This document shows positions 1-64,000 of a stretch of 64,000 nt of DNA, piece after piece. The stretch is from an uncultured delta proteobacterium (GTDB lineage Bacteria > Desulfobacterota > Desulfuromonadia > Geobacterales > DSM-12255). The position numbers were made by a program, and so were the translations under genes. Within the stretch, counting starts at the first letter, position 1. Each line of letters starts with the position of its first letter. The notes under the pieces are model-generated. The model was not told the DNA's origin. It saw only the letters and a list, made by a program, of their open reading frames with translations, and searched no databases. The DNA is taken from assembly GCA_963810975.1 (NCBI GenBank), contig CAWEPN010000004.1, forward strand, positions 1,157-65,156. The letters are read 5' to 3'.

Positions 1-961
1 ACCGGTGCTGATGCCGAAGGCGGAGACGGCGAACCAGGCGCCGATCAGAAACAGGCCGGCGCCGATAAAGGTCGAGTTGCGCAGGGCGGCTGCCGGATCG
101 CCGTTTTTCAGGATGTTCATGGAAAGAATACCGACCAGAGAAGCGAGCAGGCCGACAACCGCCAAGAAGGATCGGCAGGAACATCAGGCTGGCCTGGGTG
201 CCGCCCAGTGTTGCCAGGGTGCTGACGCTGGCCGTGGCGGCAATGGCAATGGTGGCGATAATCGCACCGACATAGGATTCAAAAATGTCCGCGCCCATGC
301 CGGCGATGTCGCCGACGTTGTCGCCGACGTTGTCGGCAATGACGCCGGGATTGCGCGGGTCATCCTCGGGGATGCCGGCTTCGATCTTGCCGACCAGGTC
401 GGAGCCGACGTCGGCTGCCTTGGTGAAAATGCCGCCGCCAACGCGGGCAAAGAGTGCAATTGAGGATGCGCCCATGGCAAAGCCGTTGATGTATTGAGAG
501 GTCTGCGGGTCACCCCAGACGATAAAGGCAATGCCGACACCGATCAGACCGAGGCTGGCAACTGCCAGTCCCATGACCGACCCGCCGCTGTAGGAAACCA
601 TCAGCGCTGCGGCAATGCCTTTGCTGCGGGCAGCTTCAGAGGTTCTCACATTGGCCTTGGTGGCGGCCTGCATGCCGAAAAAACCGGCAAAGATCGAACA
701 GAGGGCGCCGCCCAGAAAGGCAACACCAGTGCGCCAGCCAAGCGAAGGGGCAAGCAGCATCAAGCCGAATACAACCACCATGAAAATGGCAAGAACCTTG
801 TACTCCCGCTTGAGGAAGGCCATTGCGCCCTTATGGATTTCCTCGGAAATCTCGACCATTTTCTCGTTGCCGGCAGGTTGGGACTTTATGTAGTTGTAGA
901 TCACGAAAGCGATTACCAACCCCACAACCCCCAAGATTGGTGCTAGTATCTGCAGTTGCAT
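1..961 (-). CDS. hppA: Membrane H+/Na+-translocating pyrophosphatase, N-terminal part (start codon at 961, gene runs off the window start)
   Basis: Reverse-strand translation from ATG at 961 gives MQLQILAPILGVVGLVIAFVIYNYIKSQPAGNEKMVEISEEIHKGAMAFLKREYK... Multiple TM helices and the conserved ANVRT and GG motifs typical of V-type PPases. Not in the ORF track because there is no stop inside the window. Confidence 0.85.
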   Translation of the reverse strand, partial: MQLQILAPILGVVGLVIAFVIYNYIKSQPAGNEKMVEISEEIHKGAMAFLKREYKVLAIFMVVVFGLMLLAPSLGWRTGVAFLGGALCSIFAGFFGMQAATKANVRTSEAARSKGIAAALMVSYSGGSVMGLAVASLGLIGVGIAFIVWGDPQTSQYINGFAMGASSIALFARVGGGIFTKAADVGSDLVGKIEAGIPEDDPRNPGVIADNVGDNVGDIAGMGADIFESYVGAIIATIAIAATASVSTLATLGGTQASLMFLPILLGGCRPARFSGRYSFHEHPEKRRSGSRPAQLDLYRRRPVSDRRLVRRLRLRHQHR

Positions 962-1333
962 TGACTGTTTCCTCCCGCTTGCTTAGTTGTAATCTCGTGA
1001 AAACGAACTGAAAAATGGATGCTATATTCAAAAATAACCAACATTAATCCGTAATTTTTAATGGATTTACCTTCTCGTGTCAACCATCAATTGGAAATTG
1101 CCCTCATTATTTATTGGATATTTTGAGACAGTCAGCAGAATTAAAGAAATCAAAATCTTGTATCAAATTAATTCTCTGCTATAATGCAATTTTCCAGTGG
1201 TGGAATAGGGCCTTGAGTTTTTTTCACTAACAGGTTATTTACAAATATTCGGCCTTTAATGAGCCAAATAGTCAATCTGTAGCAGTTTAATCGGATTGAC
1301 ATAGCTGCTAATAAATGCAATAAGGTGGCAATT

Positions 1334-1825
1334 ATGAAAGAGCACATTCTGATCAATAGCAATCAGTTCGTATCCTTAAAACTGAAACTTATGGAGGAGC
1401 GATGCCGGAATAACGGTCTCTCTTTGACTAATCAACGGCGGGCTATTCTTGAGAACCTCTCATCACGCAATGATCATCCGACTGCTGATCAGATTTTTGC
1501 GGCGGTTCAGGACAAAATCGCCGGTGTTTCAAGGACTACGGTCTACCGGGTTCTGGAGACATTCGTGCAGCTCGGACTGGCACAGAAGATCAGTAACCCT
1601 GAAGCCAAGGCACGCTTTGACGCCGATACTTCCAGGCATCACCATGCTTCCTGTGTTATGTGTGAAAAGGTTATTGATATAGCTGGTTCGGTTCTTCCTG
1701 ATATTGACCTGAGTAAGGCGGATCTGAAAGGTTTTGAGGTTTTCGACTGCTCAGTGGTTGCAGTAGGGCTTTGCCAGGATTGCAGAAGTAAAGACGGCGT
1801 TGGCCGTTCGTACAAATTCAACTGA
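1334..1825 (+). CDS. Fur-family metalloregulator, likely the peroxide sensor PerR given the operon context
   Basis: Fur-family winged helix (LTNQRRAILENL...TVYRVLETFVQLGL) with C-terminal Cys/His metal site. RBS AAGGTGG 5 nt upstream of the ATG at 1334 (the track ORF starts at a GTG at 1325). Directly upstream of rubredoxin, flavodiiron and Dfx genes. Confidence 0.8.
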   Translation: MKEHILINSNQFVSLKLKLMEERCRNNGLSLTNQRRAILENLSSRNDHPTADQIFAAVQDKIAGVSRTTVYRVLETFVQLGLAQKISNPEAKARFDADTSRHHHASCVMCEKVIDIAGSVLPDIDLSKADLKGFEVFDCSVVAVGLCQDCRSKDGVGRSYKFN

Positions 1826-1838
1826 AAAGGGGTGCACT

Positions 1839-1952
1839 ATGAAAAAATGGAGATGTGTTGTCTGTGACTATATTCATGAAGGTGACGAACCACCCGAAAC
1901 ATGTCCTGTCTGCGGCGTGGGAAGTGATCAGTTTGAAGAGATAACAGACTAA
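1839..1952 (+). CDS. Mini rubredoxin-like protein (37 aa, two CxxC knuckles)
   Basis: MKKWRCVVCDYIHEGDEPPETCPVCGVGSDQFEEITD. CxxC...CPxCG spacing typical of rubredoxin. Below the ORF-track size cutoff. Sits between the regulator and the flavodiiron gene. Confidence 0.7.
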   Translation: MKKWRCVVCDYIHEGDEPPETCPVCGVGSDQFEEITD

Positions 1953-1993
1953 CATTGCTGAAAAATTGTATCTACTGAAAAGGACTACTTAAA

Positions 1994-3208
1994 ATGAAGG
2001 CTGTTGAACTAAAGAAAGATGTTTATTGGGTAGGGGCGTTAGACTGGGCGGTAAGAGATTTTCACGGCTATGAAACTCCACGCGGCACTTCATATAACAA
2101 TTATCTTGTTCTTGATGATGAAATTACCTTGATTGATACGGTAAAGTACGATTTTGCCGAAATAACCATCAAGAATATTATGGGCATTGTTGATCCTGCC
2201 AGAATAAAAAACGTTATCATAAATCATATTGAAAACGACCATGTAACGAGCCTTGACCGGATAATGGCCTATGCCCCTGATGCAACCATCTACATAACCG
2301 AAAAGGGGCGGCGCGGACTGGAGAGGTTTTTCGATCTTGATCAGTGGAAAGTAAAAACCGTCAAGAGCGGCGATACTCTCTGTACGGGGAAAAAAACCTT
2401 CAGATTCATAGAGACGCCGATGCTCCACTGGCCGGACTCCATGGTCACTTACCTGCATGAAGACAAGATCCTCTTTACGCAGGATGCTTTCGGTCAGCAT
2501 ATAGCCTCTTCCGGACGCTTTGACGACGAGTTTGTGGCTGAGTATTCCGATGCTGATCTTGAAGATGCAGTCATAGAATATTATGCAAACATTCTGATGC
2601 CGTTTGGTCAGATGATTAAGATGAAGATTGCCGAAATCGAGAACAGTGGGCTTGAGGTAGATATCGTTGCCCCTGACCACGGGGTCATCTGGAGAAAAGA
2701 TCCCGGCAAAGTATTCAGAATGTACCTGGACATGGCCAACGGCAAAGCAGATCTGTCTGTTGTCATCGTTTATGACACCATGTGGCAGAGTACGGAAAAA
2801 ATGATAGTGCCGATAAGCGAAGGGATAAGGGACGAAGGCGTCGGTGTCAAGATTATCAAGCTGCGCGCAACACCGACGAGTGTTGCCATCAAGGAGTTCT
2901 GGAAGGCACGAGGGGCGTTGATCGGTTCACCGACGCTCAATAATATCACTTATCCGTCTGTGGCCGAGTTTCTGACCCATCTGCGCGGACTGCGCCCGAA
3001 AAACCGTCTGGTCGGGGCGTTTGGCAGCTACGGTTGGGGGGGCGGCGCAGTCAAGGAGATTTACGAGGATTTCAAGCGGATGGGGCTTGATGCAGTGGAA
3101 CCAGGATTACAGATACTTTATAAGCCATCTATAATAGATGAAGAGACCTGTTTTAAGTTCGGGAAAGATTTTGCACAGAAGGTCATCGAATTTCACAACA
3201 AATTTTGA
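1994..3208 (+). CDS. Flavodiiron protein (rubredoxin:oxygen/NO oxidoreductase, FprA/ROO family)
   Basis: Metallo-beta-lactamase-like diiron domain with HxExDH motif (NHIENDH), followed by a flavodoxin-like domain. 404 aa. Confidence 0.88.
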
Positions 3209-3228
3209 CCTACCAAGGAGGAACGAAA

Positions 3229-3609
3229 ATGGCAAAGGTTCTTGAAGTCTACAAATGCGACATCTGCGGTAACATTGTTGAGCTGTTCATCTCGGGCGGC
3301 GGTCCTCTGGCCTGTTGCGGTGCGCCGATGCAACTGTTGGGAGAGAATACCGTTGATGCTTCCAAAGAAAAGCATGTACCGGTTATTGAGAAAGGTGATG
3401 GCAATGCTACAGTCAAGGTCGGCAGTGTGCCGCACCCGATGGAAGAGGCCCACTACATCCAGTGGATCGAAGTGATTGACGGTGACAAGATTTCAAGAAA
3501 GATGCTCAAACCGGGTGAAGCTCCTGAAGCTACCTTCTGCGTCAAGTCTGACAAGGTGGTTGCCCGGGAGTACTGCAATCTCCACGGCCTTTGGAAGGCG
3601 GAAGCATAG
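3229..3609 (+). CDS. dfx: Desulfoferrodoxin (2Fe superoxide reductase)
   Basis: N-terminal desulforedoxin motif CDICGNIVE...CCG plus a C-terminal neelaredoxin-like domain. AGGAGG RBS 8 nt upstream of the ATG at 3229 (the track ORF starts earlier, at 3205). Confidence 0.85.
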
Positions 3610-3645
3610 ACGTACACAGTTTGGCTGACGTTGTATGACCGATCC

Positions 3646-3676
3646 GGGGGAGCTTTCTGCTCCCCCTGTTTTTTAC
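3646..3676 (+). terminator. Rho-independent terminator after dfx
   Basis: GGGGGAGC-TTTCT-GCTCCCCC hairpin followed by TGTTTTTT. Confidence 0.75.
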
Positions 3677-3688
3677 GCGGATTACACT

Positions 3689-4949
3689 ATGCTCCTCAAA
3701 TATGGCGAAAAATCTTTTATCTGTAACCTTCCACCAGTGAATCTGCTCGGGTTGATAAAGGCTGCGTCCGCTGCGGATCAATCTTCGCCGGAAGAGCAGA
3801 TCAATATTGCTCTTGATAACTGTCAGCAGCAGATCTCAAACATAAAACCTTCTGAAGATGTCGTCATTGTTGCTTCAGATATCACCCGTTACAGCGGCAG
3901 TGAGATCTTTATGCCAATGCTGGTGGAGCGGCTTAATGAAGTTGGCGTTGTCGACAGCGCCATCACAATTGTTATCGCTCTCGGGATTCATCGCCAACAG
4001 ACAGAAACGGAACATCGCCGCATAATCGGCTCTCTCTATGGCAGAGTAAAAGTTATTGATCACGACTGTGACGATCCGGGCAAATTGGTGACCGTTGGCG
4101 TCACGACCTGTGGTATTGAAGTCTCGCATCAACCGGACTGTTGCCGAGGCAGATCATCTCATTCTGACCGGAACAATCGGCTTTCACTACTTTGCCGGGT
4201 TTAGTGGCGGGCGTAAAAGCATCCTCCCGGGGGTCTCCAGTCGCGCTGCCTGCATGGCAAGCCACTTCAATGTTCTCAACCCCGGCGAAGGAAACGGCAA
4301 GAACAGTTTTGCCGTTACCGGCAATCTTGACAACAATCCGGTGCACAGCGCAATGGTCGAGGCCTGCGCTATGGTAAAGCCTGATTTTATTCTCAACACA
4401 GTGCTGTCGCCGGACAAACAGATAATCGCAGCCTTTGCAGGACACTGGCAGGATGCACATGAAGCAGGCTGTCGCTATTATGCTGAAAACTTTGCCTATC
4501 CATTGAAAGAGAAGGCTGATTTGGCAGTTGTCTCCTGCGGCGGTTTTCCGAAGGATATAAACCTGATCCAGGCGCACAAGTCGATGGAGTATGGCAGTCA
4601 AGCGTTGAAAGATGGCGGAGTTATGATACTCCTTGCCGAGTGCCGGGACGGCTACGGCAATGCAACATTTTTCAACTGGTTTCGTTTCAGGGATCTTCCT
4701 TCGTTTGAGAGCAGGCTGCGCAGCCATTACGAAATCAACGGTCAGACGGCATATTCCCTGTTGCAGAAGGCGCTTCGCTTCCGTATCATTCTGGTTTCCA
4801 CGTTGCCACCGGAAGAGGTCCGGACAATGCGGATGATCCCGGCAGCGACGCTTGATGAGGCGCTGCAGATGGCAAAGGAAATGCTGCCGGACGATTTTAC
4901 GGCGTACGTTATTCCGGAAGGCGGAACGGTGCTGCCGGTCAAGATTTAA
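3689..4949 (+). CDS. LarA-family (DUF2088, nickel-pincer lactate-racemase-like) protein, split by a frameshift near 4128
   Basis: N-terminal MLLKYGEKS... and the LarA signature ADHLILTGTIGFHYFAGFSGGRKSILPGV. The two track ORFs (3635-4204 and 4095-4949) are contiguous in homology (..TTCGIEV | INRTVAEADHLIL..) and differ by a 1-nt frame change. Confidence 0.7.
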
Positions 4950-4950
4950 T

Positions 4951-5063
4951 TGAAACAATTCAGAGCAACTGAGCAACAGAGATAAAATTTGAGTATTTTT
5001 TTGAGTAATCGAGTTTTGTTCCCTATTTTGAGGGTTTCTCCGTTGCTCGTTGCTCTGTGTTCG
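4951..5063. repeat. CACAGAG-type palindromic intergenic element, copy 1
   Basis: Left arm CAGAGCAACTGAGCAACAGAGA and right arm TCTCCGTTGCTCGTTGCTCTGTG are imperfect inverted repeats separated by about 50 nt. Confidence 0.7.
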
Positions 5064-5082
5064 AAAAGAGGTTTGAATAAAA

Positions 5083-6420
5083 ATGATCGAAAAAAGAATC
5101 ATCGATGAACTGAAAAAGATAGTCGGAACTGACAACGTGGCGACCGACCTCCAGGATCTTATCTGCTACGGCTATGATGCCACCCAGATGGAGTTCCTGC
5201 CTGACGCGGTTGTTCATCCCGGTTCGCCGGAAGAGATTGCTGCTGTCCTGAAGCTGGCCAACGCAGAAAAATTCCCGGTGTTTCCGCGTGGCGCCGGGAG
5301 CGGCTTTACCGGTGGGGCCCTGGCAAAAGGTGGCGGCGTCGTCCTTGTGGTAACACGGCTTGACAGGATTTTGCGGATCGATACCGAGAACCTTATTGCC
5401 GAAGTGGAACCGGGTGTTGTTACCGAGCAGTTCCAGCTTGCGGTTGAAAAGCTGGGGCTTTTTTATCCGCCGGATCCTGCTTCGCTCAAGTTTTCCACGC
5501 TTGGCGGCAATGTGGCCGAGAATGCCGGCGGACCGCGCTGCGTCAAATATGGCGTAACCAGGGATTTCGTCATGGGGTTGGAGATTGTGCTTCCTACCGG
5601 AGAGATCATCCGTACCGGCGGCGAGACCTACAAGGGGGTGGTCGGTTACGACATGACCCGTCTTCTCTGCGGTTCCGAGGGGACTCTCGGTGTAATCACC
5701 AAGATCATCTTCAAACTGCTGCCGCTGCCGGAAGCAAAGAAGACCATGCTGACGATATTCGATTCGATTGATGGAGCGGCTAAAGCGGTTTCATCAATTA
5801 TCGGCAACAAGATCATTCCGACAACCCTGGAATTTATGGATTATGCCACCCTGAAGTGTGTCAATAATCGCTTTAATCTCGGAATTCCGGAAAGTGGCCG
5901 TGCCGTCCTTATAATCGAAGTGGACGGCGATTATGATCTGATTGAGAAGCAGGCGGCCAGAATCCAGGAGATCATCGCCCCGCTCGGGCTGGTAGAGTGC
6001 AAAATTGCCAAAGATGCGGCCGAGTCGGAAGCCCTCTGGAAAGTGAGGCGGCTTGTCTCTCCCTCTCTGCGGGATGTGAACCCTGACAAGTTCAACGAAG
6101 ATGTCGTGGTGCCACGTTCCAAGGTGCCGGAGATTATCCGGGTCATAGAAAAAATACAGCAGAAGTACGATATTCCGATTGTCAACTTCGGCCATGCCGG
6201 CGACGGCAATATCCATGTAAATGTGATGATCGACAAGAACGTTCCCGGCATGGAGGCAAAGGCTCATGAAGCTATTGCCGAAGTTTTTCAGGCGGCGCTT
6301 GATCTGAATGGCACCATGTCAGGCGAGCATGGCGTTGGTTTGGCGAAGCAGCCTTATATTCACCTGGAGCTGAAACCGGCGCAGGTAGCGGCAATGCAGG
6401 CGATCAAGCAGCGCGCTTGA
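5083..6420 (+). CDS. FAD-linked oxidase, GlcD-like (glycolate oxidase / D-lactate dehydrogenase subunit)
   Basis: FAD-binding PCMH domain (PRGAGSGFTGGA) and a C-terminal FAD-oxidase domain. 445 aa. Confidence 0.85.
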   Translation: MIEKRIIDELKKIVGTDNVATDLQDLICYGYDATQMEFLPDAVVHPGSPEEIAAVLKLANAEKFPVFPRGAGSGFTGGALAKGGGVVLVVTRLDRILRIDTENLIAEVEPGVVTEQFQLAVEKLGLFYPPDPASLKFSTLGGNVAENAGGPRCVKYGVTRDFVMGLEIVLPTGEIIRTGGETYKGVVGYDMTRLLCGSEGTLGVITKIIFKLLPLPEAKKTMLTIFDSIDGAAKAVSSIIGNKIIPTTLEFMDYATLKCVNNRFNLGIPESGRAVLIIEVDGDYDLIEKQAARIQEIIAPLGLVECKIAKDAAESEALWKVRRLVSPSLRDVNPDKFNEDVVVPRSKVPEIIRVIEKIQQKYDIPIVNFGHAGDGNIHVNVMIDKNVPGMEAKAHEAIAEVFQAALDLNGTMSGEHGVGLAKQPYIHLELKPAQVAAMQAIKQRA

Positions 6421-6473
6421 TCCGAATAATATACTGAATCCGGGGAAAATGTTTCCAGATCAGAAGCATAGTC

Positions 6474-6591
6474 AAACAGCTTCACAGAGACACAGAGAAC
6501 AGGCAACTGAGAAACACCTAGATCTTTAGGTTTTGGCTTAAGCGCTGTAATCTTTTGATTCCTCTGTGCTCTCTGTGTCTCTGTGTTTCAT
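6474..6591. repeat. CACAGAG-type palindromic intergenic element, copy 2
   Basis: TTCACAGAGACACAGAGAACAGGCAACTGAGAAACACC ... loop ... CCTCTGTGCTCTCTGTGTCTCTGTGTTTCAT. Confidence 0.75.
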
Positions 6592-6623
6592 AAAGGTTTT
6601 TGGATTATATATGAATAATTCCG

Positions 6624-7891
6624 ATGTTTAAAAAGAGTTGAACAGGAACTGAAAAAATGCGTCAAGTGCGGTGCCTGTAGGGCTAACTGTCCTGCCTTTG
6701 CCGCCTTCGGCAAGGAACCGGCTGTTGCCCGAGGCAAGTTGGCGCTTTGCCAGCATCTGCTCAAAGGTGATATCGAACTTGATGATGCTACCTACTCGGC
6801 CATGTCAAAATGCCTGCTCTGCGGTAACTGCGTCGACAAATGCCCCAACAGCGTGCCGACTGACGAGATCGTCATGGTTGCCCGCGAAGCGCTTGCCAAA
6901 AAACGTGGACTGACGACATTTCATGCCGCAGTCGGTCAGGTCATTCAGAATCGTACCCTGATGAAGTTCGGCGCATGCGGCCGGCAGAATTCTCGGCCCG
7001 CTCTTCTTTAAAAAAGTGCCGGAAACATCCGGACTTCGGCTCCGCTTTCCGCTGCCCTTCCTCGGTAACAAGCGCAATATACCCCCCCTGGCAAAGAAGC
7101 CTTTTCTGGAGCGTCATCCGGAAGTAATCCAGGGCGAACCGGGCAAACCGCGCATTGTTTTCTTTGTCGGCTGCATGACCAATTTCTGCTATCCGCAGAT
7201 TGGTGAAGCTGCTCTGGCGCTTTTCCGGCATCTCGGCTGTACGGTTATCATCCCGAAGGGGCAGCAGTGCTGCGGTCTGCCCGGAATGTCCGGCGGTGAT
7301 CTGGATACCGTTCGCGGCCTTGCGGAGAAGAACCTGATCGAATTGGAACGCTACGAAGCGGATTACATCATGAGCGCCTGCGCCACCTGCGGCGGGGCGC
7401 TCCACAAGTTCTACCCGAATCTGATCGGCAAACGTCACCCCGAACTGGCGGCCCGATTGAAAGCAATCGCCGAAAAAACTGTTGATGCCTCCCAGTTGCT
7501 CCACAAGCTGGGGTTGAATCCTGAGGAGACCGGCGGCGGACGTGACGTGAAGATAACCTACCATGATCCATGCCACCTCAAGACGCGAGGAATAATCAGT
7601 CAGCCGCGTGAACTTCTCCGGGGGACTCCGGGAGTGGAACTCACGGAGATGGAGGGGGCTGACAAATGCTGCGGTCTTGGCGGCACCTTCAATGTGTATC
7701 ACTATGAATCATCCATGAAGATAAATGCCGGCAAGAGCGCCGCTATCATCAAAACCGGCGCAGAAGCTGTCGCCACAGGCTGTCCCGGCTGTATGATGCA
7801 GCTCTCCGATGGGTTGAAGCAGGCGGGTAGTGCCATCAAGGTCATTCATACGCTGGAAGTGCTTGCGAGAAAGATTCGTAACAAGCGCTGA
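6624..7891 (+). CDS. GlcF-like Fe-S oxidoreductase (two 4Fe-4S ferredoxin motifs plus two CCG domains), interrupted by two apparent frameshifts
   Basis: The ATG at 6624 (MFKK) is out of frame with the body CVKCGACRANCP...CLLCGNCVDKCP. Removing one A from the A5 run at 6627-6631 restores MFKRVEQELKKCVKCGAC. A second frame change near 6975 joins the C-terminal part (CCG motifs CCGLPG, CCGLGG). Confidence 0.7.
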
Positions 7892-7920
7892 TTATATAGA
7901 TGTGCTGATTATATAGATGA

Positions 7921-7949
7921 GTGACCCGAGAAGTTTTCGGGTCACTTTC
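7921..7949 (+). terminator. Hairpin terminator candidate after the glcDF-like genes
   Basis: GTGACCCGAGAAG-TTT-TCGGGTCAC then TTTCG. Preceded by a tandem duplication GCTGATTATATAGATG x2. Confidence 0.45.
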
Positions 7950-8090
7950 GCATTCCTTCCGCAGTTTAAAGATTCTTTCCCACCTGAAGTACCGCTAAAT
8001 TTCCTCGATCGTAACTCCCCACAAATAATCATTGACAGCTTCACCCTAAATCAGTATTTTTAGCCGCAATAAAAACTGGTTTTATTCTTA

Positions 8091-8678
8091 ATGTATACGG
8101 TGGTCAATTTATCTATGTCAGAATACAATATCGGCGCAAAAATAAAGAAGCTTCGTCTTGCGAAAAAACTGACTCTTCAGGCTGTTGCCAGAGAGACGGG
8201 CTTCTCTCCGGCGCTCATCTCCCAGATCGAAAATAATAATGTTTCCCCTCCGATTGCGACCCTTTCGAAAATCGCCAAATTTTTTGATGTAAAGATTGGT
8301 ATTTTCTTTAACGAGGATGAAGAGGAGTGCCGCTACGAGGTTGTCCGTAAAGCGGAGCGGAAGCTCATCCCCCGTGTCATCTCCCGCGCCGGGACGAGTC
8401 AGGGGTACTCGTATGAGTCCCTCTCTTTCCGGAAACAGAACAAGAAGATGGAGCCTTTCCTTCTTTCAGTGACTGAAAGAGTCGCCGAAGAGAATACCTA
8501 TAGTCACGATGGCGAAGAGTTTCTTTTTGTGATGAAGGGGAATGCAGAGCTGTTGCTTGAGGATGAGCGGATACAGCTTGGAGCGGAAGACTGTGTCTAT
8601 TTCGATTCATCTCTGCGTCATCGCCTCCTTTCAAGGGATGGCGAAGAGGTCAGTGTTCTTGCTGTAGTTACCCGGTAG
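8091..8678 (+). CDS. XRE-family HTH plus cupin-domain transcriptional regulator
   Basis: N-terminal HTH_XRE (LRLAKKLTLQAVARETGFSPALISQIENN) and a C-terminal cupin fold. Alternative ATG at 8115. Confidence 0.75.
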   Translation: MYTVVNLSMSEYNIGAKIKKLRLAKKLTLQAVARETGFSPALISQIENNNVSPPIATLSKIAKFFDVKIGIFFNEDEEECRYEVVRKAERKLIPRVISRAGTSQGYSYESLSFRKQNKKMEPFLLSVTERVAEENTYSHDGEEFLFVMKGNAELLLEDERIQLGAEDCVYFDSSLRHRLLSRDGEEVSVLAVVTR

Positions 8679-8911
8679 TTTCCGTCCGGAAAGGGTGCTT
8701 TTTCGCCCTGGCGGTGTCAATCTGCGGTCTTGCTTGTGCGGCGTACAGTAGTACGCCTCCGCGCAATTCCTTGATTTCCTTGCCAGGACAAAAAATCCCC
8801 GCTTTCCGATCCGGAAACTGCCAGTTTCTCATCCGGAGTATCCGGATGGATACCGGTAGTCAGTGACACCAATCAGATAGTACCAAATCCAACGAATGGA
8901 AGGGTGAAAAG

Positions 8912-10636
8912 ATGTCCAAAGCAGCTATCAGACCACTACTGAAAAATCCGTTTGATCCACCCGAGAAGGTCGAGTTCACAATTCCGGGGGAGATATCCCG
9001 GATAACAGGCGGCTATGAAGAGGCGATGAAGGAAGGCTATGACCTGATCCAGCGCCCGATCAAGTCGGTGAAAATCGAACAGATCGAAAAGCAGCACTTC
9101 AAGAAGCGTATGACCGTCTGGGAACGGTTGTCAGTTCTTTCCGGGGAATCTCCCAATGTTCTTTACCAGAACTGGGGGAAAAATCTTGACGGTGCCTCTC
9201 TTGTCACTGCGATTCTCAATATCGGTGGTCGTGATGTAGCTGTTTACGGGCACGACTTCACGGTCCGCGCCGGTTCAATTGATGCAACCAACGGCAGCAA
9301 ACTTGCCAAGCTCTTTAATCTGGCTGCCGCAAAGGGTATCCCGGTCATCGGCATGAACGATTCGGCCGGTGCTTTTGTGCCTGCCGGGGTCGGTGGTCTT
9401 GACGGTTATGCCGAGGCATTTACCGCCTTGCGCAAGATGAGCGGCGTCGTCCCGTCAATTATGTGCATGTTCGGCTTCAATGCCGGCGGCGGCAGTTATC
9501 TCCCCCGTCAGGGAAGCTTTGTCATTCAGCCTAACGACACCTTTTTCGGCCTCACCGGTCCGGGCGTTGTAAAATCTGTTCTCGGCGAGGATGTTACTCC
9601 GGAAGAGCTTGGTGGCCCGAAGGTCCACGGTAAATCCGGCGTTGCCGACCTTACCGTTACCGACGAGGTGGCCGCGCTGCGCACAGCAGTCCGCCTGCTC
9701 TCCTACCTGCCCGACAACAACAGTGTCGCTGCTCCGTTTCAGGAGACCAGTGATCCGCTCGACAGAAAAACCTGGGAGATCAACACTCTCCTTAAGAAAG
9801 CATTCAACTCGCCGACAGGTTTCAATACCCCTTTCGACGTCTCCATCATCATTCAGCAGATCTGCGACCACGGCGATTACTTTGAGCTGCAACCGGAGCG
9901 CGCCAAAGAGGTTGTTACTGCCTTTGGCCGTCTGGCTGGCAATGTAGTCGGCTTTGTTGCCAATAACTCTGCCGTTTCTTCGGGGCAGATAGACTGCGAC
10001 TCCGCAGTCAAGATTGCCCGTTTTGTCCGCTTCTGCAACATTTACAACATTCCGATCATCTTTATGGAGGACACCACCGGCTTCCTCCCGGGACGTGAGC
10101 AGGAAGCCCGCGGCATTGTTCAGGCCGGTCGCTCGATGCTTGATTCCATCGTTGATGTCCGTACTCCTCGAATTCTCTTGATCCTCCGTAATGCTTACGG
10201 TGGCGCATACGCTTCCTACAATAACTATCCGACCGGCGCAGACCTTGTCCTTGCTTTGCCGACAACCCGGCTTGCTGTTATGGGCCCGGCAGGCAAAGAG
10301 TTTGTCTACAAGGATGAAGTTCGCAAGATGCGTGCTACTGCAGCTGATATGGTTAAGAAAGGCGCGGCTGAGCGAACCGCTGCCGGTATGGACGGTGCTG
10401 CCGCCAGAAAGGATGCTGAGAGAGAGTCGGCTGAATGGCTCAAGGTTCAGGAAGGAGCACTTAATCTGCGTTACGAAAAAGAGCTCATGAATCCGAAAGA
10501 GGGCCTTGCTCTCGGGTCAATCTCTTCGATTGTCATGCCGACAGACCTGCGCAAGGTTCTTGGTGAAAATATGAGCTTCCTGCTCCGCCACTACAAGGCG
10601 TGCCCGATGGGTGGAGTGCAGAGGGAGTTCCATTAG
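8912..10636 (+). CDS. Acyl-CoA carboxyltransferase subunit (PccB/MmdA/GcdA family)
   Basis: 574 aa with tandem crotonase-like carboxyltransferase domains. Confidence 0.8.
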
Positions 10637-10644
10637 AAGACTAC

Positions 10645-10735
10645 AAACACGGAGCACAGAAGTCAAGTAGACAAGCGAGTTGAAGTATAAAGCACTGCTT
10701 TTTCTGACTGTTCTCCTGTTCTCCGTGTGCTACTG
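10645..10735. repeat. CACAGAG-type palindromic intergenic element, copy 3 (short)
   Basis: AACACGGAGCACAGAAG ... CTCCTGTTCTCCGTGTGCT. Confidence 0.55.
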
Positions 10736-10776
10736 TAATTCTAGATAAATATTATTATCTTTGGAGATAGAGACCA

Positions 10777-13656
10777 ATGAACGACCTCTACATGAATAAT
10801 CCACTGATTCACCGTGACCGCAGGCTGGGGAAGTCCGACTCCGAGTGGGTTCGCTCCTTTGCCAGTGAAGATCTCAAACCGCTGATTGTCTGCCGCGGCC
10901 CGATCAGAAAAGAGGCGATGGACGTTTTTGAAGAGATGGGGATGACCCATTACGGCATCCTTCTCTCTGAAAAGGATTCCATTGTGTATGCCAATGCACT
11001 TGCTCCGGAACTGCGTAAGCTGACTGATTCGACCCGAGTCCACCGTGTGCCCGATTATTCTGGCGCCAGTAAGGAAGAGCGGGTCGAGCGGATCAACCAG
11101 ATCACCCAGATAGCTCACGATAACGGCTATGACTCCATTTTTGCCGGTTACGGCTTCATGGCTGAGGATGAAGAGTTTGTTGCTTCGATCGAGAAGGCCG
11201 GGCTAAAGTTCATCGGACCGAATTCACGCACCCAGGCTGATGCCGGCAAGAAGGATGAAGCCAAGCGTACCGCCCTTCAGGTAGGTGTCAGCGTTACCCC
11301 TGGTATCAACAATGTCACCGCCAGAACAATGGTATCGAAGTGCGGCAGTCGCGAGAAGCTGCTTGCACTGGCAAAAACTCACGGAATTGCTGTCGACGCC
11401 AAAATCCTTGATGATAAAAAACTTTCACTTGAGGATCTGGCAGACAAGATTCTCTATGCCTCCTATGAAAAAGGGGTTGATCTTTACACTATCGAAGAAC
11501 TCTCTGCCCAGGTAGAGGTAGAAGTTATTGCCATGTTCAAGGAGTATCCGCAAAGTCGCATTCGCCTGAAAGCGATCGGCGGCGGCGGCGGCAAAGGGCA
11601 GAGGATCCTCGGCGCATCGCTGCTCCCCCTCAAAAATGCGACTGAAAAGCAGATCAAAGATGCTGCTGCAGAAACCCCGACCCTGGTACGCGAGATCCTT
11701 AACGAGGTGAAGGCGAACGGTGTTGGCGACAACAAGAACGTTCTTGTCGAACTGAACATCGAGCAGACCCGTCATAATGAGATTCAGCTCCTTGGTAACG
11801 GCGAATGGTGCGTATCGCTTGGCGGTCGTGACTGCTCTCTGCAGATGCACGAGCAGAAACTGCTGGAAATCTCTGTGACGCAGGAAGGTCTTACCCTTGC
11901 CATCGAAAAGGCTAGAAAGGCAGGGAAAAAGGCTGAAGTAAAGGCGCTTGAGAGCGATCTCAAGGTTCTGAAAAGGATGGAGGAGGACTCCACCAAGTTC
12001 GGGGCTGCCGTAGGCCTGGATTCTGCTTCAACGTTCGAGTGTATCGTTGACCGTGACCGCTACTTCTTTATGGAGGTGAACACCCGGATTCAGGTCGAGC
12101 ACCGTGTTTCCGAACTCTGTTACTCCCTCAAGTTTACCAATCCGAAGAACAAGAACGATTTCTTCATCGTCGAGTCACTGGTTGAGGCGATGGCTCTCCT
12201 TGCCCGTCACAAGAAACGCCTGCCGAAGCCGGAGAGAATCCCCCGCTTTAGCGCATCCGCAGAAGCTCGTCTCAATGCGACGGATGCTTCCCTTTCCCCC
12301 CACGCCGGTGGCATGATCCGTTTCTGGTCCAAGCCGATCGAAGGTGAGATTCGTGACGATCAGGGAATCTGCATGGTCAATCCCGATACCGGCATGTTCA
12401 TGCGCTACAAGGTGGCCGGTGCCTATGACTCCAATATAGCCCTCCTGCTGACAAAGGGTGAAGACCGCCTGGATAGCTACCAGCATCTTTCAAAAGTGCT
12501 CGGCAAGACCATTCTGCGCGGTGTCGATCTGGCAACCAACCTCGAATTCCACTACGGTCTGGTCAATTGGTTTATTGGCCAGAATGTCATGGCAAAACCG
12601 ACAACCCGTTTTGTCGTCCCTTACCTGACACTGATGGGGCTTCTGAAAGAGGAGGCATCTAAAATAGATACCGTCTATGCTTTCTTTCAGATGAAGAAGG
12701 CCTATGCCAAGAAGATGGCAGAGCAGTTTCCGGATGATCCGAAAGTAGCCAAGGAGATGTCGGCAATACTCGATCGCAAGGGGACGCTGGTTACCCGCGC
12801 GATGGACAAGCTGCTGGACGACCCGCATCTCCTTTCCGGCTGGCTTTCTCTGAACAGAAACAACTTTGAGGTTAAATCCGGTAAGATCGTTCTGCATGAC
12901 AATCCGTTTGTGCTTCTTGCCGACACTTATGAATATCTGAATATGTCCTTTGACCCTAAAGCGCCGGCTGCTGAGGTGATCTGGGGGCATGACAACGATC
13001 TGCTCCAGAAAGGACTGCGCTTTTACGCGACACTTTCGGAGAAGTTCAAGCTTGGTATGCACGAATTTGACAAACTCTCTGCCGTGCTGGTCAAGGAAAA
13101 GCCCCAGGGCGGATTCAGTGCGGATGAATGGGCCGGGATCCAGTCTGCTCATGTCGGTTTTGAAGCAGGGCTCGAACTCCTCGGGATGCTCTACGTTCTG
13201 GCTTGCAACCTCAAGTTCTGGGACTTCAAGATAGAAGAAGATCTTGAGGTGACCATCCCCGAATATCTCCACGACACGGAGCTGCAGACGAGGATGAAGA
13301 AAGTGCTGGTTCCACCGCCTACAACAAAAGCGGACGAGATCGTGTCGATCTGTGGCGGTATGTACTATGGTCAGGAAGGGCCGGGCTTGCCGGCGTTCGT
13401 GACCGAGGGGATGCACTTTGAAAAAGGGCAGGCACTCTACATCATCGAAGTTATGAAGATGTTCAATACTGTCCGGGCGACTTTCTCCGGCACTGTCGAC
13501 AAGATTGTCATGCAGGGGGCTGACGGCTCCATCGTCCAGAAAGGACAGACACTTTTCAAGGTTACCCCTGATGAGAAATTCGTTGAAGTCGATCCGAAAG
13601 AGATGGAAACGGAGAAGCGGGAGAAAACAACTGAATATCTCAAAGCAGTTCTATAA
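10777..13656 (+). CDS. Atypical long biotin carboxylase (ATP-grasp) with insertions, fused to a C-terminal biotin-carboxyl-carrier domain
   Basis: BC hallmarks AGYGFMAEDEEF, KAIGGGGGKGQR, RDCSLQMHEQK, YFFMEVNTRIQVEH. C-terminal biotinyl domain with the EVMKM biotinylation motif. 959 aa, against about 450 for a canonical BC. Confidence 0.7.
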   Translation: MNDLYMNNPLIHRDRRLGKSDSEWVRSFASEDLKPLIVCRGPIRKEAMDVFEEMGMTHYGILLSEKDSIVYANALAPELRKLTDSTRVHRVPDYSGASKEERVERINQITQIAHDNGYDSIFAGYGFMAEDEEFVASIEKAGLKFIGPNSRTQADAGKKDEAKRTALQVGVSVTPGINNVTARTMVSKCGSREKLLALAKTHGIAVDAKILDDKKLSLEDLADKILYASYEKGVDLYTIEELSAQVEVEVIAMFKEYPQSRIRLKAIGGGGGKGQRILGASLLPLKNATEKQIKDAAAETPTLVREILNEVKANGVGDNKNVLVELNIEQTRHNEIQLLGNGEWCVSLGGRDCSLQMHEQKLLEISVTQEGLTLAIEKARKAGKKAEVKALESDLKVLKRMEEDSTKFGAAVGLDSASTFECIVDRDRYFFMEVNTRIQVEHRVSELCYSLKFTNPKNKNDFFIVESLVEAMALLARHKKRLPKPERIPRFSASAEARLNATDASLSPHAGGMIRFWSKPIEGEIRDDQGICMVNPDTGMFMRYKVAGAYDSNIALLLTKGEDRLDSYQHLSKVLGKTILRGVDLATNLEFHYGLVNWFIGQNVMAKPTTRFVVPYLTLMGLLKEEASKIDTVYAFFQMKKAYAKKMAEQFPDDPKVAKEMSAILDRKGTLVTRAMDKLLDDPHLLSGWLSLNRNNFEVKSGKIVLHDNPFVLLADTYEYLNMSFDPKAPAAEVIWGHDNDLLQKGLRFYATLSEKFKLGMHEFDKLSAVLVKEKPQGGFSADEWAGIQSAHVGFEAGLELLGMLYVLACNLKFWDFKIEEDLEVTIPEYLHDTELQTRMKKVLVPPPTTKADEIVSICGGMYYGQEGPGLPAFVTEGMHFEKGQALYIIEVMKMFNTVRATFSGTVDKIVMQGADGSIVQKGQTLFKVTPDEKFVEVDPKEMETEKREKTTEYLKAVL

Positions 13657-13750
13657 TATTCAGGGCTCCAGCCGTTATTGACTGATGTTGTATCGACTGA
13701 CCCTGCTCTAATAAGCGGGGTTAATCGTTTGTGAATAAACTAAAGCTTTT

Positions 13751-13864
13751 GAAACACAGAGGCACAGAGACACTGAGAAATCCAAGATCTTTAAAAGCTT
13801 TTTTTGGGTTAAACCTAAATGATTTTCTGTTTTTCTCTGTGTCTCAGTTGCTCTGTGTTAAATC
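13751..13864. repeat. CACAGAG-type palindromic intergenic element, copy 4
   Basis: GAAACACAGAGGCACAGAGACACTGAGAAATC ... TTCTCTGTGTCTCAGTTGCTCTGTGTTAAATC. Confidence 0.75.
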
Positions 13865-13894
13865 AAAGATTTTATTACCGTACAGGAGGTTATC

Positions 13895-14530
13895 GTGAGA
13901 AAAGGAAAATTTATCGTAACCGAGGGGATAAATGGCTCCGGTCCGCAGGTAAAGGCCGGCATAGTGGCCCTTCATAAAGCGCTTACAGATCTTGGCTATA
14001 ATGTTGTTGAGTGCTCTAATCCTGATTCCGGGCGGGTTAAGGAACTTGGCATAGCAACTGTTATCAATTGGCCGTTCGGTGAGGATTCCCGGGCTGACTT
14101 CTTTTTTGAAGGGGCAGTTCGCTCGGAGATATTTCAGAAAGTTGTCCGGCCGGCGCTAGAAGAAGACAAGATTGTTCTCTGCAAGCAGTCGAGCATATCC
14201 TCCCTGGCAAACGCCTGGGAAATTGGAACCTCCAACAATCTGGATGTTCTTCGTCATCTTGACAAGATCTCCAGAGGCTTTCTTTTCGGTGATGAAGTCT
14301 TCCCTGATCTCACCATTTTCTTTGACGTGCCCGCTGAAGAGGCTTGCGAACGTATCGAAGATGTTTTGCAGATTCATCACGAAGGCGGGCTTGATTACTA
14401 TCAGAACAAGAGGGCTTTCTACCTGAAAGAGCTGCCGCGCTGGAACGGAAAAAGAGTAGATGCCTCTGCCGACCGGCCGCAGGACGAGATCAATGCCGAG
14501 GTTCTGGCTCTGGTAAAGGCGATTCTTTAA
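13895..14530 (+). CDS. Thymidylate-kinase-fold protein with a degenerate P-loop (Walker A Lys/Ser replaced)
   Basis: FIVTEGINGSGPQVKAG in place of FIVxEGxDGxGKST. Tmk-like LID/DRY region retained. GTG start with an AGGAGG RBS. Confidence 0.55.
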   Translation: MRKGKFIVTEGINGSGPQVKAGIVALHKALTDLGYNVVECSNPDSGRVKELGIATVINWPFGEDSRADFFFEGAVRSEIFQKVVRPALEEDKIVLCKQSSISSLANAWEIGTSNNLDVLRHLDKISRGFLFGDEVFPDLTIFFDVPAEEACERIEDVLQIHHEGGLDYYQNKRAFYLKELPRWNGKRVDASADRPQDEINAEVLALVKAIL

Positions 14531-14534
14531 GAAA

Positions 14535-14622
14535 TGAAACAGAGACAGAGAACACAGAGAATAAGACAGAATTTCTTTGATAGTCTTGCATTTCAGTTAT
14601 TCTCCGTGACTCTTGTCTCCTG
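14535..14622. repeat. CACAGAG-type palindromic intergenic element, copy 5
   Basis: GAAACAGAGACAGAGAACACAGAGAATAAGACAG ... TTATTCTCCGTGACTCTTGTCTCCTG. Confidence 0.65.
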
Positions 14623-14665
14623 TAATATTCTTTGTTTTTACTTATTGTAACTGAAGGAGCATTAA

Positions 14666-16321
<1,656 letters not shown>

Positions 16322-16329
16322 AGGCATGT

Positions 16330-16786
16330 TTGAAACACAGAGCACACGGAGCCACAGAGAAAATCTATTTTGATTCTGAATTAACCGAATCATCATTGGT
16401 TGCGCGATTGAGGTTCATCGCACACTTGGGCCGGGTTTGCTTGAATCTGCATATGAAGAGTGTCTTGTTATGAACTTGATACGAAGCGGGTATTACCAGG
16501 TTGAGCGCAAAAAGATCTTGCCTGTCGAGCTACAAGGAGATAAACTTAGAGACTGGTTATCAGTCTTGATCTCTTGGTGGAGACAAGCGAGTTATCGTTG
16601 AGTTGAAATGCGTAGAAAAAATATTGCCGGTTCATGAGGCCAGACTTTTGACATATCTAAGAGTTGACGAGAGCTTGAAAACAGGATTTGCTTATCAACT
16701 TCTATCACCGGCTCTTAAAAGACGGCATCAGTAAGTATTGTTTACTGATTTTCTCTGTGTCTCAGTTGCTCTGTGTTTCAGAAAGG
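16330..16786. mobile_element. Full-length member of the CACAGAG palindromic element family, carrying a decayed GxxExxY gene between 35-bp inverted repeats
   Basis: Left inverted repeat TGAAACACAGAGCACACGGAGCCACAGAGAAAATC (16330-16364). The right inverted repeat at 16748-16786 reverse-complements to TGAAACACAGAGCAACTGAGACACAGAGAAAATC. A 380-bp insert lies between the arms. Confidence 0.7.
16384..16740 (+). pseudogene. GxxExxY-family (PD-(D/E)XK nuclease fold, PDDEXK_3-like) gene remnant; N-terminally truncated and frameshifted
   Basis: NRIIIGCAIEVHRTLGPGLLESAYEECLV...YQVERKKILPVELQGDKL...DLLVE(frameshift)DKRVIVELKCVEKILPVHEARLLTYLRVDESLKTGFAYQL. A single missing nucleotide in TTGGTGGA-GACAAG restores LLVEDKRVIVELK. 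Confidence 0.65.
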
Positions 16787-16794
16787 ACTTTAAA

Positions 16795-17199
16795 ATGACA
16801 CATAAAATTAACCATATTGGCATAGCAGTGCAATCAATCGACGCTACTCTCCCTTTCTATCGTGACCAGCTTGGCATGGAGTTTCTTGGCAGCGAAGAGG
16901 TCTCCGAGCAGAAGGTGAAGGTTGCCATGCTTGGTGTCGGTGAAGCGAAGATCGAACTGCTTGAGCCGACTTCGCCGGACAGTCCGGTGGCTAAGTTCCT
17001 GGAGAAAAACGGCCAGGGGATCCATCATATTGCCTACGAGGTTGCTGATCTTGAGGCTGCTATTGCTAAAATGCTTGCCGATGGAGCGAGAATGATTGAT
17101 GAAAAACCTCGCAGTGGTGCCCACGGAACACTCATCGCTTTCGTTCACCCGAAGAGCAGCCAGGGGGTGCTCACCGAACTCTGTCAGACGTGTCATTAA
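16795..17199 (+). CDS. Methylmalonyl-CoA epimerase (VOC/glyoxalase-fold)
   Basis: MTHKINHIGIAV...GIHHIAYEV metal-binding His/Glu pattern, 135 aa. Starts 9 nt after the right arm of the element. Confidence 0.8.
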   Translation: MTHKINHIGIAVQSIDATLPFYRDQLGMEFLGSEEVSEQKVKVAMLGVGEAKIELLEPTSPDSPVAKFLEKNGQGIHHIAYEVADLEAAIAKMLADGARMIDEKPRSGAHGTLIAFVHPKSSQGVLTELCQTCH

Positions 17200-17607
17200 A
17201 TTTGTAACGTTGTTTGAAAAAAATCTTGACATAAGTTTTTTAATTCGTAATATGTCGTTAACATTTTAGGAGAAGCTCCTTTTGTCCGTACTGTGGAAGG
17301 GCTCATACGTTTTGATCTACCTGTTTTAGAATTAGTGTCTTGACAAAGAATCTATGTTTATGTTATTTAACCGAAACTTCTTAAAGGGTGTCAATGTTAA
17401 AGCTACAGACAACTGACATAGCTGGTAGAATTATAAAAGCTCTGGGTGGGTTGCTTAATATTTGAGCAGCCTTCAGAGCTTTATTTTTTTTGACAACAGG
17501 TCAGGAGTTAAAATCTATTTAAAAGGAGTGATTGGAGAGTAGTCTAGACAGTGGTAATCAGAAACTAGAATCCAGTTATTATCATCAACCATACAGGAGG
17601 AAGCACA

Positions 17608-19102
17608 ATGAAGAAGAAGCTAGTAATTTTAAGCGCAGCAGCTATGGCAGTTGCTGCAGCAGTCCCGGCACTCGCTTTCGAGAACGAGTTCCACGGCATG
17701 TATCGTCTCCGCGCCAATGTGACGAATTTTCAGGAGGCAGGACTTGCCGGTTTCAAGTGTGGCGCATCCAGCAGCTGTACCACACCAGCCAGTAGCATTA
17801 CCCGTAACACAAACAGCATTATATTCGAAAGACGATCGGACTTCACTATCTTCGAGCAGAGAGCCCGGATCCAGTACATTGCCAAGGCGAGCGACGATCT
17901 TCAGCCTGGTAACCTTCTTTGAAATCGACTCCTCCTGGGGTGACACTGCCTATACAAACGGCACAGAGGCCAAGGCGCCGGTGCTGGCGGCGACTCAGTC
18001 AACCTCGAAACCAAGAACGTCTATCTTGACTTCAAGATTCCCTTCGACTCCGGTACAGATGAAAGTCGGTCTGCAGCCCTGGGGCGATGCCTACAAAGGG
18101 ATCATCTACAACAATGATCTTGCCGGCGCAGTTGCCACTGCCAAGCTCGATGCCCTGACCGCCACGCGGCGCATTCTTCCGCACCTATGATCAAGGTGGC
18201 GAATAGCACTGTCGGCAAGAAAAATGTCGACCTCTACGTGCTTGACGGCAAATTCGCCCTCAACAAGGACACCACCCTCGGCGCCTCCTACTATGCTGTT
18301 CTATAATGATAATACTACAAGCGCACTACACCGTCTGCGACTGTTGGAGCCCGAACGAGAATGCTATGACCATACGTTTGGTCTGAATGCCGCCACCAAG
18401 CTGGGAATAGTTGGTCTCGACGCCTTTGTTCTTTACCAGACCGGTGATGCGCTTTACGATTTCGTGCTGCTCACTAACTGGACAAACCAAAGATGTGAGT
18501 GCCTGGGCTGCCCAGATCGCTGCCAATGCCAATCTCGGCATGGCTACCGTTCAGCGGCGCTTTCCTCTACACCTCCGGTGATGACCGTGAAGATAATGAT
18601 GAAACAAATGCCTTCCAGGTAATTCAGGAAAATGCCAATGCTGCTGCGCCAGCAACTATTTGCAGCTCAGGGTGGCAACTACTACTCCTCACAGATGATG
18701 CTCCTCTTCAGAAACGTCTATGCTATGGATTCCGACCAGGCGATAGTTGCTAACTTCAACAACGGCAATCACGGCGTCATGGCCGGTTTCCTCGGCGCTG
18801 ATTTCAAGGTCAACGACAAGTTCACTGCTAACGTAAATGTTGGCGCTGCCTGGAATGCTGAGAAGCAAACTGTCGGTACTATAAAGAAAAAGATGATTTC
18901 CTCGGTACAGAGGTTAACCTGAGTCTCAACTACAAGCTCTATCCGACCCTGACTGCTACCCTCCAGGGTGCTTACTTCATGCTTGGCGACTACTATGACG
19001 ACAGAGTTGTAACCGCCCGTAGCGCTGCACACAGGCCGTCACAGCTACAGATGATCCGAAAGATCCGTACCTTACCGGTCTGATGCTGAACTACACATTC
19101 TA
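17608..19102 (+). pseudogene. Outer-membrane porin-like beta-barrel protein fragmented over at least 5 frames
   Basis: Signal peptide MKKKLVILSAAAMAVAAAVPALA. Successive track ORFs at 17608, 17744, 18224, 18499 and 18632 plus untracked pieces. Terminal ...DDPKDPYLTGLMLNYTF* with the C-terminal Phe typical of OMPs. Confidence 0.55.
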
Positions 19103-19148
19103 AGTTTTATGACAATCCTCGCAGATGAGGAACAAAGCTGAAGCGAGA

Positions 19149-19179
19149 CGGGGGAAAGGTGACTTTCCCCCGTTTTTTA
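19149..19179 (+). terminator. Rho-independent terminator
   Basis: CGGGGGAAAGG-TGAC-TTTCCCCCG followed by TTTTTTAT. Confidence 0.75.
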
Positions 19180-19235
19180 TTATGTGGTGGTTGCGTATCA
19201 GACTTGGTTGTGGCAATATGCACATACATAAAAAA

Positions 19236-19387
19236 CTTGAAACACAGAGACACAGAGGACACAGAGTAATCTGAAAATCTTGATAGAAAGAGCATCATAG
19301 AGGCGAACGAGGATGCCATTTGTGTCATAACAGTTCTATCGATATAAAATGTGTTTTCTCTGTGAACTCTGTTGCCTCTGTGTTTAA
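19236..19387. repeat. CACAGAG-type palindromic intergenic element, copy 7
   Basis: CTTGAAACACAGAGACACAGAGGACACAGAGTAATC ... TTTTCTCTGTGAACTCTGTTGCCTCTGTGTTTAAG. Confidence 0.75.
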
Positions 19388-19438
19388 GAACTGTCTGTTA
19401 CAGATTAATTCGTTATGTAAATTCATTGTGGAGTACTT

Positions 19439-20931
19439 ATGCAAAAAGCAACCCGTTGGTTATTCCTGAGCGCCCTCTTTCTCCTGACAGCTGTTGCCAG
19501 TCATGCCGGCCAGCTCAAGGTGTATGTCGCCCCGTTTGCCGTAACCGGCGCTGCCAATGGCGCCGAATTGAAGAGTACCCTCCAGAATCTGCTGATGTCG
19601 CGTCTCAGCAACGATGCGGTTATTGCCGTCGAGAGCCCCGAAGGGGCAGATATCAGCATCAAAGGGAGCTATATTGCTTTCGGCAAAGTTTTCAGTATTG
19701 ATGCGGCGGCAAAAAGCAGCAGCGGCGCCGTTCTTGTCCGTGCCTTTGAGCAGGGGGAGAGCCAGGAAGAGGTGCTGTCGGCTGTCAACAAGGTGGCGAA
19801 AACCCTTCTCAGCGGTATTGAAAAAAGTTCCGGCAAAATTGGAACAGCGCAGCCACCCGCAGTAGCTCCCGCCAGCTCGCTGATAGTTTCAAACGTCTCC
19901 CCCGTCGTAAAAGCACCGCCGCAGTCAGATATTGTCAGGGTGGCAACAGTCGCTGAGCTGGCCGCTTCCGGCTGGATAAGCCAGAAAATGCCTGGAGAAC
20001 TGGTAGGCATAGCCGTTGGCCGAACTCTGGCAAGTGGCGAGCGGGAGGTTTTTATCGCCGGGATTCACAGTGTGCAGTACTTTCTCCAGGGGAAAGAGCT
20101 GAAGCTGCAGGCAGAGATTACCCTGCCGGTATACCAGCAGCTGCTCGCATCGATATAGCTGATCTGGACGGTGATGGGGTTCCGGAAATTTATCTCACTG
20201 TCATGAGTGGCGACGAGCTTGTTTCCGAGGTCTGGATAGCGGAGGGGACTTCACTGAAGAGAATTGGCGAAAAGCTCCCCTATTTTTTCCGGGCACTCTC
20301 CGTACAAGGTCAGGAGCCAAAGATATTTGCCCAACAGACGGCGCGGGATAGCGATTTCTTCGGTGACCTCTATGAGGTGAAGAAAAAGGGCAACCTGTTT
20401 GGAATCAGCAACCCTGTCAAGCTGCCACGCTACGCCAACATCTTCAACACCGCTGTTTTCCTGAACAAGGAAGGGAAGAGACTTTTTGCGGTGCTCAAGC
20501 AGGATGGCTATCTGCTGATTTTTGATGAAACCGGCAAAAACCTCTGGGAGAGCAGCGACAAGTACGGCGGTTCGGAAAGCTTCTTTACCCGGGATGATTT
20601 GGCAAACATGAATGTTACCGGCGCTGCGCGGCGAAAGATCTTCCTTGAGCAGCGGATTACTGTGACGAAGAGTGGTGAAATCATCGTCCCCAAAAATGAC
20701 GGCTTTTTTGTGATTGGCAATAACCGGGCCTACTCCAAAAACTCGGTTTTCGCCTTTGCCTGGAACGGCGTGGCGCTTGATGAGCTCTGGCATACAAAAC
20801 AGAGCCAGAATTACCTTGCCGATTATCGCTATGATGAAGCAACCAAAGAGCTGCTCATGCTGGAAGTTGTCAAGAAAGCGGGTATAATCGAGAAAGGCGC
20901 CAGTGCGCTTTTTATCAAGAAGGTTGAATAG
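19439..20931 (+). CDS. Secreted protein with a Ca-binding FG-GAP/VCBS-like DxDGDG motif; one frameshift near 20150
   Basis: Signal peptide MQKATRWLFLSALFLLTAVASHA. Track ORFs 19439-20158 and 20203-20931 join through ...IDIADLDGDGVPEIYL in the second frame. Confidence 0.55.
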
Positions 20932-20974
20932 GTTGAAGTGTAGTAAATTTCTTTAAAATAAACCAAAAAAAGCA

Positions 20975-21117
20975 CTTGAAACACAGAGACACAGAGGTCA
21001 CAGAGAAAATCGCAGAGATTTTCTAGAATCGGGGTATAACCCAAAAAGGTTAAGTGATTAGTTTGTCTAACCCTCTGGATTGCTTATCTCAGTGTCTCTG
21101 TGCCTCAGTGTTAAATG
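20975..21117. repeat. CACAGAG-type palindromic intergenic element, copy 8
   Basis: CTTGAAACACAGAGACACAGAGGTCACAGAGAAAATC ... TTATCTCAGTGTCTCTGTGCCTCAGTGTTAAATG. Confidence 0.75.
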
Positions 21118-21153
21118 ATTTTTCACGATAAAGAGAATTCCCTGAGGTGATGT

Positions 21154-21483
21154 ATGAAGCAGCTTCTGTTCATCGCAATTATGCTCTCTTCGCTGACAGC
21201 CTGCAAAATGTTAACTGCCTGGCGTACGATACCGGCTCCTGGCGGGTGTTCGGATTGTCATACTGTGCCGATCAGCGCCAACTGGAATGTCGCCTACCGT
21301 CCGGTAACGCTGAATGATGAACGTGGCGGCCAGTCATTCCAGCAGCCGGAAAGTCTGCAGACTAGTATCCAGAAACCGGCGTCGCCGGCTGAGACGCAGA
21401 AAGTCGAGCAGCTCCCCTGCTTTGACTGCCACAATGCTCCGGATGCGGCGCACAAACAGTTGAAAGGGAGTTTTCACCATTAA
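21154..21483 (+). CDS. Small diheme c-type cytochrome lipoprotein
   Basis: Lipobox LTAC after the signal peptide. Two CxxCH motifs (CSDCH, CFDCH). 109 aa. Confidence 0.7.
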   Translation: MKQLLFIAIMLSSLTACKMLTAWRTIPAPGGCSDCHTVPISANWNVAYRPVTLNDERGGQSFQQPESLQTSIQKPASPAETQKVEQLPCFDCHNAPDAAHKQLKGSFHH

Positions 21484-21556
21484 GGAGTATAGCAACAATA
21501 ACATGAACATCTTGCATCTCATCTTCCGGCCATCTTTGACTGCAACTCAATCACAA

Positions 21557-21650
21557 AATCCTAGACGTAGCCCTGCTACGCCTGCGGTTTTGTTCAATCG
21601 TTGTAGCCAAATCTGACCAAAATCTGAGCGCAATTTTGTTCAAGTAATTG
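21557..21650 (+). repeat. Conserved about 95-nt upstream element (family C), copy 1, just upstream of pyk
   Basis: AAATCCTAGACGTAGCCCTGCTACGCCTGCGGTTTTGTTCAATCG...AAATCTGACCAAAATCTGAGCGC. About 75% identical to 35335-35430. Confidence 0.5.
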
Positions 21651-21673
21651 TTGCTAGCCTCCTGAGGAGATAC

Positions 21674-23110
21674 ATGGAAAAACAGGTCAGAAAGACAAAA
21701 ATAGTAGCCACACTTGGCCCTTCGAGTTCCAGGCCAGAACAGATCGCAAAACTGGTCGATGCCGGCGTAGATCTTTTTCGGCTGAATTTCTCCCACGGCG
21801 CCAATGACGACAAGGCGAAAGTAATTGATATCATCAGAAATGTTGCCGAGCGTAAGAAAAAGGCGATCGGCATTCTGGCAGATCTTCAGGGGCCAAAGAT
21901 ACGGACAGGGCGGATGGAGAACGGCGCCATTTCGTTGCGCAAGGGTGACAGCATCTCCATAACGACTGATGAAGTCAAGGGTCGCCCCGGTCTGATATCG
22001 ACGATCTACAAGGCGCTGCCGACGGATGTCAAGCCTGGCTCAAGGATTCTGCTTGATGATGGTCTGATAGAGTTCAAAGTTCAGTCAATTGAAGGGAATA
22101 CTGTGCACTGCACGGTTATCGAGGGGGGGGTGCTGAAAGACCTCAAAGGGATCAACCTCCCCGGAGTAAATGTCTCCAGCCCGTCGCTGACTCCAAAAGA
22201 CCGGATTGACCTTGAGTTCTGCCTGGATAAAGGCGTTGACTATATTGCGCTCTCGTTTGTACGCAAGGCAGAGGATGTGGAGGATATCAAGCGGATAATC
22301 CACGGGCGAGGACTCTCAATACCGATAATCGCCAAGATAGAGAAACCTGAGGCGATAAAGAATTTTAACTCTATCCTTAAAGTCTCTGATGCAATTATGG
22401 TGGCGCGCGGGGATCTAGGAGTCGAGATAAATGCGGAGAAAGTGCCGCTTATTCAGAAAAATATCATCAGAGCCTGTAATGAGGCCGGCAAGCCGGTCAT
22501 AACGGCGACACAGATGCTGGAATCGATGATTCTGCACCCACGTCCGACCCGGGCGGAGACATCCGATGTTGCCAATGCGATCTTGGACGGCACTGACGCT
22601 GTCATGCTTTCAGGGGAAACAGCCTCCGGAAGCTATCCTGTCGAAGCTGTCAGGACAATGGTGAAGATTGCTCTGGATGTGGAGCGAAGCGGCCTCTGGA
22701 GCGTACTCTCAACTGATTCGCAGAAAAAAGGGAGAAGCGTTGCAACTGCAGTTGCCGAAGCTGCCTGCCATGCAGCGGCAGCGGTGAATGCCAGGGCAGT
22801 AGTTGTTTTTACCCAGTCGGGCGGCACCGCCGCACTGATATCCAAGAACAGGCCGCAACTGCCGATAATCGCTTTTGCCCCTTCCGAGGACATCCGCCGC
22901 CGTTTGGCGCTTTACTGGGGGGTAAGATCTCTTCCGGTCGGAGCGATGAGCGACTCGGATCAGCAGATTGCGCTTGTCGATGCGACAATGCTGGCGACAG
23001 GTTTCGGCAAAAAAGGGGATCTCGTTGTCATAACCATGGGCGTTCCGCTTGGGAGTCTCGGCTCGACAAACCTGATGAAGGTGCATACGCTCGGTTCTAA
23101 TGTGGCTTGA
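21674..23110 (+). CDS. pyk: Pyruvate kinase
   Basis: KIVATLGPSS, the NFSHG motif and a full PK barrel plus C-terminal domain. 478 aa. Confidence 0.9.
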   Translation: MEKQVRKTKIVATLGPSSSRPEQIAKLVDAGVDLFRLNFSHGANDDKAKVIDIIRNVAERKKKAIGILADLQGPKIRTGRMENGAISLRKGDSISITTDEVKGRPGLISTIYKALPTDVKPGSRILLDDGLIEFKVQSIEGNTVHCTVIEGGVLKDLKGINLPGVNVSSPSLTPKDRIDLEFCLDKGVDYIALSFVRKAEDVEDIKRIIHGRGLSIPIIAKIEKPEAIKNFNSILKVSDAIMVARGDLGVEINAEKVPLIQKNIIRACNEAGKPVITATQMLESMILHPRPTRAETSDVANAILDGTDAVMLSGETASGSYPVEAVRTMVKIALDVERSGLWSVLSTDSQKKGRSVATAVAEAACHAAAAVNARAVVVFTQSGGTAALISKNRPQLPIIAFAPSEDIRRRLALYWGVRSLPVGAMSDSDQQIALVDATMLATGFGKKGDLVVITMGVPLGSLGSTNLMKVHTLGSNVA

Positions 23111-23139
23111 CAGTTGAAGGACAAGAACTCTGCATAAGA

Positions 23140-23167
23140 AAGCCCTCGAATATTGAGGGCTTTTTTC
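23140..23167 (+). terminator. Rho-independent terminator after pyk
   Basis: AGCCCTCGAATATTGAGGGCT followed by TTTTTT. Confidence 0.75.
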
Positions 23168-23181
23168 GTCAAAAGCATCTA

Positions 23182-23338
23182 TTTAAACACAGAGCACACA
23201 GAGACACCGAGAAAACAGATTAACAGATTCAAATGGTATCGCTTGAAGTCATTTAAACAAATGTTACTTTTCGTTGAAGACAACAAGATTATTTTTTCAA
23301 TGATTTCCTCTGTGTCTCACTGTCTCTGTGTTGAATAG
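23182..23338. repeat. CACAGAG-type palindromic intergenic element, copy 9
   Basis: TTTAAACACAGAGCACACAGAGACACCGAGAAAACAG ... TTTCCTCTGTGTCTCACTGTCTCTGTGTTGAATAG. Confidence 0.75.
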
Positions 23339-23355
23339 CTTTTTCAGATTTAATT

Positions 23356-25638
23356 GTGTTTGGAGTTTATATCAAACGTCTCCGCATCAAAATAAACGGT
23401 ATCGTCCAAGGGGTCGGCTTCAGACCCTTTGTCTTCAGGCTTGCCCAGAAAATGGCGTTGACAGGGTGGGCGCAGAACGGTTCTGAAGGGGTGCTGATCG
23501 AGGTTCAAGGGGACGAGCCTCTCCTGCATGAGTTTCTTCGTCTTCTCGAATCTGAAGCTCCGCCCCTGTCGTTGGTAGCATCTATAGCAACAGCTGAGAT
23601 TCCTGCAACTCCAGAGAGCGACTTCAGGATAATCGAAAGCAGCACAGGCAGTGGCAGCACCCTCGTTTCCCCTGATTGCGACGTCTGTCCGGACTGCTTG
23701 CGCGAGCTATTCGATCCAACCGACCGTCGTTACCTCTATCCGTTCATCAACTGCACCAACTGCGGTCCCCGCTATTCGATCATAACCACTACTCCCTACG
23801 ACAGACCGAATACCACCATGGCTGACTTTCCGCTCTGTCCGGATTGCGCGCGGGAGTACCGCGACCCGAATGATCGTCGTTTCCATGCCCAGCCGATTGC
23901 CTGTCCGGTCTGTGGCCCCGTACTGACCCTTTTTGATGCAGCCGGTGAGCCATTGCCAGCAGAGCCATTGGCAACAACAGTGAAGATGCTGCGTGACGGA
24001 GCTATAGTCGCAGTCAAAGGGATTGGCGGTTATCATCTGGCGGTTGATCCTTGTAATGCTGCTGCGGTAGAAAAGCTGCGCAGAAGGAAACGTCGGGATG
24101 AAAAACCGTTTGCGCTGCTGACTGATTCTGTTGAAAAAGCGAAGAAACTTGCTCATATAAACCGGACTGAGGAGCTTTTCCTTCTTGGCCCGGAGCGGCC
24201 GATAATGCTTCTGCGGAAGCGGCCAGGGAATATGGTCGCGGCAGAAGTTGCGCCTGCCAACGATTATTTCGGTATTATGCTCCCTTCTGCTCCGCTTCAT
24301 TATCTGCTGTTGAGAGACAACTTTGCGGCACTGGTAATGACCAGCGCAAACCTGTCTGACGAGCCGATTATCTATAAAGATGCGGATGCCGTGGGGCAAC
24401 TTTCCGGGATTGCCGACTTTTACCTGAGTCATAACCGGCAGATATATGCACCTTCCGACGACTCTGTTATCAGGACCTTCCGGACACATCCCCTTATGCT
24501 GCGGCGCTCAAGAGGGTACGTCCCCCGACCGGTAATGATTCCCGAGATAGGCGGATCTGTCCTCGCCCTTGGTGCCGAGCTGAAGTCAGCTGTTTGTCTG
24601 GCAAGCGCTGATCAGGCATTTCTCAGCCGGCATCTGGGGGATTTAAAGAGTGCGGCGACAATGGCAGCTTTTGCAGAGAGTATTGATAGCTTGGAAAAGA
24701 TAACCGGCATTAAGCCGCAACTTTTCGCTCATGACCTTCACCCTGACTATCATTCGACTGTATTTGCCGCAACTCTGCCCGGCAAGAAAATTCCGGTACA
24801 GCACCACCATGCCCATCTGGCCTCCTGTATGGCCGAGAACCGTCTTGAAGGGGACGTTATAGGCGTTATTTTCGATGGCGCCGGTTACGGAACTGATGGC
24901 ACGATATGGGGGGGCGAGTTTCTAGCGGGTGGGTACAGTCAGTTCAAACGGGTCGGACATCTGCGGCAGATGGCCATGCCAGGCGGCGATGCGGCTGCCA
25001 GAGAACCTTGCCGGATGGCGATTTCCCTGCTGTACCAGTTGCACGGGGCAGAGCTGTTTGACCTCCCCTTCCGGTTTTTGCAGGATGTGCCACGGGATCA
25101 GCAGAAACTCTTTATTCAGATCCTGCAAAAAGGGATAAACTCCCCTTTGACTTCCAGTTGCGGCCGCCTCTTTGATGCCGTCGCCGCAGTTCTCGGGCTA
25201 AGGAACAGCATAAGTTATGAGGGGCAGGCGGCTATTGAGCTGGAAGGGGAGGCTGAAAAGGGGGTCTGTGTTGATCCTTATCAATTTGGGATTATGAGAA
25301 GCGGGGGAGGTATTATTCTCGACTGGCTACCGTTGCTAAAAGGGGTCGTCGAAGATCAGCTGGCCGGACGGAGGCGCTGCGATATTGCCGCCGCGTTTCA
25401 CCACACTCTGGCGCTTGCCGCAGCCGCAGTCTGCCGGGAAATACGCTCTGACAGTGGTCTCGACAGGGTAGCGCTTTCAGGCGGCGTTTTCCAGAACAGG
25501 CTCCTCAGTGAGGAGTTGGTGATCCTTCTCGAAAAAGATGGTTTCAAGGTATATACTCATCGACTGGTCCCCCCCAATGACGGCGGACTGGCGCTGGGGC
25601 AGGCAATAATAGCGGGGAGGAGTCAGAAATGTGTGTAG
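23356..25638 (+). CDS. hypF: [NiFe]-hydrogenase maturation carbamoyltransferase HypF
   Basis: Acylphosphatase domain (VQGVGFRPFV), two Zn-finger pairs (CxxC), YrdC and Kae1-like domains. 760 aa. GTG start. Confidence 0.88.
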   Translation: MFGVYIKRLRIKINGIVQGVGFRPFVFRLAQKMALTGWAQNGSEGVLIEVQGDEPLLHEFLRLLESEAPPLSLVASIATAEIPATPESDFRIIESSTGSGSTLVSPDCDVCPDCLRELFDPTDRRYLYPFINCTNCGPRYSIITTTPYDRPNTTMADFPLCPDCAREYRDPNDRRFHAQPIACPVCGPVLTLFDAAGEPLPAEPLATTVKMLRDGAIVAVKGIGGYHLAVDPCNAAAVEKLRRRKRRDEKPFALLTDSVEKAKKLAHINRTEELFLLGPERPIMLLRKRPGNMVAAEVAPANDYFGIMLPSAPLHYLLLRDNFAALVMTSANLSDEPIIYKDADAVGQLSGIADFYLSHNRQIYAPSDDSVIRTFRTHPLMLRRSRGYVPRPVMIPEIGGSVLALGAELKSAVCLASADQAFLSRHLGDLKSAATMAAFAESIDSLEKITGIKPQLFAHDLHPDYHSTVFAATLPGKKIPVQHHHAHLASCMAENRLEGDVIGVIFDGAGYGTDGTIWGGEFLAGGYSQFKRVGHLRQMAMPGGDAAAREPCRMAISLLYQLHGAELFDLPFRFLQDVPRDQQKLFIQILQKGINSPLTSSCGRLFDAVAAVLGLRNSISYEGQAAIELEGEAEKGVCVDPYQFGIMRSGGGIILDWLPLLKGVVEDQLAGRRRCDIAAAFHHTLALAAAAVCREIRSDSGLDRVALSGGVFQNRLLSEELVILLEKDGFKVYTHRLVPPNDGGLALGQAIIAGRSQKCV

Positions 25639-25859
25639 GGGTGCCGATGCAGGTTATCAGTATTGACGGTGACGATATTGTCGCCGAAGTCGATGGTGTT
25701 CGTCGCAGTGCCAGCCTGATGATGCTGGGTGATGAGGTCAAAATCGGCGATTTTCTCATCATTCATGCCGGGTTTGCCATTTCGAAGCTGGATGAAGAGG
25801 AGGCGCGGGAAACGCTTGAAAATGATGCGGGAAGTGTTTTCGGAAGAGGATATGCATAG
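25629..25859 (+). CDS. hypC: Hydrogenase maturation factor HypC
   Basis: MCVGVPMQV N-terminus, 76 aa. Overlaps the hypF stop. Confidence 0.85.
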   Translation: MCVGVPMQVISIDGDDIVAEVDGVRRSASLMMLGDEVKIGDFLIIHAGFAISKLDEEEARETLENDAGSVFGRGYA

Positions 25860-25867
25860 TTGAGAGC

Positions 25868-25985
25868 TGTAGAGCTGCAGGTATTCTAAGCTCATTCCGC
25901 TACAGCAGATAAACTCGCTTCGCTCAGACAGTATCTGCTGTATGCTGCATTTCGCCAAGAATTGCCACGAACAGCCGAGGCTCTC
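25868..25985 (+). repeat. Family-B structured repeat, core-only copy, in the hypC-hypD spacer
   Basis: AAGCTCATTCCGCTACAGCAGATAAACTCGCTTCGCTCAGACAGTATCTGCTGTATGCTGCATTTCGCCAAGAATTGC. Contains the ACAGCAGATA/TATCTGCTGT stem. Confidence 0.55.
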
Positions 25986-26017
25986 ACAGGCATCTCAACT
26001 ACTGCATCGAGGTGACT

Positions 26018-27097
26018 ATGAACTACCAGGATGAATTCCGCCAGAAAGAGCTGTGCAGGGGCTGGGCGGATTCGAGCTTGTCTCCGGCTGCGCACGATGA
26101 ACTTTATGGAGGTTTGCGGCACCCATACCATGGCGATCTACCGCTTCGGACTGCGCTCCCTGCTCCCCCCCGAGATAAAGCTCATTTCCGGTCCCGGTTG
26201 TCCGGTCTGTGTCACCCCCAATGATTACCTGGATCGGGCAATAGCCATCTGTCGGCTTCCTGAAGTTATAACCGTTACCTTTGGCGATATGATGCGAGTG
26301 CCGGGTTCGAGCGCATCACTCCTCGAAGAGCGGGCAAAAGGGGCGGATATCCGGATTGTCTATTCGCCTCTCGATGCTGTAGCGATAGCGGCAAAGAACC
26401 GTGAAAAAAAAGTGGTCTTCCTCGGGGTAGGGTTTGAAACAACCGCACCGACGATTGCCGGCAGCATACTGACAGCCGAGGCGCAGGGGCTTGCCAACTA
26501 TTTTGTCCTGGCGGCGAACAAGACTATCCCTATTCCAATGCAGGTGCTGGCTGCCGACCCGGAGATTGCCATCGATGGCTATATCTGTCCGGCTCATGTC
26601 AGCGCGATCATCGGTGCGGATGCCTATAAACCGCTGGCTGAAAAATTCATACCCCGTGCGTAATTACCGGCTTTGAGCCGGCTGACATGCTCCAGGGGAT
26701 CCTCATGCTGGCGGGGCAGCTGCTGGCCGGTGAAAGCCGGGTCGAAATCCAGTACAGCCGGGTGGTGCGGCCGGAAGGGAACCTGAAGGCTCAGGCAATG
26801 CTTGCGAAGATGTTCGACCCTTGCGATGTCTCGTGGCGCGGTATCGGTGTAATTCCAGGCAGCGGGTTGCGGATCAGGGATGAGTACAGCCGTTTTGATG
26901 CTGCAAAGATGATTCAGGTTGAGGTTGAACCGACAAAAGAACATCCTGGCTGTTCGTGCGGCGAGATTCTTAAGGGGAAGATGCAGCCGAACGAGTGCGC
27001 ACTCTTCGGCAATATCTGCACTCCCGAGAGTCCTGTCGGCGCCTGCATGGTGTCCAGCGAAGGGAGTTGCGCGGCTGCGTACCGGTATGGTCAGTAG
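26018..27097 (+). CDS. hypD: Hydrogenase maturation factor HypD; two apparent frameshifts
   Basis: MNYQDEFRQKELCRGW, then MEVCGTHTMAI...GPGCPVCVTP, then ...CSCGEILKG...CTPESPVGACMVSSEGSCAAAY. Track ORFs 26012, 26031 and 26687 are successive pieces. GAGGTG RBS before the ATG at 26018. Confidence 0.7.
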
Positions 27098-27130
27098 ACA
27101 GAAGACAGAAGACAGGAGACAGAAGGATTC
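27095..27130. repeat. Short tandem heptamer (AGACAGA/AGACAGG) x about 4
   Basis: AGACAGAAGACAGAAGACAGGAGACAGAAGG, immediately after hypD. Confidence 0.5.
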
Positions 27131-27186
27131 AGGCGTGCTTTTCTCCTGAATACTGTATTCTGACTTCTGTTTTCCAGGGAGATTCA

Positions 27187-28431
27187 ATGAAACGCGTTGT
27201 CATAGCCGGTATGGGATTCGGCGGTGTCCGGGCAGCCCGGGAGCTTGCAGGTCAGGGGGTCGAACTTATTCTTGTTGACCGCAATAATTATCATCTTTTT
27301 CAGCCGCTTCTCTACCAGGTGGCGACTGCTGGCCTTGAACAGGAGTCTATCGCCTATCCGATCCGGGCCATGGCGCGAAGCTGGCCGGGGGCCCGTTTTC
27401 TGCTGGCAGAGGTGACCGGCGCGGATCTTGATGCCAAGGAGCTGCAAACTTCTGCCGGAACCATCGCGTACGATTACCTGATTGTCGGCGGCGGCAGCGT
27501 CACCAACTATTTCGGCAACGAATCAATAGCCCGCCATGCGTTTGACCTGAAAAAACTTGCCGATGCCGAACAGCTCCGCAATCATATCCTCTGGTCGTGT
27601 GAAAAGGCTGCCGCTGAAAAAGACCCTGAGCGGCGCCGGGCGCTGATGACCTTTGTTATTGTCGGGGGCGGTCCGACCGGCGTTGAATTTTCCGGAGCAC
27701 TGGTTGAGCTGATTCATTTTGTCATATCCAAGGATTATCCCGAACTGCAGTCGCGCGAGTCACGCGTTCTGCTCGTAGAAGCTGCTGACAGGATACTGTT
27801 GGCAATGCCGGAAAAACTCTCCCGTTATTCGGAAAACAAGCTTCGCAAGATGGGGGTTGAACTGATGTTCGGCCGTAAAGTTGTCGGCGCGACGGCCGAG
27901 ACAGTTGAGCTTGACGGCGGAGAGATCATTGCTGCGCACACTCTCTTCTGGTCAGCAGGTGTCTGTGCCGCCCCGCTTGCCGGGATCCTCGGCCTGCCGC
28001 AGGGGGCGGGGGGGAGAGTTCCTGTCGAGGCCGATCTTTCGGTCAGAGATCGTCAGGATGTTTTTGTAGTCGGCGACATGGCGCTTTTTGAACAGGACGG
28101 AGCACTGCTCCCTATGGTCGCGCCAGTGGCGATGCAGATGGGAATTCATGCGGCAAAAACCATTCTGGGCAGAGAGTGGGAACGGCCTGTTGCACCGTTT
28201 CGCTACAATGACAAGGGGAGCATGGCTACCATCGGCAGGAGCGCCGCAGTGGCAACCACTCATGGTCTGAATCTGACCGGCTACCCGGCCTGGCTGGCGT
28301 GGCTGCTGCTTCACCTCTACTATCTGATCGGCTTTCGTAACCGGACAGTGGTGATGCTGAACTGGGCTTATTACTACTGGTTCCATGAGCGGCAGGTAAG
28401 GTTGATTACGGACAGCAAGAAGACAGACTGA
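27187..28431 (+). CDS. ndh: Type II NADH dehydrogenase (NDH-2)
   Basis: MKRVVIAGMGFGGV Rossmann motif and a second dinucleotide fold VIVGGGPTGVEF. 414 aa from the ATG at 27187. Confidence 0.85.
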   Translation: MKRVVIAGMGFGGVRAARELAGQGVELILVDRNNYHLFQPLLYQVATAGLEQESIAYPIRAMARSWPGARFLLAEVTGADLDAKELQTSAGTIAYDYLIVGGGSVTNYFGNESIARHAFDLKKLADAEQLRNHILWSCEKAAAEKDPERRRALMTFVIVGGGPTGVEFSGALVELIHFVISKDYPELQSRESRVLLVEAADRILLAMPEKLSRYSENKLRKMGVELMFGRKVVGATAETVELDGGEIIAAHTLFWSAGVCAAPLAGILGLPQGAGGRVPVEADLSVRDRQDVFVVGDMALFEQDGALLPMVAPVAMQMGIHAAKTILGREWERPVAPFRYNDKGSMATIGRSAAVATTHGLNLTGYPAWLAWLLLHLYYLIGFRNRTVVMLNWAYYYWFHERQVRLITDSKKTD

Positions 28432-28536
28432 TTCATTGTTCCGGGCTGATCTTGGTAGCTTTGGTTATAATGTTTAGATCAGCTTGACGCACTTACGAGT
28501 TGAATTCATTATTTTCGTTCTTGCGCATCTGGTCTT

Positions 28537-31500
28537 TCAAACGGGGTCGGCAATGGCGGCGTAAATCTGATCCATGCTGGCGTAGCTTGAGCCCTGCTTG
28601 CGCATATGGTTTTGTATCGCCTCCAGCCGCAGCCGGATGCTTTCTTCGGCCATCTTGCGCAGTGTGGCGGCTTGCTGGTCGATCTCTTCTCTGGCTATGG
28701 GTGAATCTGTCAGGGAGATGGGGGCCAGTTCGATATTGAGCCGGTTCCTGCAAAAACTCCGGAGAAGCTGCAGGTGGTTCTCGCCGAAGGAGAATACCTC
28801 GGGGACCAGTGAAGAGAAGCTGTAGACCGGCAGCACGTCCTTGCCGAGTTGCCGGTAAGAGTCAAGCAGTTCCGGTTCCAGGTCGAAGTAGTTCTTCACC
28901 GGCATATACATGCGCTGCAGATACTGCAGGACTTTCTCGGTCTTTTTGCGGTGACCGCCGATGATCACTGATGCGCCGATCTCCCCTTTGTTCGCCCCTT
29001 TGATCCAGGGTGCGCCGGTGATGCCGAAATCATTCAACACCGGCAGGTTGATTAATACCGAGAGGGTGTTGATCGCCAGGGCGAAACCGGCTGAGGGGCC
29101 GCCGACGTTATAAGAGGCGGAGAGCAGCTGGTGGTGAATCGAATAACCGTCAAGGAATTCACCCAGCAGTCGCGACATATTCACATCCGGCAGGAGTGAC
29201 TGCAGGTAGCACTCAACCAGGGTCAGCGCTTCACGGGAACTCTGGTGAGTCATCTGTACCGCCAGATCGAGTTCCGCTCCGGGGGCGGAACTGGTCGAGA
29301 CCGCGCCGGTTACGACAATCTTTTCCGGATACATCCGGTAGACCAGCGTCGAGGCGATCGGCAACAGCACGCCACTGGTATCGTTGGCGCCGACTCCGAC
29401 GACAAAACCGACCTGCGGTTCTCTGGATAATTCGGTTTCCAGGAATTCATCGAGCTGCTGTTTCCCCTTGCGCTGCGGGCTGGCAGCTAACTGCTGGCGG
29501 GCGTTAAGCAGGTGCCAGCGGGTGACCGGAAAGTCTTTATCGGTTTTTATTCCGGAGAAACAGGCGAATATTTCATCCAGCCGCTCGAGCATCCCCTCTT
29601 CCCCTTGCCGGGCCTTTTGGGTCAGGGCGCTGTTTGGGCTCAGCCCTTCAAGAAGACCGAGCAGAATCTTGTAATTGAAACGGACAAAACGGGTTTTCTC
29701 CTCGCTGTCTGCAGCGCTGGTGCTCAGCAGCTTCTGGATGACTTCCATTTCGGTGGTACGCAGGGAGCGGATCTTCTCGGCATAGGCGGTGTAGTCCGCC
29801 GGTGTTTCGCAGATGGTATTGCTCTGGCGGGTGATCTCCTCAATCGTCAGTTCGTTGGCAAGCGGGATCCCGGCCAGCGCCTGGCTGATGATCCGTGAGC
29901 GGTCCTCGTCGCGCAGATGGCCGGTGACATTCAGTACTTTAAGCCGTTTCGAGCGGATCAGCGCCGGGTCGATGATGTCCAGCCGGTTGGTGGTCAGCAC
30001 GGTAAAGACTCGATTCAACGGGGATTCGCCATCGATGATGGAAAGGAACTTGTTGGTGATCTTGTCATAAGGGCTCCCCCCCTGCGGTGAACGGCGCGGG
30101 GCTATGGCATCCCCTTCGTCGAAAAATACGATCGCCGGAGAGATCATCTTGGCGATATCGTAAATCCGTTCCAGGTTCGCCATCATCCCTTCGAGGGGGC
30201 TGTTGACATCGGTCAGATCCGAGAGATTGGCGGCAATATCCTGAACATCATGATTATTCCCCAGCCAGGCGCGGACCAAAAAGGTCTTTCCCGAACCGGG
30301 TGGCCCAGCCAGGACAACTCCTTTTTCCTCGTTGATATTGTAGAAAAGGGCGTTGTTGGCCATCTCGGAGAATTCGTTCTTGATGGTGCCAATATACTCC
30401 TTCCAATCGATGCTGCGGTCGAGCTCGCCGACTACCTTGTTGTAGAGAGAACCATGAACATTGCGCGCCACCGATTTGAGTGCGTCGCGGATCAAAAGCT
30501 GGTCATCGAGGAACTCGGTGAGAAAATGCCCCTTGATGGTAATCAGCGAGTCGATGAGTCTCCGGACATAAGACGGGGTGATACGCAGGCTGCGCTGACG
30601 AAAGATCGGATAAAGTTTTTGTACCGAGAGGTCAATTTCTTCTTCCGAGAGGTGCGGCGGTCGCTCAGCCAGGGGATCCCTAGGGTGGTTGCTCCGGCGT
30701 AGTTCCAGGCAGACCACCTCTCGCAAATTGGCCGGGTCATCCCAGATCTCGTTGACGTCGATGATCATTCCCCGCTCCACGAAACGGCGGTAGATCGCCG
30801 GATCGAACTGTTCCGGCTGATCAGTGGTGGCGATAACGATACAGTCGCGCCGACCATAGGCGATCTCATCAAGGATTATGTTCGCGGCATCGACCAGGGT
30901 GGCCTGCTGACCTTTGATTGAGCTGCGTTCGTCCGGGCGGCCGAATGCTGAATGCGCTTCTTCCAGGTGACGAATTGTCGGCATGCGCGGGTCGCCCATT
31001 GCTTTAAGCAGGTAGTTGCCCGGTTCTCCTGCCCAGGCGGTCTGATAGTCGTTCGGCGTGATAACGCCGTGATCGACCCACACCCCCTCTTCGTCGAGAG
31101 TGGAAAGGGCCTGGCTGATCCGGTTGCGGAAAAGATAGCGGATGAGCGGCAGCCGTGAGTAAAAGCGGAGTCTGGTGCGTTTGCGGCGTCGCTCGATACG
31201 GATTGCCAGTTCAGGGATCTACATCGATCAAGCTGCGCCAGATCGGTTGATCGGCCATTACCTCTTCCCGCTTGGCGTCCAGATCGACAACCGGTTTGAC
31301 TTCAGAGGAGAAGAAGGCCTCCTCGATTGCCTGCTTGACCGTGGCGCTCTTGCCGCTGCCTGAATTGCCGATCACCAGAACCAGGGGCGCACGGGGAATC
31401 AACGGATCATCACTGTATTCCTTGAGGATAAAGGCGTGATAGAGCCGGTCGAATAGCTCTTTAATCGACCTGGGCACAAAAGTGTCGACGGTTTCTTTTT

Positions 31501-32791
31501 CAAGCAGGAAGGTCAGGTAGTGGTGATCCTGGGAGTCGAGTTCCTTGGAGAGGATATGATTCCAGGCGGCAGTGGCGTCCTGTGAGCCGGCAGCTTCAAA
31601 ACGCTGGTGCCAGTCGTTGAGCAGACCCGGATTCTGCAATAGTTTGAATTCGCGTTGATCCGCTTTGAAGATACGTTGCAACCAGTTGCGAAAACGATGC
31701 GGCGCCGAGCGATTCGGTTCGTACTGGTGCAGTCGGCGCAGGACGAAACGGCGCGTTTCATTACTCCAGCCATTGACCAGATTCTCGATCTGGCGGATGC
31801 GTGTTTCCGACAGGCTGACGTAGATCGGCGTCCTAGTTCTTCTTGGGACATCGCGTTTTACCGGAACCTGAGGTTGAAGAGTGCTGGTGGAGGGGAGAGT
31901 CAACGGGACCGTCGACGCGGTATTGTTGAGAACAAAGGTGTTCTGCCCCTGTTGGTTCTTCTGATAAGCCGACGCCCACTTCTGCTGATTGAGAAAATCC
32001 AGCAGGTAAGGTTCGTTGCTGCTGCTGATGCCGAGCGCCTGGCGCATCTCCCGGATCGATTCGGTGTAGGCGGCATAGAGTTTTCTGGTCTGGCTGGCTT
32101 CCTGATCGGCTGCGTAATTATCAGCCTCGGCGATCAGCTCGCGGCGTTTTTTCTCTTCACTTGCTTCGGCCAGTTTTTCGCCGTAGCGGGTATCGCGGAG
32201 GATGAAGGAGATAATTTCGATGCCGTACTTCTGCCCCAGGGTCAATCCCCCCTCGTTGACCGGCTGATCCTTCAGTGTCCGGAAAATCTGCTCCTTAATG
32301 CGCACCCGGTCGGAGATCAGCGCGTTGATTGCTTCACCCTGCATCACGTCCTTGACGATCCCGTCGAACTCGGTCTGCAACAGTGTTTGTGGCGAACGAT
32401 TTTCAATCCCCCAGCGATTCAGATCCCGAATTCTGAAGGTCAGCATGGCACTGGTCCAGAGAGCGACATTCCCTTTCGACATGATCCGCTGTGGTTCACT
32501 GCTGTTGCCGAGGTGCATTTCCTGATTCATCAGCGGCACTTCGAGTTCCAGGCGGGTGAAGATCGGCAAGCGCAGATGCCAGCCAACGTCGGTGATCGCA
32601 ATCCGTTCCCCGGAAAGGGTTTCGAGGATGACCGCATAATTCTTGCGAATCTTATAGATGGTCTTGGTGGCGTAAATCAGCGCCACCCCGCCATAAAGAA
32701 GGACGACGGCCAGCAACAGCAAAAAGGCTTTTTTAAGAAGATTTTTCAGACGGGCGCGGTTGAGCAGGGTGGATTGCAGTTCCTGTTTCAC
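28537..32791 (-). CDS. Giant membrane-anchored SPFH(band-7)-AAA+(D1)-AAA+(D2)-Lon(S16) protease fusion, about 1375 aa; split in the track by a 1-nt frame change at 31211
   Basis: N-terminal TM helix and SPFH/prohibitin-like domain. Walker A VLVIGNSGSGKS at the end of ORF 31211-32791. The +1 frame continues uninterrupted (..IDVDP|ELAIRIERRRK..) into ORF 28537-31083, whose start carries D1 sensor-1 and Arg finger (IVIATTDQP, DPAIYRRF). D2 has GPPGSGKT, IVFFDEGDA, TTNR. Lon catalytic Ser in VGGPSAGFA (about 29081-29098) and Lys in IGGHRKKTEKV. Confidence 0.75.
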
Positions 32792-32947
32792 AATGTGACT
32801 CCAATCATAAGAAATGTGAGGCCAACAGGCAGCTACGTAAGGAACGCGGGTTAATTAATGTTATCAGCTAAAGTGTCCGTGTCAAACGCACAATATTAAA
32901 ACGGGCTGCTCGGGCCGGCTCACGGATGGCGGATGCTCCATGCTCCT

Positions 32948-33835
32948 TTACCCCTTTGCTTTCGGATGCGCTTTGTCATAGACCTCCAGCAGCCGGTCGA
33001 TGCTGACATGGGTGTACTTCTGGGTGGTTGAAAGGGAGGCGTGCCCCAGCATCTCCTGAATCGAACGCAGGTCTGCGCCGCCTTCGAGGAGATGGGTGGC
33101 GAAGGTGTGGCGGAGCGTATGGGGTGAGGCTTTTTTCATGGTCTGGAGATGGAGCATGTATTTGTCGACAATCCGGGCGACGCTGCGGCGGGTAAGCCTG
33201 CCGCCCCGCGAGTTGGTAAACAGTGGCGCATTCATCCCCGGATTGCCCTTCATCTCAAGGTACTCTTCCAGGGACTTGATGGCTTTGCTGCCGAGCGGAA
33301 TTATCCGCTCTTTTCCCCCCTTTCCCAAAACCCGCACAGACCCGGCCAGAAGATCGACCCCTTTGACATCAAGTCCGGTCAATTCAGATACCCGCAGCCC
33401 GGAAGAGTAGAGCGTTTCGAGAATCGCCCTGTCTCTCGCCGGCAGCTCTTCAGGCAGTTTGGGGGCTTCCACAAGAGTGGTAATTTCATCTATGTTCAGG
33501 TGGAAAGGGAGCTTTTTTTCTTTTTTCGGAGTACTGACCAGTTCAGCCGGATTTTTCTCGATTATTCCGCGCCGGAGGAGAAATCTGAAGAGCGAGCGGA
33601 TCGCCGCCAGTTTTCTGCCGACACTGCTTTTGGTCAGCTCTTTATGGACTGAGGCGAGGTAACGGCGGATATGGAGATGGTTTATCTGCCGGATTGTCAG
33701 GGAGGGGTCTATCTGTTGGCGGAGAAATGCAGCGAACTGCTGCAGGTCACGGCTGTACGCTTCAACAGTGTGGGCCGAGGCGTTGCGTTCCGACTGCAGA
33801 TACTGGATAAATGTGACGATCTCCTGCTGCATCAA
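32948..33835 (-). CDS. Tyrosine site-specific recombinase, XerC/XerD-like
   Basis: N-terminal SAM-like core-binding domain (YLQSERNASAHTVEAYSRDL). C-terminal catalytic R...HxxR...Y with LGHASLSTTQKYTHV. 295 aa. Confidence 0.8.
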   Translation of the reverse strand: MMQQEIVTFIQYLQSERNASAHTVEAYSRDLQQFAAFLRQQIDPSLTIRQINHLHIRRYLASVHKELTKSSVGRKLAAIRSLFRFLLRRGIIEKNPAELVSTPKKEKKLPFHLNIDEITTLVEAPKLPEELPARDRAILETLYSSGLRVSELTGLDVKGVDLLAGSVRVLGKGGKERIIPLGSKAIKSLEEYLEMKGNPGMNAPLFTNSRGGRLTRRSVARIVDKYMLHLQTMKKASPHTLRHTFATHLLEGGADLRSIQEMLGHASLSTTQKYTHVSIDRLLEVYDKAHPKAKG

Positions 33836-33926
33836 CTCCTCCTGCCGCTGAGCCTATTTTTAGCAGAGTCCCGGCTTCTGCGCAATTTCTTTGACAGAGG
33901 CTTTTCCAGGTCGTTATATTTCAGCC

Positions 33927-35073
33927 ATGATTAAAGTTGCCCTGGAAAAAGTCGAATCATATGACGGCGAAGCGGTAAAAGCGGGTTTGGTGAACCTGCT
34001 GGCGCCACTGGGCGGGATTGAGACGTTTGTCAAGCCGGGCGAGCGGGTGCTGATAAAGCCGAACATGCTCTCTGCCAAGCCACCTGAAGCGGCGGTGACT
34101 ACTCATCCGGCCGTGCTGCGCGCAGTTATCGAACTTGTGCAGAGTGCCGGGGCTGTGGCGCTGGTCGGCGATTCTCCCGGATTTGGCACGCTGCGGAGCG
34201 TTGCAAAACGCAGCGGTATGCTGGCGGTTGTTGAGGCGACCGGTGCGGAGCTGGTCGAGTTTTCAGAGACTCGTGCTGTGGCTTCAACTGGCAAGTTCAG
34301 GCGGTTCGAAGTCGCTGCCGCTTATCTTCAGGCTGACCGGGTTATCAACCTTCCCAAGCTGAAGACCCATGAGATGATGACCCTGACCTGCGGGGTCAAA
34401 AATCTTTTCGGCATACTTGTCGGGGCTGCCAAGCCGGCCTGGCATCTTCAGGCCGGTTTTGACCGTGAACTCTTTGCCCGGGTTCTGCTGGAAATCTATC
34501 AACTCCGCCCGCCCGATCTGACGATTGTCGATGCGATAACCGCTATGGAGGGAGACGGCCCCGGCGAGTGGCGATCCTTGTCATGTCGGCCTGCTCCTTG
34601 CCGGGACTAATCCGGTTGCTATAGACATCATTGCTGCCGAGATTGCCGGAATTCCGAAGAAGTTGCTGTTTGTTGAGCGACAGGCAGAGAAACTGGGGCT
34701 TCAGGGTTCCGATAGAAGCACGATAGAAGTTGTTGGTCTTGATTTGAGTAGTCTGCATGTGCGACCCTTCAAGCTTCCACCTGTCTCCGATGTAGAATTC
34801 GGTCTTCCCCGCTTTATCAAAAACCGCCTGAGAAACCATCTGACAACCAGGCCGGTGCAGATAAAAAGCAGGTGTATTCTTTGCGGCGTCTGCGTCAGAG
34901 GCTGTCCTCCAGGAATAATAAAAATTGTCGGAAAGAAGCTGGAATTTGACTACAGCCGCTGCATTCGCTGCTTCTGTTGCAGAGAACTCTGCCCGGAAGC
35001 TGCGCTTGCTGTGCGCAAGGGTGTCCTGCTTAAAATCTTTGGTGGAAAAGAAAATATTGATCCAGCCGGTTGA
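33927..35073 (+). CDS. DUF362-domain protein with a C-terminal 2x[4Fe-4S] ferredoxin domain; one frameshift near 34590
   Basis: Track ORFs 33891-34610 and 34663-35073. CILCGVCVRGCP and CIRCFCCRELCP motifs. Confidence 0.6.
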
Positions 35074-35098
35074 CAACCTTGAGCGCGAGGATTATATT
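35070..35098 (+). promoter_or_regulatory. Sigma70-type promoter (TTGACA-17-TATATT)
   Basis: TTGACA at 35070-35075, 17-nt spacer, TATATT at 35093-35098. Overlaps the stop of the upstream gene. Confidence 0.55.
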
Positions 35099-35104
35099 TA
35101 AGTT

Positions 35105-35290
35105 ACCTCGAGGAACTTCACGAACGGAGTTAAATCCCGGAAAGGAGATCAAACGAAAATGTGGACAACAATTTATATGCTACGCCCGGTAACCCGCTGC
35201 AAGGAGGGTTGCCCTAGCAGGCCCACCGGATAAAACGGTGGGCGTATGAGACACGCCCCCTGGTCAGCGGATGACAGGGGGCTTTTTTAT
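35105..35290 (+). ncRNA. Candidate small RNA or structured leader, about 185 nt, with its own promoter and intrinsic terminator
   Basis: Several hairpins (GCCCACCGGATAAAACGGTGGGC, GGCGTATGAGACACGCC). Terminates at GCCCCCTGGTC-AGCGGAT-GACAGGGGGC TTTTTTATTT (35255-35290). No ORF. Identity not established. Confidence 0.35.
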
Positions 35291-35334
35291 TTGCGGCGCT
35301 CATCTTCAGGCCGCCTTTTCCCGCTCCTCAGTCG

Positions 35335-35430
35335 TCAAATCCTCACCGTAGCTTCCGCTACGCCTGCGGTTTTCCTCAATCGGATCGACAAAATTCGACC
35401 TAAATCTGAGCGCCTCAATGGATAATTTTA
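35335..35430 (+). repeat. Conserved about 95-nt upstream element (family C), copy 2, upstream of the macA-like gene
   Basis: AAATCCTCACCGTAGCTTCCGCTACGCCTGCGGTTTTCCTCAATCGG...CTAAATCTGAGCGCC. Shares CGTAGC..GCTACGCCTGCGGTTTT and AAATCTGAGCGC blocks with 21557-21650. Confidence 0.5.
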
Positions 35431-35514
35431 TCCACGGTCCTGAGAAAAAAAGGTGGTACACTGATTATCTCAATGATATGCTGAGTTCCGAAATTATCAT
35501 TAATTGAGGCATCC

Positions 35515-36760
35515 ATGAAAAAATATATCATTATTGCGGTTATTGCACTTATTGCTGTCGGTGCCGGATTTTACTTTGTCAAGAGCAGGAAACCGGAGAT
35601 TACTTATAAAACTGCCAGGCTGGAGAAGGGGACAATCGTTTCCACGGTCTCGGCAACCGGCAATCTCTCCGCAGTTACCACTATTCAGGTAGGTACCCAG
35701 GTTTCCGGGACCATCCAGAAACTGTATGTCGACTACAACTCGCGGGTCAAAAAGGGGGAGACGATTGCCGAGATCGATCCTTCGCTTTTCAACGCCTCCG
35801 TTGAGCAGTCGCAAGGGAACTTTCTCGTTGCCGAGGCAAATCTTCTAAAGGCCAAGGTTAGTCTGGCTGATGCCGAGCGGACTCTGCAGCGCAACAGAAA
35901 ACTTCTTGCTGACGGGATAATTTCCCAGGGGGATTTCGACATCTCAGAAACAGCCTGGCAGGCGGCAAAGGCTTCCGTCAAAGCTGCCGAAGGGAGTGTT
36001 GCCCAGACCCGCGGGGCGCTTATGCAGGCAAGGACGAACCTGCGCTACTCCATCATCCGCTCTCCGGTTGACGGGATTGTCATCTCCAGGGCGGTTGACG
36101 TCGGCCAGACCGTCGCCGCTTCATTCCAGACACCGACCCTTTTCACCATTGCCCAGGACCTCACCAAAATGCAGATTGAGGTTAGTGTTGATGAGGCGGA
36201 TATCAGCCGTATAAAGCTTGGTCAGCAGGCTACTTTTTCTGTTGATGCATATCCGGAGCAGAAATTTGCCGGCAAGGTGGTGCAGATCAGGAGTGCTCCG
36301 ATTGTTACCCAGAACGTCGTCACCTATGTGGTGGTTGTCAATGTGGATAATAGCGAAATGAAGCTTAAGCCGGGCATGACGGCTAATGTCTCCATCGTTG
36401 TTGCCAAAAAGGATGATGTTGTCAAGATTCCGCCGGCTGCGCTCCGCTTCAAACCGAAAGGTGGCGAAGAGAAACCTGCTGCAGCTAAAGGGTAAGCAGG
36501 AAGCAACTGTTGCCTCAATGGGGAAAGGTGGTCGTGAAGGGGGTAAAAAGCCGGGCGATAAGAAAGATGGCGGCCAGACAGTTTACACTCTGAAAGAGGG
36601 TAAGCCAGTGGCGCTCTCCATAAAGACCGGCATTGCCAGCAGTGGCAGCATCGAACTGGTCGAAGGGGATCTCAAAGAAGGGGACGAAGTAATTGTTGAG
36701 CAGACTGGCGGTATTGCCAATAAAAAGAGCAGCTCAAGTCCGATGGGGAGACCGTTCTAG
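35515..36760 (+). CDS. HlyD/MacA-family periplasmic adaptor of an efflux pump; frameshift near 36490
   Basis: N-terminal TM, coiled-coil and barrel domains. The C-terminal membrane-proximal domain (QTVYTLKEGKPVALSIKTG...) lies in the overlapping track ORF 36386-36760. Confidence 0.7.
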
Positions 36761-36763
36761 AAG

Positions 36764-37468
36764 ATGAGCAGCGTCATCACCCTCACCGATATCCGCCGGG
36801 TCTTTATCATGGGCGATCAGCAGTTCGAGGCCCTTAAAGGGATTTCGTTCTCGGTCGATCCGGGAGAGTTTGTGGCGATCATGGGGGCTTCAGGGAGCGG
36901 TAAATCTACCTGCATGAACCTGCTTGGCTGTCTTGACCGGCCGACTTCCGGGAAGTATCTGCTTGACGGTATTGATGTCGGCGGGATGAATTCGGATCAG
37001 CTTGCCGAGATCAGAAACAGTAAGCTCGGTTTCGTCTTCCAGGGGTTCAATCTGCTGGCCCGGACGCCGGCTGTTGAGAATGTTGAACTGCCGCTGATTT
37101 ATGCCGGCCTGAAATCTGCCGAGCGCCGCCGTATGGCTCGGCAGGCCCTTGAAAAGGTAGGCCTTGCAGACAAGGAGATGAACCATCCCAGCCAGCTTTC
37201 CGGCGGCCAGCAGCAGCGGGTGGCAATCGCCCGTGCTCTGGTGAACTCACCGGCAGTCATTCTTGCTGACGAGCCGACCGGCAATCTTGACAGCACCACC
37301 AGCGAGGAGATCATGAACCTGTTTACCTCGCTCAACCGTCAGGGGATCACCATCATCATGGTTACCCACGAAACCGATGTAGCTGCTTATGCCGGCCGGC
37401 GGATAACCTTTCGCGACGGACTCATCATTTCGGATAGTCAGACTGGTCTGACAAGTCTCAAGGTCTGA
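36764..37468 (+). CDS. ABC transporter ATP-binding protein (MacB/LolD-type)
   Basis: Walker [10 protein letters not shown], signature [15 protein letters not shown], Walker [12 protein letters not shown]. Confidence 0.88.
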
Positions 37469-37471
37469 CCC

Positions 37472-38680
37472 ATGGACTTTATCCAGACACTCAAAATAGC
37501 CCTCCGGGCGCTGCGCACCAACAAGATGCGCTCATTCCTGACCATGCTCGGCATTATCATAGGTATTGCGGCAGTCATCGCGATGATGGCGGTCGGATCA
37601 GGCGCCAGTTATGTGATTTCGCAGCAGATTGCCAGTATCGGCAGCAATATCATACTGGTGCTGCCCGGATCGACTACCAGCGGCGGTTTGCGCACAGGCA
37701 GCGGCGGAGCACAGTCGCTCGTCAGTGATGATGCCAGGGCGATTATGAACGAGTGTCCGTCCGTGGAGTATGCCGCGCCGACGACCAGAGGCTCGGCACT
37801 GGTTGTTTACGGTAATATGAACTGGACCACCATCACCATGGGGACGACGCCGGAGCTGTTTGTGATCCGTGAGTGGGGGGTGGCCAGCGGTCGCGGCATT
37901 GAGCAGCAGGATGTTGACGGCGCGCTCAAAGTCTGCGTAATCGGCCAGACCGTGGCGGAGAATCTCTTCGGTTCTTCCGACCCGGTTGATAAAATTATCA
38001 GGATCAAGAAGATTCCGTTTACCGTCATCGGTGTTCTGGAAAAAAAAGGGCAGTCGCCACAAGGGACGGATCAGGATGATGTCGTTTTCGTTCCGATCAG
38101 GACCGCCCAGAGGAATCTTGTCAGAAGCTCTACCCCCGGGACAGTTGGCGCTATCCTGGTAAAAGCGCGCGCAGAAAATCTTCTCGATGCGGCAGAAGAG
38201 GAGATAAAGGCGCTTTTGAATCAGCGCCACAGAATTACCAACAGCAAGGAGCCGGACTATTCGACCCGCAATCTCTCAGAAATTCTTGCGGTTGCAGAGC
38301 AGTCGTCAAAGGCAATGTCACTGCTGCTTGGTGCAGTTGCGTCGATTTCGCTGATTGTCGGCGGGATCGGCATTATGAACATCATGCTGGTTTCAGTTAC
38401 GGAAAGAACCAGGGAGATCGGTATCAGAATGGCTATCGGCGCCAGAAAAAACGATATTCTGCTGCAGTTTCTGACAGAAGCTGTGCTGCTGACGATGATA
38501 GGCGGAATTACCGGCATACTGCTGGGGAGCGGAGGGGCGATGGTAGTTTCGAACCTTCTCTCCTGGCCGACACTGATTTCTATTGAGTCGATCACCCTTG
38601 CATTTGTTTTTTCGGCTTTTGTCGGAATTTTCTTCGGTTTCTATCCGGCCCGTAAGGCGGCCATCGCTCAATCCCATTGA
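37472..38680 (+). CDS. ABC transporter permease, FtsX/MacB-type (4 TM plus large periplasmic domain)
   Basis: 402 aa with MacB-like periplasmic domain and a C-terminal FtsX 3-TM bundle. Confidence 0.85.
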   Translation: MDFIQTLKIALRALRTNKMRSFLTMLGIIIGIAAVIAMMAVGSGASYVISQQIASIGSNIILVLPGSTTSGGLRTGSGGAQSLVSDDARAIMNECPSVEYAAPTTRGSALVVYGNMNWTTITMGTTPELFVIREWGVASGRGIEQQDVDGALKVCVIGQTVAENLFGSSDPVDKIIRIKKIPFTVIGVLEKKGQSPQGTDQDDVVFVPIRTAQRNLVRSSTPGTVGAILVKARAENLLDAAEEEIKALLNQRHRITNSKEPDYSTRNLSEILAVAEQSSKAMSLLLGAVASISLIVGGIGIMNIMLVSVTERTREIGIRMAIGARKNDILLQFLTEAVLLTMIGGITGILLGSGGAMVVSNLLSWPTLISIESITLAFVFSAFVGIFFGFYPARKAAIAQSH

Positions 38681-38709
38681 TGCGCTTCGATATGAGTAGA
38701 AAATGAAAT

Positions 38710-38737
38710 GCCCCGCAGTAAGCTGTGGGGCACTTTA
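38710..38737 (+). terminator. Hairpin terminator candidate
   Basis: GCCCCGCAG-TAAGC-TGTGGGGC then ACTTTA. Confidence 0.55.
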
Positions 38738-38749
38738 TCCTATAAGAAG

Positions 38750-38900
38750 CATTTGAAACACGGAGCAACTGAGCAACAGAGTAAAAACAAAAGATAGACT
38801 TTTCTCGAAAAAACCGTTTTAAGACTCACCTTTTTGGTGAAAGACTGTTGCTGATGTAACCAACTGATTTCTCAGTTGCTCCGTTGCTCTGTGTTATTTG
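38750..38900. repeat. CACAGAG-type palindromic intergenic element, copy 10; lies between convergent genes
   Basis: TTGAAACACGGAGCAACTGAGCAACAGAGTAAAAAC ... TTTCTCAGTTGCTCCGTTGCTCTGTGTTATTTG. Confidence 0.7.
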
Positions 38901-38955
38901 AACTGCTGTTTATAGGTATATTGTAAGAAGCAAAGTTACAGCTGCCGTATCCCGG

Positions 38956-39360
38956 TCACTTTTTATCCTTGAGCAGATCCCGTATTTCCGTCAGCAATAC
39001 TTCTTGATTTGACGGGGCTGCCGGTGCCGCCGGGGCAGCAGCTTCCTGCTTCTTAAGAGAATTGATCGCCTTGACCGCCATGAAAATGGCAAAGGCAACA
39101 ATAGTAAAATCAACGACTGTCTGGATAAACTTTCCGTAGCTGATTACTACGGCCGGGTTTTTGTCAATTGCCTCCCTGAGAATAAATGACAAGTTGGAAA
39201 AATCGACTCCCCCCACCAGAACGCCAATCGGCGGCATGATCACGTCGCCGACAAATGACGAAATAATTTTACCGAACGCCGCCCCGATAATGATGCCGAC
39301 TGCCATGTCAACCACGTTGCCTTTTACGGCGAACTCCCTGAATTCTTTCATTACGCTCAT
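38956..39360 (-). CDS. mscL: Large-conductance mechanosensitive channel
   Basis: [33 protein letters not shown]... is the canonical MscL TM1. 134 aa. Confidence 0.9.
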
Positions 39361-39382
39361 AAAGTCCCTCCTTAAATGAAAG

Positions 39383-40356
39383 TTATTTTATGAGTCTACC
39401 ATATTCTTGCGAAGTTACAGCTGATTTCCAGTGACCGGAAATTCTCCCCATAACTGTTCCGCCGCAGAAGATCAGCAGCACCAGCAGCGCAAATATTATC
39501 CCCGGTATGGCGATTTTTCTGCCCGGCAGTTTCATTGCCAGTGCCCCTTCGGCCCGGCAGTAGCTGATGCAGCGCCAACAGCCGATGCACTCGGGCGAAT
39601 GAACCCGTTCTTTCGACATGACCGGGATGTATGTCGGGCAGAACTGGCTGCAGACGCCACAGGAGACGCAGGTTCCATGATCTCTTGTGACTTTCGCCGG
39701 TGAAAAGACCGCCACGAGTCCCAGCAGTGCGCCGTACGGGCAGAGGAAACGGCAGAACGGGTTTCTGAGCGGCAGTGACAGGAGCAACGTGACGAGAATA
39801 AAGAGCAGCGGCCAGCCGGAAAGGTTCAGAAAAAAGTCGAGCATCCGGACATCGGCGATCTTGTTGTAGTCCGAGTTGATAAAGGCGCTGACCTGTTCAA
39901 AGGCATCTTGATGAAGATGAAGTAGATGAAAAACGCCAGGAGCAGGTATTTCTGGCTGCGCAGGATCATATCGAGCCAGTGCGGCGTGCGGATGTTTCGC
40001 TTGAAAAGTGCGAAGCCCCGCTTCCAGAGGAGCTCTTCGATGGTTCCTATCGGGCAGATCCACGAGCAGAACGAGCGCCGCAGCAGCAGCGAAACAGCCA
40101 CAATCGAGACTAGAATGACCACGGAGGCGGGATGGATCGGGTTAATGCTGCCGGTTAAAAACCACTCCTTGACGCCGAGGAGTGCGGCGATCGGCAGAAA
40201 AGCCTCAACGCCCTCAGCTCTCGGGACTGGCGGTGAGCTGCCGCCGCTTCTGAAATGGGCGACAAATTGATAGAAACGGAAGCCGAGATAGACGATGAAA
40301 AAGAGGTAGAGCCACTGAATCGTTATTCTGAGCGGCTGCATGTAGCGATTGCCCAT
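39383..40356 (-). CDS. Integral-membrane polyferredoxin (NapH/MauN-like, 4Fe-4S binding); frameshift near 39950
   Basis: Track ORFs 39826-40356 and 39383-40063 overlap. CPIG, CPYG and CxxCxxCxxxCP motifs. Confidence 0.6.
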
Positions 40357-40518
40357 AGAAGAGAATTCCTTTTCCGCTGTTATGACTTTGCGACGTATTA
40401 TGTCGTAGGCCTGTGATAGCCTCTCTGTAACAGGATTACGGAGGGGTTATGGAACTTATATCATTTTTCGGGGCAGGAGTTACCATTTATTGCGGTTGGC
40501 TGGCAGCAGGAGACGATC

Positions 40519-41346
40519 TCAGGAGCTGGCGCCGTTTCCGGGAGGAGTCCCGCCAGAGAGCGCCGGTGAAACTGGCGAAGCTGCGGAAAAAGCCTGTAGC
40601 CGCAGATCAAGCAGATGGCGCGGCTGGACATTGGCCAGCGCTCTCAAGAGGCTCCGTTTGACATGGGGGATTGATTGCTGCAGATCGGTCAGGAGCTGTT
40701 TCATCTTCTTGCGCTGCATGTCAGCCGTACCGCAGACCGGACAGCAGCAGCAGACAACGGGGAAACTGTTCTCTCGACAGAATTGAATTATCTCCTTCTC
40801 CTCAACATAGACCAGCGGCCTGATGACGGTTGTCTCACCGTTGTCCGCCAGCATTGACGGCGCCATTGCCTTGAGGGAGCCGACAAAAAACTGATTGAGA
40901 AGCAGCGTTTCAATAAAGTCGTCGAGGTGGTGTCCGAGAGCGAGTTTGTTGCAGCCGAACTGCTTTGCCAGGGTATAAAGCGAGCCGCGCTTCAGCCGGG
41001 CGCAGATGGAGCAGTAGGAAGAGTCGGGGCGGCGCTTCTCTTTTATGATGTCGAAGTGGTTGGATTTTTCAAGATGATAGTGGAAGTTGTTTTCTTCCAG
41101 ATGTTTTACAATTACGTCGGAACGAAATCCGGGATAACCGGAGTCGATTGTTATGGCGACAAGTTCATAATTGATGGGGGCTCGTCGCCGAAGTTCGTCA
41201 AGAATATGAAGCAGAGAGTAAGAGTCTTTGCCGCCTGACACGCCGACAGCAATCCGGTCCCCGTCCTGAATCAGCGAAAAGTCGGCAATCGCCCTGCCAA
41301 CGGCATTTTTGATTTTTGTGTAATGGCGGTTTTTGAGTAGCGGCAT
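40519..41346 (-). CDS. ttcA: tRNA 2-thiocytidine(32) synthetase TtcA (PP-loop ATPase with Fe-S cysteines)
   Basis: PP-loop SGGKDS. CxxC pairs (CSIC, CPVC). Confidence 0.82.
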   Translation of the reverse strand: MPLLKNRHYTKIKNAVGRAIADFSLIQDGDRIAVGVSGGKDSYSLLHILDELRRRAPINYELVAITIDSGYPGFRSDVIVKHLEENNFHYHLEKSNHFDIIKEKRRPDSSYCSICARLKRGSLYTLAKQFGCNKLALGHHLDDFIETLLLNQFFVGSLKAMAPSMLADNGETTVIRPLVYVEEKEIIQFCRENSFPVVCCCCPVCGTADMQRKKMKQLLTDLQQSIPHVKRSLLRALANVQPRHLLDLRLQAFSAASPVSPALSGGTPPGNGASS

Positions 41347-42242
41347 TATAGATCCTGCTCCTGAAGTAAAAGACGGGTTCGAAGGGCAAAGTCGTTGAAT
41401 AGCCCATCGAGCGGCGCTTCAGCCCGGATTGTCTCACCCCTGCTTCCTCGAAAACTCATGCTGCGGCAGTGGAGCAGCATCCGTTCAGCCGGAGCGCCGC
41501 CATAAGGTGCGTCGCCGACTATGGGGAGTCCGCAGTGAGTCAGGTGGACACGAATCTGATGAGTGCGGCCGGTGACAGGTCTTGCCTCTATCAGGGCATA
41601 TTTGCCGGCGGTGGAGATGACACGGAAATTTGTGACAGAGGGCTTGCCGGGTAGGGTTACCCCGTAGCGGAACTTGTTCAGCTTGCCGATGGGCGCATCA
41701 ACAGTCCAGCGGGTCTCTTCGGGCAGATCGGCTACAATCGCCCAGTATACTTTTTCAACACGACTGTCTTTAAGCTCTGAAGAAATATAGGTGGCAGCCG
41801 ATTTGTTTTTCGGAAAGAACATGACGCCGGATGTGCCGCGATCAAGGCGATGAATGACCCGTGCCGGCTCGCTGCTCCCTTGCTCTTTGAGATACATTGC
41901 AACTGCATATTCAGCTGTGCCTTTAAGCTGGTAAGGTGTTCGCTGGCTATTAATTCCGGAAGCCTTATTAAGAGCCAGGTAGTTGCTGTCTTCGTAAAGG
42001 AGTTCTTCTTTGACGAGCCTGACATCAACAAAGCGCTCCGCTTCCATCACGCCGATAATGATTTCATCCCCCCGCCGGACTTCCCGGGAAGCAACCCGCA
42101 CCATGGTCTGGTTGACTGCACAGCCGCCGAGGTCTATGATCCGGCGAATCTGGGTTTTAGAGAGTTGGGGGAAGATGGTTTTTGCGGCATCATCAAGGCG
42201 TAGGCCGGACTGATCCGAAGCGACAAATGAGGAGAGAATCAT
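41346..42242 (-). CDS. RluA-family (RluC/D-like) 23S rRNA pseudouridine synthase
   Basis: S4 domain plus catalytic HRLDRGTSGVMFF. 298 aa. Confidence 0.8.
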   Translation of the reverse strand: MILSSFVASDQSGLRLDDAAKTIFPQLSKTQIRRIIDLGGCAVNQTMVRVASREVRRGDEIIIGVMEAERFVDVRLVKEELLYEDSNYLALNKASGINSQRTPYQLKGTAEYAVAMYLKEQGSSEPARVIHRLDRGTSGVMFFPKNKSAATYISSELKDSRVEKVYWAIVADLPEETRWTVDAPIGKLNKFRYGVTLPGKPSVTNFRVISTAGKYALIEARPVTGRTHQIRVHLTHCGLPIVGDAPYGGAPAERMLLHCRSMSFRGSRGETIRAEAPLDGLFNDFALRTRLLLQEQDL

Positions 42243-42368
42243 ATCCGCCAGTCTACTACGCCGACTGTGGTGCTGTACAGCGTAAATATTGCCGCGCCTT
42301 CAAGGAGATAAGTTGGAAATGGGACACCAAATCTGCTAGAAATAAAAGCCGGAGATCCTGGCAGTAAT

Positions 42369-42577
42369 TATCCTTAAAATGGCAGTTGGAGGTGTTCTGA
42401 AGAAGCGACTTGCCCGTAATTCGTCGTAATGCTTAGCGAAATGTAACGTCCGCAGCAGATATTGCCTGAACCCGCAGGGTAAGGACGTACACAGTACCTT
42501 TGGCTGCTGCAGTGAAATGAGCTTAGCATTACAGAATTCGGGCATTTAGAGCGCCGAAGGACATCTTTAACTGCCGA
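42369..42577 (-). mobile_element. Family-B element, full-length copy D, reverse orientation (MITE-like, about 208 bp with imperfect terminal inverted repeats)
   Basis: Reverse complement is near-identical to 61505-61712. Ends TTCGGCAGTTAAAGATGTCC / CACCTCCAACTGCCGTTTTAAGGA. The internal track ORF 42336-42545 is considered non-coding. Confidence 0.65.
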
Positions 42578-42636
42578 ATCTAGGATTATTTGTAAAGTTT
42601 GGCGGAGTCTATTTCATTATCAGGGAGTATCGGGCT

Positions 42637-43164
42637 ATGATTGAACTGTTGCGAAAAAGGCGGAGTATAAGGAGCTTTAAGCAGGAAAAAGTTGCTCCTG
42701 AACTTATTGCTACAATAACTGAAGCGGCTTTACGAGCCCCTTCGTCACGCGGCATAAATCCTTGGGAATTTATTCTGGTGGATGATCCTGAAATCATGCT
42801 GCAGCTTTCAGATGCAAAGCTGCACGGCGCTGCATTTTTAAAAAATGCGCCGCTTGGGATTGTCGTCTGCGCCGACACTACGAAGTCAGATGTCTGTGTC
42901 GAAGACTGCTCGATAGCGGCAATTATCATTCAGCTGACAGCCCTCTCGCTGGGGCTGGGTAGCTGCTGGGCGCAGATGCGCAAGCGCAAGCACAGGAGCG
43001 GCATAGACTCGGAATCTTTTGTGAGGGATTTGTTGGGGATGCCTGAGCAGATCATGGTCGAAGCCATCATCGGCATAGGCTATCCTGCTGAGAGCAAGAC
43101 GCCGGTGCCGATTGAGAGTCTGCAGCGCGAAAAAATCAGACATAACTCCTGGAGTGGCAAGTGA
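42637..43164 (+). CDS. Nitroreductase-family flavoprotein
   Basis: RRSIRSF, PSSRGINPWEF. 175 aa. Confidence 0.8.
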   Translation: MIELLRKRRSIRSFKQEKVAPELIATITEAALRAPSSRGINPWEFILVDDPEIMLQLSDAKLHGAAFLKNAPLGIVVCADTTKSDVCVEDCSIAAIIIQLTALSLGLGSCWAQMRKRKHRSGIDSESFVRDLLGMPEQIMVEAIIGIGYPAESKTPVPIESLQREKIRHNSWSGK

Positions 43165-43331
43165 CAGGGCAGATGCCCGGGTATGTCGAACCGCTGTTTC
43201 GCCCTCCCAGCGAAGCCAGAAGTCTGATTTTTCAGATTTCCATCGGCTGCTCGCAGAATTCATGCACCTTCTGCGGGAGGTATAAAGGCAAGAAGTTTCG
43301 GATAAAACCACTTGGCGAACATTACGACTAA
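43161..43331 (+). pseudogene. Radical-SAM protein N-terminal fragment (56 aa) ending where the family-B element remnant begins
   Basis: VTGQMPGYVEPLFRPPSEARSLIFQISIGCSQNSCTFCGRYKGKKFRIKPLGEHYD* with the Cx3Cx2C SAM cluster. Translation stops inside repeat-homologous sequence (the homology starts about 43320). Not in the ORF track. Confidence 0.55.
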
Positions 43332-43380
43332 TTACGGGCAAGTCGCTTCTTCAGAACATCTCCAACTGCCGTTTTAAGGA
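43320..43380 (+). repeat. Family-B element, solo right-end fragment (about 61 bp)
   Basis: CATTACGACTAATTACGGGCAAGTCGCTTCTTCAGAACATCTCCAACTGCCGTTTTAAGGA. Two mismatches to the copy-C terminus. Confidence 0.7.
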
Positions 43381-46300
43381 TTATTCTTCCAGCAGTGCGG
43401 TGATCTTCTCCATGAAGGCATCGACAGTGAACGGTTTTTGAATAAAACTTATTCCCTCCTGCAACCGTCCGTCCTTGATAAAGACGTCGTTGGTGTAGCC
43501 GGACATGTAGAGAACTTTGCCGATATCAGCGAGCTCGGCTGACAGTCGCTCGAAGAGTTGCCGGCCGTTCATCCCGGGCATTACCACGTCGGTGATAAGC
43601 AGATCGATCCTGCCGATCTGCTGCGCCCGCTCCAGTGCCTTCATAGGATCGTCTTCCAGGTAGACCCGGTAGCCGAGTCCGGTCAGAAGTTCACCGACCA
43701 TCTCCCGGACCATCTCGTTGTCTTCCACCAGCAAGATAGTAGCGTTGCCGCCCTGATCCGCAACGGCAGCTTCCTTTTCCTGCCCGGCAGGTGGTAAAGG
43801 GCTGGCCGATGCCGGAAAGTAGATTTTAAAACAGGTCCCCTTGCCAACCGTGCTCTGCACTTCGATATAACCGTTATGCTGTTTGACTATGCCGTAGACA
43901 TTGGCCAGGCCAAGACCTGTTCCGTGGCCGACCGGCTTGGTGGTGAAGAATGGCTCGAATATATGCTGCAGAACTGAATCGGTCATACCGCAGCCACTAT
44001 CCCTGCACGACAGCAGGACATTCATTCCGGCGGTTATTTCCGGATGGCTGTGGGCGTACTCGTCATCTATCAGGACCTGCCCGGTCTCGATGACTATCGT
44101 GCCATTGTTGGCAATGGCGTCCTGAGCATTGATGGCCAGATTGAGGATAATCTGCTCAACTTTTGAACGGTCAGCCATTATCACCTGGGGCTGCGGGGAG
44201 AGTTGCAGCTGTATATCGATGTTTTCGCGCAGGGGACGGCGGATCACCGGGAAAAACGAGTTGACGATTTCATTAAGATCAAGGGGACTGGTCTGCATTA
44301 TCTGTTTTCGTCCAAAGCCGAGCAGCTGGTTGGTCAGGTCGCGCGCCCTGAGCGACGACCTGCTGATAGCATCCAGCATGCTGTGCGTTTTCTCGTCATC
44401 GGTGGGAGTTATTTTTTTCAGCATGTCGGCACAGACCATGATCGGCGTCAACAGGTTGTTAAAATCATGGGCCATCCCTCCTGCCAGATGGCCGATGGCT
44501 TCCATTTTTTGCGACTGGTGCAGCTGCTCTTCCAGGGCATTCCGTTCTGTTTCGGCCCGATGGCGCTCGATGGCAATACCGGCAAAGGCAGATGCCTGTT
44601 CGATCAGGCGGAGTTCATCCTCTCCTGGGGATAAAGGCTCCCGGTGATAAATGGCAAAGGTGCCGAGCAGCTTGCCGGAGGAAGAGAATATCGGCTCTGA
44701 CCAGCAGGAGCGCAGACCGGCTTCCTCTGCCGGAGTGAATCCTTTCCAGAAGGGGTGCGTGGCAATATCTTCGACAATAACCCGCTGTCGACGAAATGCC
44801 GCAGTCCCGCAGGAACCGACCCCCTCGCCGATTTTCGTACGATTCACGGCGCTATTGTAGGCAGCCGGGAGACTCGGTGCCGCGCCAGTGAGAAGCCGCT
44901 TGCCATCCTCACTGATCAGCAGGATCGAACAGAGCGCACCCGACCGCTCCTTCTCCACCGACAGGGCGATAAAACCGAGCAGCTCTTGCAGCGAATCTCC
45001 CCGGGCGATCCGCTCCAGCATCTCCGAACGGACATGTTCACGCATCTCCGATTTCTTCAGTTCGGTAATATCCTTGATCAGATGCACCGCCCTGACGATC
45101 CTGCCGGCCTTGTCAAAGACAGGGTCCAGTGAAACATCGTACCAGCTGGCGCCGACCTGCAGCTCCATGACAGCCCGCCTGCCGCTGGCAACCATCTGGT
45201 CAAAAGGACAATTTGCGTGGGGTGCCGGACTGTTGTGGGCGATGTCGCAGCAGCTCCTGCCGCAAACCTCCTGGGCCGAAAGACCGAAAATTGTCTGAGT
45301 GGCCTTGTTGGCGCGGATAATGATCCGTTCCATGTCAAGGAGCCAGATGGCATCGGCCGAGGAGTCAAAGGTCTCCTGCCATTCCTGGGCAGTCACTGCC
45401 AGCTTCTGTTCGGTCAGCTTGCGTTCACTGATGTTGCGCACGACGCTCAGGATGAATGTTTTACCCTGTATCTCGATAGGTCTGGCATGAACCTCGATAG
45501 GTACAATACTGCCGGACAGATGCAGATAGGCCGACTCAAATTGGGCGTCGCCACCGCGGGCAATCAGTTTTTGAATGTTTTCCACAACCCTGGCGGCATA
45601 TTCCGGTGGCTCAATCTCCTGGATCAGCCGGTTTTCCAACCCTCGCGACTGTACCCGGAAATACGACAAAGCGCTTCATTGAAGTAGCAGAGTCTGCCGG
45701 TGACATCGAGAAGAAGTACTGCATCGGTAGCTGAATCAAGTAATTCAACCTTGGTGCGGTTGTCTGACTGTTCCATATTAAGCAGGTCGTTGGTATCTTC
45801 AAGGAGTTTAAGCTGCCGTAGAAAAAGCAGGGAGAGCAGAAAGATGACCGCCATCAGCAGGAGTAAAACAGACCCTTGCACATAACAGGAGGACAACCAG
45901 TGGGCAGTGACATCTGCCTTGCTCATGGAAACGATGGCGACTAGCGGCAGGCTGTCAAAGGCATGGTAGGAGACGATGCTCATGTCGCCGCTGACCGGTG
46001 AGATAAAGTGGTGCGTTCCGGTGCGTGCTGCCGGGATCATGGTTTTAAAAAGGCTGGAGGCGGCAAGATCAACCAAAGGTGGTTTGTCCTGATGCGGTTC
46101 CATGATGAGCATATCGCCGCCGGTCGTTGCGAGAATTATCCGGCCTTGATTGCCGACACTGAGGGACTTGTAAAAGTTCTCAAAATACTTTGTCTCGAAG
46201 GTTGCCGCTACTAGCGCAATTAACTTGCCGTCAGCGTTGCGCACGGAGCGGCTGAGGCAGAAGCGGGAGGTGCCGCTTACCCTGCTGGTAAACGGCTTTG

Positions 46301-46748
46301 ATATGTACATTCCTGCTGACGGGGAATCACGATGAAACAGAAAATAGTCGCGATCAGCCACATTAACAGGCTTCATGCGAAATTCCTTCGAATGGGCGAC
46401 AATCATGCCGCTGGCATCTACAATAAAAACCGAGCTGAACTGGGGTCCACTCAGGGCATATTGAGTAAGAAGTTCGTAAAAACGTGCACTCTGGGTGAAA
46501 GACAGCCCGCCATTCTTATTTATGTCGTCCTGGAGGTTTTTCAATGAATTGTCAGCATCGGTAAAGACCCGCTCGCCATGTTCCTTAAGGGCATTGGCGT
46601 AGCTTGCCGAACTCTTTTCAGCGTTGCTGACAACTATCTGGTACTCTTTTGCAAAGCTCCAATAAAAGAAGAATGCCAGCAACAGCAGTACCAGACCAAC
46701 AGTACTTAATATCTTGAGTTTGATTTTTTTATATGGACCACTTGGCAT
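43381..46748 (-). CDS. Hybrid sensor histidine kinase, about 1130 aa (TM-Cache-like sensor, PAS, PAS, GAF, HisKA, HATPase, REC); frameshift near 45655
   Basis: The track ORF 45624-46748 ends inside a PAS domain (..ISGYSRE..) that continues in ORF 43381-45669 (..[15 protein letters not shown]..). H-box HDFNNLL. C-terminal receiver with DVVMPGMNG. Confidence 0.7.
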
Positions 46749-46946
46749 AAATTTACTCTCCAGGCTGTGTGAAAGCAGATGTCAAAAAGATATTGCAGTA
46801 GCTTGCCAGTCAATTACAAAACATCGTTATTTTTCATTATAGCCGGTTTTTTGAGAAACATATAGTGGCCAATGAGATTTGCACTGTTTTGGTAAATAGT
46901 AAGGAGTTGAGGCTGTTGCGTTTGGTTGAGTCTGTCGACTGGCTGG

Positions 46947-47333
46947 TTACTCTGGAGGGAGCAGTATGCTGAGATCCTCGGCAATAAACGGTTTGCGAAT
47001 CGCGCCTGTGAAACCGAAGGCAGTCGGGTTCTCCATCAGCGGATCAAACGGATTTCCTGAAGATATGAAGGCATTTACCTGTGGATCGATGGCTAGCAGC
47101 AGCTTGACAACTTCACGGCCTCCCATGCTTCCCGGTATATTGATGTCAAGAATTACCGCATGGAAGCGTGTCCCCTCGGCCAGTGCCTCCCGGTAGCGTT
47201 CGATCGCTTCTGTTCCCTTTCTGGTCAGCACAACTTCGAATCCCAGTCGCTGCAACATGAACTCGGTAATGAAGCAGACATCTTCATCGTCGTCCATTAC
47301 CAGAACTCTTGGTTTAGTGACTGATTTACTCAT
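46947..47333 (-). CDS. Single-domain response regulator (CheY-like receiver)
   Basis: VLVMDDDEDV, DINIPGSMGG, K near the C-terminus. 128 aa. Confidence 0.8.
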   Translation of the reverse strand: MSKSVTKPRVLVMDDDEDVCFITEFMLQRLGFEVVLTRKGTEAIERYREALAEGTRFHAVILDINIPGSMGGREVVKLLLAIDPQVNAFISSGNPFDPLMENPTAFGFTGAIRKPFIAEDLSILLPPE

Positions 47334-47500
47334 GAATATTGCTCTTTGCTGTGCGCAGCCGAATTTTTGTCCTGAATAGAATTGCTGCTATTGTCATCTA
47401 ATCTCTGCGGGTACAATTCCCCTCGGCTTGCTGCGATGTGAGCATCAAAATACTTGTTCAGATACCCCGCCGCTTGCGGCGGGGTGATTCATTTGCTTTC

Positions 47501-47977
47501 TCAGTTCTCAGTCATGAAATGCTGTTCGTACAGGTCCTCAAGTTGCTGAAGATGGCGGGTTTCGTCCGCAAGCAGCCTCTCCATAAGTTTTCCCATGGGA
47601 GCGCCGGCGCAAGCATGAGCCATTTTCTGGTAAAAGACGATGGCTTCATTCTCCAGATGAATTGAGTAGGCAAGTGCTTCTCTTGAATCGGAGTCAGGTC
47701 GCAACTCCTTTTTAACTATAACCGAATCAAGTTTCATGGTCGGGAGTGGTTCGTAGAGGGTCCCTTCAGAGATATGGCCGTCAATCAGGGCTTTTTCAAG
47801 TTCGTATTTGTGGGAAAGTTCATCCAGGGCAGCGTCCTTGAGGATCGCTTTTGCCGATCTTGATTTTACCTTACGGATAGCTTCCAGATAGTTTCTGAAA
47901 CCTTCGTTCTCCATGGTGATTGCCGTCTCCAAAGCGCCTTCAAATGTGTAACATACATCAGCTCGCTCGCTCATCAT
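47501..47977 (-). CDS. Ferritin-like diiron four-helix-bundle protein (rubrerythrin-family, no rubredoxin domain)
   Basis: ExxH pairs (ENEGFRNY...ELSHKYELE...ENEAIVFYQKMAH). 158 aa. Confidence 0.6.
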   Translation of the reverse strand: MMSERADVCYTFEGALETAITMENEGFRNYLEAIRKVKSRSAKAILKDAALDELSHKYELEKALIDGHISEGTLYEPLPTMKLDSVIVKKELRPDSDSREALAYSIHLENEAIVFYQKMAHACAGAPMGKLMERLLADETRHLQQLEDLYEQHFMTEN

Positions 47978-48223
47978 CTCCTCCGTAAAATACTGTCAAG
48001 AATATGGCCATTTATTAGCATGTTGCCGTGTTAAGCTCAATAGCAATGTAGGTAGTTAGATAAGAATATTTTTAGCTTGACGAAACCGGCACCATTTAAG
48101 TAAAATCCGCATCTATTTTATGTATACAGTATTCAGTGTGCAGAATTGATAGCAGTTATCAGAAGTTTATAAAGGGATTTCATGGCTTTGCCGTGAACCC
48201 CAAATCAACCCAGGAGGTAGGAG

Positions 48224-49829
48224 ATGCCACACACAAAGAATTACGGTACCTTGCAAGACCGCGTACGTCACAAGTCACTGTTGAGCAAGGTTATGACAGC
48301 AGAGGAGACAGTTCAATTCTTCAAGCCGGGCATGAATCTTGGCTGGTCCGGGTTTACCCCGGCTGGTTATCCGAAAGTAGTGCCTATTGCTGTTGCTGAG
48401 CATGTTGAAAAAAACAACCTCCAGGGCAAGTGGAAGTTCAACCTCTTTATCGGCGCGTCTGTCGGTGCAGAGACTGAAGACCGCTGGGCAGTCAATGACA
48501 TGATCGACCGCCGCTGGCCTTACCAGACCGGCAAGAACATCGCCGCCGGCATCAACGAAGGCCGCATCCGCATGGGCGACAAGCACCTTTCCCTCTTTGC
48601 CCAGGACCTTGGCTATGGTTTCTACACCAAGGACTCACGAAACCGGCAAACTTGACCTGGCAATAATCGAAGTATCCGCAATTACCGAAGACGGCAGTCT
48701 GGTTCCGACCTCATCCTGCGGCGTTATTCCCGAAATCCTGATGCAGTGCGACAAGATCATCATCGAGGTAAACACCGGACAGCCATCTTTCGAAGGGATT
48801 CACGATCTTCTTACTCCGCTTACTCCGCCGAACCGCCAGGTGTTCAACATCACCAAGGCTAACTCCCGTATCGGTTCCACCTCGATCCCCTGCGATCCGA
48901 AGAAAATCATCGCCGTGGTCGAGTCCAAACTGCGTGACCAGGGGCGTGCCTTTGCCGAGCAGGACGACACCTCCGAGGCGATTGCCAACCACGTCATCGA
49001 CTTCTTTACTCAGGAAGTTAAAGCCGGCCGTCTGCCGGACAACCTGCTGCCGCTCCAGTCCGGCGTCGGTTCCATCGCCAACGCCGTTATCGGCGGTCTG
49101 GCCAAGGGTCCGTTCTACAACCTGTCTGTCTACACCGAGGTTCTCCAGGACACCATGCTTGACCTGTTTGACTCGGGCAAACTGGACTGCGCTTCTTCCT
49201 GCTCGCTGTCGCTCTCGGCAGAACCGGGCTTCCCGAAATTCTTCGCCAACATGGAGAAGTATTTCGACAAGATCGTGCTCCGTCCGCTCTCCATCTCCAA
49301 TGCTCCTGAGCCGATCCGTCGTCTCGGGTGTATCGCCATGAACACCCCGGTTGAGATCGACATCTACGCTCACGCCAACTCGACCCTGGTCGGCGGTACC
49401 CGCATGATCAACGGTCTCGGCGGTTCCGGCGACTTCCTCCGCAACGGCTACCTGAAGATGATGCACACCCCGTCGAGCCGGCCGAGCAAGACCGATCCGA
49501 CCGGTATCTCCTGCGTGGTGCCGCACTGCTCACACATCGACCACACCGAGCACGACCTTGACTGCGTCATCACCGAGCAGGGCCTTGCCGACCTGCGCGG
49601 CCTGGCGCCGAAGGATCGCGCCCGCCGGATCATCGAGAAGTGCGCCCATCCGGACTACAAGGATCAGCTGAACGAATACCTTGCCATTGCCGAGCACGAG
49701 TGTCTCCGTCGCAAGGTGGGTCATGAGCCGCAGCTTTGGGATCGCGCTTTCAAGATGCATCTCAATCTTGAGAAGAACGGCACCATGAAGCTCAAGAACT
49801 GGGATGTAAAGGTTGACCTCTGCGAATAA
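48224..49829 (+). CDS. Acetyl-CoA hydrolase/transferase family (succinyl-CoA:acetate CoA-transferase-like); frameshift near 48640
   Basis: Track ORFs 48224-48655 and 48597-49829 are contiguous in homology (about 535 aa). GG and CoA-transferase family III-like motifs. Confidence 0.7.
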
Positions 49830-49860
49830 ATTAACTTAATGGCAATAGTTGTAAACAAGA

Positions 49861-49892
49861 AACCCTAAGCATGCTGCTTAGGGTTTCTTGTC
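49861..49892 (+). terminator. Hairpin terminator candidate
   Basis: AACCCTAAGCA-TGC-TGCTTAGGGTT then TCTTGTC. Confidence 0.55.
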
Positions 49893-50029
49893 ATAAAATC
49901 ATCTTTGAATTTGTCGCTCGGTCTAACATGATGAAACTGCAACTCCAATTTGCAGTTGTTTTCATTTGACTACTAAACTGGCGGCTGTTAAAGCTTTTCA
50001 AAATTGAAGATCAATCGATATGGTGCCGT

Positions 50030-50280
50030 ACCTTTAGCGGGTACGGATAATAGGGAAGAGGGTGAAAAACCCTCGCTGTCCCGCAACTGTAAGGGTGTAC
50101 TGATCTCGCACAATACCACTGGGGAAACCTGGGAAGGGGCGAAATCGGGTTGATCCCCAAGCCAGGAAACCTGCCATTCCGATGCTGTTTTGGAACCTCC
50201 GTGGAAAGAGGGGCCGGGACCGGAGTGTATCCACACACCACGATTTCGACCCCTTCCGACACCGGACAGGGGTTTTTTGT
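50030..50280 (+). promoter_or_regulatory. Probable TPP (THI-box) riboswitch with a terminator-type expression platform in the thiC leader
   Basis: ACUGAUCUCGCACAAUACCACUGGGGAAAC resembles the conserved CUGAUCYGGAUAAUACCRGCGNAGGGA half. The 5' half has GGGUG but an atypical CUGUAA in place of CUGAGA. A CCCCT...AGGGG TTTTTT attenuator lies at about 50240-50275. The leader is about 340 nt. Confidence 0.5.
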
Positions 50281-50331
50281 TGGGCAAATTATCAACTTTT
50301 TTAGACATCAACCAATAGGGAGCTAAAAATC

Positions 50332-51642
50332 ATGTCAACCCAGATCGAATTCGCCCGCCAAGGCATTATTACTTCACAGATGCATACCGTGGCTCTTAAT
50401 GAGCAGCTTGAAGCGGAGTACATCCGCCAAATGGTGGCCGAAGGTAAAATAGTCATACCCTGGAATCATAACCGTAAACCCTCAAGGATTGCAGGGATCG
50501 GTAAAGGGTTGTCAACCAAGGTCAACGCTTCTATCGGCACCTCCTCGGATATTGTTGACTACAGTGCGGAGGTGCAAAAGGCTCTGGCGGCTCAGGAAGC
50601 CGGTGCTGATACCCTGATGGAACTTTCCGCAGGCGGTGATCTTGATCGGGTAAGGCGCGAGGTGCTTGCCGCCGTTGAACTGCCGGTCGGCAATGTTCCG
50701 CTCTACCAGGCTTTCTGTGAGGCTGCCCGCAAATATGGCGATCCCAACAAGCTTGACGAGGAGATGCTCTTCGATCTGATCGAAAAACAGTGCGCCGACG
50801 GCATGGCTTTTATGGCGGTTCACTGCGGTATCAACCTTTGCACCATCGAACGGCTTCGGAAGCAGGGGTATCGCTATGGCGGGCTGGTTTCCAAGGGGGG
50901 CGTATCAATGGTTGCCTGGATGATTGCCAACAATCGTGAAAACCCGCTCTACGAAAAATTCGACCGGGTGGTCTCGATTCTTAAGCGATACGACACAGTG
51001 TTGTCGCTTGGCAATGGTCTGCGTGCGGGTGCTATTCACGACTCCTCTGATCGAGCCCAGATTCAGGAGTTGATTTTTAACTGCGAGCTGGCCGAAATCG
51101 GTCGAGAGATGGGTTGCCAAATGTTGGTGGAAGGGCCTGGGCACGTTCCACTGGACGAGATTGAGGGGAATATTCAGTTGCAAAAGCGGATGAGCGGCGG
51201 GGCGCCATATTATATGCTTGGCCCGATTACTACAGATGTGGCCCCCGGCTTCGACCACATCACTGCCGCCATAGGTGCAGCCCAATCGAGCCGCTTCGGT
51301 GCTGATCTGATCTGTTACATTACTCCTGCGGAGCATCTTGCTCTTCCCAATGAGGAGGACGTGCGTATGGGGGTCAAGGCTGCCAAGATTGCGGCATATA
51401 TTGGCGATATGAACAAATATCCGGAAAAGGGGCGTGAGCGGGATAAGCAGATGTCCAAGGCCCGGCGCGATCTGAACTGGGAAAAGCAGTTTAATCTGGC
51501 ACTCTATCCTGATGATGCTTGTGCTATTCGCGCGAGCCGTACCCCTGAAGATGAAGAGACCTGCACCATGTGTGGCGACTTCTGTGCCTCGCGCGGCGCT
51601 GGCAAGCTATTTTCCGCTGATCTGAAAGGTGATAAGCTCTGA
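50332..51642 (+). CDS. thiC: Phosphomethylpyrimidine synthase ThiC
   Basis: TKVNASIGTS and the C-terminal CTMCGDFC cluster. 436 aa. Confidence 0.9.
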   Translation: MSTQIEFARQGIITSQMHTVALNEQLEAEYIRQMVAEGKIVIPWNHNRKPSRIAGIGKGLSTKVNASIGTSSDIVDYSAEVQKALAAQEAGADTLMELSAGGDLDRVRREVLAAVELPVGNVPLYQAFCEAARKYGDPNKLDEEMLFDLIEKQCADGMAFMAVHCGINLCTIERLRKQGYRYGGLVSKGGVSMVAWMIANNRENPLYEKFDRVVSILKRYDTVLSLGNGLRAGAIHDSSDRAQIQELIFNCELAEIGREMGCQMLVEGPGHVPLDEIEGNIQLQKRMSGGAPYYMLGPITTDVAPGFDHITAAIGAAQSSRFGADLICYITPAEHLALPNEEDVRMGVKAAKIAAYIGDMNKYPEKGRERDKQMSKARRDLNWEKQFNLALYPDDACAIRASRTPEDEETCTMCGDFCASRGAGKLFSADLKGDKL

Positions 51643-51744
51643 AAAGAGGCAACCGGGCCTTTAGAGAAGATTTTTGTGGGCAGAGGACTTGACAGTAAGG
51701 TGGTTTGTAATTAGTTTTTAAATAATTACCACAGGAGGTCATCA

Positions 51745-53094
51745 ATGCGCATATCCAGCTATCTTTTTGTTACGGCACTTTCTATGACTTTGGTCTGTCC
51801 AGTTTCTCCGGCGAGTGCCAAATATTCGCCACCGGACTTTGTAGAGATGGCCAAGAGACTGAAACCGACCGTTGTTAATATCGGAACCGAGAAAAAGGCG
51901 AAACAACAGCGGCGTCAGCAGCTTAGGCCTTACGGTAATTCACCCTTTGGCAGTGACCCCTTTCAGGATTTCTTCGACAGGTTTTTTGATGAGCAGCTTC
52001 CGCAGAGCAGGGCGCAGAAGAGTCTCGGTTCAGGCTTTGTCATAAGCGATGACGGCTATATCCTTACGAACAACCATGTAGTCGATGGAGCAGATGAGAT
52101 AAAGGTGAAGTTTGACAACGGCAAGGAGCTCAAGGGGGAGTTGAAAGGGAGTGACGCCAAGCTTGACCTTGCGCTGATAAAGGTAACTACCGATGAAAAA
52201 CTATCCGTTGCGGCTCTTGGCGACAGTGACGCGATAGAGGTCGGTGAATGGGTAATGGCAATCGGCAATCCTTTCGGTTTGTCGGAAACCGTTACCGCCG
52301 GAATTGTCAGCGCAAAAGGGAGGGTTATCGGCAGCGGTCCCTATGATGATTTCATCCAGACTGACGCCTCTATTAATCCGGGCAATTCAGGCGGACCTCT
52401 CTTTAATGGCAAAGGCGAGGTTGTCGGGATAAATACCGCTATAATCAATGGCGGCCAGGGGATAGGCTTTGCTATTCCGGTAAATATGGCGAAGTCAATC
52501 ATTACACAATTGAAGGACAAGGGGAAGGTCACCAGAGGATGGATGGGGGTTTCGGTTCAGCAGGTGACAAAAGACCTTGCCGACTCTTTCGGGCTTCCGG
52601 CTGAAGGGGGCGCGCTGGTGAGTGAAGTGACCCCTGACAGTCCTGCAGAGAAAGGTGGCATGAAATCCGGCGACATAATCATCAGCTTTGACGGCAAGGC
52701 TATAAAAGAGATGACTGACCTGCCGCGTCTTGTAGCGGCAACAGCTACAGGGAAGAGTGTTGCGGTGAAGATCATTCGTGATGGAAAGGAAGAGTCTCTC
52801 ACTCTTGTCATTGAGAAGATGAAAGATGATGAAGAGCCATCAGCTGAAACTCAGGATAAACTGGGCTTAACAGTAAAAGATCTGACGAAAGAGCTTGCTG
52901 CAAGCCTTCGGATCAAGGATACCTCAGGCGTGGTAGTCACGGATGTAAAGCCGGACAGTCTTGCCGCCAGTGCCGGGATCCAGAGGGGAGACATCGTCCG
53001 GGAGATAAACGGGGTCAGGATCACCAAGACTGAAGAGTATGAAAAAGCTCTTGCCAGTGCCAAAAAGGACAAAGTTGCTGAGGCTTCTCGTTAA
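51745..53094 (+). CDS. Periplasmic serine endoprotease DegP/HtrA-like (trypsin domain plus two PDZ)
   Basis: Signal peptide. Catalytic triad context HVV, DLALIK, GNSGGPL. Two PDZ domains. 449 aa. Confidence 0.88.
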   Translation: MRISSYLFVTALSMTLVCPVSPASAKYSPPDFVEMAKRLKPTVVNIGTEKKAKQQRRQQLRPYGNSPFGSDPFQDFFDRFFDEQLPQSRAQKSLGSGFVISDDGYILTNNHVVDGADEIKVKFDNGKELKGELKGSDAKLDLALIKVTTDEKLSVAALGDSDAIEVGEWVMAIGNPFGLSETVTAGIVSAKGRVIGSGPYDDFIQTDASINPGNSGGPLFNGKGEVVGINTAIINGGQGIGFAIPVNMAKSIITQLKDKGKVTRGWMGVSVQQVTKDLADSFGLPAEGGALVSEVTPDSPAEKGGMKSGDIIISFDGKAIKEMTDLPRLVAATATGKSVAVKIIRDGKEESLTLVIEKMKDDEEPSAETQDKLGLTVKDLTKELAASLRIKDTSGVVVTDVKPDSLAASAGIQRGDIVREINGVRITKTEEYEKALASAKKDKVAEASR

Positions 53095-53157
53095 ACATGG
53101 CGAGAGTTCGAGATTTGTTGCCATAAAAGTGGAGTAGTCAACGCAATGAATGAACTG

Positions 53158-53195
53158 AAATGGCCGAGACCACAAACGTGTGGTCTCGGCCATTT
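53158..53195. terminator. Bidirectional hairpin terminator between convergent degP-like and amtB
   Basis: AAATGGCCGAGACCACA-AACG-TGTGGTCTCGGCCATTT, a perfect 17-bp stem. Confidence 0.7.
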
Positions 53196-53218
53196 GTCAT
53201 GCAGGATTGTTCTTTTAT

Positions 53219-54694
53219 CTAGTTGTAACCACTCTCCGAATGCTGGGTCTGGTCAAGACCAATGATCTCATCCTCTTTTTCAACCCTGAGGCCAATCGTC
53301 TTCTGCAGAACAAATGCAATAACCAGCGTAACGATAAATGCATAAGCCCCTGCAGCACCGACAGCTATCACCTGGGTCATGAACTGCTTGACATCACCGG
53401 CAAGCAGGCCCTTCGCCCCTACTGTGGCGAAAACACCCGTCAGGAGAGCTCCGGTAGTACCACCTATACCATGCACGCCAAAAGCATCAAGCGAATCGTC
53501 ATATTTAAGCTTCGCCTTCAGCATCACACCGCCGTAACAGACCAGACCGGCAGCAACACCGAGTATAAGAGCTGCTCCCGGCTGAACAAAACCAGCTGCC
53601 GGAGTAATCACTACCAAACCTGCCACCACACCAGAACCAAAACCGAGAGCAGAGGGCTTACCGGAGTGGAGCCATTCTGCTAACATCCAGGTGAGGCCCG
53701 CCACTGCAGGAGCGATAGTAGTAGTGGTCATGGCAAGACCGGCAAGACCACCGGAAGCATCAGAGCAGTTTACTCCGACGATGGCAGAACCGGCATTAAA
53801 ACCGTACCAGCCGAACCAGAGCATGCCAACACCAAGCATTGTCAGCGGCAGGCTGTGCGGGGCCATCCTTTCGGTCGGGAAACCATGACGCTTGCCAAGA
53901 AATAGAAGAGCTGCCAGAGCGGAAATACCAGAGGAGAGATGAACTACCGTACCACCGGCAAAGTCAAGCGCACCCTTCTTGAAGAGCCAGCCATCTGTCA
54001 TCCAGACCCAATGTGCCAGCGGATCGTAGACAAGCGTCGTCCAGAGCAGCACAAACAGGCAATAGGCTGAAAATTTGATCCTTTCAGCAAGAGCACCTGA
54101 AATAAGGGCTACGGTGATGATGGCAAACATGCATTGGTACATGGCGAAAACATATTCGGGTATTGCTCCCGGCTCTGTCGTCACGTTCTGGAAAAGGGTA
54201 TAAACCGGCGCTCCATCGCTGGCGAACGTTATCAGGCCGTTCAGCATAGCTTTGCTGGTATTGCCGATCAGTCCCATGAAGGCGTCAGGTCCGAAGGAGA
54301 GCGAGTAGCCGATGACCGCCCACTGAACCCCGACTATCCCCATGGCAACAAAGGAGTGCATCATGGTAGAGAGTACGTTCTTCTGCCGGACCATGCCGCC
54401 GTAAAAGAAGGCCAGCCCGGGAATCATGAAGAGTACCAGTGCGCTGGACATAAGCATCCAGGCGGTATCGCCGGTATTGAGAACCGGATCGACATTTTTG
54501 GGTTTGGCTGCTTCAGCCGCTTCAGCAGGAGCAGCCATGGCAGCCGGGGCAGCTGCGGCGGCAGGTGCTGCAGTTTCGGTTGCGGCGGCAGGTGCTGCCG
54601 ACGGAGACTTCGGCTCTTCAGCGGTTGCCAGCAGAGGCAAAAGTGTCAGGGTCGAGAGCAACAGCGCTTTTATTAACAATCCTCGGAATTTCAT
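53219..54694 (-). CDS. amtB: Ammonium transporter Amt, with an Ala/Pro-rich N-terminal extension
   Basis: 11-TM Amt/MEP fold with conserved DFAGG and twin-His context. 491 aa. Confidence 0.88.
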   Translation of the reverse strand: MKFRGLLIKALLLSTLTLLPLLATAEEPKSPSAAPAAATETAAPAAAAAPAAMAAPAEAAEAAKPKNVDPVLNTGDTAWMLMSSALVLFMIPGLAFFYGGMVRQKNVLSTMMHSFVAMGIVGVQWAVIGYSLSFGPDAFMGLIGNTSKAMLNGLITFASDGAPVYTLFQNVTTEPGAIPEYVFAMYQCMFAIITVALISGALAERIKFSAYCLFVLLWTTLVYDPLAHWVWMTDGWLFKKGALDFAGGTVVHLSSGISALAALLFLGKRHGFPTERMAPHSLPLTMLGVGMLWFGWYGFNAGSAIVGVNCSDASGGLAGLAMTTTTIAPAVAGLTWMLAEWLHSGKPSALGFGSGVVAGLVVITPAAGFVQPGAALILGVAAGLVCYGGVMLKAKLKYDDSLDAFGVHGIGGTTGALLTGVFATVGAKGLLAGDVKQFMTQVIAVGAAGAYAFIVTLVIAFVLQKTIGLRVEKEDEIIGLDQTQHSESGYN

Positions 54695-54742
54695 AGTATC
54701 CTCCGTATTACTTTTATTAGTTTACAGACTTCCTCGACCAGT

Positions 54743-55099
<357 letters not shown>

Positions 55100-55269
55100 T
55101 TATCTGCACAATCATTCATTAGCTGGCTGCATGAATCAGAAGTTGAAGGCTGCCTTCAGACCGACAACGCTCTGATCCTTTTACTCATGGGGAGGATCAG
55201 GCTTCATTTCTGGCTGTGGAATTAAATGCGTTGGAATACAGGTAATATGGGAGAAATTTTGAATGTTAT

Positions 55270-55890
55270 CGGGTAACCAGAATAATCCGCACTGGCTGTG
55301 AGTTCATAGTTGTGCCAATTGTTATACTTACCGTACAGAAATAATCGCTCTTCATGTTATAACTGGCCAGGGCTCCCAGATTCAGACCGAGATTCTTCAT
55401 CAACTCCAGACTGTGGACCGACGGAAAGAGTGTAGAAGAGCCCGGTAATCCTTCGCCTGCTGCCAATCGCAATAAACAGCCAATGTCGGGGAGAGGAGCG
55501 TGTTTAGTGTTGCCTTGAGATACAGCTCGTTGGTGTCAAGCTGCACTGTCAAGGTTGTAATAAATATTGCCGACATTAAGCGACAGCAGCTCAACCGGCT
55601 TGTATGTATAGTTAAGCGTGATGTCTGTTTCGGTAACCTCACCCGCTTTGAGAGTAGGCCCGCTGACCATCTGCTCATTGCTCCAGTAGCTCACGGTAAA
55701 ATCCTTGTAACTGACATCCACACCACCCTGAACAACCCCTCTGCTATTGCTAAGATCAAACCCACGCCAAACATACTTGCTTGCCGGACTGACATAAACA
55801 TCACCGGAAACCTTGACTTCCGCCACCGCAACGGTAGCAACCGCTGTCATCATTACTGCCGCCAATCATCACAACAAACTTTTTCATACT
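55270..55890 (-). CDS. Small outer-membrane beta-barrel-like protein upstream of glnK; apparently frameshifted (low confidence)
   Basis: Signal peptide MKKFVVMI..AVATVAVAEVKVSGDVYV. The alternating beta pattern continues across track ORFs 55536-55865, 55400-55678 and 55266-55472 in different frames. Confidence 0.35.
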
Positions 55891-56120
55891 TGTACCCCTT
55901 TGTAGTAGATTTGGTGATCATTCACCATGTGTTGAACAGTTAGTTAAGGTATCGCTGTGAATTCAGATTTTGTTTAAATACTTAGCATAAGCCGTGCCAT
56001 CAGTTGATAACTCAGTATTTACCGACTGTTAACCTGATTTTAATCACTCAAAGGGATGCTTGCTCCCCAACCTGTCCTAATAAACCTGCACAAAATTTAA
56101 TCAGTGAAGGCAGAAAAGCA

Positions 56121-56714
56121 TCACTTAGCTACAGATCTTCTCCCGGAACCACATTCAGTCAGCATAATCGCCTCGGCAATCTTGAGCAGTGTTGTCCTTT
56201 TATCCATGGCCAGCTTTTGCATCCGCCTGAAAGCTTCAGGTTCGCTCAACCCATGCTCGCGCATCAGCAAGCCCTTGGCCTTCTCTACTGACTTCCTGTT
56301 TTCAAGAGCGCCTTCAAGAGCGGCCACCTTCTCCTTGAGCTCTTCGAGTTCATGATTATGGACAGCAGCCAGCTCAATTGCCGGCCAGAGCTCTTCCTTG
56401 CGAACCGGTTTTGCCAGAAAACCGCCTGCACCGGCAGCTATAGCCATTTCAATCGACTCGGCACTGAAAGCAGAGCCTACCATGATGACAGGAATATGCT
56501 GTTTTGAGCGGATACGCTTGATTGACTGTAACCACTCTGTACCCGCAGCAGCAGTATCAATGATCGCCACATCTGGAAGATGATCTGCCGCGAGAGAACA
56601 GGCGCGGTCGTTATCCGTAGATTCTAAAATTTGTGCAAAGCCAAGCTCATGCAGCATAAATTTAAGGCGTTCACCTTCAGTGGCAGTTGCGGTGCAAATA
56701 AGCGCATTCTTCAT
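56121..56714 (-). CDS. REC plus ANTAR RNA-binding antiterminator response regulator (AmiR/NasT-like)
   Basis: N-terminal receiver. C-terminal ANTAR (VEKAKGLLMREHGLSEPEAFRRMQKLAMDKRTTLLKIAEAI). 197 aa. Confidence 0.82.
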   Translation of the reverse strand: MKNALICTATATEGERLKFMLHELGFAQILESTDNDRACSLAADHLPDVAIIDTAAAGTEWLQSIKRIRSKQHIPVIMVGSAFSAESIEMAIAAGAGGFLAKPVRKEELWPAIELAAVHNHELEELKEKVAALEGALENRKSVEKAKGLLMREHGLSEPEAFRRMQKLAMDKRTTLLKIAEAIMLTECGSGRRSVAK

Positions 56715-56950
56715 TGATTTCGCCTCCTTAGGAGTGGTGCAGAGCAGAGCACCACCGACTGATACCCAAGTAAAAGCATCAATCGAGCCAATACCGAATT
56801 TATAAAATATTTTGACTTATTTAAAAGGAGAGTGAGACAGGAGAGACCCAAAAATTGCTTCAAAGACTGCCCGGATCAAGAGAAGAATGAACAAATCCAG
56901 TCAGTTGGAAGCTTGCTGGAAGAGAACATCAGGCTTTTCCGGACAGGCCC

Positions 56951-57768
56951 TTAGCCGTAACTCCCCATGCTTGCCAGGGCAAACACCAAATCCGGCCGAT
57001 ACTCCGGAGGCTTGCCGCGGTACATCAGCAGCGTGCTGCCGTTGGCAGTAAAGCCGTTGGTCTGCAGGAGTCTGGCCGCGCTTGGGTTTTTTTCCGGCAC
57101 ATCGAGAAAGATGGCGCCGCTGCCGCTAACCATCCCAGGGTCTTTGCCAGCAGCTCGACCGCTACTCTGCCGCTGGTCGCTCCCCAGGGGCCAAGCTGCA
57201 ATCCTGCCTCCTGCTGCAGGCAGCTGAGGAAGCCGCCATCCATTAACTGCCAGCCGGAACCGCTGTTGCTACTGGAAAATAGGGCAGTCCGCCGGTCTCC
57301 CCAGCCTATGGAATCGAGGGCCGCAGCGTATCGCAAATCCACCGCTGCAGGGAGGGGCGCCTGCAAGCTGCCGCACATGCGCCACCGCCGGATGGTGTCA
57401 ATGGCTGTGAAGCCCAGGCGGCGATAGAGGTCCGCACCGTCGCTGGAGGCAGTGAGCCAGACCGTGCTGCAGCCGTCGGCGTCGAGCCGCCGCAGCACGG
57501 CCTGCATCAGTTCCCGGCCAAGTCCCTTGCGGCGGTGGTGCGGCGCAACAATCAGGTTGCCGATCCAGGCGGAATTTGTGTAGCGAATGGCGGTGATGAA
57601 CGCTGCCGTTTCTCCGTCGACCTTTGCTGCAAGGCATCCTTGCGGGTAGTGCTGGCGCAGGAAAGTAAACTCGTTACGGTCTGTTATCCAGTTCTCGGCG
57701 GCCGCCAGCTGTAGAAAGAGCTCCTCGTCCGCGTGGTCGAACTGCTTCAGCGTTATTTCAGCTGGCAC
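56951..57768 (-). CDS. GNAT-family acetyltransferase with a C-terminal extension; frameshift near 57100. Fused to nifB in the track because of a nifB frameshift
   Basis: GNAT core WIGNLIVAPHHRRKGLGRELMQAV. C-terminal piece in track ORF 56951-57133. Probable GTG start overlapping the nifB end. Confidence 0.5.
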
Positions 57769-58719
57769 TGCAGGCTGCCCGGGCAAACTGCATATCCTGG
57801 CCGATAAGGCCGATTGCATCAGCCCGGCACTGTTTGCAGTGTTTGAACTGGCCGATAATCTTTTCGTTGGCAGACTGAACAGCGGCAATCTCCTCGCTGT
57901 TGGCGGAGTAATGCCGGCAAAATCGGACTGGGGGATAATCGGCATGACATTCATGACAAATGCCCCCAGTGACTTGACTTTTTCGGCAATCAACGGGATC
58001 TGGGCATCGTTGACCCCCGGAATAAGGACGGTATTCACCTTGATGGTCATGCCGTAAGCAGCGGCGCTTTTCAATCCGGACAGCTGGTTGGCGATCAGGA
58101 TTGAAGCTGCCTCTTCCCCGCTGTAGCGCTTGCCGTGATAATTGATGTGGCTGTAAATCTTCGCTCCGACTGCCGGATCAAGCGCATTGACCGTAACCGT
58201 CAAACTGTGGAGATCCAGCGCCTCAAGATCATCGATCCGCTCAGGTAGAAGCAGACCGTTGGTGCTCATGCATTTGATCAGGTGGGGGAACTCTTCACCG
58301 ATAAGCCGGAACGTCTCGAACGTCTCTTCATTTGCCAGCGGATCGCCAGGCCCGGCAATGCCGATAACCTTGATCAGTTGACCGAGCATCTCGCTCGCCA
58401 TGACTTCACGAACCTTCTCGATAGCCTCCAGAGGGGTCATTATCCGGCTGGTAACCCCGGGGCGGGATTCATTGGCACAGTCGTGACGGCGGCTGCAGTA
58501 GCCGCACTTTATGTTGCATTTCGGCGCAACCGCAAGATGCATCCTGCCGTTCTTGTGATGATTACCGCCAAAACATGGATGGCCCTGAATGTTTTTTCTT
58601 CCGGAACATGCACTTCCCATGACGTACCCCCTTTCTCTGTAAAAAGAGCCCTGCAGAGAATGCTCCTGCAGGGCTCCATTGCCCGACGTAAATTCTGTTT
58701 TAATTTTGCCGCGTTGCAA
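57758..58719 (-). CDS. nifB: NifB-type radical-SAM protein (SAM domain only, no NifX-like C-terminal domain); frameshift near 57880
   Basis: HPCFGGNHHKNGRMHLAVAPKCNIKCGYCSRRHDCANESRPGV signature. True C-terminus ...KHCKQCRADAIGLIGQD...ACSAS* found in the +2 frame, with the stop at 57758-57760. Confidence 0.7.
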
Positions 58720-58966
58720 CTCACCTTTGCCTAAACTATGCCAACAGCCCTAATCCGCAAAAAAACAGCTAGTTACCGTTTTCTTGGAATTCAGGCAGGA
58801 GAATTTTGAAACTGTTTTTGTTGAGGGCTGCGGCAGAGCTGATTACTCATTAAGCAGATTCCCAGATCAAAACGAGACCGCTAATCCCTTAAGCCCCTTG
58901 ATTAGCGATTTTTCTTACTGGCACGTTAAGTGAAGTACAAGTTGAAACACCAGGAAGGAGGGGTAT

Positions 58967-59197
58967 ATGGAATCAGTTAAAATGTTGACCGTAGAAGAAT
59001 CTGCCGAGGCGCTTGCCACCACAAAGACGAAAATCCTGATGCTGCTGAAAAACGGCGACCTGAAAGGAGAGGAGAGAGAAGGAACGTGGTTTATTGACGC
59101 CGACTCCCTGGCCTGCGCAAAATCGCACGGTATTGACATGAAGACAGCAAAAGGGTGCGCCAGCTATTGCAACTCCGGCGGCTGCGGTTGCAACTAA
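58967..59197 (+). CDS. Small HTH (excisionase/MerR-like) protein with a Cys-rich C-terminal tail
   Basis: LTVEESAEALATTKTKILMLLKNGDLKGEEREGTWFI is an HTH_17-like pattern. Tail KGCASYCNSGGCGCN. 76 aa. GGAGG RBS. Confidence 0.55.
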   Translation: MESVKMLTVEESAEALATTKTKILMLLKNGDLKGEEREGTWFIDADSLACAKSHGIDMKTAKGCASYCNSGGCGCN

Positions 59198-59204
59198 ATC
59201 TGGA

Positions 59205-59396
59205 TTCAGCAGTTGAAAGCTGCCTACAGTCGAGCAGACGTGCTATTTCTGCAATTCCAAGCTCATTTCGCTACAGCCGATAAACTCACCCTTTGGGTTC
59301 AGACAGTATCGGCTGTTGACGCTCCATTTCGCTAAGAATTGCAACAAAATAGCCCTGATGCTCTCATTCCGGCACCTTCCAACTGCTGGTTTGAGG
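59205..59396 (+). mobile_element. Family-B element, full-length divergent copy A (about 192 bp)
   Basis: Terminal inverted repeats CAGCAGTTGAAAG / CTTCCAACTGCTG. Core stem ACAGCCGATA/TATCGGCTGT with substitutions compensatory relative to copy B. Confidence 0.6.
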
Positions 59397-59415
59397 ATAA
59401 ACGGGAGGTACTATC

Positions 59416-59712
59416 ATGGGCATCATGGTCAAAGCTTCAGATCTTTACTACCGCTACCCGAAAGAGACAACAACCCGGCATGTCGCCAAATTCAGCGGCA
59501 AACCCGACAGGGCACCGTTCAATCGTGACGATCTCTACGATGTTCTCCCCATGCTCGGCGCAGTTATGGATGAGCTCGGCAGCGATGAGCAGAACACCCT
59601 GCAGATAGCTGAAGAAATCATGATTCGTGAACTACCGCGCTTCATCGAGAGTCGGGAAGATGTGTTCGACTTCCTGGTCGGTTGTACGAATGAAAAGCTG
59701 GGGAGAGCGTGA
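59416..59712 (+). CDS. Hypothetical 98-aa protein, translationally coupled (ATGA overlap) to the downstream draG-like gene
   Basis: GGGAGG RBS. No recognisable motif. Acidic C-terminal half. Confidence 0.5.
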   Translation: MGIMVKASDLYYRYPKETTTRHVAKFSGKPDRAPFNRDDLYDVLPMLGAVMDELGSDEQNTLQIAEEIMIRELPRFIESREDVFDFLVGCTNEKLGRA

Positions 59713-60614
59713 TTGCAGCCGATGAACTGCTGAGCCGCAGCAAAGCTGTTCTGCTCGGTGTTGCGGTGGGGGATGCCCTTGGCGCACCGGTCGAGTTCAT
59801 GACACCTGGCGAGATTGCCGCAAAATACGGCAGATTGGATGAAATGGTAGGCGGCGGCTGGCTGCGGCTCAAACCCGGCCAGGTTACCGACGACACCGAA
59901 ATGACGCTCTGCCTTGCCCGGGGGATCGTCAATTCCGGCGATTGGGATCTGCGCGCGATTGCCGGCGAGTTTGCCGGCTGGCTCAAATCAAAGCCGATAG
60001 ACGTAGGTGACACCTGTCGGCGCGGTATCCGGAACTTCATGTTGAAAGGGGAGCTGGAGACACCGCCAAATCAGTGGGATGCCGGTAACGGCGCCCTGAT
60101 GCGGATGACTCCGGTTGCGCTTTATTCCATTGGCAATGATGAACTTTTAGAAAAATATTCCCGGGAACAGGGACACCTGACCCACAATCACCCGCTCTCC
60201 GATGCCGCCTGCATAACCTACGGCCGGATGACCCAGATGGCGCTGCTGGGTGCCGAAAAAAGCCGCTTGCGCCGCGAGGCGGAGAGGCTTGTCGCAGAAT
60301 ATCCCACCTTCAGGTATGACCCCTATCCCGGTCTGGCAACAGGCTATGTTGTCGATACCATTCAGACAGTATTCCACTATTTCTTCCGCAGCCGTTCCTT
60401 TGAGGAGTGCATAGTTACAACCGTCAACCGGGGCGGCGATGCCGACACCACCGGCGCTATAGCCGGAGGGCTGGCCGGCGCCTACTACGGACTGGAGGAT
60501 ATCCCGCGCCGTTGGCTGAAAAAGCTTGATGGCCGCTACCTGGCGGAACTGAAGTCCCTTGCCTCAAAACTGATTAATCTCTCACCGTACCGTAGCAATA
60601 CCTACAGCAAATGA
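59709..60614 (+). CDS. draG: ADP-ribosylglycohydrolase, DraG-like (ADP-ribosyl-[dinitrogenase reductase] hydrolase family)
   Basis: ARH fold motifs GVAVGDALGAPVEF, DDTEMT, GGDADTTGAIAG. 301 aa. Confidence 0.75.
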   Translation: MIAADELLSRSKAVLLGVAVGDALGAPVEFMTPGEIAAKYGRLDEMVGGGWLRLKPGQVTDDTEMTLCLARGIVNSGDWDLRAIAGEFAGWLKSKPIDVGDTCRRGIRNFMLKGELETPPNQWDAGNGALMRMTPVALYSIGNDELLEKYSREQGHLTHNHPLSDAACITYGRMTQMALLGAEKSRLRREAERLVAEYPTFRYDPYPGLATGYVVDTIQTVFHYFFRSRSFEECIVTTVNRGGDADTTGAIAGGLAGAYYGLEDIPRRWLKKLDGRYLAELKSLASKLINLSPYRSNTYSK

Positions 60615-60761
60615 AAAAGCCAGCTCTATCATGCTGCCAAATCCAGCGGACTGCGCACCCCGCGACTTCCCTTGTTCAGCTCGTGAGTATAGATTATATT
60701 AGATTTTACACTTGAAAGGACTTCAGTTTAAGTCCAGCGGATTCATATGGACTAAATGAAC

Positions 60762-61016
60762 TCAGTAGTGATAGCGACAGGCGATAACCACAATCTCTGT
60801 TTCTTCCACTTGGTAGACAAGCCGATGTTCCCGGTCAATCCTGCGAGACCAGCAACCGGCAAGCTGAAAACGGAGAGGTTCCGGTTTTCCTGTGCCCTCA
60901 AAAGGGGTTCGCCGAATTTCTTCAAGAAGTGCTAAGACCCGTTCTGCCTGGCGTTTATCAGTCTTTAGCCAATACCGCAGGTCGTCGAGAGCAGTCGGTG
61001 TGAAAGTAACGTTCAT
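60762..61016 (-). CDS. yoeB: YoeB/Txe-family toxin (RelE superfamily)
   Basis: 84 aa. FTPTALDDLRYW...GKPEPL...WSRRIDREHRLVY. Confidence 0.85.
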   Translation of the reverse strand: MNVTFTPTALDDLRYWLKTDKRQAERVLALLEEIRRTPFEGTGKPEPLRFQLAGCWSRRIDREHRLVYQVEETEIVVIACRYHY

Positions 61017-61267
61017 AACCCAAGAGCATCCATGGGGGTTCGCTTTCCAGACCGTGCCTCTTTAAGTGATTGCAGTAGTCGTGAAGCATTAGCAGGACTG
61101 GAAAGCAAATATTCGCTCTCCATAATAGACTCATAGTCTTCCAAGCTTACGAGAACCACGCTTTCACCTTTTCGACGCGTGATCAGGATCGGTTCATGGT
61201 TACTGCAAGCATCGTCCATAACATTCTTAAGGTCATGGCGTGCTTCGCTATATGTAATTGCCTGCAT
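61013..61267 (-). CDS. yefM: YefM/Phd-family antitoxin
   Basis: MQAITYSEARHDLKNVMDDA...ILITRRKGESVVLVSLEDYESIMES. GGAGG RBS 5 nt upstream of the internal ATG at 61267. Overlaps yoeB by 4 nt. Confidence 0.8.
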   Translation of the reverse strand: MQAITYSEARHDLKNVMDDACSNHEPILITRRKGESVVLVSLEDYESIMESEYLLSSPANASRLLQSLKEARSGKRTPMDALGL

Positions 61268-61504
61268 ATCAACCTCCATAATGACAAGATATTGTACAAT
61301 AACATGCTGAAATTTAAATGGCAAGAAGAACGACTTTATGGAGAATGAAGCATATTCTGTGGTCAAGAAAATGGGGTGGTGTCAAACCTGCTCTCTTGAT
61401 AAAGTTAATTGTGTCGGCTTGACACTATGTTTTTCTTGCTAAAGCGGCAAAACCCCTTTGACGAAACGGAATAAACCGGTAGTATTAAGTAATATAAACT
61501 TAAA

Positions 61505-61712
61505 TTCGGCAGTTAAAGATGTCCTTCGGCGCTCCAAATGCCCGAATTCTGTAATGCTAAGCTCATTTCACTGCAGCAGCCAAAGGTACTGTGTACGTCC
61601 TCACCCTGCGGGTTCAGACAATATCTGCTGCGGACGTTACATTTCGCTAAGCATTACGACGAATTACGGGCAAGTCGCTTCTTCAGAACACCTCCAACTG
61701 CCGTTTTAAGGA
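61505..61712 (+). mobile_element. Family-B element, full-length copy C (MITE-like, about 208 bp), forward orientation
   Basis: Near-identical inverted duplicate of 42369-42577. Track ORF 61538 begins inside it. The real nfeD start is downstream. Confidence 0.65.
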
Positions 61713-61732
61713 CGAATACTGCCGGTGGTGCC

Positions 61733-63019
61733 ATGCTGAGACTTGTTTTCCTCATACTGCTCCTGATTACGCCTTGCCCTGCCATTGCGGAGGGGCCGCC
61801 AGCCGTCGCGCTCGTCGAGGTGAACGGCCCGATCAATCCGGTTGTAGCCGGTTTCCTCCAAAAAAACCTGGCCGAAGCGGCCCGCCGCGGCGACCGGCTG
61901 CTGCTGATCGAAATGGATACCCCCGGCGGTCTGGACAGCTCCATGCGCGGCATAGTCAAGGATATCCTTGCCAGCCCGGTGCCGGTTGCGGTCTTCGTTG
62001 CCCCGTCCGGCGCCCGCGCCGCTTCGGCCGGCGCGGTTATCGCCCTGGCGGCCGACATCTGCGCCATGGCGCCCGGCACAAATATCGGTGCGGCCCATCC
62101 GGTAACCATGGGTATTGGGGCAGAACCGGACAAGGTGATGCAGGAAAAGCTGGTGAACGACGCCGAAGCTTACATGGAAGGAATCGCCACCAAACGGGGG
62201 CGCAACGCCGACCTGGCGAAGAAGATGGTCCGCGAGAGCATCTCTCTGCCGGCGGAGCGGGCACTGGCGGAGAAGGTGATCGACCTTGTGGCCACGAACC
62301 GGCAGGAACTGCTAAAGGAACTGGATGGCCGGCCTTTTCTCCGGGACGGCAGAGAAACGGTCCTGCGGCTGGCAGGGGCGAAGGTCGTTCTGCATGAAAT
62401 GGGGACCAGGGAAAGAATCCTCAACGCCATCAGCGACCCCAATGTTGCCTATGTGCTGATGATGCTCGGTTTTCTCGGCCTGTTCTTCGAGCTCTCCAAC
62501 CCAGGGGTGATCGTCCCGGGGGTTATCGGCGGCATCTCCCTGATCCTGGCTTTTTTCGCCATGCAGACCCTGCCGGTAAACTTTGCCGGAGTACTCCTCA
62601 TTCTTCTCGCCGTAGTCCTCTTCATCGCCGAGATCAAGGTCGTTTCCCAGGGGATTCTCACCATCGGCGGAGTGATCTCCATGATCCTCGGCTCACTGCT
62701 TCTGTTCGAGTCGCCCGCCCCCTACCTGCGGGTGTCATGGCAGGTCATTCTGGTGACCGTGCTGATGACCGCCTTTTTCTTTGTTTTTGCCGCCTCCAGG
62801 GCGTACAGGGCCCATCAGCGCAAACCGGTCACCGGTAACGAGGGGCTGGTGGGGGAAGTGGGGGTTGCCGAGACGGACATTGCACCGGAGGGGAAAATAT
62901 TCGTCCGGGGCGAATACTGGGACGCCACTGCGTCCGAACGGGTCGTGCAGGGGGAGAAGGTGGAGGTGACTGCCGTGGAAGGGATGCGCGTCGTGGTCAG
63001 GAAAACGACGCAGGGCTGA
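61733..63019 (+). CDS. nfeD: NfeD-family membrane protein (ClpP-class serine protease domain, TM segments, C-terminal OB domain)
   Basis: Signal/TM MLRLVFLILLLITPCPAIA. ClpP-like fold region with GGLDSS and GAAHP motifs. C-terminal OB-fold. The ATG at 61733 lies after the repeat. Confidence 0.8.
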   Translation: MLRLVFLILLLITPCPAIAEGPPAVALVEVNGPINPVVAGFLQKNLAEAARRGDRLLLIEMDTPGGLDSSMRGIVKDILASPVPVAVFVAPSGARAASAGAVIALAADICAMAPGTNIGAAHPVTMGIGAEPDKVMQEKLVNDAEAYMEGIATKRGRNADLAKKMVRESISLPAERALAEKVIDLVATNRQELLKELDGRPFLRDGRETVLRLAGAKVVLHEMGTRERILNAISDPNVAYVLMMLGFLGLFFELSNPGVIVPGVIGGISLILAFFAMQTLPVNFAGVLLILLAVVLFIAEIKVVSQGILTIGGVISMILGSLLLFESPAPYLRVSWQVILVTVLMTAFFFVFAASRAYRAHQRKPVTGNEGLVGEVGVAETDIAPEGKIFVRGEYWDATASERVVQGEKVEVTAVEGMRVVVRKTTQG

Positions 63020-63095
63020 TAGCCGGTCAACTTCCGCTTTATGAATCAAACATGGATTTTTCACAGAGTCGAGTCGCATTTCAGGGAGGAAAGAC

Positions 63096-63863
63096 ATGTT
63101 CAACATTTTCAATTATGTCCCGCTGATGTTTGTCGTGGTTCTGCTCGTCATGTTCGCCGCCGCCGCAGTCCGCATCCTGCCGGAGTACGAGCGGGGGGTT
63201 CTCTTCCGCCTCGGGCGGCTGGCCGGCCTGCGTGGCCCGGGGCTCTTCTTCATCATCCCGGGGATCGACCGGCTGGTGCGGGTATCCCTGCGAACCGTGG
63301 CCTTCGACGTGCCGCCGCAGGACGTCATCACCCGCGATAATGTCACGGTCAAGGTTTCGGCGGTCATCTACTTCCGGGTGATGGCGGCGGACAAGGCGAT
63401 CTGCGAGGTGGAGAACTACCTCTACGCCACCAGCCAGCTCTCCCAGACGACACTGAGGAGCGTCCTCGGCCAGGTGGAACTGGACGAGCTTCTGGTCAAC
63501 CGGGAAAAGATCAACAGGGAGCTGCAGGAGATCCTCGACCGGCATACCGGCCCGTGGGGGGTGAAGGTCTCCAACGTGGAGGTGAAGAACATCGACCTGC
63601 CGCAGGAGATGCAGCGGGCCATCGCCAGGCAGGCGGAGGCCGAGCGGGAGCGGCGCGCCAAGATAATCCATGCCGAAGGGGAGCTGCAGGCATCGGAAAA
63701 GCTTGCCATGGCGGCCAAAGTGCTGGCGGTGGAGCCCGGTGCGATTCAGCTCCGTTTTCTGCAGACCCTGACCGAGATCGCCGCCGAAAAGAACTCCACC
63801 ACCATCTTCCCGGTGCCGATCGACCTGATCTCGATGTTCATGGAAAAGCGGGAGAAGGGCTAG
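63096..63863 (+). CDS. SPFH/band-7 stomatin-like protein (NfeD partner)
   Basis: N-terminal TM, the SPFH domain and a coiled-coil [16 protein letters not shown]. 255 aa. Confidence 0.85.
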
Positions 63864-63885
63864 CGCAGGAGTCAAAGGAGGGGTT

Positions 63886-64000
63886 ATGAAATTGATAATT
63901 GTGACAGTGCTATTACTGGCCACGACCGTAAATATGGCTTTCGCTGCCTGTGAGCCGATAAAATATGAACAGATTGAAGATTTGGAGAAGGATGAACTCG
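63886..64000 (+). CDS. Start of a secreted/lipoprotein gene (truncated by the window end)
   Basis: MKLIIVTVLLLATTVNMAFAAC... is a signal peptide with a possible lipobox. Confidence 0.3.
   Translation, partial: MKLIIVTVLLLATTVNMAFAACEPIKYEQIEDLEKDEL

Follow-up and report, generated by a model that had tools for sequence, protein, structure and literature searches.

Small insertions or deletions disrupt about 20 of some 54 genes (our own count) in the window, a 64,000-nucleotide stretch of DNA, with at least 50 indel events in total across the affected genes. On comparative evidence, these frame breaks very probably do not mark real pseudogenes but are errors in the consensus of a long-read metagenome assembly, and they should be taken as a data-quality warning, not as biology. 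Pseudogenes make up only a few per cent of the genes in finished bacterial genomes, so the broken fraction seen here lies far above chance.

A sequence-only reading of the window had claimed an unusually dense disruption of reading frames in at least 15 genes. We tested each gene on that list in one or more of three ways: continuity of Pfam profiles, frameshift-aware protein-to-DNA alignment with close homologues as the reference, and nucleotide alignment with related contigs as the reference. Coding homology crosses a frame change in all 15 genes, and the claim therefore stands. The accompanying estimate of about a quarter of the genes was too low by our count, and five genes beyond the list (GlcD, HypC, SPFH, the MacB permease, and DegP) are also affected. 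Matching events were found near all of the coordinates that had been given; hypD, credited with two breaks, has four gaps plus a further break at 26647. The comparative evidence also bears out the advice to read split ORFs as single genes and to regard individual pseudogene calls in this window as unsafe. The affected genes are as follows, with previous position estimates in parentheses.

3689 to 4946, plus strand: LarA-like gene; extra base at 4127, TCTCG[C]ATCAA, outside a homopolymer (4128)
5083 to 6460, plus strand: GlcD-like FAD oxidase; net +1 at 6409 to 6413
6611 to 7891, plus strand: GlcF-like Fe-S/CCG subunit; -1 at 6627 (codon 5 to 6) and +1 at 6976
16345 to 16744, plus strand: small GxxExxY/PDDEXK_3 gene; two to five frame changes in 400 nt, a hot spot
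17608 to 19100, plus strand: Geobacter-type (alginate-export-like) porin; at least 11 frame changes, a hot spot
19439 to 20931, plus strand: secreted FG-GAP-like protein; -1 at 20148 (20150)
25629 to 25857, plus strand: HypC; +1 at 25815 to 25818, last ~13 residues altered
26018 to 27097, plus strand: HypD; deficits of -1, -4, -2, and -4 (net -11) within 26054 to 26097, and -1 at 26647
28537 to 31866, minus strand: gene of ~1100 aa with two AAA domains and a Lon_C protease domain; +1 within 31211 to 31218 and -4 at 31842 to 31846
31844 to 32791, minus strand: SPFH/Band-7 gene; end residues and stop codon lost, in-frame fusion with the AAA-Lon gene
33927 to 35073, plus strand: DUF362-ferredoxin gene; +1 at 34565, CCGG[C]GAG (34590)
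35515 to 36760, plus strand: MacA-like membrane-fusion protein; extra T at 36493, giving a TAA stop (36490)
37472 to 38699, plus strand: MacB-type permease; +1 at 38661 to 38666, last ~10 residues replaced
39383 to 40356, minus strand: polyferredoxin (Fer4_5) membrane protein; -1 at 39899 to 39901 (39950)
43381 to 46748, minus strand: hybrid sensor kinase (dCache-PAS-GAF-HisKA-HATPase-REC); -1 at 45640, GAGG[A]GTTG (45655)
48224 to 49829, plus strand: acetyl-CoA hydrolase/transferase; +1 at 48638 to 48642 (48640)
51745 to 53137, plus strand: DegP/HtrA protease; +1 at 53071 to 53074, second PDZ domain truncated
55139 to 55887, minus strand: small outer-membrane protein (OMP; Gcw_chp/TorF-like); ~12 extra bases, all insertions, a hot spot
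56951 to 57786, minus strand: GNAT acetyltransferase; -1 at 57134 (57100)
57758 to 58620, minus strand: NifB-like radical-SAM protein; -1 at 57895 (57880)

In the LarA-like gene, the Lar_N profile matches from 1 to 146 in one frame and from 146 to 201 in the next. Frameshift-aware alignment to the intact 423-aa LarA of contig L170 gave one shift, at 4127, and the extra C at this site is found neither in L170 nor in L167 (99.1% nucleotide identity). The GlcD shift cuts off a conserved C-terminus, LDPNNILNPGKMF, which lies in the next frame, leaving an ORF of 445 aa compared with 459 to 461 aa in cluster relatives; tblastn placed the junction at 6411/6413 and frameshift-aware alignment at 6409. 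The Fer4_8 and CCG domains of GlcF are in separate frames, and comparison with the intact 426-aa GlcF of L170 (96% amino acid identity) placed the shifts at 6627 and 6976, in agreement with the breaks predicted at 6627 to 6631 and about 6975. The first of these had been ascribed to an A5 run, but the actual site is just 5' of the run, between GT and TTA.

The FG-GAP-like protein differs from its L175 orthologue (86% amino acid identity) by a single shift, at 20148, with dN/dS values of 0.085 upstream and 0.109 downstream of it. Frameshift-aware alignment to the HypC of L175 (92% identity) gave a shift at 25815, and the site at 25815 to 25818 shows gaps against L169 and L175 alike. The HypD profile runs from 17 to 203 in one frame and from 203 to 351 in another, across a junction (26642 to 26654) that is bridged by more than 70 homologues; the base missing at 26647 falls between AAAAATT and CAT. 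The HypD gaps were identical against L169 and L175 and also appeared in the frameshift-aware alignment.

The sequence-only reading treated SPFH-AAA-Lon as one gene broken at 31211. The break itself was recovered as a +1 change: ORF geometry confines it to an 8-nt interval between stops, likely at GATCC[C]TGAA, with the Walker A motif upstream of the junction and the remainder of the first AAA fold downstream. Relatives, however, carry two genes, a separate 320-aa SPFH gene overlapping the start of the AAA-Lon gene, and in the window these are fused by the 4-nt deficit, which is seen as a nucleotide gap against L168. The SPFH ORF of the window has 526 aa compared with 282 to 321 aa (mostly 310 to 321) in 26 cluster relatives, and the alignment ends at residue 315 to 316. 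In L168, the ORF after SPFH begins with MSPTRRTRTPTY and overlaps the SPFH end.

The DUF362 profile is divided in a similar manner (1 to 174 in one frame and 172 to 199 in the next), with an intact 381-aa orthologue in L165; the gap is at 34565 in the nucleotide alignment and at 34566 in the frameshift-aware alignment. The MacA ORF has 326 aa compared with 414 aa for P0100 and P0103, and the gap at 36493 was present against L165, L166, and L169 and confirmed by frameshift-aware alignment. The MacB permease (402 aa compared with 408 aa in relatives) breaks at 38662 to 38665 by tblastn, at 38666 by frameshift-aware alignment, and at 38661 as a gap against L169. Fer4_5 domains of the polyferredoxin occupy two frames, with an L169 gap at 39901 and a frameshift-aware shift at 39899. 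The hybrid kinase has an intact 1122-aa orthologue, P0107 in L164 (97.2% nucleotide identity); the nucleotide gap is at 45640, the frameshift-aware alignment contains a single shift, and dN/dS downstream of the break is 0.16. The AcetylCoA_hydro profile of the CoA-transferase is divided between two frames whose junction is bridged by P0112, P0114, P0118, and P0121, and the gaps at 48642 against both L169 and L176 agree with the frameshift-aware alignment.

DegP has an ORF of 449 aa compared with 464 aa for P0064, and it occupies two frames by tblastn, with a gap against L162 at 53074 and a frameshift-aware shift at 53071. In the GNAT gene, the Acetyltransf_1 domain and the Acetyltransf_18 C-terminus are in different frames, and position 57134 is supported by a gap against L171 and by a shift in the frameshift-aware alignment. 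Two other GNAT shifts were assigned to errors of L171 itself because the Pfam match continues in the window frame. The upstream frame of NifB reads without a stop into GNAT, which places Radical_SAM and GNAT domains on one spurious ORF of 574 aa from stop to stop (564 aa when counted from the first TTG), while the true C-terminus, HCKQCRADAIGL, is read in a different frame. Compared with the NifB of L171 (99% identity), the shift is at 57896 and the nucleotide gap at 57895.

The indels were very unevenly distributed along the window. The background rate was ~0.35 per kb (about one per 3 kb), and insertions were about as frequent as deletions. Hot spots were the porin, the small OMP, the GxxExxY gene, and 45 nt at the 5' end of hypD, and densities in the hot-spot genes reached ~10 to 16 per kb. 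For the porin, at least 11 events at the background rate have a probability of ~1e-11 (Poisson, calculated by hand). This gene had been credited with five or more frame changes; the 11 shifts common to five homologues lie near 17905, 17964, 18040, 18167, 18203, 18298, 18477, 18555, 18658, 18882, and ~19030, and nucleotide alignment to L175 gave about 14 indels, predominantly single-base insertions. Once stitched across frames, the porin covered 99 to 100% of the length of intact 472- to 509-aa porins at 66 to 68% identity. The GxxExxY gene runs through three successive frames by tblastn, and an intact 133-aa PDDEXK_3 gene occupies the corresponding place in L161; frameshift-aware alignment gave five shifts, a count that is uncertain at 57% identity. 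Insertions in the small OMP fall at 55864, 55541, 55447, 55415, 55339, 55334, 55277, 55271, 55262, 55248, 55198 (+2), and 55192 (+5), and frameshift-aware alignment at 89% identity recovered nine shifts. The extra bases appear as identical gaps against L163, L173, and L171. L173 has an intact 244-aa orthologue, L163 has an unbroken ORF across the affected stretch (178 aa, truncated by the contig end), and L172 has a 252-aa gene at this position that is too diverged for alignment.

Relatives at 81 to 99% nucleotide identity were intact at every window break checked, including L165 and L166 (DUF362 and MacA), L170 (LarA, GlcD, and GlcF), L175 (porin, FG-GAP, HypC, and HypD), and L168 (SPFH). Most of these contigs have short-read-style (SPAdes or MEGAHIT-style) or JGI names. 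The syntenic contig_108190 (L169/L171) is a Flye-style sister, independently assembled from another sample. It lacks the breaks of the window and has indels at different sites, with ~50 single-base differences of its own inside genes that the window carries intact; it is far more fragmented, with HypF in four or more pieces. The comparison sequences are not all clean, as L167 (99.1% identical to the window over 1,157 nt, with its own -2 in a G5 run) and L176 carry frame breaks of their own.

Frame-corrected alignments of 14 genes (~6,700 codons) contained no in-frame stop codons. Downstream of the breaks, dN/dS was 0.03 to 0.21, equal to that upstream and in intact neighbors. Together with the intact orthologues and the differing indels of the sister contig, these observations support the proposal of uncorrected indel errors. 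Breaks occur anywhere within genes, for example, at codon 5 of glcF and one third into the kinase, indicating no filtering by selection. The homopolymer association raised by the sequence-only reading was absent: of 48 sites, 3 have a run of at least 4 within 2 nt, compared with 12% of window positions. Besides both +1 and -1 changes, there were multi-base events (-4, -2, +2, +5, and +14). The four hypD deletions within 45 nt and the ~12 consecutive insertions (with zero deletions) in the small OMP are unlike natural mutation.

We considered it unlikely that only the scattered indels are errors and that the porin, small OMP, and GxxExxY genes are genuine decaying pseudogenes of this lineage. 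Their indel density is 25 to 45 times the background, loss is common among surface proteins and small multi-copy genes, which are dispensable, and no gene has diverged further from L175 than the porin (68% amino acid identity compared with 83 to 93% for its neighbors). However, there are no stops in 486 porin codons (13 shifts in that alignment) or in 244 small-OMP codons, and dN/dS values of 0.20 and 0.07, respectively, are typical of functional genes. Neutrality lasting long enough for 12 to 14 indels should have left ~100 or more substitutions and several stops. Bacterial pseudogenes have a deletion bias, whereas all small-OMP events and most porin events are insertions. Long-read polishing would also be expected to fail in hypervariable and in multi-copy genes.

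Real frameshifts in about one third of the genes, through recently relaxed selection or a mutator episode, are much less probable still, even though the breaks are present in the deposited sequence and specific to this lineage. Most relatives are only 81 to 97% identical, i.e., from a different population, and a very recent lineage-specific burst may on that ground be conceivable. Genome decay with mass pseudogenization is known from Mycobacterium leprae, Sodalis glossinidius, and host-restricted Salmonella, which share with the window a high fraction of disrupted frames. Such genomes are marked by nonsense mutations and larger deletions, by a bias toward deletion, by raised dN/dS, and by breaks common to close relatives, none of which is seen here: more than 50 indels stand against zero nonsense mutations, and dN/dS is not raised downstream of breaks. 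Moreover, the genes are intact in relatives at 97% identity, the LarA insertion does not occur in the 99.1%-identical contig, and operon structure and gene content resemble those of a free-living Desulfuromonadales bacterium. Like damage at other sites in an independent long contig of another sample implicates the method, not the organism. Expression through ribosomal frameshifting or transcriptional slippage would make the frame changes functional, and homology does run cleanly across each break, with coding information carried on in another frame; nothing specific favors this reading, the least credible of those weighed. Known cases (endosymbiont poly-A tracts, prfB, and dnaX) require long homopolymers or conserved slippery sites. 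In contrast, the shift sites have no slippery heptamer or long homopolymer in common, changes of +1, -1, and several bases all occur, and several genes would require at least 10 recoding events. The relatives compared do not conserve a single one of the sites, which effectively refutes recoding.

Under the consensus-error reading, the window, part of a 190,979-bp contig from an uncultured bacterium related to Geobacteraceae and Desulfuromonadaceae, would stem from noisy long reads whose incomplete correction left residual small indels in the consensus, each of them a putative error. Since each such error would change the reading frame, gene callers would report at least two ORFs per gene, a truncated C-terminus, or a false fusion of neighbors, as probably happened in two places (SPFH with AAA-Lon and NifB with GNAT). 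Errors would concentrate in genes with multiple copies or hypervariable sequence in the population (porin, small OMP, and PDDEXK_3/GxxExxY) and in the short hypD stretch; at such sites the consensus would suffer from reads of other strains or paralogues or from locally thin coverage. We infer the sequencing platform and long-read origin from the long contig and the error pattern; the hot spots would be due to low coverage or strain mixture. A uniform error process would not concentrate events so strongly in three or four genes, and coverage or strain heterogeneity must therefore be assumed in addition.

Watson and Warr in 2019 reportedly described indel-induced ORF truncation in long-read assemblies, which the IDEEL test measures. 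Such truncation in long-read (Nanopore or PacBio CLR) data is the closest known system, and it has been documented for long-read assemblies and MAGs of modest coverage (Sereika et al. 2022, PMC9262707; Kastor, PMC12007338). The window differs from it in the strong clustering of errors in a few genes and, unlike the published homopolymer indels of older Nanopore chemistry, in its low number of sites near runs; the missing classical homopolymer signature of Nanopore R9, 454, or IonTorrent counts against the consensus-error reading. Shared with long-read truncation are 1-nt indels that split many genes, homology that crosses frames, intact close relatives, the lack of nonsense mutations, and sister contigs that are unequally affected.

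Many neighboring open reading frames (ORFs) in the window lie on the same strand in differing frames, and homology carries across the frame changes, with one gene spread over several ORFs. We followed this continuity with Pfam profiles and, in 20 genes, with a protein-to-DNA aligner written for this work, which allows frameshifts and was run against close homologues. The results were cross-checked by gapped nucleotide alignments to relatives. Because a 2-nt skip appears as del1 in the aligner's output and may represent two insertions or one deletion, the direction of each indel was taken from the nucleotide alignments wherever a relative existed. The Lar_N profile runs from 1 to 146 in one ORF and from 146 to 201 in the next, the HypD profile from 17 to 203 and then from 203 to 351, and the DUF362 profile from 1 to 174 and then from 172 to 199. 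Profiles also continue between successive ORFs in the CoA-transferase N-domain and in the PAS region of the hybrid sensor kinase, and more than 70 HypD homologues span the junction at 26642-26654 (tblastn). A frame change was confirmed in all 15 genes that a sequence-only reading had listed as disrupted. Its break positions were mostly correct to within a few bases, with those in the DUF362, polyferredoxin, and GNAT genes 25 to 50 nt off. Two further GNAT shifts (57078 and 56902) in the alignment to L171, a locus on a syntenic sister contig, were ascribed to errors in L171, as the Pfam match continues in the frame of the window. Five more genes are hit near their ends, where the ORF map alone looks normal:

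Affected genes absent from the sequence-only list
6409-6413, GlcD (product of 445 aa versus 459 to 461 aa in relatives)
25815-25818, HypC
31842-31846, end of the SPFH gene and start of the AAA-Lon gene
38661-38666, MacB permease (402 aa versus 408 aa in relatives)
53071-53074, DegP (449 aa versus 464 aa in relatives)

In total, at least 50 events hit about 20 of the window's roughly 54 genes. The intact genes encode the flavodiiron protein (FDP), desulfoferrodoxin (Dfx), pyruvate kinase (PK), HypF, NDH-2, the integrase, MacB ATPase, MscL, TtcA, RluD, RR, rubrerythrin (Rbr), ThiC, AmtB, PII, DraG, and NfeD. The gene content is typical of an anaerobic Desulfuromonadales or Geobacter-like bacterium (about 52% GC, with no N over 64 kb). 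Besides FDP, Dfx, and LarA-GlcD-GlcF, it includes acyl-CoA carboxylase, methylmalonyl-CoA mutase, and epimerase; porin, PK, HypF-HypC-HypD, and NDH-2; the SPFH and AAA-Lon genes, integrase, and DUF362 ferredoxin; MacAB, MscL, polyferredoxin, TtcA, and RluD; hybrid kinase, Rbr, CoA-transferase, ThiC, and DegP; and AmtB-GlnB, a small outer membrane protein (OMP), ANTAR regulator, GNAT, NifB, DraG, and NfeD. One intact ORF of 959 aa (10777-13656, plus strand) encodes biotin carboxylase domains together with a biotinyl (BCCP) domain at the C terminus. It adjoins the carboxyltransferase, methylmalonyl-CoA mutase, and epimerase genes, and the group resembles a gene cluster for the propionate or methylmalonyl-CoA pathway.

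HypF scans of genomes and metagenome contigs returned nothing close. The nearest species-representative genome, a Geobacteraceae MAG, reached only 67% amino acid identity and the other best match 62%, too low to be useful for nucleotide-level comparison, and synteny past hypFCD was not kept in these matches. Relatives were instead found by exact-sequence look-up of the window's proteins, which the databases list for a 190,979-bp contig (NCBI, ENA), followed by retrieval of the contigs of members of their 90%-identity clusters, which include other assemblies.

Loci on related contigs, with nucleotide identity to the window
L164, ENA ERZ795126, SPAdes-style node, coverage of about 14: 97.2%; hybrid kinase intact (1122 aa)
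L165, ENA, JGI (joint entry with L166): 90%; DUF362 (381 aa) and MacA (414 aa) intact
L166, ENA, JGI (joint entry with L165): 90%; MacA intact (414 aa); contig begins inside the DUF362 gene
L168, Logan: 95.4%; SPFH is a separate 320-aa gene
L170, JGI: 81 to 86%; LarA (423 aa), GlcD (461 aa), and GlcF (426 aa) all intact
L175, ENA scaffold: 73 to 86%; porin, FG-GAP secreted protein, PK, HypF, HypC, and HypD syntenic and all intact
L173, JGI: 80%; small OMP intact (244 aa)
L172, JGI: 83% (PII/AmtB part); AmtB intact; 252-aa neighbor too divergent to align with the window's OMP
L163, Logan: 90%; small-OMP ORF of 178 aa, cut by the contig end, unbroken over the window's break sites
L161, ENA: 85%; PDDEXK_3 gene intact
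L167, Logan ERR11748452: 99.1%; LarA region

At every site covered by a relative's sequence, the indel of the window was absent from the relative, and seven loci (L164, L165, L166, L168, L170, L173, and L175) have complete ORFs at the window's break sites. The extra C at 4127 is missing even from L167, the 99.1%-identical locus. L167 comes from the same or a very similar population and is a noisy consensus itself, as seen from its own loss of 2 nt in a G5 run (window 4229). In a further JGI contig (L176), the CoA-transferase gene is short by 34 nt (window 48663-48696). With frame breaks of their own in L167 and L176, the public contigs of this group are not uniformly clean.

We counted 22 background events apart from the hot-spot genes described below, with the five deficits in hypD included. 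Ten are single-base insertions (4127, 6412, 6976, 25816, 31214, 34565, 36493, 38662, 48641, and 53073) and 12 are deficits (6627, 20148, five in hypD, 31846, 39900, 45640, 57134, and 57895). Insertions are no rarer than deletions. Multi-base events occur in hypD (-4, -2, and -4) and in the OMP genes (+2, +5, and +14). The suggestion that the indels might fall in homopolymers, with the A5 run in glcF as the example, did not hold: a run of at least 4 lies within 2 nt of 3 of the 48 located sites (versus 12.3% of window positions), and a run of at least 5 within 2 nt of a single site (versus 4.6%). The error type is therefore random context and not homopolymer driven. The contexts are ordinary sequence, such as TCG[C]ATC, CGG[C]GAG, GGG[T]AAG, and GAGG(A)GTTG, and inspection of all 48 revealed no obvious shared motif (e.g., a methylation motif). 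The glcF event itself sits between GT and TTA, just 5' of the A5 run, and is possibly a T4 shortened to T3.

Background density is about 0.35 events per kb, and four places are far denser:

16345-16744, GxxExxY/PDDEXK_3 gene
17608-19100, porin
26054-26097, 5' end of hypD
55139-55887, small OMP (Gcw_chp/TorF-like)

The porin has at least 11 shifts in 1.5 kb on which five homologues agree (Poisson P of about 1e-11 at the background rate, calculated by hand) and about 14 indels relative to L175. The small OMP has about 12 extra bases and no deficits in 750 nt, at sites that recur against three different relatives, and the GxxExxY gene has 2 to 5 shifts within 400 nt. Event counts in all the hot spots are estimates, given relatives of only about 80 to 90% identity. 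At the start of hypD, the same four separate gaps in 45 nt appear against L175 and against L169, the other sister-contig locus. The epimerase gene between the GxxExxY gene and the porin is intact, and its protein is 100% identical to that of L161, which makes the dense errors gene specific rather than regional. Many homologues of the porin family occur in Geobacter relatives, and GxxExxY genes are typically multicopy. At the hot spots, the consensus may have been degraded by cross-mapped reads of paralogues or other strains, or by thin coverage specific to one strain.

Several findings speak against real mutations. A gene that had been neutral for long enough to collect a dozen indels is expected to show many substitutions and several stops, and bacterial pseudogenes are deletion biased. 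Frame-corrected alignments covering about 6,700 codons in 14 genes contain no in-frame stop, and the frameshift-aware protein-to-DNA alignments list none either, apart from artefacts of the broken ORFs of L169 and L171 themselves. The damage is thus confined to indels, and nonsense and missense changes are not in excess. Downstream of the breaks, dN/dS is 0.03 to 0.21, matching upstream parts and intact genes (PK, 0.05; HypF, 0.13; AmtB, 0.03). It is not raised in the inactivated parts of the kinase (43381-46748; 0.16 downstream versus 0.24 upstream), DUF362 (0.12 versus 0.12), FG-GAP (19439-20931; 0.11 versus 0.09), or LarA (0.08 versus 0.15) genes, and is 0.20 overall in the porin, with its 13 shifts, and 0.07 in the small OMP. 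The hot spots are insertion rich, and the breaks are spread from as early as codon 5 (glcF) up to the final few codons without clear avoidance of damaging positions. The mixture of frameshifts, nonsense codons, and deletions, with a deletion bias, that marks genome decay was not seen, nor were breaks shared with relatives. Given also that relatives at 97 to 99% identity lack the breaks, real, inherited pseudogenes appear very unlikely. A very recent, lineage-specific burst of indels (e.g., in a mutator among free-living Desulfuromonadales), or inactivation of the porin, small OMP, and GxxExxY genes by an unusual insertion-biased process, would make some or all breaks real, and we regard this as highly improbable. 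Programmed frameshifting, simple-repeat phase variation, and alternative genetic codes were rejected, because the sites have no slippery sequences or repeats and none is conserved; the 48 contexts are heterogeneous, and no relative shares any shift of the window.

The intact relatives, absence of stops, and unchanged dN/dS support, with corrections, the initial interpretation of the split genes as uncorrected indel errors, and the frame breaks are almost certainly an assembly artefact, probably from a long-read platform. Long-read assemblies and MAGs with insufficient coverage are well known to suffer from ORFs truncated by indels (PMC9262707; PMC12007338). The window resembles this artefact in every tested respect except homopolymer bias, a feature of older Nanopore chemistries (R9 subtype, also 454 and IonTorrent). 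The sister contig (ENA ERZ25039503 contig_108190, 82,659 bp; L169 and L171) is syntenic at about 88 to 91% identity and far more fragmented. HypF is in at least four pieces, and MacA, MacB, AmtB, the ANTAR regulator, and the small OMP are also split. Within genes intact in the window, it has about 50 single-base excesses. Their overall density is roughly one per 400 nt, most of the contig's errors being insertions outside homopolymers, and the window's breaks were not found in it by nucleotide alignment. That two related populations from different samples have the same class of damage at independent positions points to method and not inheritance.

Two gene models need correction. What had been read as a single SPFH-AAA-Lon gene is indeed one AAA-Lon gene across the break at 31211-31218, with Walker A before it and the remaining part of the first AAA fold beyond it, but SPFH is a separate gene. 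In L168, the SPFH gene ends in ...KRDVSNAKN* and the next ORF begins MSPTRRTRTPTY inside the SPFH 3' end. The window is 4 nt short at this boundary (reading ...KRDVPRRTRTPIY), and the two genes are consequently fused. The second is an open frame at 57028-58749 (574 aa stop to stop; 57025-58719 and 564 aa from the first TTG) that holds Radical_SAM and GNAT domains. It is a false read-through caused by the nifB deficit at 57895, and the true NifB C terminus (HCKQCRADAIGL) lies in another frame. The main value of these results, of low biological interest in themselves, is as a quality flag for every other feature called on the contig. Findings from the window, and probably from the whole 190,979-bp contig, that rest on split genes, "pseudogenes," odd domain fusions (such as the 526-aa SPFH fusion and the NifB-GNAT frame), short orphan ORFs, or missing C termini should carry no weight before the sequence has been polished. 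The absence of a homopolymer does not clear an indel, as such errors fall in random context, and with error density much higher in hypervariable or multicopy genes such as porins, surface proteins that look decayed in long-read MAGs deserve particular mistrust.

The SPFH gene and the AAA-Lon gene, with two AAA domains and Lon_C, form a block of about 4.3 kb (28537-32791, minus strand) that adjoins the integrase (32948-33835). The block is absent from L169, where integrase fragments come almost immediately after NDH-2, which suggests a mobile or accessory island. A repeat of about 215 to 230 nt was also found:

42370-42584, minus strand, copy 1
59197-59401, plus strand, copy 2
61494-61712, plus strand, copy 3
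43320-43383, partial copy
L175 9137-9341, copy of the relative, in the hypC-hypD spacer

The mean identity is 81%. RNAalifold predicts one long imperfect hairpin, in which 15 of the 63 pairs show compensatory double changes, and the repeat has no match in Rfam; a MITE-like element and a structured RNA are both possible. A full-length cobalamin riboswitch (50004-50192, plus strand; 125.9 bits) lies directly 5' of the ThiC-like gene (50332-51642). The usual regulator of ThiC is a TPP riboswitch, which makes this pairing unusual.

Follow-up and report, generated by a model that had tools for sequence, protein, structure and literature searches.

A predicted propionyl-CoA carboxylase of unusual architecture and its optional thymidylate kinase-like neighbor in a Geobacteraceae methylmalonyl-CoA cluster

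Why would a gene cluster for methylmalonyl-CoA metabolism carry a biotin carboxylase (BC) subunit of exceptional length and, beside it, a homologue of thymidylate kinase (Tmk) with a replaced P-loop? The question is posed by a 64-kb stretch of DNA, referred to in the following as the window, from a genome of the Geobacteraceae. Geobacter species serve as models of electroactive bacteria, and there is applied interest in how they oxidize propionate. An earlier reading of this DNA, the original prediction, had described a methylmalonyl-CoA module downstream of an XRE-cupin regulator and had proposed that the Tmk-like protein serves the mutase.

The methylmalonyl-CoA cluster

The cluster spans positions 8091–17199 on the plus strand and comprises, in order, the XRE-cupin regulator, a carboxyltransferase (CT), a 959-aa BC-BCCP protein, a 211-aa Tmk-fold protein, the mutase large subunit and an epimerase. 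Matches to Pfam and NCBIfam and the ORF coordinates agreed with the gene list and positions given originally, and the family assignments support the methylmalonyl-CoA module. The orthologous genes in G. sulfurreducens are GSU3299–GSU3303, annotated as acyl-CoA carboxylase, "tmk-2", mutase and epimerase. The features are as follows:

8091–8678, plus strand: XRE-family HTH and cupin transcriptional regulator (Pfam HTH_3 and Cupin_2)
8912–10636, plus strand: carboxyltransferase (beta) subunit, PccB/MmdA-like, 574 aa (PF01039, Carboxyl_trans, 351.7 bits; GSU3299 orthologue)
10777–13656, plus strand: long alpha subunit, 959 aa, with a BC core containing insertions, a predicted all-alpha interdomain and a BCCP domain (Pfam/NCBIfam; GSU3300 orthologue)
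11314–11544, plus strand: predicted helical insertion, approximately residues 180–256, at the junction of the BC N-domain and the ATP-grasp B-domain (alignment gap; AF2 helices)
12559–13326, plus strand: interdomain of ≈255 aa (residues 595–850), predicted all-alpha, at the position of the BT domain of PCC/MCC alpha subunits
13327–13566, plus strand: BCCP (biotinyl) domain with EVMKM (PF00364, residues 867–928; TIGR00531, residues 848–930)
13747–13860, no strand: CACAGAG-type inverted-repeat element in the BC/TmkL spacer (repeat comparison)
13895–14530, plus strand: Tmk-fold pseudokinase, 211 aa, referred to as TmkL, subtype G1 (PF02223; Foldseek; GSU3301/Gmet_3250 orthologue)
14666–16321, plus strand: methylmalonyl-CoA mutase large (substrate-binding) subunit, 551 aa, without a B12-binding domain (PF01642, 772.9 bits; GSU3302 orthologue)
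16322–16794, no strand: the same inverted-repeat element around a frameshifted PDDEXK_3 (GxxExxY-type) remnant, mutase/epimerase spacer (tblastn)
16795–17199, plus strand: methylmalonyl-CoA epimerase, 134 aa from ATG 16795 (TIGR03081, 166.9 bits; cut-off 114.95)

The regulator gene lies upstream of the carboxylase, as had been described, and synteny shows that its position directly before the carboxylase is kept in the Geobacteraceae (L001–L007 and many metagenome loci). The closest solved relatives of the CT were PCC beta and MMD alpha chains (E 1e-89 to 1e-80), and the subunit is of the acyl-CoA type (PF01039, crotonase fold) that is found in PCC-like acyl-CoA carboxylases. Judged by eye, the position corresponding to Asp422 of S. 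coelicolor PccB appears to be Ala in this CT, which counts against an assured specificity for propionyl-CoA. From the adjacent epimerase and mutase genes and the nearest CT relatives, we infer that the substrate is propionyl-CoA. We know of no biochemical study of a carboxylase of the GSU3299/GSU3300 type. A methylmalonyl-CoA route consisting of GSU3299, GSU3300, GSU3302 and GSU3303 together with GSU1578 has been proposed for G. sulfurreducens, and the step gap in the KEGG pathway annotation for this organism is the carboxylase. On propionate, expression rose mildly, with log2FC of 0.35 for GSU3299, 0.41 for GSU3300, 0.28 for GSU3301, 0.38 for GSU3302 and 0.44 for GSU1578.

The mutase also matched TIGR00641 (N-terminal domain) with 814.8 bits, and its translation reads RQYAGF and MARGTYI, retaining the Tyr and Arg typical of MCM. 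The B12-binding domain is absent from the gene, and no MCM-type B12 motif (DxHxxG) was found anywhere in the 64-kb window, in agreement with the original description of the catalytic subunit alone. The G. sulfurreducens B12 subunit acts in trans; it is GSU1578, clustered with cobA (GSU1577) and ArgK/MeaB (GSU1579). For the epimerase, the true start is most likely ATG 16795 and not TTG 16738, giving 134 aa as in all relatives.

Taken together, the cluster would be a Geobacteraceae operon for converting propionyl-CoA to succinyl-CoA via methylmalonyl-CoA. An ATP- and biotin-dependent carboxylase, made up of the 574-aa CT and the 959-aa BC–interdomain–BCCP protein, would produce (S)-methylmalonyl-CoA, which the epimerase would convert to the (R)-form and the mutase large subunit to succinyl-CoA. 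The mutase would find its partners, the B12-binding small subunit, an adenosyltransferase and the ArgK/MeaB chaperone, encoded elsewhere in the genome.

Repeat elements had been said to separate every gene of the cluster. This was true of four of the five spacers (CT/BC, BC/Tmk-like, Tmk-like/mutase and mutase/epimerase), which hold one repeat family with CACAGAG-rich inverted arms, including degenerate copies at ≈10640–10730 and ≈14535–14620; the regulator/CT spacer holds an unrelated 143-nt hairpin instead. A tblastn search with the intact PDDEXK_3 gene of locus L001 matched 16272–16722 in two frames. In L001, that gene occupies the same position, with CACAGAG/CTCTGTG on its flanks. The repeats are absent from the corresponding spacers in relatives and are specific to this genome. 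An Rfam scan of 6000–24000 at E ≤ 0.1 gave no match, showing that neither the spacer repeats nor the hairpin are known RNA families.

The long alpha subunit

The 959-aa protein contains the Pfam domains Biotin_carb_N, CPSase_L_D2, a weak Biotin_carb_C and Biotin_lipoyl. When it was aligned with solved BCs, the catalytic motifs were retained: the GGGGKG loop, HxE, the K of "QK", E..E.NTRIQVEH and the R of "EAR". The aligned segments read KAIGGGGGKG, HNEIQ, EQK, FMEVNTRIQVEH and EARLN, and include both the Gly-rich loop and the E-x-N-x-R-x-Q-V-E-H pattern of a BC. On these motifs, the BC core is predicted to be catalytically intact. The BCCP domain scored 43.9 bits against PF00364 and carries the biotinylation motif EVMKM, which was unchanged in 19 homologues; the biotinyl Lys is residue 894 (codon 13456–13458). 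The protein is ≈85% identical across Geobacter, and the long form, at 959–966 aa, was kept in all three clades sampled.

The original prediction of an atypically long BC-BCCP fusion with insertions was correct: the subunit is ≈290 aa longer than PCC-type alpha subunits, with helical insertions and the ≈255-aa interdomain. The first insertion appears as the gap between two HMMER stretches, residues 101–187 and 249–594, in the comparison with solved BCs, and its helices were predicted by AF2 with pLDDT 71–84. The ATP-grasp region of the BC holds further, smaller insertions. The suggestion that the BC is roughly doubled had to be rejected because the two halves of the protein have no similarity to each other and hence no internal duplication is present. 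Nor did the insertions turn out to be those of a known BC subfamily. All curated models (NCBIfam AccC, PC and urea carboxylase) fell far below cut-off for the 959-aa protein, the best match being PRK12999 with 175.9 bits against a cut-off of 965, and the AccC models gave 100–157 bits against 597–775.

The interdomain is gap-free and 61–85% identical in all relatives. AF2 predicted nine helices and one short hairpin (pLDDT 63–89, residues 612–845 helical). No Pfam family matched residues 595–850 at E ≤ 10, and neither Pfam (E ≤ 10) nor the PDB, the latter searched with the single sequence and with the profile, gave anything credible for residues 595–850, residues 180–262 of the insertion or the first 100 aa of the protein; a coiled-coil protein at E 0.09 was the best of these matches. 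A BT domain, with its long helix and 8-stranded beta-barrel, was not found, and alignments with PCC/MCC alpha subunits spanned the BC and BCCP parts only.

As had been suggested, AF2 was run on both the 959-aa and the Tmk-like proteins, yielding a poor model for the former and a Tmk fold for the latter. The input for the long subunit was 19 sequences of 84–92% identity, and the whole-chain model had a pLDDT of 54, with the BC core and the BCCP also badly modelled. Foldseek of this model against the PDB returned BC domains only, at TM ≈0.15, which is uninformative for the interdomain. The interdomain fold is provisional because of this poor whole-chain model. The alpha subunit is predicted to be an uncharacterized architectural variant in which an all-alpha domain takes the place of the BT domain.

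TmkL and its association with the carboxylase

The TmkL gene starts with GTG, with an AGGAGG site 5 nt upstream. The protein scored 31.7 bits against PF02223 (cut-off 27), but only 52.7 bits against the thymidylate kinase equivalog TIGR00041, under its cut-off of 83.25. Its AF2 model had pLDDT 67 and pTM 0.68, and all of the top 50 Foldseek matches were thymidylate kinases (TM 0.57–0.70), which confirms the Tmk fold. Across ≈240 clusters, the operon-encoded TmkL is 71–93% identical; a second subtype, G2, is only 33–37% identical to G1. These comparisons were based on close homologues, the window's own protein having no exact match in the contig index. A pattern-based genome scan for Tmk-like genes brought up mostly true Tmks, which were removed by motif inspection.

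P-loop NMP kinases bind the phosphates of ATP and Mg2+ through three elements: the Lys/Thr of the P-loop, the DR motif and the DRxE of the lid. The P-loop region of TmkL reads EGINGSGPQVKAG, with GINGSGPQ instead of GxxGxGK[ST]. The replacement of the P-loop had been recognized originally; the DR(Y/F/H) motif and the lid DRxE are gone as well, with CKQS for CDR[YF] and LQIHHEGG for DRIE/DRFE. Throughout G1, GSG[P/Q/H]Q stands in place of GxGK[ST], with P, Q or H at the Lys position. Other subtypes have R, K, S, G, N, H or P there and never keep the Ser/Thr, and the P-loop Lys/Thr, DR motif and lid DRxE are missing from every subtype. Part of the NMP-side pocket is kept, namely the Phe/Arg of the "FFxExxxR" helix and the Ser of "SS", and R47, E72, R76, S103 and R127 on this side are invariant across subtypes. 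The dN values were 0.12–0.17, and dN/dS could be read only qualitatively because dS was saturated; the comparison indicates that TmkL is under purifying selection. As judged by its motifs, TmkL is a conserved pseudokinase lacking every element for binding and transfer of the ATP gamma-phosphate. The "dTMP kinase / tmk-2" annotation in genomes and omics tables is almost certainly wrong; the canonical tmk of Geobacter lies elsewhere (GSU2229 = Gmet_2318).

The retained fold and NMP-side residues, along with the strong purifying selection, might also point to an active kinase or phosphotransferase with a non-canonical site, for example using the "QVK" Lys of G1, that acts on a pathway substrate. 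This Lys is not kept in G2 or more distant members, and together with the loss of all three ATP-binding elements in every subtype, this makes such an activity quite improbable. Several genes in the window are frameshifted relative to their orthologues, which might suggest that faulty assembly, or gene decay in this genome, produced the long BC or the odd P-loop. However, both proteins are full length, gap-free and 71–100% identical to hundreds of independent isolate and metagenome sequences with the same motifs, leaving a negligible chance for this explanation.

Among the 69 metagenomic loci with enough downstream sequence, TmkL followed the BC gene in 26 and was absent in 43. In many relatives, the BC-to-TmkL spacer is as short as ≈10–35 nt. 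The original prediction also depended on the Tmk-like gene being kept next to the mutase. This holds for most close relatives, but TmkL is missing from 25 of the 44 lower-G+C loci where the mutase comes after the carboxylase. Seven close relatives (BC 84–88% identical) have a ≈70-aa zinc-ribbon ORF on the opposite strand at the TmkL position. TmkL is a frequent neighbor of the carboxylase but is dispensable in cis.

The original proposal has TmkL filling the role of MeaB, as a scaffold of the mutase or as its nucleotide-binding chaperone. In its favor is the position of the gene directly upstream of a mutase without a B12 domain, with no MeaB in cis in the window or the closest relatives. The remaining evidence disagrees. 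TmkL has neither the P-loop Lys/Thr nor G-protein motifs, and the 211-aa protein matched neither the MeaB/ArgK family (PF03308) nor any other GTPase. In relatives, true MeaB proteins reach ≈370 bits and occur alongside TmkL: locus L113 encodes CT, BC, the Tmk-like protein, a full-length mutase, a canonical MeaB (372 bits) and the epimerase in one operon, and G. sulfurreducens has its own ArgK/MeaB beside the B12 subunit and cobA. Eighteen loci lack TmkL and have the same split-type mutase directly behind the BC gene. Conversely, G2 directly follows the same CT-BC pair, at 13–210 nt from the BC gene, in six loci of Anaeromyxobacteraceae type (L012, L013, L087, L088, L133 and L134; ≈70% G+C), and no mutase or epimerase was found near it within up to 10 kb (L013), 7 kb (L087/L088) or 5 kb (L012). 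We consider the chaperone proposal very improbable, and TmkL would not act on the mutase.

The G2 loci suggest instead a link to the carboxylase: two types of TmkL, 33–37% identical, occupy the same slot on the same strand with short spacers in two lineages. A physical or regulatory interaction between TmkL and the carboxylase may be inferred from this arrangement. TmkL might also be a passenger whose function is unrelated to the carboxylase, such as a nucleotide-binding housekeeping or regulatory role of a wider P-loop-less family. Members of this family do occur in unrelated contexts: Geobacteraceae also carry a stand-alone G2 paralogue, for which we looked for a conserved neighborhood and found none; a more distant member in locus L084 adjoins pyrF/pyrE/pyrD-type (pyrimidine-synthesis) genes; and others are found in Candidatus Moranbacteria. 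The absence of TmkL from most of the carboxylase loci counted above is consistent with a passenger, as is BC conservation, which is the same with or without TmkL; no 40-aa window of the BC differed between the two sets of loci, and no docking surface was visible. On the other hand, a gene of which each genome has one or two copies would hardly arrive in the same slot in both subtypes without a functional link, and GSU3301 expression moves with that of its neighbors. We regard a passenger as rather unlikely.

Our preferred reading, which we hold to be probable though far from assured, is that the cluster encodes an unusually built PCC, and that TmkL is an optional accessory or regulatory protein to it which has the Tmk fold but no catalytic role. 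TmkL would then be a ligand-sensing regulator of the carboxylase or an assembly or tethering factor. A bolder version holds that the 959-aa alpha subunit defines a new architectural class of carboxylase with the interdomain in place of BT. TmkL would be the subunit dedicated to it, sensing a ligand such as a nucleotide or CoA-nucleotide or tethering the enzyme, and two paralogue lineages would each have supplied it once. As a whole, this version seems unlikely to us.

Significance and comparison with known systems

The architecture of biotin carboxylase holoenzymes depends on the BT domain. If an unrelated helical domain indeed replaces it in the alpha subunit, this would widen the known range of assemblies. 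Dead NMP kinases that form a conserved family and turn up repeatedly beside a carboxylase are also tractable to study, as a candidate new type of regulatory pseudoenzyme. What is at stake is moderate: the pathway is an ordinary one, and many relatives do without the accessory gene.

Nothing unusual was seen in the mutase of the cluster when set beside known split methylmalonyl-CoA mutases, which work with a separate B12 subunit and MeaB/ArgK; the ≈550-aa large subunit without a B12 domain is common to both. Some relatives of the cluster, unlike it, have a fused 713–727-aa mutase and MeaB within the operon. Bacterial PCC (alpha6beta6, PDB 3N6R and 6YBP) and MCC share with the cluster a separate PccB-type CT, the order BC–linker domain–BCCP, the catalytic BC motifs and the MKM motif, and the cluster's genes stand in a methylmalonyl-CoA context. 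The cluster differs from them in the ≈290 additional residues of the alpha subunit, where a helical insertion of ≈75 aa follows the N-domain and smaller insertions lie in the ATP-grasp region, and in the unrelated, predicted all-alpha domain of ≈255 aa that replaces the helix and beta-barrel of the BT domain.

TmkL resembles thymidylate kinase (EC 2.7.4.9) in fold, length, order of secondary structure, the base-stacking Phe and the Arg of the "A-R" helix, but the P-loop K and S/T, DR(Y/F/H) and lid DRxE are all replaced, and the TIGR00041 score lies below cut-off. A literature search for a thymidylate kinase-like partner of carboxylases found nothing. The acyl-CoA carboxylases of actinobacteria do have non-catalytic partners, AccE/PccE (epsilon) and the MSMEG_0435-0436 complex (PMC13012033). 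Like TmkL, these are small non-enzymatic proteins that are encoded with the carboxylase, optional in relatives and proposed to act as tethers or regulators (PMC13012033). They have no kinship with TmkL in sequence or fold, TmkL having the Tmk fold. The likeness between TmkL and AccE or MSMEG_0435-0436 would be one of role, not of ancestry.

Operon organisation and the repeats around it

Six genes lie on the forward strand at 8091-17199 of the window:

8091-8678, +, XRE-HTH/cupin regulator
8912-10636, +, carboxyltransferase (CT), 574 aa; PF01039, 351.7 bits
10777-13656, +, biotin carboxylase-biotinyl domain protein (BC-BCCP, or long BC), 959 aa; Biotin_carb_N, CPSase_L_D2, weak Biotin_carb_C and Biotin_lipoyl matches
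13895-14530, +, thymidylate kinase (Tmk)-like protein, 211 aa; Pfam thymidylate-kinase, 31.7 bits, narrowly passing the threshold of 27
14666-16321, +, methylmalonyl-CoA mutase N-terminal (substrate-binding) domain protein, 551 aa; TIGR00641, 814.8 bits
from 16795 (most likely start, an ATG yielding 134 aa as in all relatives), +, methylmalonyl-CoA epimerase; TIGR03081, 166.9 bits vs 114.95

The gene content, the 959-aa length, the EVMKM motif and the GSGPQVKAG P-loop were all as originally predicted. The mutase catalytic subunit indeed stands alone, both in the cluster and in the 64-kb window, where no MCM-type DxHxxG motif was found; in G. sulfurreducens, the nearest model organism, genes for the absent mutase partners, a MeaB homologue among them, lie elsewhere in the genome. 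Propionyl-CoA is most likely the carboxylase substrate, because the nearest CT relatives are PccB and MmdA-type chains and because the epimerase and mutase adjoin. We are confident that the genes form a methylmalonyl-CoA operon whose carboxylase, of the propionyl-CoA carboxylase (PCC) type, has an unusual architecture. The module would carboxylate propionyl-CoA with ATP and bicarbonate, (S)-methylmalonyl-CoA would be epimerised to the (R)-form, and this would be isomerised to succinyl-CoA, drawing on B12 machinery encoded elsewhere.

Repeats had been proposed to separate every gene; one inverted-repeat family does fill four of the five operon spacers, but not the fifth. Each copy comprises two to three CACAGAG heptamers, a 40-80-nt centre and two to three CTCTGTG heptamers, making an element of ~100-140 nt. 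The full 20-nt arm has 7 matches against 0.01 expected, and no Rfam family matched. The elements cluster in the 6-24 kb part of the window, and the 24-64 kb part has none:

6483-6585, further copy
10640-10730, element copy
13747-13860, element copy
14535-14620, element copy
16322-16794, element copy
19228-19395 or, by narrower bounds, 19243-19382, further copy
20977-21115 or, by narrower bounds, 20982-21102, further copy
23188-23330, further copy

Inside the copy in the mutase/epimerase spacer lies what is left of a PDDEXK_3 (GxxExxY-type) gene, now frameshifted (16365-16722); at the corresponding site in a related locus (L001, 12320-12784), the same heptamers flank an intact 154-aa PDDEXK_3 gene. 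The equivalent spacers of other relatives are short and repeat-free, which, together with the intact cassette, indicates a genome-specific invasion. The repeats are probably miniature, non-autonomous derivatives of a small PDDEXK_3/GxxExxY mobile cassette, and they play no part in the working of the operon.

The 237-nt regulator/CT spacer has a folding energy of -87 kcal/mol (z = -4.15). Within it, 143 nt (8677-8819) can form a long, imperfect hairpin, and a second hairpin follows around 8830-8858. The 143-nt hairpin, which has no other copy in the window and no Rfam match, may serve as an operator region or attenuator, or may be one more inserted element.

The carboxylase-mutase operon is intact, unlike several nearby genes. 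Compared with the orthologues in the related loci L001 and L002, three are broken (~6628-7879, 17608-19100 and 19439-20931): a GlcF-like Fe-S protein gene changes frame near 6975, the gene for a 496-aa protein does so near 20149, and a porin-like gene that encodes a signal peptide is split into several frames. They are either pseudogenes or assembly indel errors. The 16-mer GCTGATTATATAGATG forms a perfect tandem direct repeat with a spacing of 17 nt at the 3' end of the GlcF-like gene (7887-7919).

The long biotin carboxylase

The 959-aa protein had been described as a roughly doubled BC, but its two halves have no mutual similarity. Residues 101-187 and 249-594 align to residues ~68-155 and 153-433 of solved BCs, and the catalytic elements are all intact by that comparison: KAIGGGGGKG, HNEIQ, the Lys of EQK, FMEVNTRIQVEH and the Arg of EARLN. 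Five sources account for the extra length:

N-terminal extension
residues 180-256, insertion of ~75 aa after the N-domain
ATP-grasp and C-domains, three smaller insertions of 15-21 aa each
residues 595-850, BC/BCCP interdomain of ~255 aa
tail of 30 aa

Taken as a whole, the AlphaFold2 model is of poor quality (pLDDT 54); in its locally better regions, the 180-256 insertion is predicted to be helical (pLDDT 71-84), as are residues 612-845, with one short hairpin (pLDDT 63-89). PCC and MCC carry a BT domain, a helix and an eight-stranded barrel, between BC and BCCP. As modelled, the interdomain of the long BC differs from this BT domain, which is known from established structures. Residues 595-850 matched no Pfam family even at E<=10 and no PDB sequence relative, whether by single sequence or by a nine-sequence profile; in all relatives found, those of the ~70% G+C lineages among them, they align without gaps at 61-85% identity. 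We also considered whether the insertions mark a known BC subfamily. None of the curated NCBIfam models for BC, PC or urea carboxylase came near its cut-off and database sources name the protein only generically, so the insertions do not mark one. The family is recognised in Geobacter annotation and is structurally and biochemically uncharacterised.

The CT (~86%) and long BC (~73-77%) are remarkably alike between Geobacteraceae (~50% G+C) and Anaeromyxobacteraceae-type contigs (~70% G+C); loci of 66-72% G+C with the similar pair include L012, L013, L088 and L134. Such likeness points either to horizontal transfer of this gene pair or to very strong constraint on it.

The Tmk-like protein and its genomic company

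With an AlphaFold2 model of the 211-aa protein (pLDDT 67, pTM 0.68), the top 50 Foldseek matches in the PDB were all Tmk chains (TM 0.57-0.70), and the modelled fold is that of thymidylate kinase. The protein falls below the NCBIfam dTMP-kinase equivalog cut-off (52.7 vs 83.25). Its P-loop, GxxGxGK[ST] in kinases, reads G-I-[NS]-G-S-G-[PQH]-Q; CDR[YF] has become CKQS and the lid DRxE has become LQIHHEGG. In NMP kinases, it is these residues that bind the ATP phosphates and Mg2+ and bring the acceptor phosphate into position. With all three motifs replaced, phosphotransfer is very unlikely. The protein is not decaying, as judged by 71-93% identity across ~240 sequence clusters and by non-synonymous divergence from three orthologues (0.12-0.17, with synonymous sites saturated).

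Among 1.84 billion representative sequences searched, the subtype in the window, G1, forms one 50% cluster, after which there is a sharp drop to other P-loop-less groups at 30-39% identity and then to true Tmks. The degenerate groups share the motifs xPDSGR, FFxE..xR, VLC[KRQ], SRG and PDL, and twelve invariant columns (G14, R47, G52, E72, R76, V94, L95, C96, S103, R127, D138 and E179). The retained Phe/Arg helix and Ser fall where Tmk has the NMP side of its pocket, which makes ligand binding without catalysis plausible.

The original prediction was that this pseudokinase could be a scaffold or a nucleotide-binding chaperone for the mutase, a role that MeaB normally fills in other systems. 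A second paralogue type, G2 (EGIYGSG[RK]L... VLCK[NS]FT), is only 33-37% identical to G1 and lies directly 3' of a CT (~86% identical) and a 959-963-aa BC (73-77%) in six loci of ~70% G+C, several labelled Anaeromyxobacteraceae (L012, L013, L087, L088, L133 and L134). They are flanked by HIT, ABC-transporter, TPR and sensor-kinase genes, with neither a mutase nor an epimerase for as far as 10 kb in L013, 7 kb in L087 and L088 and 5 kb in L012. Another relative, L113, has the order CT, BC, Tmk-like (G1), mutase (713 aa, B12 domain included), MeaB, epimerase, so that pseudokinase and canonical MeaB coexist in one operon. The chaperone reading is thus largely refuted by synteny.

The locus L138 has the order regulator, CT, BC (966 aa), mutase (727 aa, B12 domain included), MeaB, epimerase. 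The fused mutase and MeaB that replace the split mutase in L138 (7302-10613) and L113 (7855-11123) indicate that the operon swapped its mutase module during evolution.

Metagenomes were scanned with the BC-specific interdomain, and synteny was scored in the 69 loci whose sequence runs on for 750 nt or more past the BC gene. A Tmk-like gene follows in 26 (24 of lower G+C with G1, two of ~70% G+C with G2) and is missing in 43. Among the latter, the same split-type mutase comes directly after BC in 18 and a full-length mutase in seven; 17 of ~70% G+C and one of lower G+C have no mutase there. Seven close relatives have, in the Tmk-like slot between BC and mutase, a zinc-ribbon ORF of ~70 aa that runs on the other strand; examples of this conserved ORF (CxxC...CxxC) are:

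L095, 2346-2555, -, zinc-ribbon-like ORF
L112, 7180-7479, -, zinc-ribbon-like ORF
L115, 7211-7426, -, zinc-ribbon-like ORF
L097, 7306-7596, -, zinc-ribbon-like ORF

Wherever a Tmk-like gene is operon-borne, across two lineages and two paralogue types, the one gene invariably present with it is the long BC, and this speaks for a functional tie to the carboxylase. Such a tie is not obligatory in cis. BC conservation profiles were indistinguishable between loci with and without the Tmk-like gene, and a docking surface therefore cannot be inferred.

The main rival explanation, that the pseudokinase is a passenger with an unrelated role, we consider somewhat less likely than action on the carboxylase. 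Geobacteraceae and Desulfuromonadales also carry a stand-alone, P-loop-less G2 paralogue, 57-80% identical inter se (L008-L011, L028 and L089, at about 10001-10630 or 7001-7633), with no conserved gene neighbourhood; one MAG has both G1 and G2 (L007 and L010). The copy in L010 sits after DUF362 and poly-ferredoxin genes. One distant degenerate member lies beside OMP decarboxylase, phosphoribosyltransferase and dihydroorotate dehydrogenase genes on a 37% G+C contig (L084, 8001-8636), and another occurs in Candidatus Moranbacteria (distant members P0247/P0511). Given such neighbours and hosts, the degenerate family may have a nucleotide-related role independent of carboxylases. For the operon-borne protein, we tentatively favour action on the carboxylase, where it would be an optional non-catalytic partner, serving as a regulator that senses a small molecule or else as an assembly factor. 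Overall, the original observation was confirmed and its interpretation only partly borne out: the methylmalonyl-CoA module and the unusual BC stood, and the doubling and the chaperone did not.

Relation to known carboxylase systems

Homologues of the 959-aa and 211-aa proteins, 71-100% identical, occur in hundreds of Geobacteraceae/Desulfuromonadales sequences, including G. sulfurreducens, G. metallireducens and other isolates, and the order regulator-CT-BC-BCCP-Tmk-like-mutase-epimerase is kept in seven Geobacteraceae loci. The orthologues of the operon are GSU3299-GSU3303 in G. sulfurreducens and Gmet_3248-3250 and following in G. metallireducens. Neither the pathway nor the genes are new, since model Geobacter genomes carry annotations for them. 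In the G. metallireducens genome paper of 2009, Gmet_3250, which equals GSU3301, was listed as a [quoted passage not shown] (PMC2700814). According to a 2026 study, GSU3299/GSU3300 is the biotin-dependent propionyl-CoA carboxylase of the methylmalonyl-CoA route, which also employs GSU3302, GSU3303 and the B12-binding subunit GSU1578 (PMC13274346). GSU1578 is clustered with GSU1577 (cobA) and GSU1579 (ArgK family, i.e., MeaB-like), away from GSU3299-GSU3303. The propionate log2FC values for GSU3299-GSU3303 are 0.35, 0.41, 0.28, 0.38 and 0.29, the last, for the epimerase, not being significant (supplementary tables, PMC13274346). The value for GSU3301 ("tmk-2") is near those of its operon neighbours, and the gene therefore moves with them.

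What is new is that "tmk-2" is a conserved, apparently dead kinase that tracks the carboxylase, not the mutase, and only facultatively, and that the carboxylase alpha subunit has an undescribed, predicted helical interdomain where the BT domain would be. Functional precedent for a non-catalytic carboxylase partner comes from the actinobacterial carboxylase accessory proteins AccE and MSMEG_0435-0436 (PMC13012033).

Follow-up and report, generated by a model that had tools for sequence, protein, structure and literature searches.

A probable MITE family with a covarying structured core in Geobacteraceae and other bacterial MAGs

Copies in the Window and Their Gene Context

The window, meaning the whole stretch of DNA analysed (64,000 nt), comprises three full copies of one repeat (A, C, and Crev), one degraded full-length copy (B), and one solo 3′ end (Table 1). 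The element is short (198–213 nt) and non-coding, overlapped by spurious ORFs only, and the cores are sense-oriented and upstream of a gene in 4/4 cases. Copy B supplies the hypC stop codon (TAG, 25857–25859, within its left end), and it ends in GAGG, placed 6 nt before the ATG at 26018, the expected Shine-Dalgarno position for hypD. Crev lies in the intergenic DNA separating two divergent genes, one for a pseudouridine synthase (41346–42242, minus strand) and one for a nitroreductase (42637–43164, plus strand); the solo 3′ end is adjoined by ATTAT (43380–43384), which overlaps the stop codon of a histidine kinase gene (43381–45669, minus strand). The end of copy A is followed, 19 nt downstream, by the ATG at 59416 of a 98-aa ORF and then by an ADP-ribosylglycohydrolase gene. 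Copy C is located between a promoter-like site (61458–61485) and the NfeD start codon at 61733, a corrected start, the public gene call beginning inside the copy and being 65 residues too long.

The full copies A, C, and Crev start with CCT/TCT/CTT-N-GATT and end with TTTRAGG, a 15-nt core insertion marking the C subfamily, whereas copy B shows mutated ends and a deletion of ~22 nt in the left arm. The pattern AAGCTCATTYC-N45-75-CATTTCRCYAAG matches exactly the four window cores, where shuffles expect 0, and a covariance model retrieves the same four cores at 87–126 bits, with nothing else above noise. All five copies listed in the initial annotation are present, with true ends that lie 6–8 nt further out than first given for the full copies; the stretch at 25868–25985, taken there as a core only, belongs to the degraded full-length copy B. 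The terminal inverted repeats attributed to the family are found (CCTNGATTCGGCAGTTG...CAACTGCCGKTTTTRGG), and the stem sequences had been quoted correctly.

Table 1. Repeat copies and associated features in the window
Feature	Length (nt)	Position	Strand	Description
Copy B, degraded full-length		about 25846–26012	+	between hypC and hypD
Copy B, covariance-model core		25872–25973		87.5 bits
Crev target-site duplication, left		42367–42371		ATTAT (ATAAT on element strand)
MITE copy Crev	213	42372–42584	-	97.2% identity to copy C, opposite orientation
Crev target-site duplication, right		42585–42589		ATTAT
Solo 3′ end fragment, C subfamily	60	43320–43379	+	96.7% identity to copy C end
Copy A flank, left		59194–59198		CTAAA; 4/5 match to right flank
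MITE copy A, full length	198	59199–59396	+	left end TCTGGATTCAGCAGTTGAAAG, right end CTTCCAACTGCTGGTTTGAGG
Copy A, covariance-model core		59243–59350		126 bits
Copy A flank, right		59397–59401		ATAAA; 4/5 match to left flank
MITE copy C	213	61499–61711	+	flanks ATAAA / ACGAA, 3/5, no clean duplication
Copy C, covariance-model core		61543–61665		94 bits

Fold, Covariation, and Selection

The whole element is predicted to form one long rod with a central core of ~100 nt, in which we infer three covarying helices (P0, P1, and the apical hairpin). The RNA fold of copy A reaches −75.6 kcal/mol (z −6.8), and the DNA fold of copy C gives a z of −5.6. The stem covariation first noticed among the window copies holds in a larger set of 43 diverse relatives, above both shuffle and slide controls: 91.3% of cells are paired versus 69.3% when shuffled (0/500), double-change cells number 189 observed versus 57, and slid controls give 27–43%. 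The loops of the core comprise CAUUUCGCU, AAACUC, and UCAGACAG, and the unpaired core motifs, including (i) CUAAGCUCAUUYCGCU, (ii) AAACUC, (iii) UCARACAG, and (iv) CAUUUCGCYAAGA, are conserved and strand-asymmetric.

The selection on structure proposed in the initial annotation is borne out only in comparisons between subfamilies and lineages. In young subfamilies, the substitution rates are about equal at paired and unpaired positions, and mismatches of the G·U type (25) are about as frequent as those of the A·C type (21); individual loci therefore look unconstrained. Young copies decay about neutrally and, considering this decay together with the lack of a G·U excess, selection seems to target the propagating lineage and not each locus. 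RNA and DNA are indistinguishable as the acting form.

MITEs generally conserve their ends and leave the interior free to vary. In the present family, the core is better conserved than the ends and its asymmetric loops are conserved, a combination that an 'ends-only' MITE model does not account for.

Termini, Target Duplications, and Insertion History

The terminal inverted repeats CCTNGATTCGGCAGTTGGAGG / CCTCCAACTGCCGKTTTTRGG are displayed by 40+ copies. A 5-bp target duplication is perfect in 21/33 related copies and matches at four of five positions in 7/33, against 4.2% perfect in the control, with an AT-rich consensus W-T-N-A-W in which position 2 is T and position 4 is A in 21/21. The copies also include deletion derivatives and a case of a nested IS, as expected for transposons. 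The initial annotation recognized neither the 5-bp duplications nor the ISEcp1-like ends, nor the MITE identity of the element.

Copies C and Crev are separated by six transitions over 213 nt, which bears out their reported near-identity, and most probably represent recent insertions of one subfamily and not a segmental duplication, judging from comparison with related sequences. A metagenome contig with flanks 91–93% identical (L111) preserves the exact empty site of Crev, with ATAAT once, whereas Crev shows a perfect ATAAT duplication; in addition, copy C is absent upstream of nfeD in two relatives (L192 and L193, nfeD ~88% identical). The recent transposition suggested for the pair is supported by these comparisons. 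An origin of the inverted pair by segmental duplication or gene conversion, which could appeal to the 97.2% identity and to a likeness that continues for 5 nt past the 5′ end (4/5) and 12 nt past the 3′ end (9/12, including TACTGCC, shared by both copies 5 nt past the 3′ end), is largely refuted and hardly tenable: the likeness stops within these 5–12 nt, so that it does not run into the flanks as a segmental duplication implies, the perfect duplication and the empty site of Crev and the absence of copy C from L192 and L193 argue against it, and homologous sequence in L193 shows part of the flank of copy C (GCCGGTGGTGCC) to be native to the site.

An inversion of the 19 kb between the two copies, as had been envisaged, is possible in principle; none occurred in this sequence, since both junctions are collinear with relatives lacking the elements, and Crev keeps matching duplications. 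The GC skew of the inter-copy segment is +0.004 versus about +0.05 to +0.06 outside, with mixed gene strands in the segment. A shared insertion with L083 was considered and rejected: L083 shows synteny over the region, but its copy belongs to another subfamily and occupies another site, and the insertions are therefore independent. Likewise, L074 and L098, considered as an orthologous pair for in situ conservation, have the element alone in common.

Distribution across Genomes

A scan of the genome collection with the core pattern returned 107 stretches, all true copies except three (L060, L078, and L095). The true copies reside mostly in Geobacteraceae MAGs, often at contig ends, and are dispersed in intergenic DNA in either orientation, with >25 loci in the long-read MAG CAWFFO01, 18 in JAAZOO01, and 4–5 in the window. 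The core is present in MAGs labelled Geobacteraceae, Nitrospirota, Bacillota, and other Desulfobacterota. The repeats beyond Geobacteraceae are multicopy and MITE-like and have different outer ends; for these non-Geobacter variants, greedy extension or MFE folding applied to ends and duplications produces spurious boundaries.

Geobacter-type copies show no orientation bias (24/19/19/17 overall; 5/5/6/6 in one MAG), whereas the Thermodesulfovibrionales/Nitrospirota copies located between co-directional genes are sense in 11 cases and antisense in one (binomial p about 0.006). In the Bacillota variant, a terminator-like hairpin is accompanied by a T-run on the same strand. No recurrent neighbouring gene or protein family, including any HUH gene, was found at the copies, and a search of the plasmid collection gave no match. 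Three viral contigs matching the end pattern correspond to one phage coding sequence, and are rejected as a chance match.

The Rfam scan of the window yields the cobalamin riboswitch alone above the gathering threshold; considering matches to E ≤ 10, no family accounts for the element, the best values for copy A being E = 2.6 and 3.8. Neither the core motifs nor the end motifs appear in the supplementary repeat tables of Geobacter genome papers, and the full-text literature search for four motifs returned as its sole match an unrelated plant marker study containing one of them.

Interpretation and Alternative Explanations

Taken together, the repeats are best read, with a probability of about three in four, as a ~198–213 bp MITE moved in trans by an IS1380-type transposase, with a fold needed for propagation or tolerance. 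In this scheme, the copies would be mobilized in trans by an IS1380-family (ISEcp1-like) DDE transposase whose gene lies elsewhere. An IS1380-type mover is suggested because nine terminal nucleotides equal the ISEcp1 left end and 5-bp duplications occur in both elements. The IS1380 family generates target duplications of 4–5 bp (ISfinder). The 1.3 Mb of sequence searched contained neither an IS1380-family transposase nor a longer element sharing these ends, so that the nine terminal nucleotides and the duplication length are what designates the putative partner; tblastn with the ISEcp1 transposase against the collected loci likewise gave no match. The folded rod would be required for the element's own propagation or tolerance, acting perhaps by hairpin extrusion joining both ends or as a folded transcript, and lineages retaining the fold would amplify while single inserted copies then decay neutrally. 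Less easily reconciled with this reading are copy C, which lacks a clean duplication and has TACTGCC in common with Crev past its 3′ end, and the reported ISEcp1 duplications, which depart from W-T-N-A-W.

Other readings place the function in the rod itself. It is conceivable, if unlikely, that the ~180-nt rod, in which three internal loops are conserved and strand-specific and the helices covary, represents a widespread, undescribed class of structured RNA or ssDNA having a function of its own, carried across at least three phyla by transposon ends that are ISEcp1-like in Geobacteraceae and of other types in Nitrospirota and Bacillota; the core would then be a selected 'cargo' or an active mobility part and not passive filler. 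It is rather improbable that the rod acts mainly as a functional structured RNA that is multicopy by chance, in the form of (i) a cis-acting leader, (ii) an intra-operon element for mRNA processing, stability, or termination, or (iii) a small RNA gene. The strong covariation, the conserved unpaired motifs all on one strand, the sense bias of the Nitrospirota-type copies (11 versus 1), the same-strand terminator-like hairpin and T-run of the Bacillota variant, and the sense placement of the four window cores upstream of a gene, with copy C just downstream of a promoter-like site, would fit such an RNA; on the other hand, the Geobacter-type copies lack orientation bias, G·U does not exceed A·C and paired and unpaired rates are equal in young copies, promoter or terminator consensus is absent inside the window copies, neither an Rfam match nor a recurrent neighbouring gene family is found, and the target duplications and empty sites identify the copies as insertions and not as conserved regulatory loci.

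Movement as ssDNA, with the hairpin as the recognition structure of an HUH/Y1 enzyme (IS200/IS605 or REP-RAYT-like) or another ssDNA-specific recombinase, deserves little credence. Covarying stems and conserved asymmetric loops in a hairpin are the signature of ssDNA recognition sites, an RNA-specific wobble signal is missing, the Nitrospirota orientation bias could stem from replication-strand coupling, and a 175-aa ORF lies between inverted 3′ ends in the window in a RAYT-like layout. This ORF, however, encodes a nitroreductase and not a Y1 transposase, and adjoins the same neighbour in L111, where the element is absent; furthermore, the Geobacter-type copies display terminal inverted repeats and 5-bp duplications, features missing from IS200/IS605 and REP, and no recurrent HUH gene adjoins the copies. 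The assignment to REP/RAYT (REPIN) is rejected on the nature of the ORF and the presence of target duplications, as is a composite transposon carrying the nitroreductase gene, given the gene order of L111.

Read as a MITE moved in trans, the family accounts for a set of intergenic repeats in this genome, and its recent insertions set the lineage apart from relatives 88–93% identical. The MITE is an ordinary element type; the unusual part is the core conservation across several bacterial phyla, an interior with textbook covariation being common to MAGs of different phyla despite different ends. Should mobilisation depend on the fold, the family would offer an accessible model of non-autonomous element recognition; should it act as RNA, it would represent a new widespread motif.

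Comparison with Known Systems

The ends of ISEcp1, read from pEK204, are CCTAGATTCTACGT and ...GGAATTTAGG, and those of the MITE are CCTAGATTCGGCAG and ...GGTTTTAGG. The left end of the MITE (CCTAGATTC) equals the ISEcp1 IRL (CCTAGATTC) at 9/9 positions and the IRR matches at 7/9, the right ends being ...TTTTAGG in the MITE and ...AATTTAGG in ISEcp1; both elements produce 5-bp AT-rich target duplications. The 5-bp repeats reported for ISEcp1 (TAATA, TAAGA, and ACTCA; PMC6061673) do not follow W-T-N-A-W, and the target consensus of the MITE is stricter. In addition, ISEcp1 extends over 1.66 kb, whereas the MITE comprises ~200 bp without a transposase gene, and the ends have nothing in common past the first 9 nt.

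Chunjie, a MITE of Geobacter uraniireducens Rf4 (Chen et al. 2008), is described as 178–235 bp long with terminal repeats of about 21 bp and a very stable predicted hairpin, and as occurring in many full and partial copies, one of them inside an operon (PMC3184786, PMC10969869, PMC6042816). It resembles the present family as a MITE of the same bacterial family with similar size, terminal repeats, and a stable hairpin. Identity is rejected on duplication length: Chunjie has 9-bp direct repeats, e.g., ACGACCGGT (PMC6042816), versus the 5-bp W-T-N-A-W duplications here, a difference that points to a different transposase family for Chunjie.

Compared by description only, bcr1 of the Bacillus cereus group differs in being limited to one species group. 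Work by Okstad in 2004 and Klevan in 2007 is said to present bcr1 with a predicted stable RNA fold and compensatory changes. It is an interspersed repeat of ~155 bp whose ends are associated with the 5-nt motif TTTAT (PMC6542083). ERIC, Correia (CREE), and RUP are likewise small imperfect-palindrome MITEs that occur between genes and within operons, are co-transcribed with adjacent genes, and fold into long hairpins; each of them, however, remains within one family or genus, whereas the present core occurs in MAGs of at least three phyla, with different outer ends.

Copies, Boundaries and Target Sites

The five repeat copies described in the initial annotation are present at all five places and were recovered by an unbiased repeat scan, including the inverted pair I1 (42360-42589 versus 61494-61723, 230 nt, 96%), the solo end D6 (43320-43380 versus 61652-61712, 97%) and the core blocks common to the copies (D4 and D5). 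A pattern built from two conserved core flanks gives exactly four matches in the window, with none expected by chance; under a covariance model these four cores score 87-126 bits and the next best match 12 bits. The places of the copies therefore stand, whereas their boundaries were corrected from aligned flanks and an empty site; every copy in the window is intergenic.

Coordinates of the repeat copies and other features in the window
Feature	Position	Strand	Context	Flanks
Copy A	59199-59396	+	19 nt before a 98-aa ORF, then ADP-ribosylglycohydrolase gene	CTAAA and ATAAA
Copy C	61499-61711	+	Between YefM/YoeB pair and nfeD (ATG 61733)	ATAAA and ACGAA
Crev	42372-42584	-	Between divergent pseudouridine-synthase and nitroreductase genes	ATAAT on both sides
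Solo end	43320-43380		Adjoins stop codon of histidine-kinase gene	
Copy B (degraded)	~25846-26012		Between hypC and hypD	
hypD	26018-27097	+	Split between two or more reading frames	
YefM (antitoxin)/YoeB (toxin) pair	60762-61366	-	Directly upstream of copy C	
Promoter-like site	61458-61485		Just upstream of copy C	
Longest NfeD ORF	61538-63019	+	493 aa; ATG inside copy C	
Cobalamin riboswitch, full-length	50004-50192	+	125.9 bits, E 3e-31; upstream of ORF 50332-51642	
Tandem-heptamer repeats (CTCTGTG, TCTCAGT, GTTGCTC and similar)	4950-23350, 38750-38900	both	Different repeat family, presumably the first one implied by the initial annotation; many intergenic regions (D1-D3, D9, I4-I12)	
57-nt direct repeat (GCTACGCCTGCGGTTTT...AAATCTGAGCGC)	21575-21631, 35357-35413		79% identical; unrelated to the MITE family	

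Aligned flanks place the ends of the Geobacter-type element, usually 198-199 nt long, at CCTNGATTCGGCAGTTGGAGG and CCTCCAACTGCCGKTTTTRGG and reveal a 5-bp direct repeat flanking it. Among 33 copies with canonical ends the duplication is perfect in 21 and matches at 4/5 positions in seven, compared to 4.2% perfect when the flanks of different copies are paired; the target consensus reads W-T-N-A-W, and T2 and A4 are present in 21/21. An 80-nt mini-derivative at locus L049 (~4400-4480, minus strand; reported at plus-strand positions 3459 and 3518) keeps both terminal repeats and has lost the whole core, so the ends can persist without it. At locus L101 (CAWFFO010000008.1 88001-96000), a ~1.96-kb insertion carrying terminal repeats of its own, A[A/G]CCC[G/A]TCTTCCGCAG, interrupts a MITE copy exactly at the core start and is a nested insertion sequence.

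Empty Sites and the Inverted Pair

Metagenome contig L111, 91-93% identical to window 41231-42998, goes from 42585 straight to 42371 with ATAAT present once; this exact empty site of Crev establishes where the element begins and ends and that the duplication is 5 bp. Two further relatives (L192 and L193, nfeD ~88% identical) carry 24-26 nt upstream of nfeD where the window has copy C, L193 being collinear on both sides and passing directly from the equivalent of 61439-61489 to sequence matching 61721 onwards. Crev and C are thus lineage-specific insertions, and the 19-kb interval retains the ancestral arrangement at both junctions. The region syntenic to copy A in another Geobacter MAG (L083 3608-3795 versus window 59199-59396) also holds a MITE, between a radical-SAM/GNAT gene and the ADP-ribosylglycohydrolase operon; it belongs to another subfamily and lies at another exact site, indicating that the same intergenic region was struck twice independently.

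C and Crev differ by six transitions in 213 nt (97.2% identity). Similarity reaching far into the flanks, the mark of a segmental duplication, is absent: the likeness outside the element covers 4/5 nt on the 5′ side and 9/12 nt, including TACTGCC, on the 3′ side, where part of the C-site flank is native, judged from L193. This heptamer, resembling the element's own AACTGCC, stands 5 nt beyond the 3′ end of both copies (42355-42371, 61712-61723) and is native at the Crev site, being present in the L111 empty site; its recurrence may reflect target preference or coincidence. Inversion of the interval between the pair, as suggested, is mechanistically possible, but none has occurred in this sequence, since the Crev duplications match and relatives lacking the elements are collinear at both junctions. 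GC skew is +0.004 in the interval versus about +0.05 to +0.06 outside, and its gene strands are mixed.

Copies and Host-Gene Signals

The stop codon of hypC (TAG, 25857-25859) comes from degraded copy B, whose terminal GAGG precedes the hypD ATG by 6 nt, where a Shine-Dalgarno sequence would be expected; copy B is now a predicted part of the coding and translation signals of the hypC-hypD operon. The HypD-like N-terminus (MNYQDEFR) begins at ATG 26018, with Pfam HypD positions 17-203 falling in ORF 26031-26663 and positions 217-351 in ORF 26687-27097, so that the split hypD is either a pseudogene or the product of assembly frameshifts. The NfeD start inside copy C, also used by public database protein P0001, is probably mis-called, because homologues comprise 423-437 aa and align from ATG 61733.

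Structure and Covariation of the Core

Copy A is predicted to fold into one rod (RNA, -75.6 kcal/mol, z -6.8), and copy C likewise (DNA parameters, z -5.6). Covariation of the stem, proposed from the window copies, is borne out by 43 diverse cores aligned with MAFFT independently of any structure, with helices P0 and P1 taken from RNAalifold and the apical hairpin added by us: 91.3% of cells are paired versus 69.3% in shuffles (0/500), double-change cells number 189 versus 57, and compensatory changes occur in 19/21 pairs, with slid controls at 27-43% paired. The P1 stem reads ACAGCCGATA/TATCGGCTGT in Geobacter, ACATCCTCGA/TCGAGGCTGT in Thermodesulfovibrionales, GCAGCAGCAA/TTGCTGCTGC in Bacillota and GAAATTGAAA/TTTCAATTTC in Desulfobacteraceae. 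AACTC, TC..ACA and CT before AAGC are invariant although outside the search pattern; the unpaired motifs all lie on one strand and TCGCT-type motifs occur in both arms, so the rod is not a simple fold-back duplication.

Distribution across Genomes

A single search of a collection of species-representative genomes for the core pattern gave 107 matching stretches, all from MAGs and all but three true copies. Geobacteraceae MAGs account for most; a single long-read MAG has over 25 loci, and in another MAG many copies sit at contig ends. MAGs with the labels Thermodesulfovibrionales/Nitrospirota, Bacillota (13 contigs of one MAG), Smithella, Desulfobacteraceae and others carry distinct subfamilies. 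The covariance model gave no false match across 460 kb of unrelated metagenome loci; its one true match there is next to the pseudouridine-synthase gene of a relative, at a different site. In the collected loci the model added four copies missed by the strict pattern, including pairs less than 8 kb apart, like the clustering in the window.

Level of Selection

Selection on structure, as initially proposed, is supported by covariation between subfamilies but not by individual young copies. In two young Geobacter subfamilies (n = 18 and n = 11 copies), substitutions at paired versus unpaired positions amount to 0.035 versus 0.041 and 0.037 versus 0.056, and single mismatches comprise 25 G.U versus 21 A.C (p = 0.66); the copies thus decay approximately neutrally and the RNA-specific wobble signal is absent. 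This fits selection on lineages that keep amplifying.

An RNA role for the element is a live rival, against which that missing wobble signal counts. Relative to the flanking genes, the copies have no preferred orientation, either overall (24 sense-tandem, 19 antisense-tandem, 19 convergent, 17 divergent) or in the largest MAG (5/5/6/6), whereas Nitrospirota-type copies, with 11 sense-tandem versus one antisense-tandem, favour the RNA role, as does a Bacillota variant with a strand-specific terminator-like hairpin. This variant (MAG OH_HDB_150; L002, L044, L048, L053, L056, L057, L066, L068, L082, L087, L102) is longer, ~340-380 nt, with other terminal repeats (GGGGATGTTGCATAAT... and AGAAGGATGCGACATA...) and, on the same strand as the core, an extra hairpin with a T-run (GGGAACGGTTCTAAACCGTTCCGCTTTT). 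In MAG OS_PC_MetaG.mb.142, the rod of both copies (L007 and L088) is flanked by a 17-nt direct repeat, GCTATTCTCATACAAAC, with one unit ~100 nt upstream and the other directly adjoining the rod downstream.

Comparison with Known Elements

REP/RAYT identity was rejected, as target duplications are present and the I2 ORF, enclosed by inverted 3′ ends and considered as a transposase, encodes a nitroreductase. Chunjie, a published Geobacter MITE, has 9-bp repeats (PMC6042816) and is therefore a different family from this 5-bp-duplicating element. Rfam gave no family match, the plasmid collection no match, and a literature search for the motifs no relevant paper containing them; neither an IS1380-like transposase nor a longer element bearing the same ends was found in 1.3 Mb of collected sequence.

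The IS1380 family is suggested by ends starting with CC and by the 5-bp duplication. ISEcp1 has the left repeat CCTAGATTCTACGT and 5-bp direct repeats (PMC6061673), and its ends, read directly from the annotated copy on plasmid pEK204, are CCTAGATTCTACGTCAG... and ...CACGTGGAATTTAGG. The MITE left end, CCTAGATTC, shares nine identical nucleotides with the ISEcp1 left end, and the MITE right end, CCTAAAACC when read inward, agrees with CCTAAATTC at 7/9 positions. We infer that an IS1380-type (ISEcp1-like) transposase would be the partner of the MITE. Every defining MITE feature open to testing is present in the element, as are the testable ones of an IS1380-derived element; unusually, conservation and covariation fall on its interior rather than on its ends, and this interior is common to MAGs assigned to different phyla.

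Follow-up and report, generated by a model that had tools for sequence, protein, structure and literature searches.

A conserved operon of Thermodesulfobacteriota pairs an SPFH gene with a gene for a predicted tandem-AAA Lon protease

Among the described systems in which an SPFH protein is paired with a protease, two come closest to the locus reported here. In the first, HflK/C-FtsH, the membrane-anchored SPFH component is a hetero-oligomer of two paralogues, and its partner FtsH is an ATP-dependent AAA+ protease with a single AAA ring, a zinc protease domain of the M41 type and transmembrane helices of its own, which is not encoded in an operon with hflKC. In stomatin-NfeD systems (P. horikoshii PH1511/PH1510 and E. 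coli QmcA-YbbJ), by contrast, the SPFH gene lies in a tight operon with its partner, and the long form of NfeD is a Ser-Lys serine protease (PMC13086221). ATPase and protease also share one chain in the Lon proteases (LonA, archaeal membrane LonB and LonC), which carry an invariant Ser-Lys S16 domain, and BrxL of BREX likewise fuses an ATPase to a Lon-like domain. Tandem classical AAA domains, finally, are found in the type II AAA+ unfoldases p97/Cdc48/VAT/Cpa, where the protease is the 20S proteasome, docking in trans. The known Lon classes have, to our knowledge, a single AAA+ module.

Here, we analyzed a locus on the minus strand of a 64,000-nucleotide stretch of DNA from an uncultured delta proteobacterium (below, the window), for which a preliminary description had proposed that SPFH, two AAA and Lon domains form a single chain. 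As given, the locus holds two minus-strand ORFs, at 31211-32791 (526 aa) and 28537-31083 (848 aa). The frame of the second is open back to 31212, and when one base is skipped after ...IDVDP, at 31214-31216, the reading continues into ELAIRIERRRK... free of stops. Since the stretch recovered in this way matches residues conserved in homologues, the continuous frame is not due to chance, which bears out the earlier observation that a single extra nucleotide separates two otherwise continuous ORFs; the joined product, counted from the GTG at 32791, comes to 1417 aa rather than the approximately 1375 aa originally estimated. We nevertheless hold with good confidence that the locus is not a fusion gene but a two-gene operon of an SPFH gene and an AAA-Lon gene, encoding a putative SPFH-linked protease, whose frames are rearranged by two local defects. 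The SPFH/Band_7 gene (31833-32791, minus strand) runs from the GTG at 32791 and contains the Band_7 Pfam match; its relatives are 320 aa long and end in ...KRDVPITKN* at the same TAG that is present in the window at 31833-31835, where a window-specific 4-nt gap has put it out of frame. The AAA(D1)-AAA(D2)-Lon protease gene (28537-31851, minus strand) extends from the ATG used by the family (31849-31851) to the stop at 28537-28539 and, translated after repair of both defects, specifies a product of ~1,104 aa. A consensus scan placed a TG-extended promoter-like site, TTGACA-16-TAACAT (32858-32885, minus strand; 10/12 matches), upstream of the SPFH start, within the 156 nt that separate it from xerC, a match to consensus that does not imply function, and Rfam and tRNA scans returned nothing near the locus.

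The two-gene layout is what we observed across the family. In 80 of 83 related loci, a separate SPFH gene of ~320 aa with its own stop lies on the same strand immediately upstream of the AAA-Lon gene; in a further locus (L042) it lies ~330 nt upstream, and 2 of the 83 come without upstream sequence. The two genes typically overlap by 1, 4, 17, 23 or 71 nt (gene overlap was sampled in ~80 genomes of 316 detected carriers), as in L001-L003, where 23 nt are shared between the AAA gene and a separate Band_7 gene of 320 aa, and in six related loci with called genes, the AAA gene is the sole operon partner of the SPFH gene. The fused frame appears in no locus with usable upstream sequence. At the protein level, the 114 AAA homologues (about 930-1146 aa, 53-90% identity) all lack Band_7, the best 120 listed SPFH homologues (255-397 aa) have Band_7 as their sole domain, and neither set contains a fused SPFH-AAA protein; a representative search over 1.84 billion proteins likewise returned no fused protein and no full-length representative longer than ~1140 aa. 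The single-chain architecture put forward earlier thus found no counterpart in these loci and protein sets. The preliminary description had also named the alternative of two separate genes, and this is indeed what the family carries, although the boundary between them differs from the one it had drawn. Sequence identity follows taxonomy (Geobacterales >80%, other Desulfuromonadales 61-75%, Desulfobacterales ~52%), which fits vertical inheritance, and cultured carriers include Malonomonas rubra DSM 5091, Geopsychrobacter electrodiphilus, Desulfuromonas soudanensis, Desulfuromonas sp. DDH964 and Geothermobacter hydrogeniphilus. The intact SPFH and AAA-Lon pair is a conserved, strictly linked and uncharacterised operon of sulfate- and metal-reducing bacteria within the Thermodesulfobacteriota.

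How the window departs from this layout became clear from DNA alignments with its 15 closest relatives. The first defect, which the preliminary description had overlooked, is a 4-nt gap next to a substitution at approximately 31843-31847 (minus strand): the window reads GATGTCC----CAAGAAG where L087, a ~97% identical short-read contig, reads GATGTCCCCATCACGAAG, and all 15 relatives are full length at this site. On its own, this gap brings the SPFH frame into register with the AAA frame and shifts the start ATG of the AAA gene out of frame. The second defect is one extra nucleotide at 31214-31216 (minus strand), absent from 15/15 relatives, so that the window has GAT CCC TGA where L087 has GAT CCT GAA. 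The extra base gives rise to the TGA at 31211-31213, which cuts the AAA gene in two after codon 214. Together, the two defects make the SPFH gene seem to continue into the opening 214 codons of gene 2, the rest of which appears as a separate ORF. Both are specific to the window when compared with the 14 closest genomes. We had considered whether the first defect might combine the natural loss of one codon with a 1-nt homopolymer error (CCC in place of CCCC), repair of which would give an SPFH protein of 319 aa and an AAA protein of 1104 aa, and rejected this since L087 is full length there, which makes it a 4-nt gap. The frame breaks are paired at a distance of ~600 nt both here and in hypD.

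Judged from these comparisons, both defects are most likely assembly consensus errors, or otherwise very recent mutations. This is the best explanation because L087 spans both sites with neither defect and with its genes intact, because hypD (twice), larA and a napH-like gene of the window also carry frameshifts, and because all three segments give dN/dS values of 0.08-0.19, compared with 0.09 between two intact copies. If both indels were instead real, the operon would be a very recent pseudogene in the organism of the window: it would yield the SPFH protein with a 214-residue AAA N-terminal extension ending at 31211, while D1 (minus its Walker A), D2 and Lon would go untranslated or depend on internal initiation, for example at the GTG at 31083. 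The indels are, after all, present in the sequence as given, and a 4-nt gap is unusual as a simple homopolymer error, all the more so with a substitution next to it; moreover, the other broken genes could equally mean a genome that accumulates pseudogenes. However, the dN/dS values show no relaxed selection, the 4.2 kb are otherwise free of stops and indels, the genes are intact in the nearest relatives (98% protein identity), and hypD, larA and the napH-like gene are otherwise well conserved despite their frame breaks, so that we regard a decayed operon as unlikely. Far less probable still is a real, functional fusion, in which the 4-nt deletion would combine with a ribosomal +1 shift at CCC_UGA (31211-31216) to produce a 1417-aa membrane-anchored protease. 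CCC_UGA is a +1-prone site, and slippage by +1 on CCC-U ahead of the UGA would yield exactly the family sequence ...VDPELA..., yet neither the extra base nor the fused frame occurs in any of the 15 relatives, the databases searched hold no fused protein, the sequence shows no upstream Shine-Dalgarno-like stimulator, and other window genes have similar frame breaks. The apparent 1,400-aa membrane-anchored SPFH-AAA-AAA-Lon polypeptide does not belong in any catalogue, being the product of two local indels in a window with other frameshifted genes.

The neighborhood bears on a different question, namely whether the pair might serve in anti-phage defense or abortive infection, as a module that the tyrosine recombinase next to it would tie to a mobile element. 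This recombinase (32948-33835, minus strand) is a housekeeping XerC, scoring 352.7 bits with TIGR02224 against the XerC equivalog cutoff of 335.15 and 323.9 bits with the XerD model, just below its cutoff of 329.6, and none of 86 other loci has a recombinase homologue within 6-8 kb of the operon. A defense role would find some encouragement in the weak PADLOC matches (E 1e-12) of D2 to the models of the ATPases IetA and TRIP13, in flanking genes that vary between genomes, and in a ParDE toxin-antitoxin pair that adjoins the operon in one relative. But the PADLOC matches concern only the generic AAA core, the SPFH protein and the recombinase have no PADLOC match, no BrxL model was matched and no BREX genes lie nearby. 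Furthermore, the neighbors, variable as they are, are of a housekeeping kind (hyp genes, flagellar genes, aconitase, EF-G and ClpB), there is no third conserved neighbor gene, the best neighbor cluster being present in 18 of 76 loci, and the agreement between identity and taxonomy fits vertical descent. Neither PADLOC nor the neighborhoods of related loci thus gave a defense signal, and we attach next to no weight to the recombinase link and the abortive-infection-type role that had been suggested for the locus. A DUF362 gene beside the operon in Desulfuromonas sp. DDH964 was considered as an orthologue of the DUF362 gene in the window and turned out not to be one.

By its sequence, the product of gene 1 is a member of the SPFH/Band_7 superfamily, with a Band_7 match (Pfam PF01145; 32096-32653, minus strand) over residues 47-232 that lies above the Pfam gathering threshold (E 4e-15, 56.7 bits versus a cutoff of 23.6). 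It is preceded by an N-terminal hydrophobic membrane anchor, AFLLLLAVVLLYGGVALIYA (32669-32728, minus strand; residues 22-41), read from the sequence and conserved in 18 orthologues. The anchor is preceded by five positive charges and followed by four, which makes the topology ambiguous; if the SPFH domain were periplasmic, only the 21-residue N-tail could reach a cytosolic protease. The AlphaFold model has a mean pLDDT of 62.0, with helices at 202-253 and 257-280, and is usable for fold class only. At this low confidence, it matched the cage-forming SPFH proteins HflK/C, prohibitin, stomatin and QmcA in a fold search and nothing else, aligning with HflK/C chains over ~270 residues, while by sequence profile stomatin and QmcA are closest (E ~1e-3). 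There is one SPFH gene per operon, unlike the two paralogues of HflK/C.

In the AAA-Lon protein, Pfam AAA matches two stretches (E 9e-28), p97/VAT also matches two stretches (E 4e-40), and a CDC48-like match covers residues 639-1011 of the joined protein (E 5e-26), at 91.3 bits against a subfamily cutoff of 802.65. The key motifs (GNSGSGKS, IRHLEE, IATTDQP, YRRF, GPPGSGKT, FFDEGD, TTNR, GGPSAG, GGHRKK) have invariant residues in 65 homologues, and close and diverse members alike show no variation in the Ser-Lys dyad, both Walker A motifs, the Walker B of D2 and the Arg fingers. All of the following features lie on the minus strand. D1 comprises the Walker A GNSGSGKS (31346-31369; G163, G166, S167, G168 and K169 invariant in 65 sequences), a pore-loop-1 motif with invariant residues, TPNDYQTAWAGEPGN (31015-31059), that keeps an aromatic residue, the Walker B variant IRHLEE, also with invariant residues (30958-30975), and sensor-1 IATTDQP with the arginine pair YRRF (30781-30834; A342, T343, Q346, P347, R356 and R357 invariant). 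Distant members have WYGE at the D1 pore loop and DE at the D1 Walker B. D2 is a classical AAA domain by its Pfam AAA and p97/VAT matches (29938-30318, including sensor-1 TTNR and RSKR), with conserved Walker A GPPGSGKT (30283-30306) and Walker B FFDEGD (30109-30126) motifs and a degenerate pore loop 1, SPLEG, without an aromatic residue; it matches p97 D2 at E 4e-40. A tandem arrangement of classical-clade, p97-like AAA domains is thus supported by the sequence matches, with EE instead of DE at the D1 Walker B. A coarse fold search with the low-confidence AlphaFold2 model of a 1101-aa homologue, P0001 (mean pLDDT 65.5; D2 and part of the Lon domain <50), likewise put p97 chains on top over ~700 columns. 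Compared with the p97 type, however, D1 has a gap of ~125 residues between Walker A and Walker B in addition to the EE, the protease is fused in cis, and the double-psi-barrel N-domain is replaced by a helical one that matches nothing: the N-terminal 150 residues gave no significant profile match in PDB and no recurrent family in Pfam, the best relevant PDB match being a CopG ribbon-helix-helix protein (E 0.47). Residues ~10-45 of this domain show a pattern of a beta-strand and two helices, a tentative lead.

The C-terminal part holds a recognizable Lon (S16) protease domain (28879-29439, minus strand) with a Ser-Lys dyad; its proteolytic activity is predicted to be ATP-dependent. With the single sequence, Lon_C falls just short of the Pfam cutoff (20.6 bits versus 21.1), but the family profile of the domain retrieved 44 sequences from PDB, all of them Lon-family protease domains, with archaeal LonB domains 1xhk (E 2e-10, the best) and 1z0b as top matches. 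The predicted catalytic Ser in GGPSAG (29086-29103, minus strand) and the predicted catalytic Lys, the fourth residue after GG in GGHRKK (28942-28959, minus strand), align with the catalytic residues of 1xhk/1z0b and are invariant (GGPSAG, GGxxxK) in 65 close members and in 20 diverse ones whose identity goes as low as 33%. The transmembrane, SPFH, two AAA and Lon assignments of the preliminary description, including its atypical EE, accordingly held up. Nonetheless, the protein falls far below every Lon equivalog cutoff (TIGR00763, E 1e-9 and 37.4 bits versus 608; LonB, 32.5 bits versus 517), and unlike the Lon classes it has two AAA domains, resembling D1 and D2 of p97/Cdc48/VAT. BrxL differs in ATPase type and context. 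Unlike FtsH, the partner is predicted to be a soluble protein in which two AAA domains are combined with a Ser-Lys protease of Lon type, and it appears translationally coupled to the SPFH gene; its similarity to the FtsH model (68.8 bits versus a cutoff of 600) concerns the AAA core only. Nor is it NfeD: the Pfam scan has no NfeD or ClpP-type family among the listed matches, and the partner is five to ten times larger and predicted to be ATP-dependent.

Taken together, the pair is probably a membrane-associated protease system, and the analogy to SPFH-protease partnerships drawn earlier is supported. Gene 1 encodes a ~320-aa SPFH (Band_7) scaffold with a single anchor. Gene 2, whose start codon lies in another frame within the final codons of gene 1 and so suggests translational coupling, encodes a predicted soluble protein of ~1,100 aa made up of a helical N-domain, a modified D1, a canonical p97-like D2, Lon S16 and a C-terminal helical tail. 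In the mechanism that we propose, the latter would assemble into a double-ring hexameric ATP-dependent protease, which a membrane-bound SPFH ring or cage would recruit or gate, resulting in a membrane-proximal machine for protein quality control, analogous to HflK/C-FtsH and stomatin-NfeD. It is tempting to speculate, with somewhat less than even confidence, that this is a new ATP-dependent protease system restricted to Thermodesulfobacteriota, a “double-ring Lon” that combines p97-like D1-D2 and Lon in cis and has an obligate, translationally coupled SPFH scaffold. In the literature, we found no description of an SPFH and AAA-AAA-Lon operon or of a two-ring AAA+ protease with a Lon catalytic domain, and no support for the function of such an operon. 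If the proposal is true, the pair would add a third type to the SPFH-protease partnerships represented by HflK/C-FtsH and stomatin-NfeD, and a further class to LonA, LonB and LonC. SPFH proteins are ubiquitous and their partners are known in few cases; here, the strict gene overlap fixes the partner, and the operon may thus offer a simple bacterial system for how SPFH assemblies control membrane proteolysis.

Two open reading frames (ORFs) on the minus strand, ORF 1 (31211..32791, 526 aa, terminating ...IDVDP and then TGA) and ORF 2 (28537..31083, 848 aa, from a GTG at 31083), had been proposed to form a single SPFH-AAA-AAA-Lon chain of about 1375 aa, broken by one extra nucleotide. Translation of the window showed that the frame of ORF 2 is open back to 31212, starting ELAIRIERRRK..., and that skipping one base does unite the two ORFs; the joined protein measures 1417 aa, and the earlier figure was too short because 43 codons, those from the TGA to the GTG at 31083, had been left out. 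The SPFH and AAA assignments were borne out by Pfam, which places Band_7 at residues 47-232 (E 4e-15) and AAA in two stretches (E 9e-28) of the joined protein, with a CDC48-like match extending over both AAA domains. Lon and LonB matches were weak, and Lon_C was marginal on the joined single sequence (20.6 bits vs a cutoff of 21.1). The Lon assignment was secured by a profile of the C-terminal domain, whose PDB matches are exclusively Lon protease domains, the best being the archaeal LonB-type structures 1xhk and 1z0b (E ~2e-10), whose catalytic residues align with those of the profile. The features named in the preliminary description exist in the window sequence.

The fusion itself is neither the architecture of the family nor a real feature. 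A search with the joined protein returned 114 close homologues, which share 53-90% identity with it and come from Desulfuromonadales and their relatives; almost all have 1,040-1,146 aa, and they cover ~77% of the query. None of these 114 carries Band_7, and the best 120 SPFH homologues, all of 255-397 aa, contain Band_7 alone, so that the combination of Band_7, AAA and Lon was found in neither set. Likewise, when 1.84 billion representative proteins were searched by profile, about ten full-length clusters were recovered, and none exceeds ~1,140 aa. The homologue contigs carry a Band_7 gene of 320 aa ahead of the AAA gene and separate from it, the two overlapping by 23 nt in different frames. 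A genome scan found relatives in 316 species genomes. Cultured bacteria that carry the intact pair include Malonomonas rubra DSM 5091 and Geopsychrobacter electrodiphilus. Among the 83 loci used to count upstream genes, 80 have an SPFH gene directly upstream in the same orientation; at one more (L042) it lies ~330 nt further upstream, and the remaining two have no upstream sequence. Every locus that has the SPFH gene gives it its own stop codon, and the two genes either touch or overlap, usually by 1, 4, 17, 23 or 71 nt. We are therefore nearly certain of a two-gene structure, in which an SPFH gene (31833..32791) is followed by a gene for an AAA(D1)-AAA(D2)-Lon protease (28537..31851).

How the window came to show a fused frame is explained by exactly two indels across 4.2 kb of coding DNA, namely a gap of 4 nt at ~31843-31847 and an extra base at 31214-31216, both missing from the 14 closest genomes in DNA alignments. 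The preliminary description had recognized the extra base and overlooked the gap. The SPFH search identified a 98% identical homologue (P0268) encoded on a 1,928-bp short-read contig, L087, which covers both sites. At the first, the window reads GATGTCC----CAAGAAGAACTAG and L087 GATGTCCCCATCACGAAGAACTAG; at the second, the window reads GATCCCTGAA and L087 GAT-CCTGAA. The undamaged forms are ...GTCCCCATCAC... and ...GAT CCT GAA.... On L087 the SPFH protein has 320 aa and ends in KRDVPITKN*, and the AAA gene starts MSPSRRTRTP and is open through codon 214; in a second relative (98.4% identical) the SPFH protein is likewise 320 aa. In the window, the 4-nt gap cancels the +1 offset between the genes, so that the SPFH frame continues into the AAA coding sequence and the ATG at which the AAA gene should start is no longer in register. 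A further 630 nt on, the extra base disrupts the frame again.

These defects could be assembly or consensus errors, or very recent real mutations that would make the operon a recent pseudogene in the window organism. We consider error the most likely origin and hold it to be probable, while real mutation comes second and seems rather unlikely. The 64-kb window holds at least six indels, several of them at short homopolymers. The hypD gene (26018-27094, plus strand) is split into three segments (26018-26068, 26061-26645 and 26642-27094, in frames 2, 3 and 2) and is otherwise 64% identical to intact HypD; one break lies close to GGGG at ~26055, the other close to A5 at 26641-26645. Similarly, the lactate racemase gene larA (3635-4949, plus strand) is split by a frameshift near 4100-4130, with Lar_N profile positions 1-146 in one ORF and 146-201 plus LarA_C in the next, and a gene for a NapH/MauN-like 4Fe-4S (Fer4_5) membrane protein (39383-40356, minus strand) is split near ~39900, apparently by a lost A in a short A run. 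The operon shows no relaxed selection, with dN/dS of 0.08-0.19 against three intact relatives for the SPFH gene, AAA codons 1-214 and the remainder, and of 0.09 between two intact copies. Two features are odd, namely the 4-nt size of one defect and the occurrence of two frame breaks with ~600 nt between them in both the SPFH/AAA locus and hypD.

In the AAA-Lon protein (numbering of the 1101-aa homologue P0001), residues 1-150 form a helical domain for which neither Pfam nor profile comparison with the PDB revealed a relative. Its start, PIYVSLSE-TRIRQIENLV-NGWS-NETRRFVLRRLHQY (~31715-31840, minus strand; residues ~5-45), has a strand-helix-helix pattern reminiscent of ribbon-helix-helix proteins, a likeness drawn solely from a CopG match (E 0.47) and the secondary structure of a model, with no support from Pfam. 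D1 has an invariant Walker A (G163, G166, S167, G168, K169), a canonical pore-loop-1 (QTA[W/F/L]AGE; WYGE in distant members), hRHhEE as Walker B (DE in one distant member), and ATTDQP and YRRF as sensor-1 and Arg fingers. The ~125 residues from Walker A to Walker B are rich in basic residues. Within them, between Walker A and the pore loop, lies an unusually long, Arg/Lys-rich, family-conserved insert, RIERRRKRTRLRFYSRLPLIRYLFRNR... (~31060-31215, minus strand), possibly a site of membrane, nucleic-acid or partner binding. All D2 motifs (Walker A, Walker B, sensor-1, Arg fingers) are canonical, and its pore loop, P-[LIV]-[ED]-G, has no aromatic residue. The D2 matches to p97 and VAT reach E ~4e-40, and p97 chains are also nearest in a fold search with a low-confidence model (~700 columns). 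The Lon Ser (GGPSAG) and Lys (GGxxxK) do not vary even in members of 33% identity. Some distant family members from the search of representative proteins (P0122, P0123, P0125, P0126) carry QE or NE for the D2 Walker B DE and keep the Ser-Lys dyad, which suggests that D2 in these lineages binds ATP without hydrolyzing it.

The genomic surroundings did not uphold the abortive-infection-type role that the preliminary description had considered conceivable. The neighboring recombinase (32948-33835) scores above the XerC equivalog cutoff and has no counterpart near the operon at any of 86 other loci. PADLOC returned nothing beyond generic AAA matches, and the flanks are housekeeping genes that vary between genomes. 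We found no third conserved gene, the top neighbor cluster occurring in 18 of 76 loci. Operon identity tracks taxonomy, which fits vertical inheritance. Upstream of the SPFH gene, a gap of 156 nt contains a putative promoter, by consensus match alone. Compared with the related locus L001, the operon (28537-32833) has 84% nucleotide identity and is inverted relative to the hyp genes, while hypF, hypC and hypD (23356-27094) reach just 64-75%; either conservation of the operon is much stronger than that of these neighbors, or its history is different. Elsewhere in the window are an intact mscL (38956-39360) after the napH-like gene, a cobalamin riboswitch (RF00174, 50004-50192, plus strand, 125.9 bits) upstream of ORFs at 50332-53094, and about 2.2 kb (17200-19400) with no ORF of at least 150 aa and low coding scores in six frames.

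The SPFH protein comprises a basic N-tail, a single hydrophobic anchor, the SPFH domain, long helices, an FLNQQKWAxAY motif and a proline-rich tail; the N-tail (LLxRARxK..LK+) and FLNQQKWAxAY are conserved and the proline-rich tail is variable. Its nearest sequence-profile matches are stomatin and QmcA (E ~1e-3), and a fold search with its own low-confidence model matched solely HflK/C, prohibitin, stomatin and QmcA. In databases the proteins go under unspecific names ("AAA family ATPase," "SPFH domain-containing protein," "regulator of protease activity HflC"), and we found no description of an SPFH/AAA-Lon operon or of a two-ring Lon in the literature. The operon, restricted to Thermodesulfobacteriota, would be a further form of SPFH-protease partnership, for which HflK/C-FtsH and stomatin-NfeD, likewise pairing an SPFH protein with a protease, are precedents (PMC13086221). 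With an aromatic pore loop retained in D1 and ATPase motifs in both rings, AAA-Lon would most likely assemble into a hexamer of two stacked rings, which would unfold substrates and feed them into a Lon chamber that its own chain contributes in cis. Given how tightly the two genes are coupled in the operon, a membrane-anchored SPFH assembly may tether or gate this protease at the cytoplasmic membrane. To this functional model we give roughly even chances, while the overall explanation, comprising the two-gene operon, the defects and the model, appears probable. Were the SPFH domain cytoplasmic, it could form a QmcA-like cage around the protease; were it periplasmic, contact with the protease would be limited to the conserved 21-residue N-tail.
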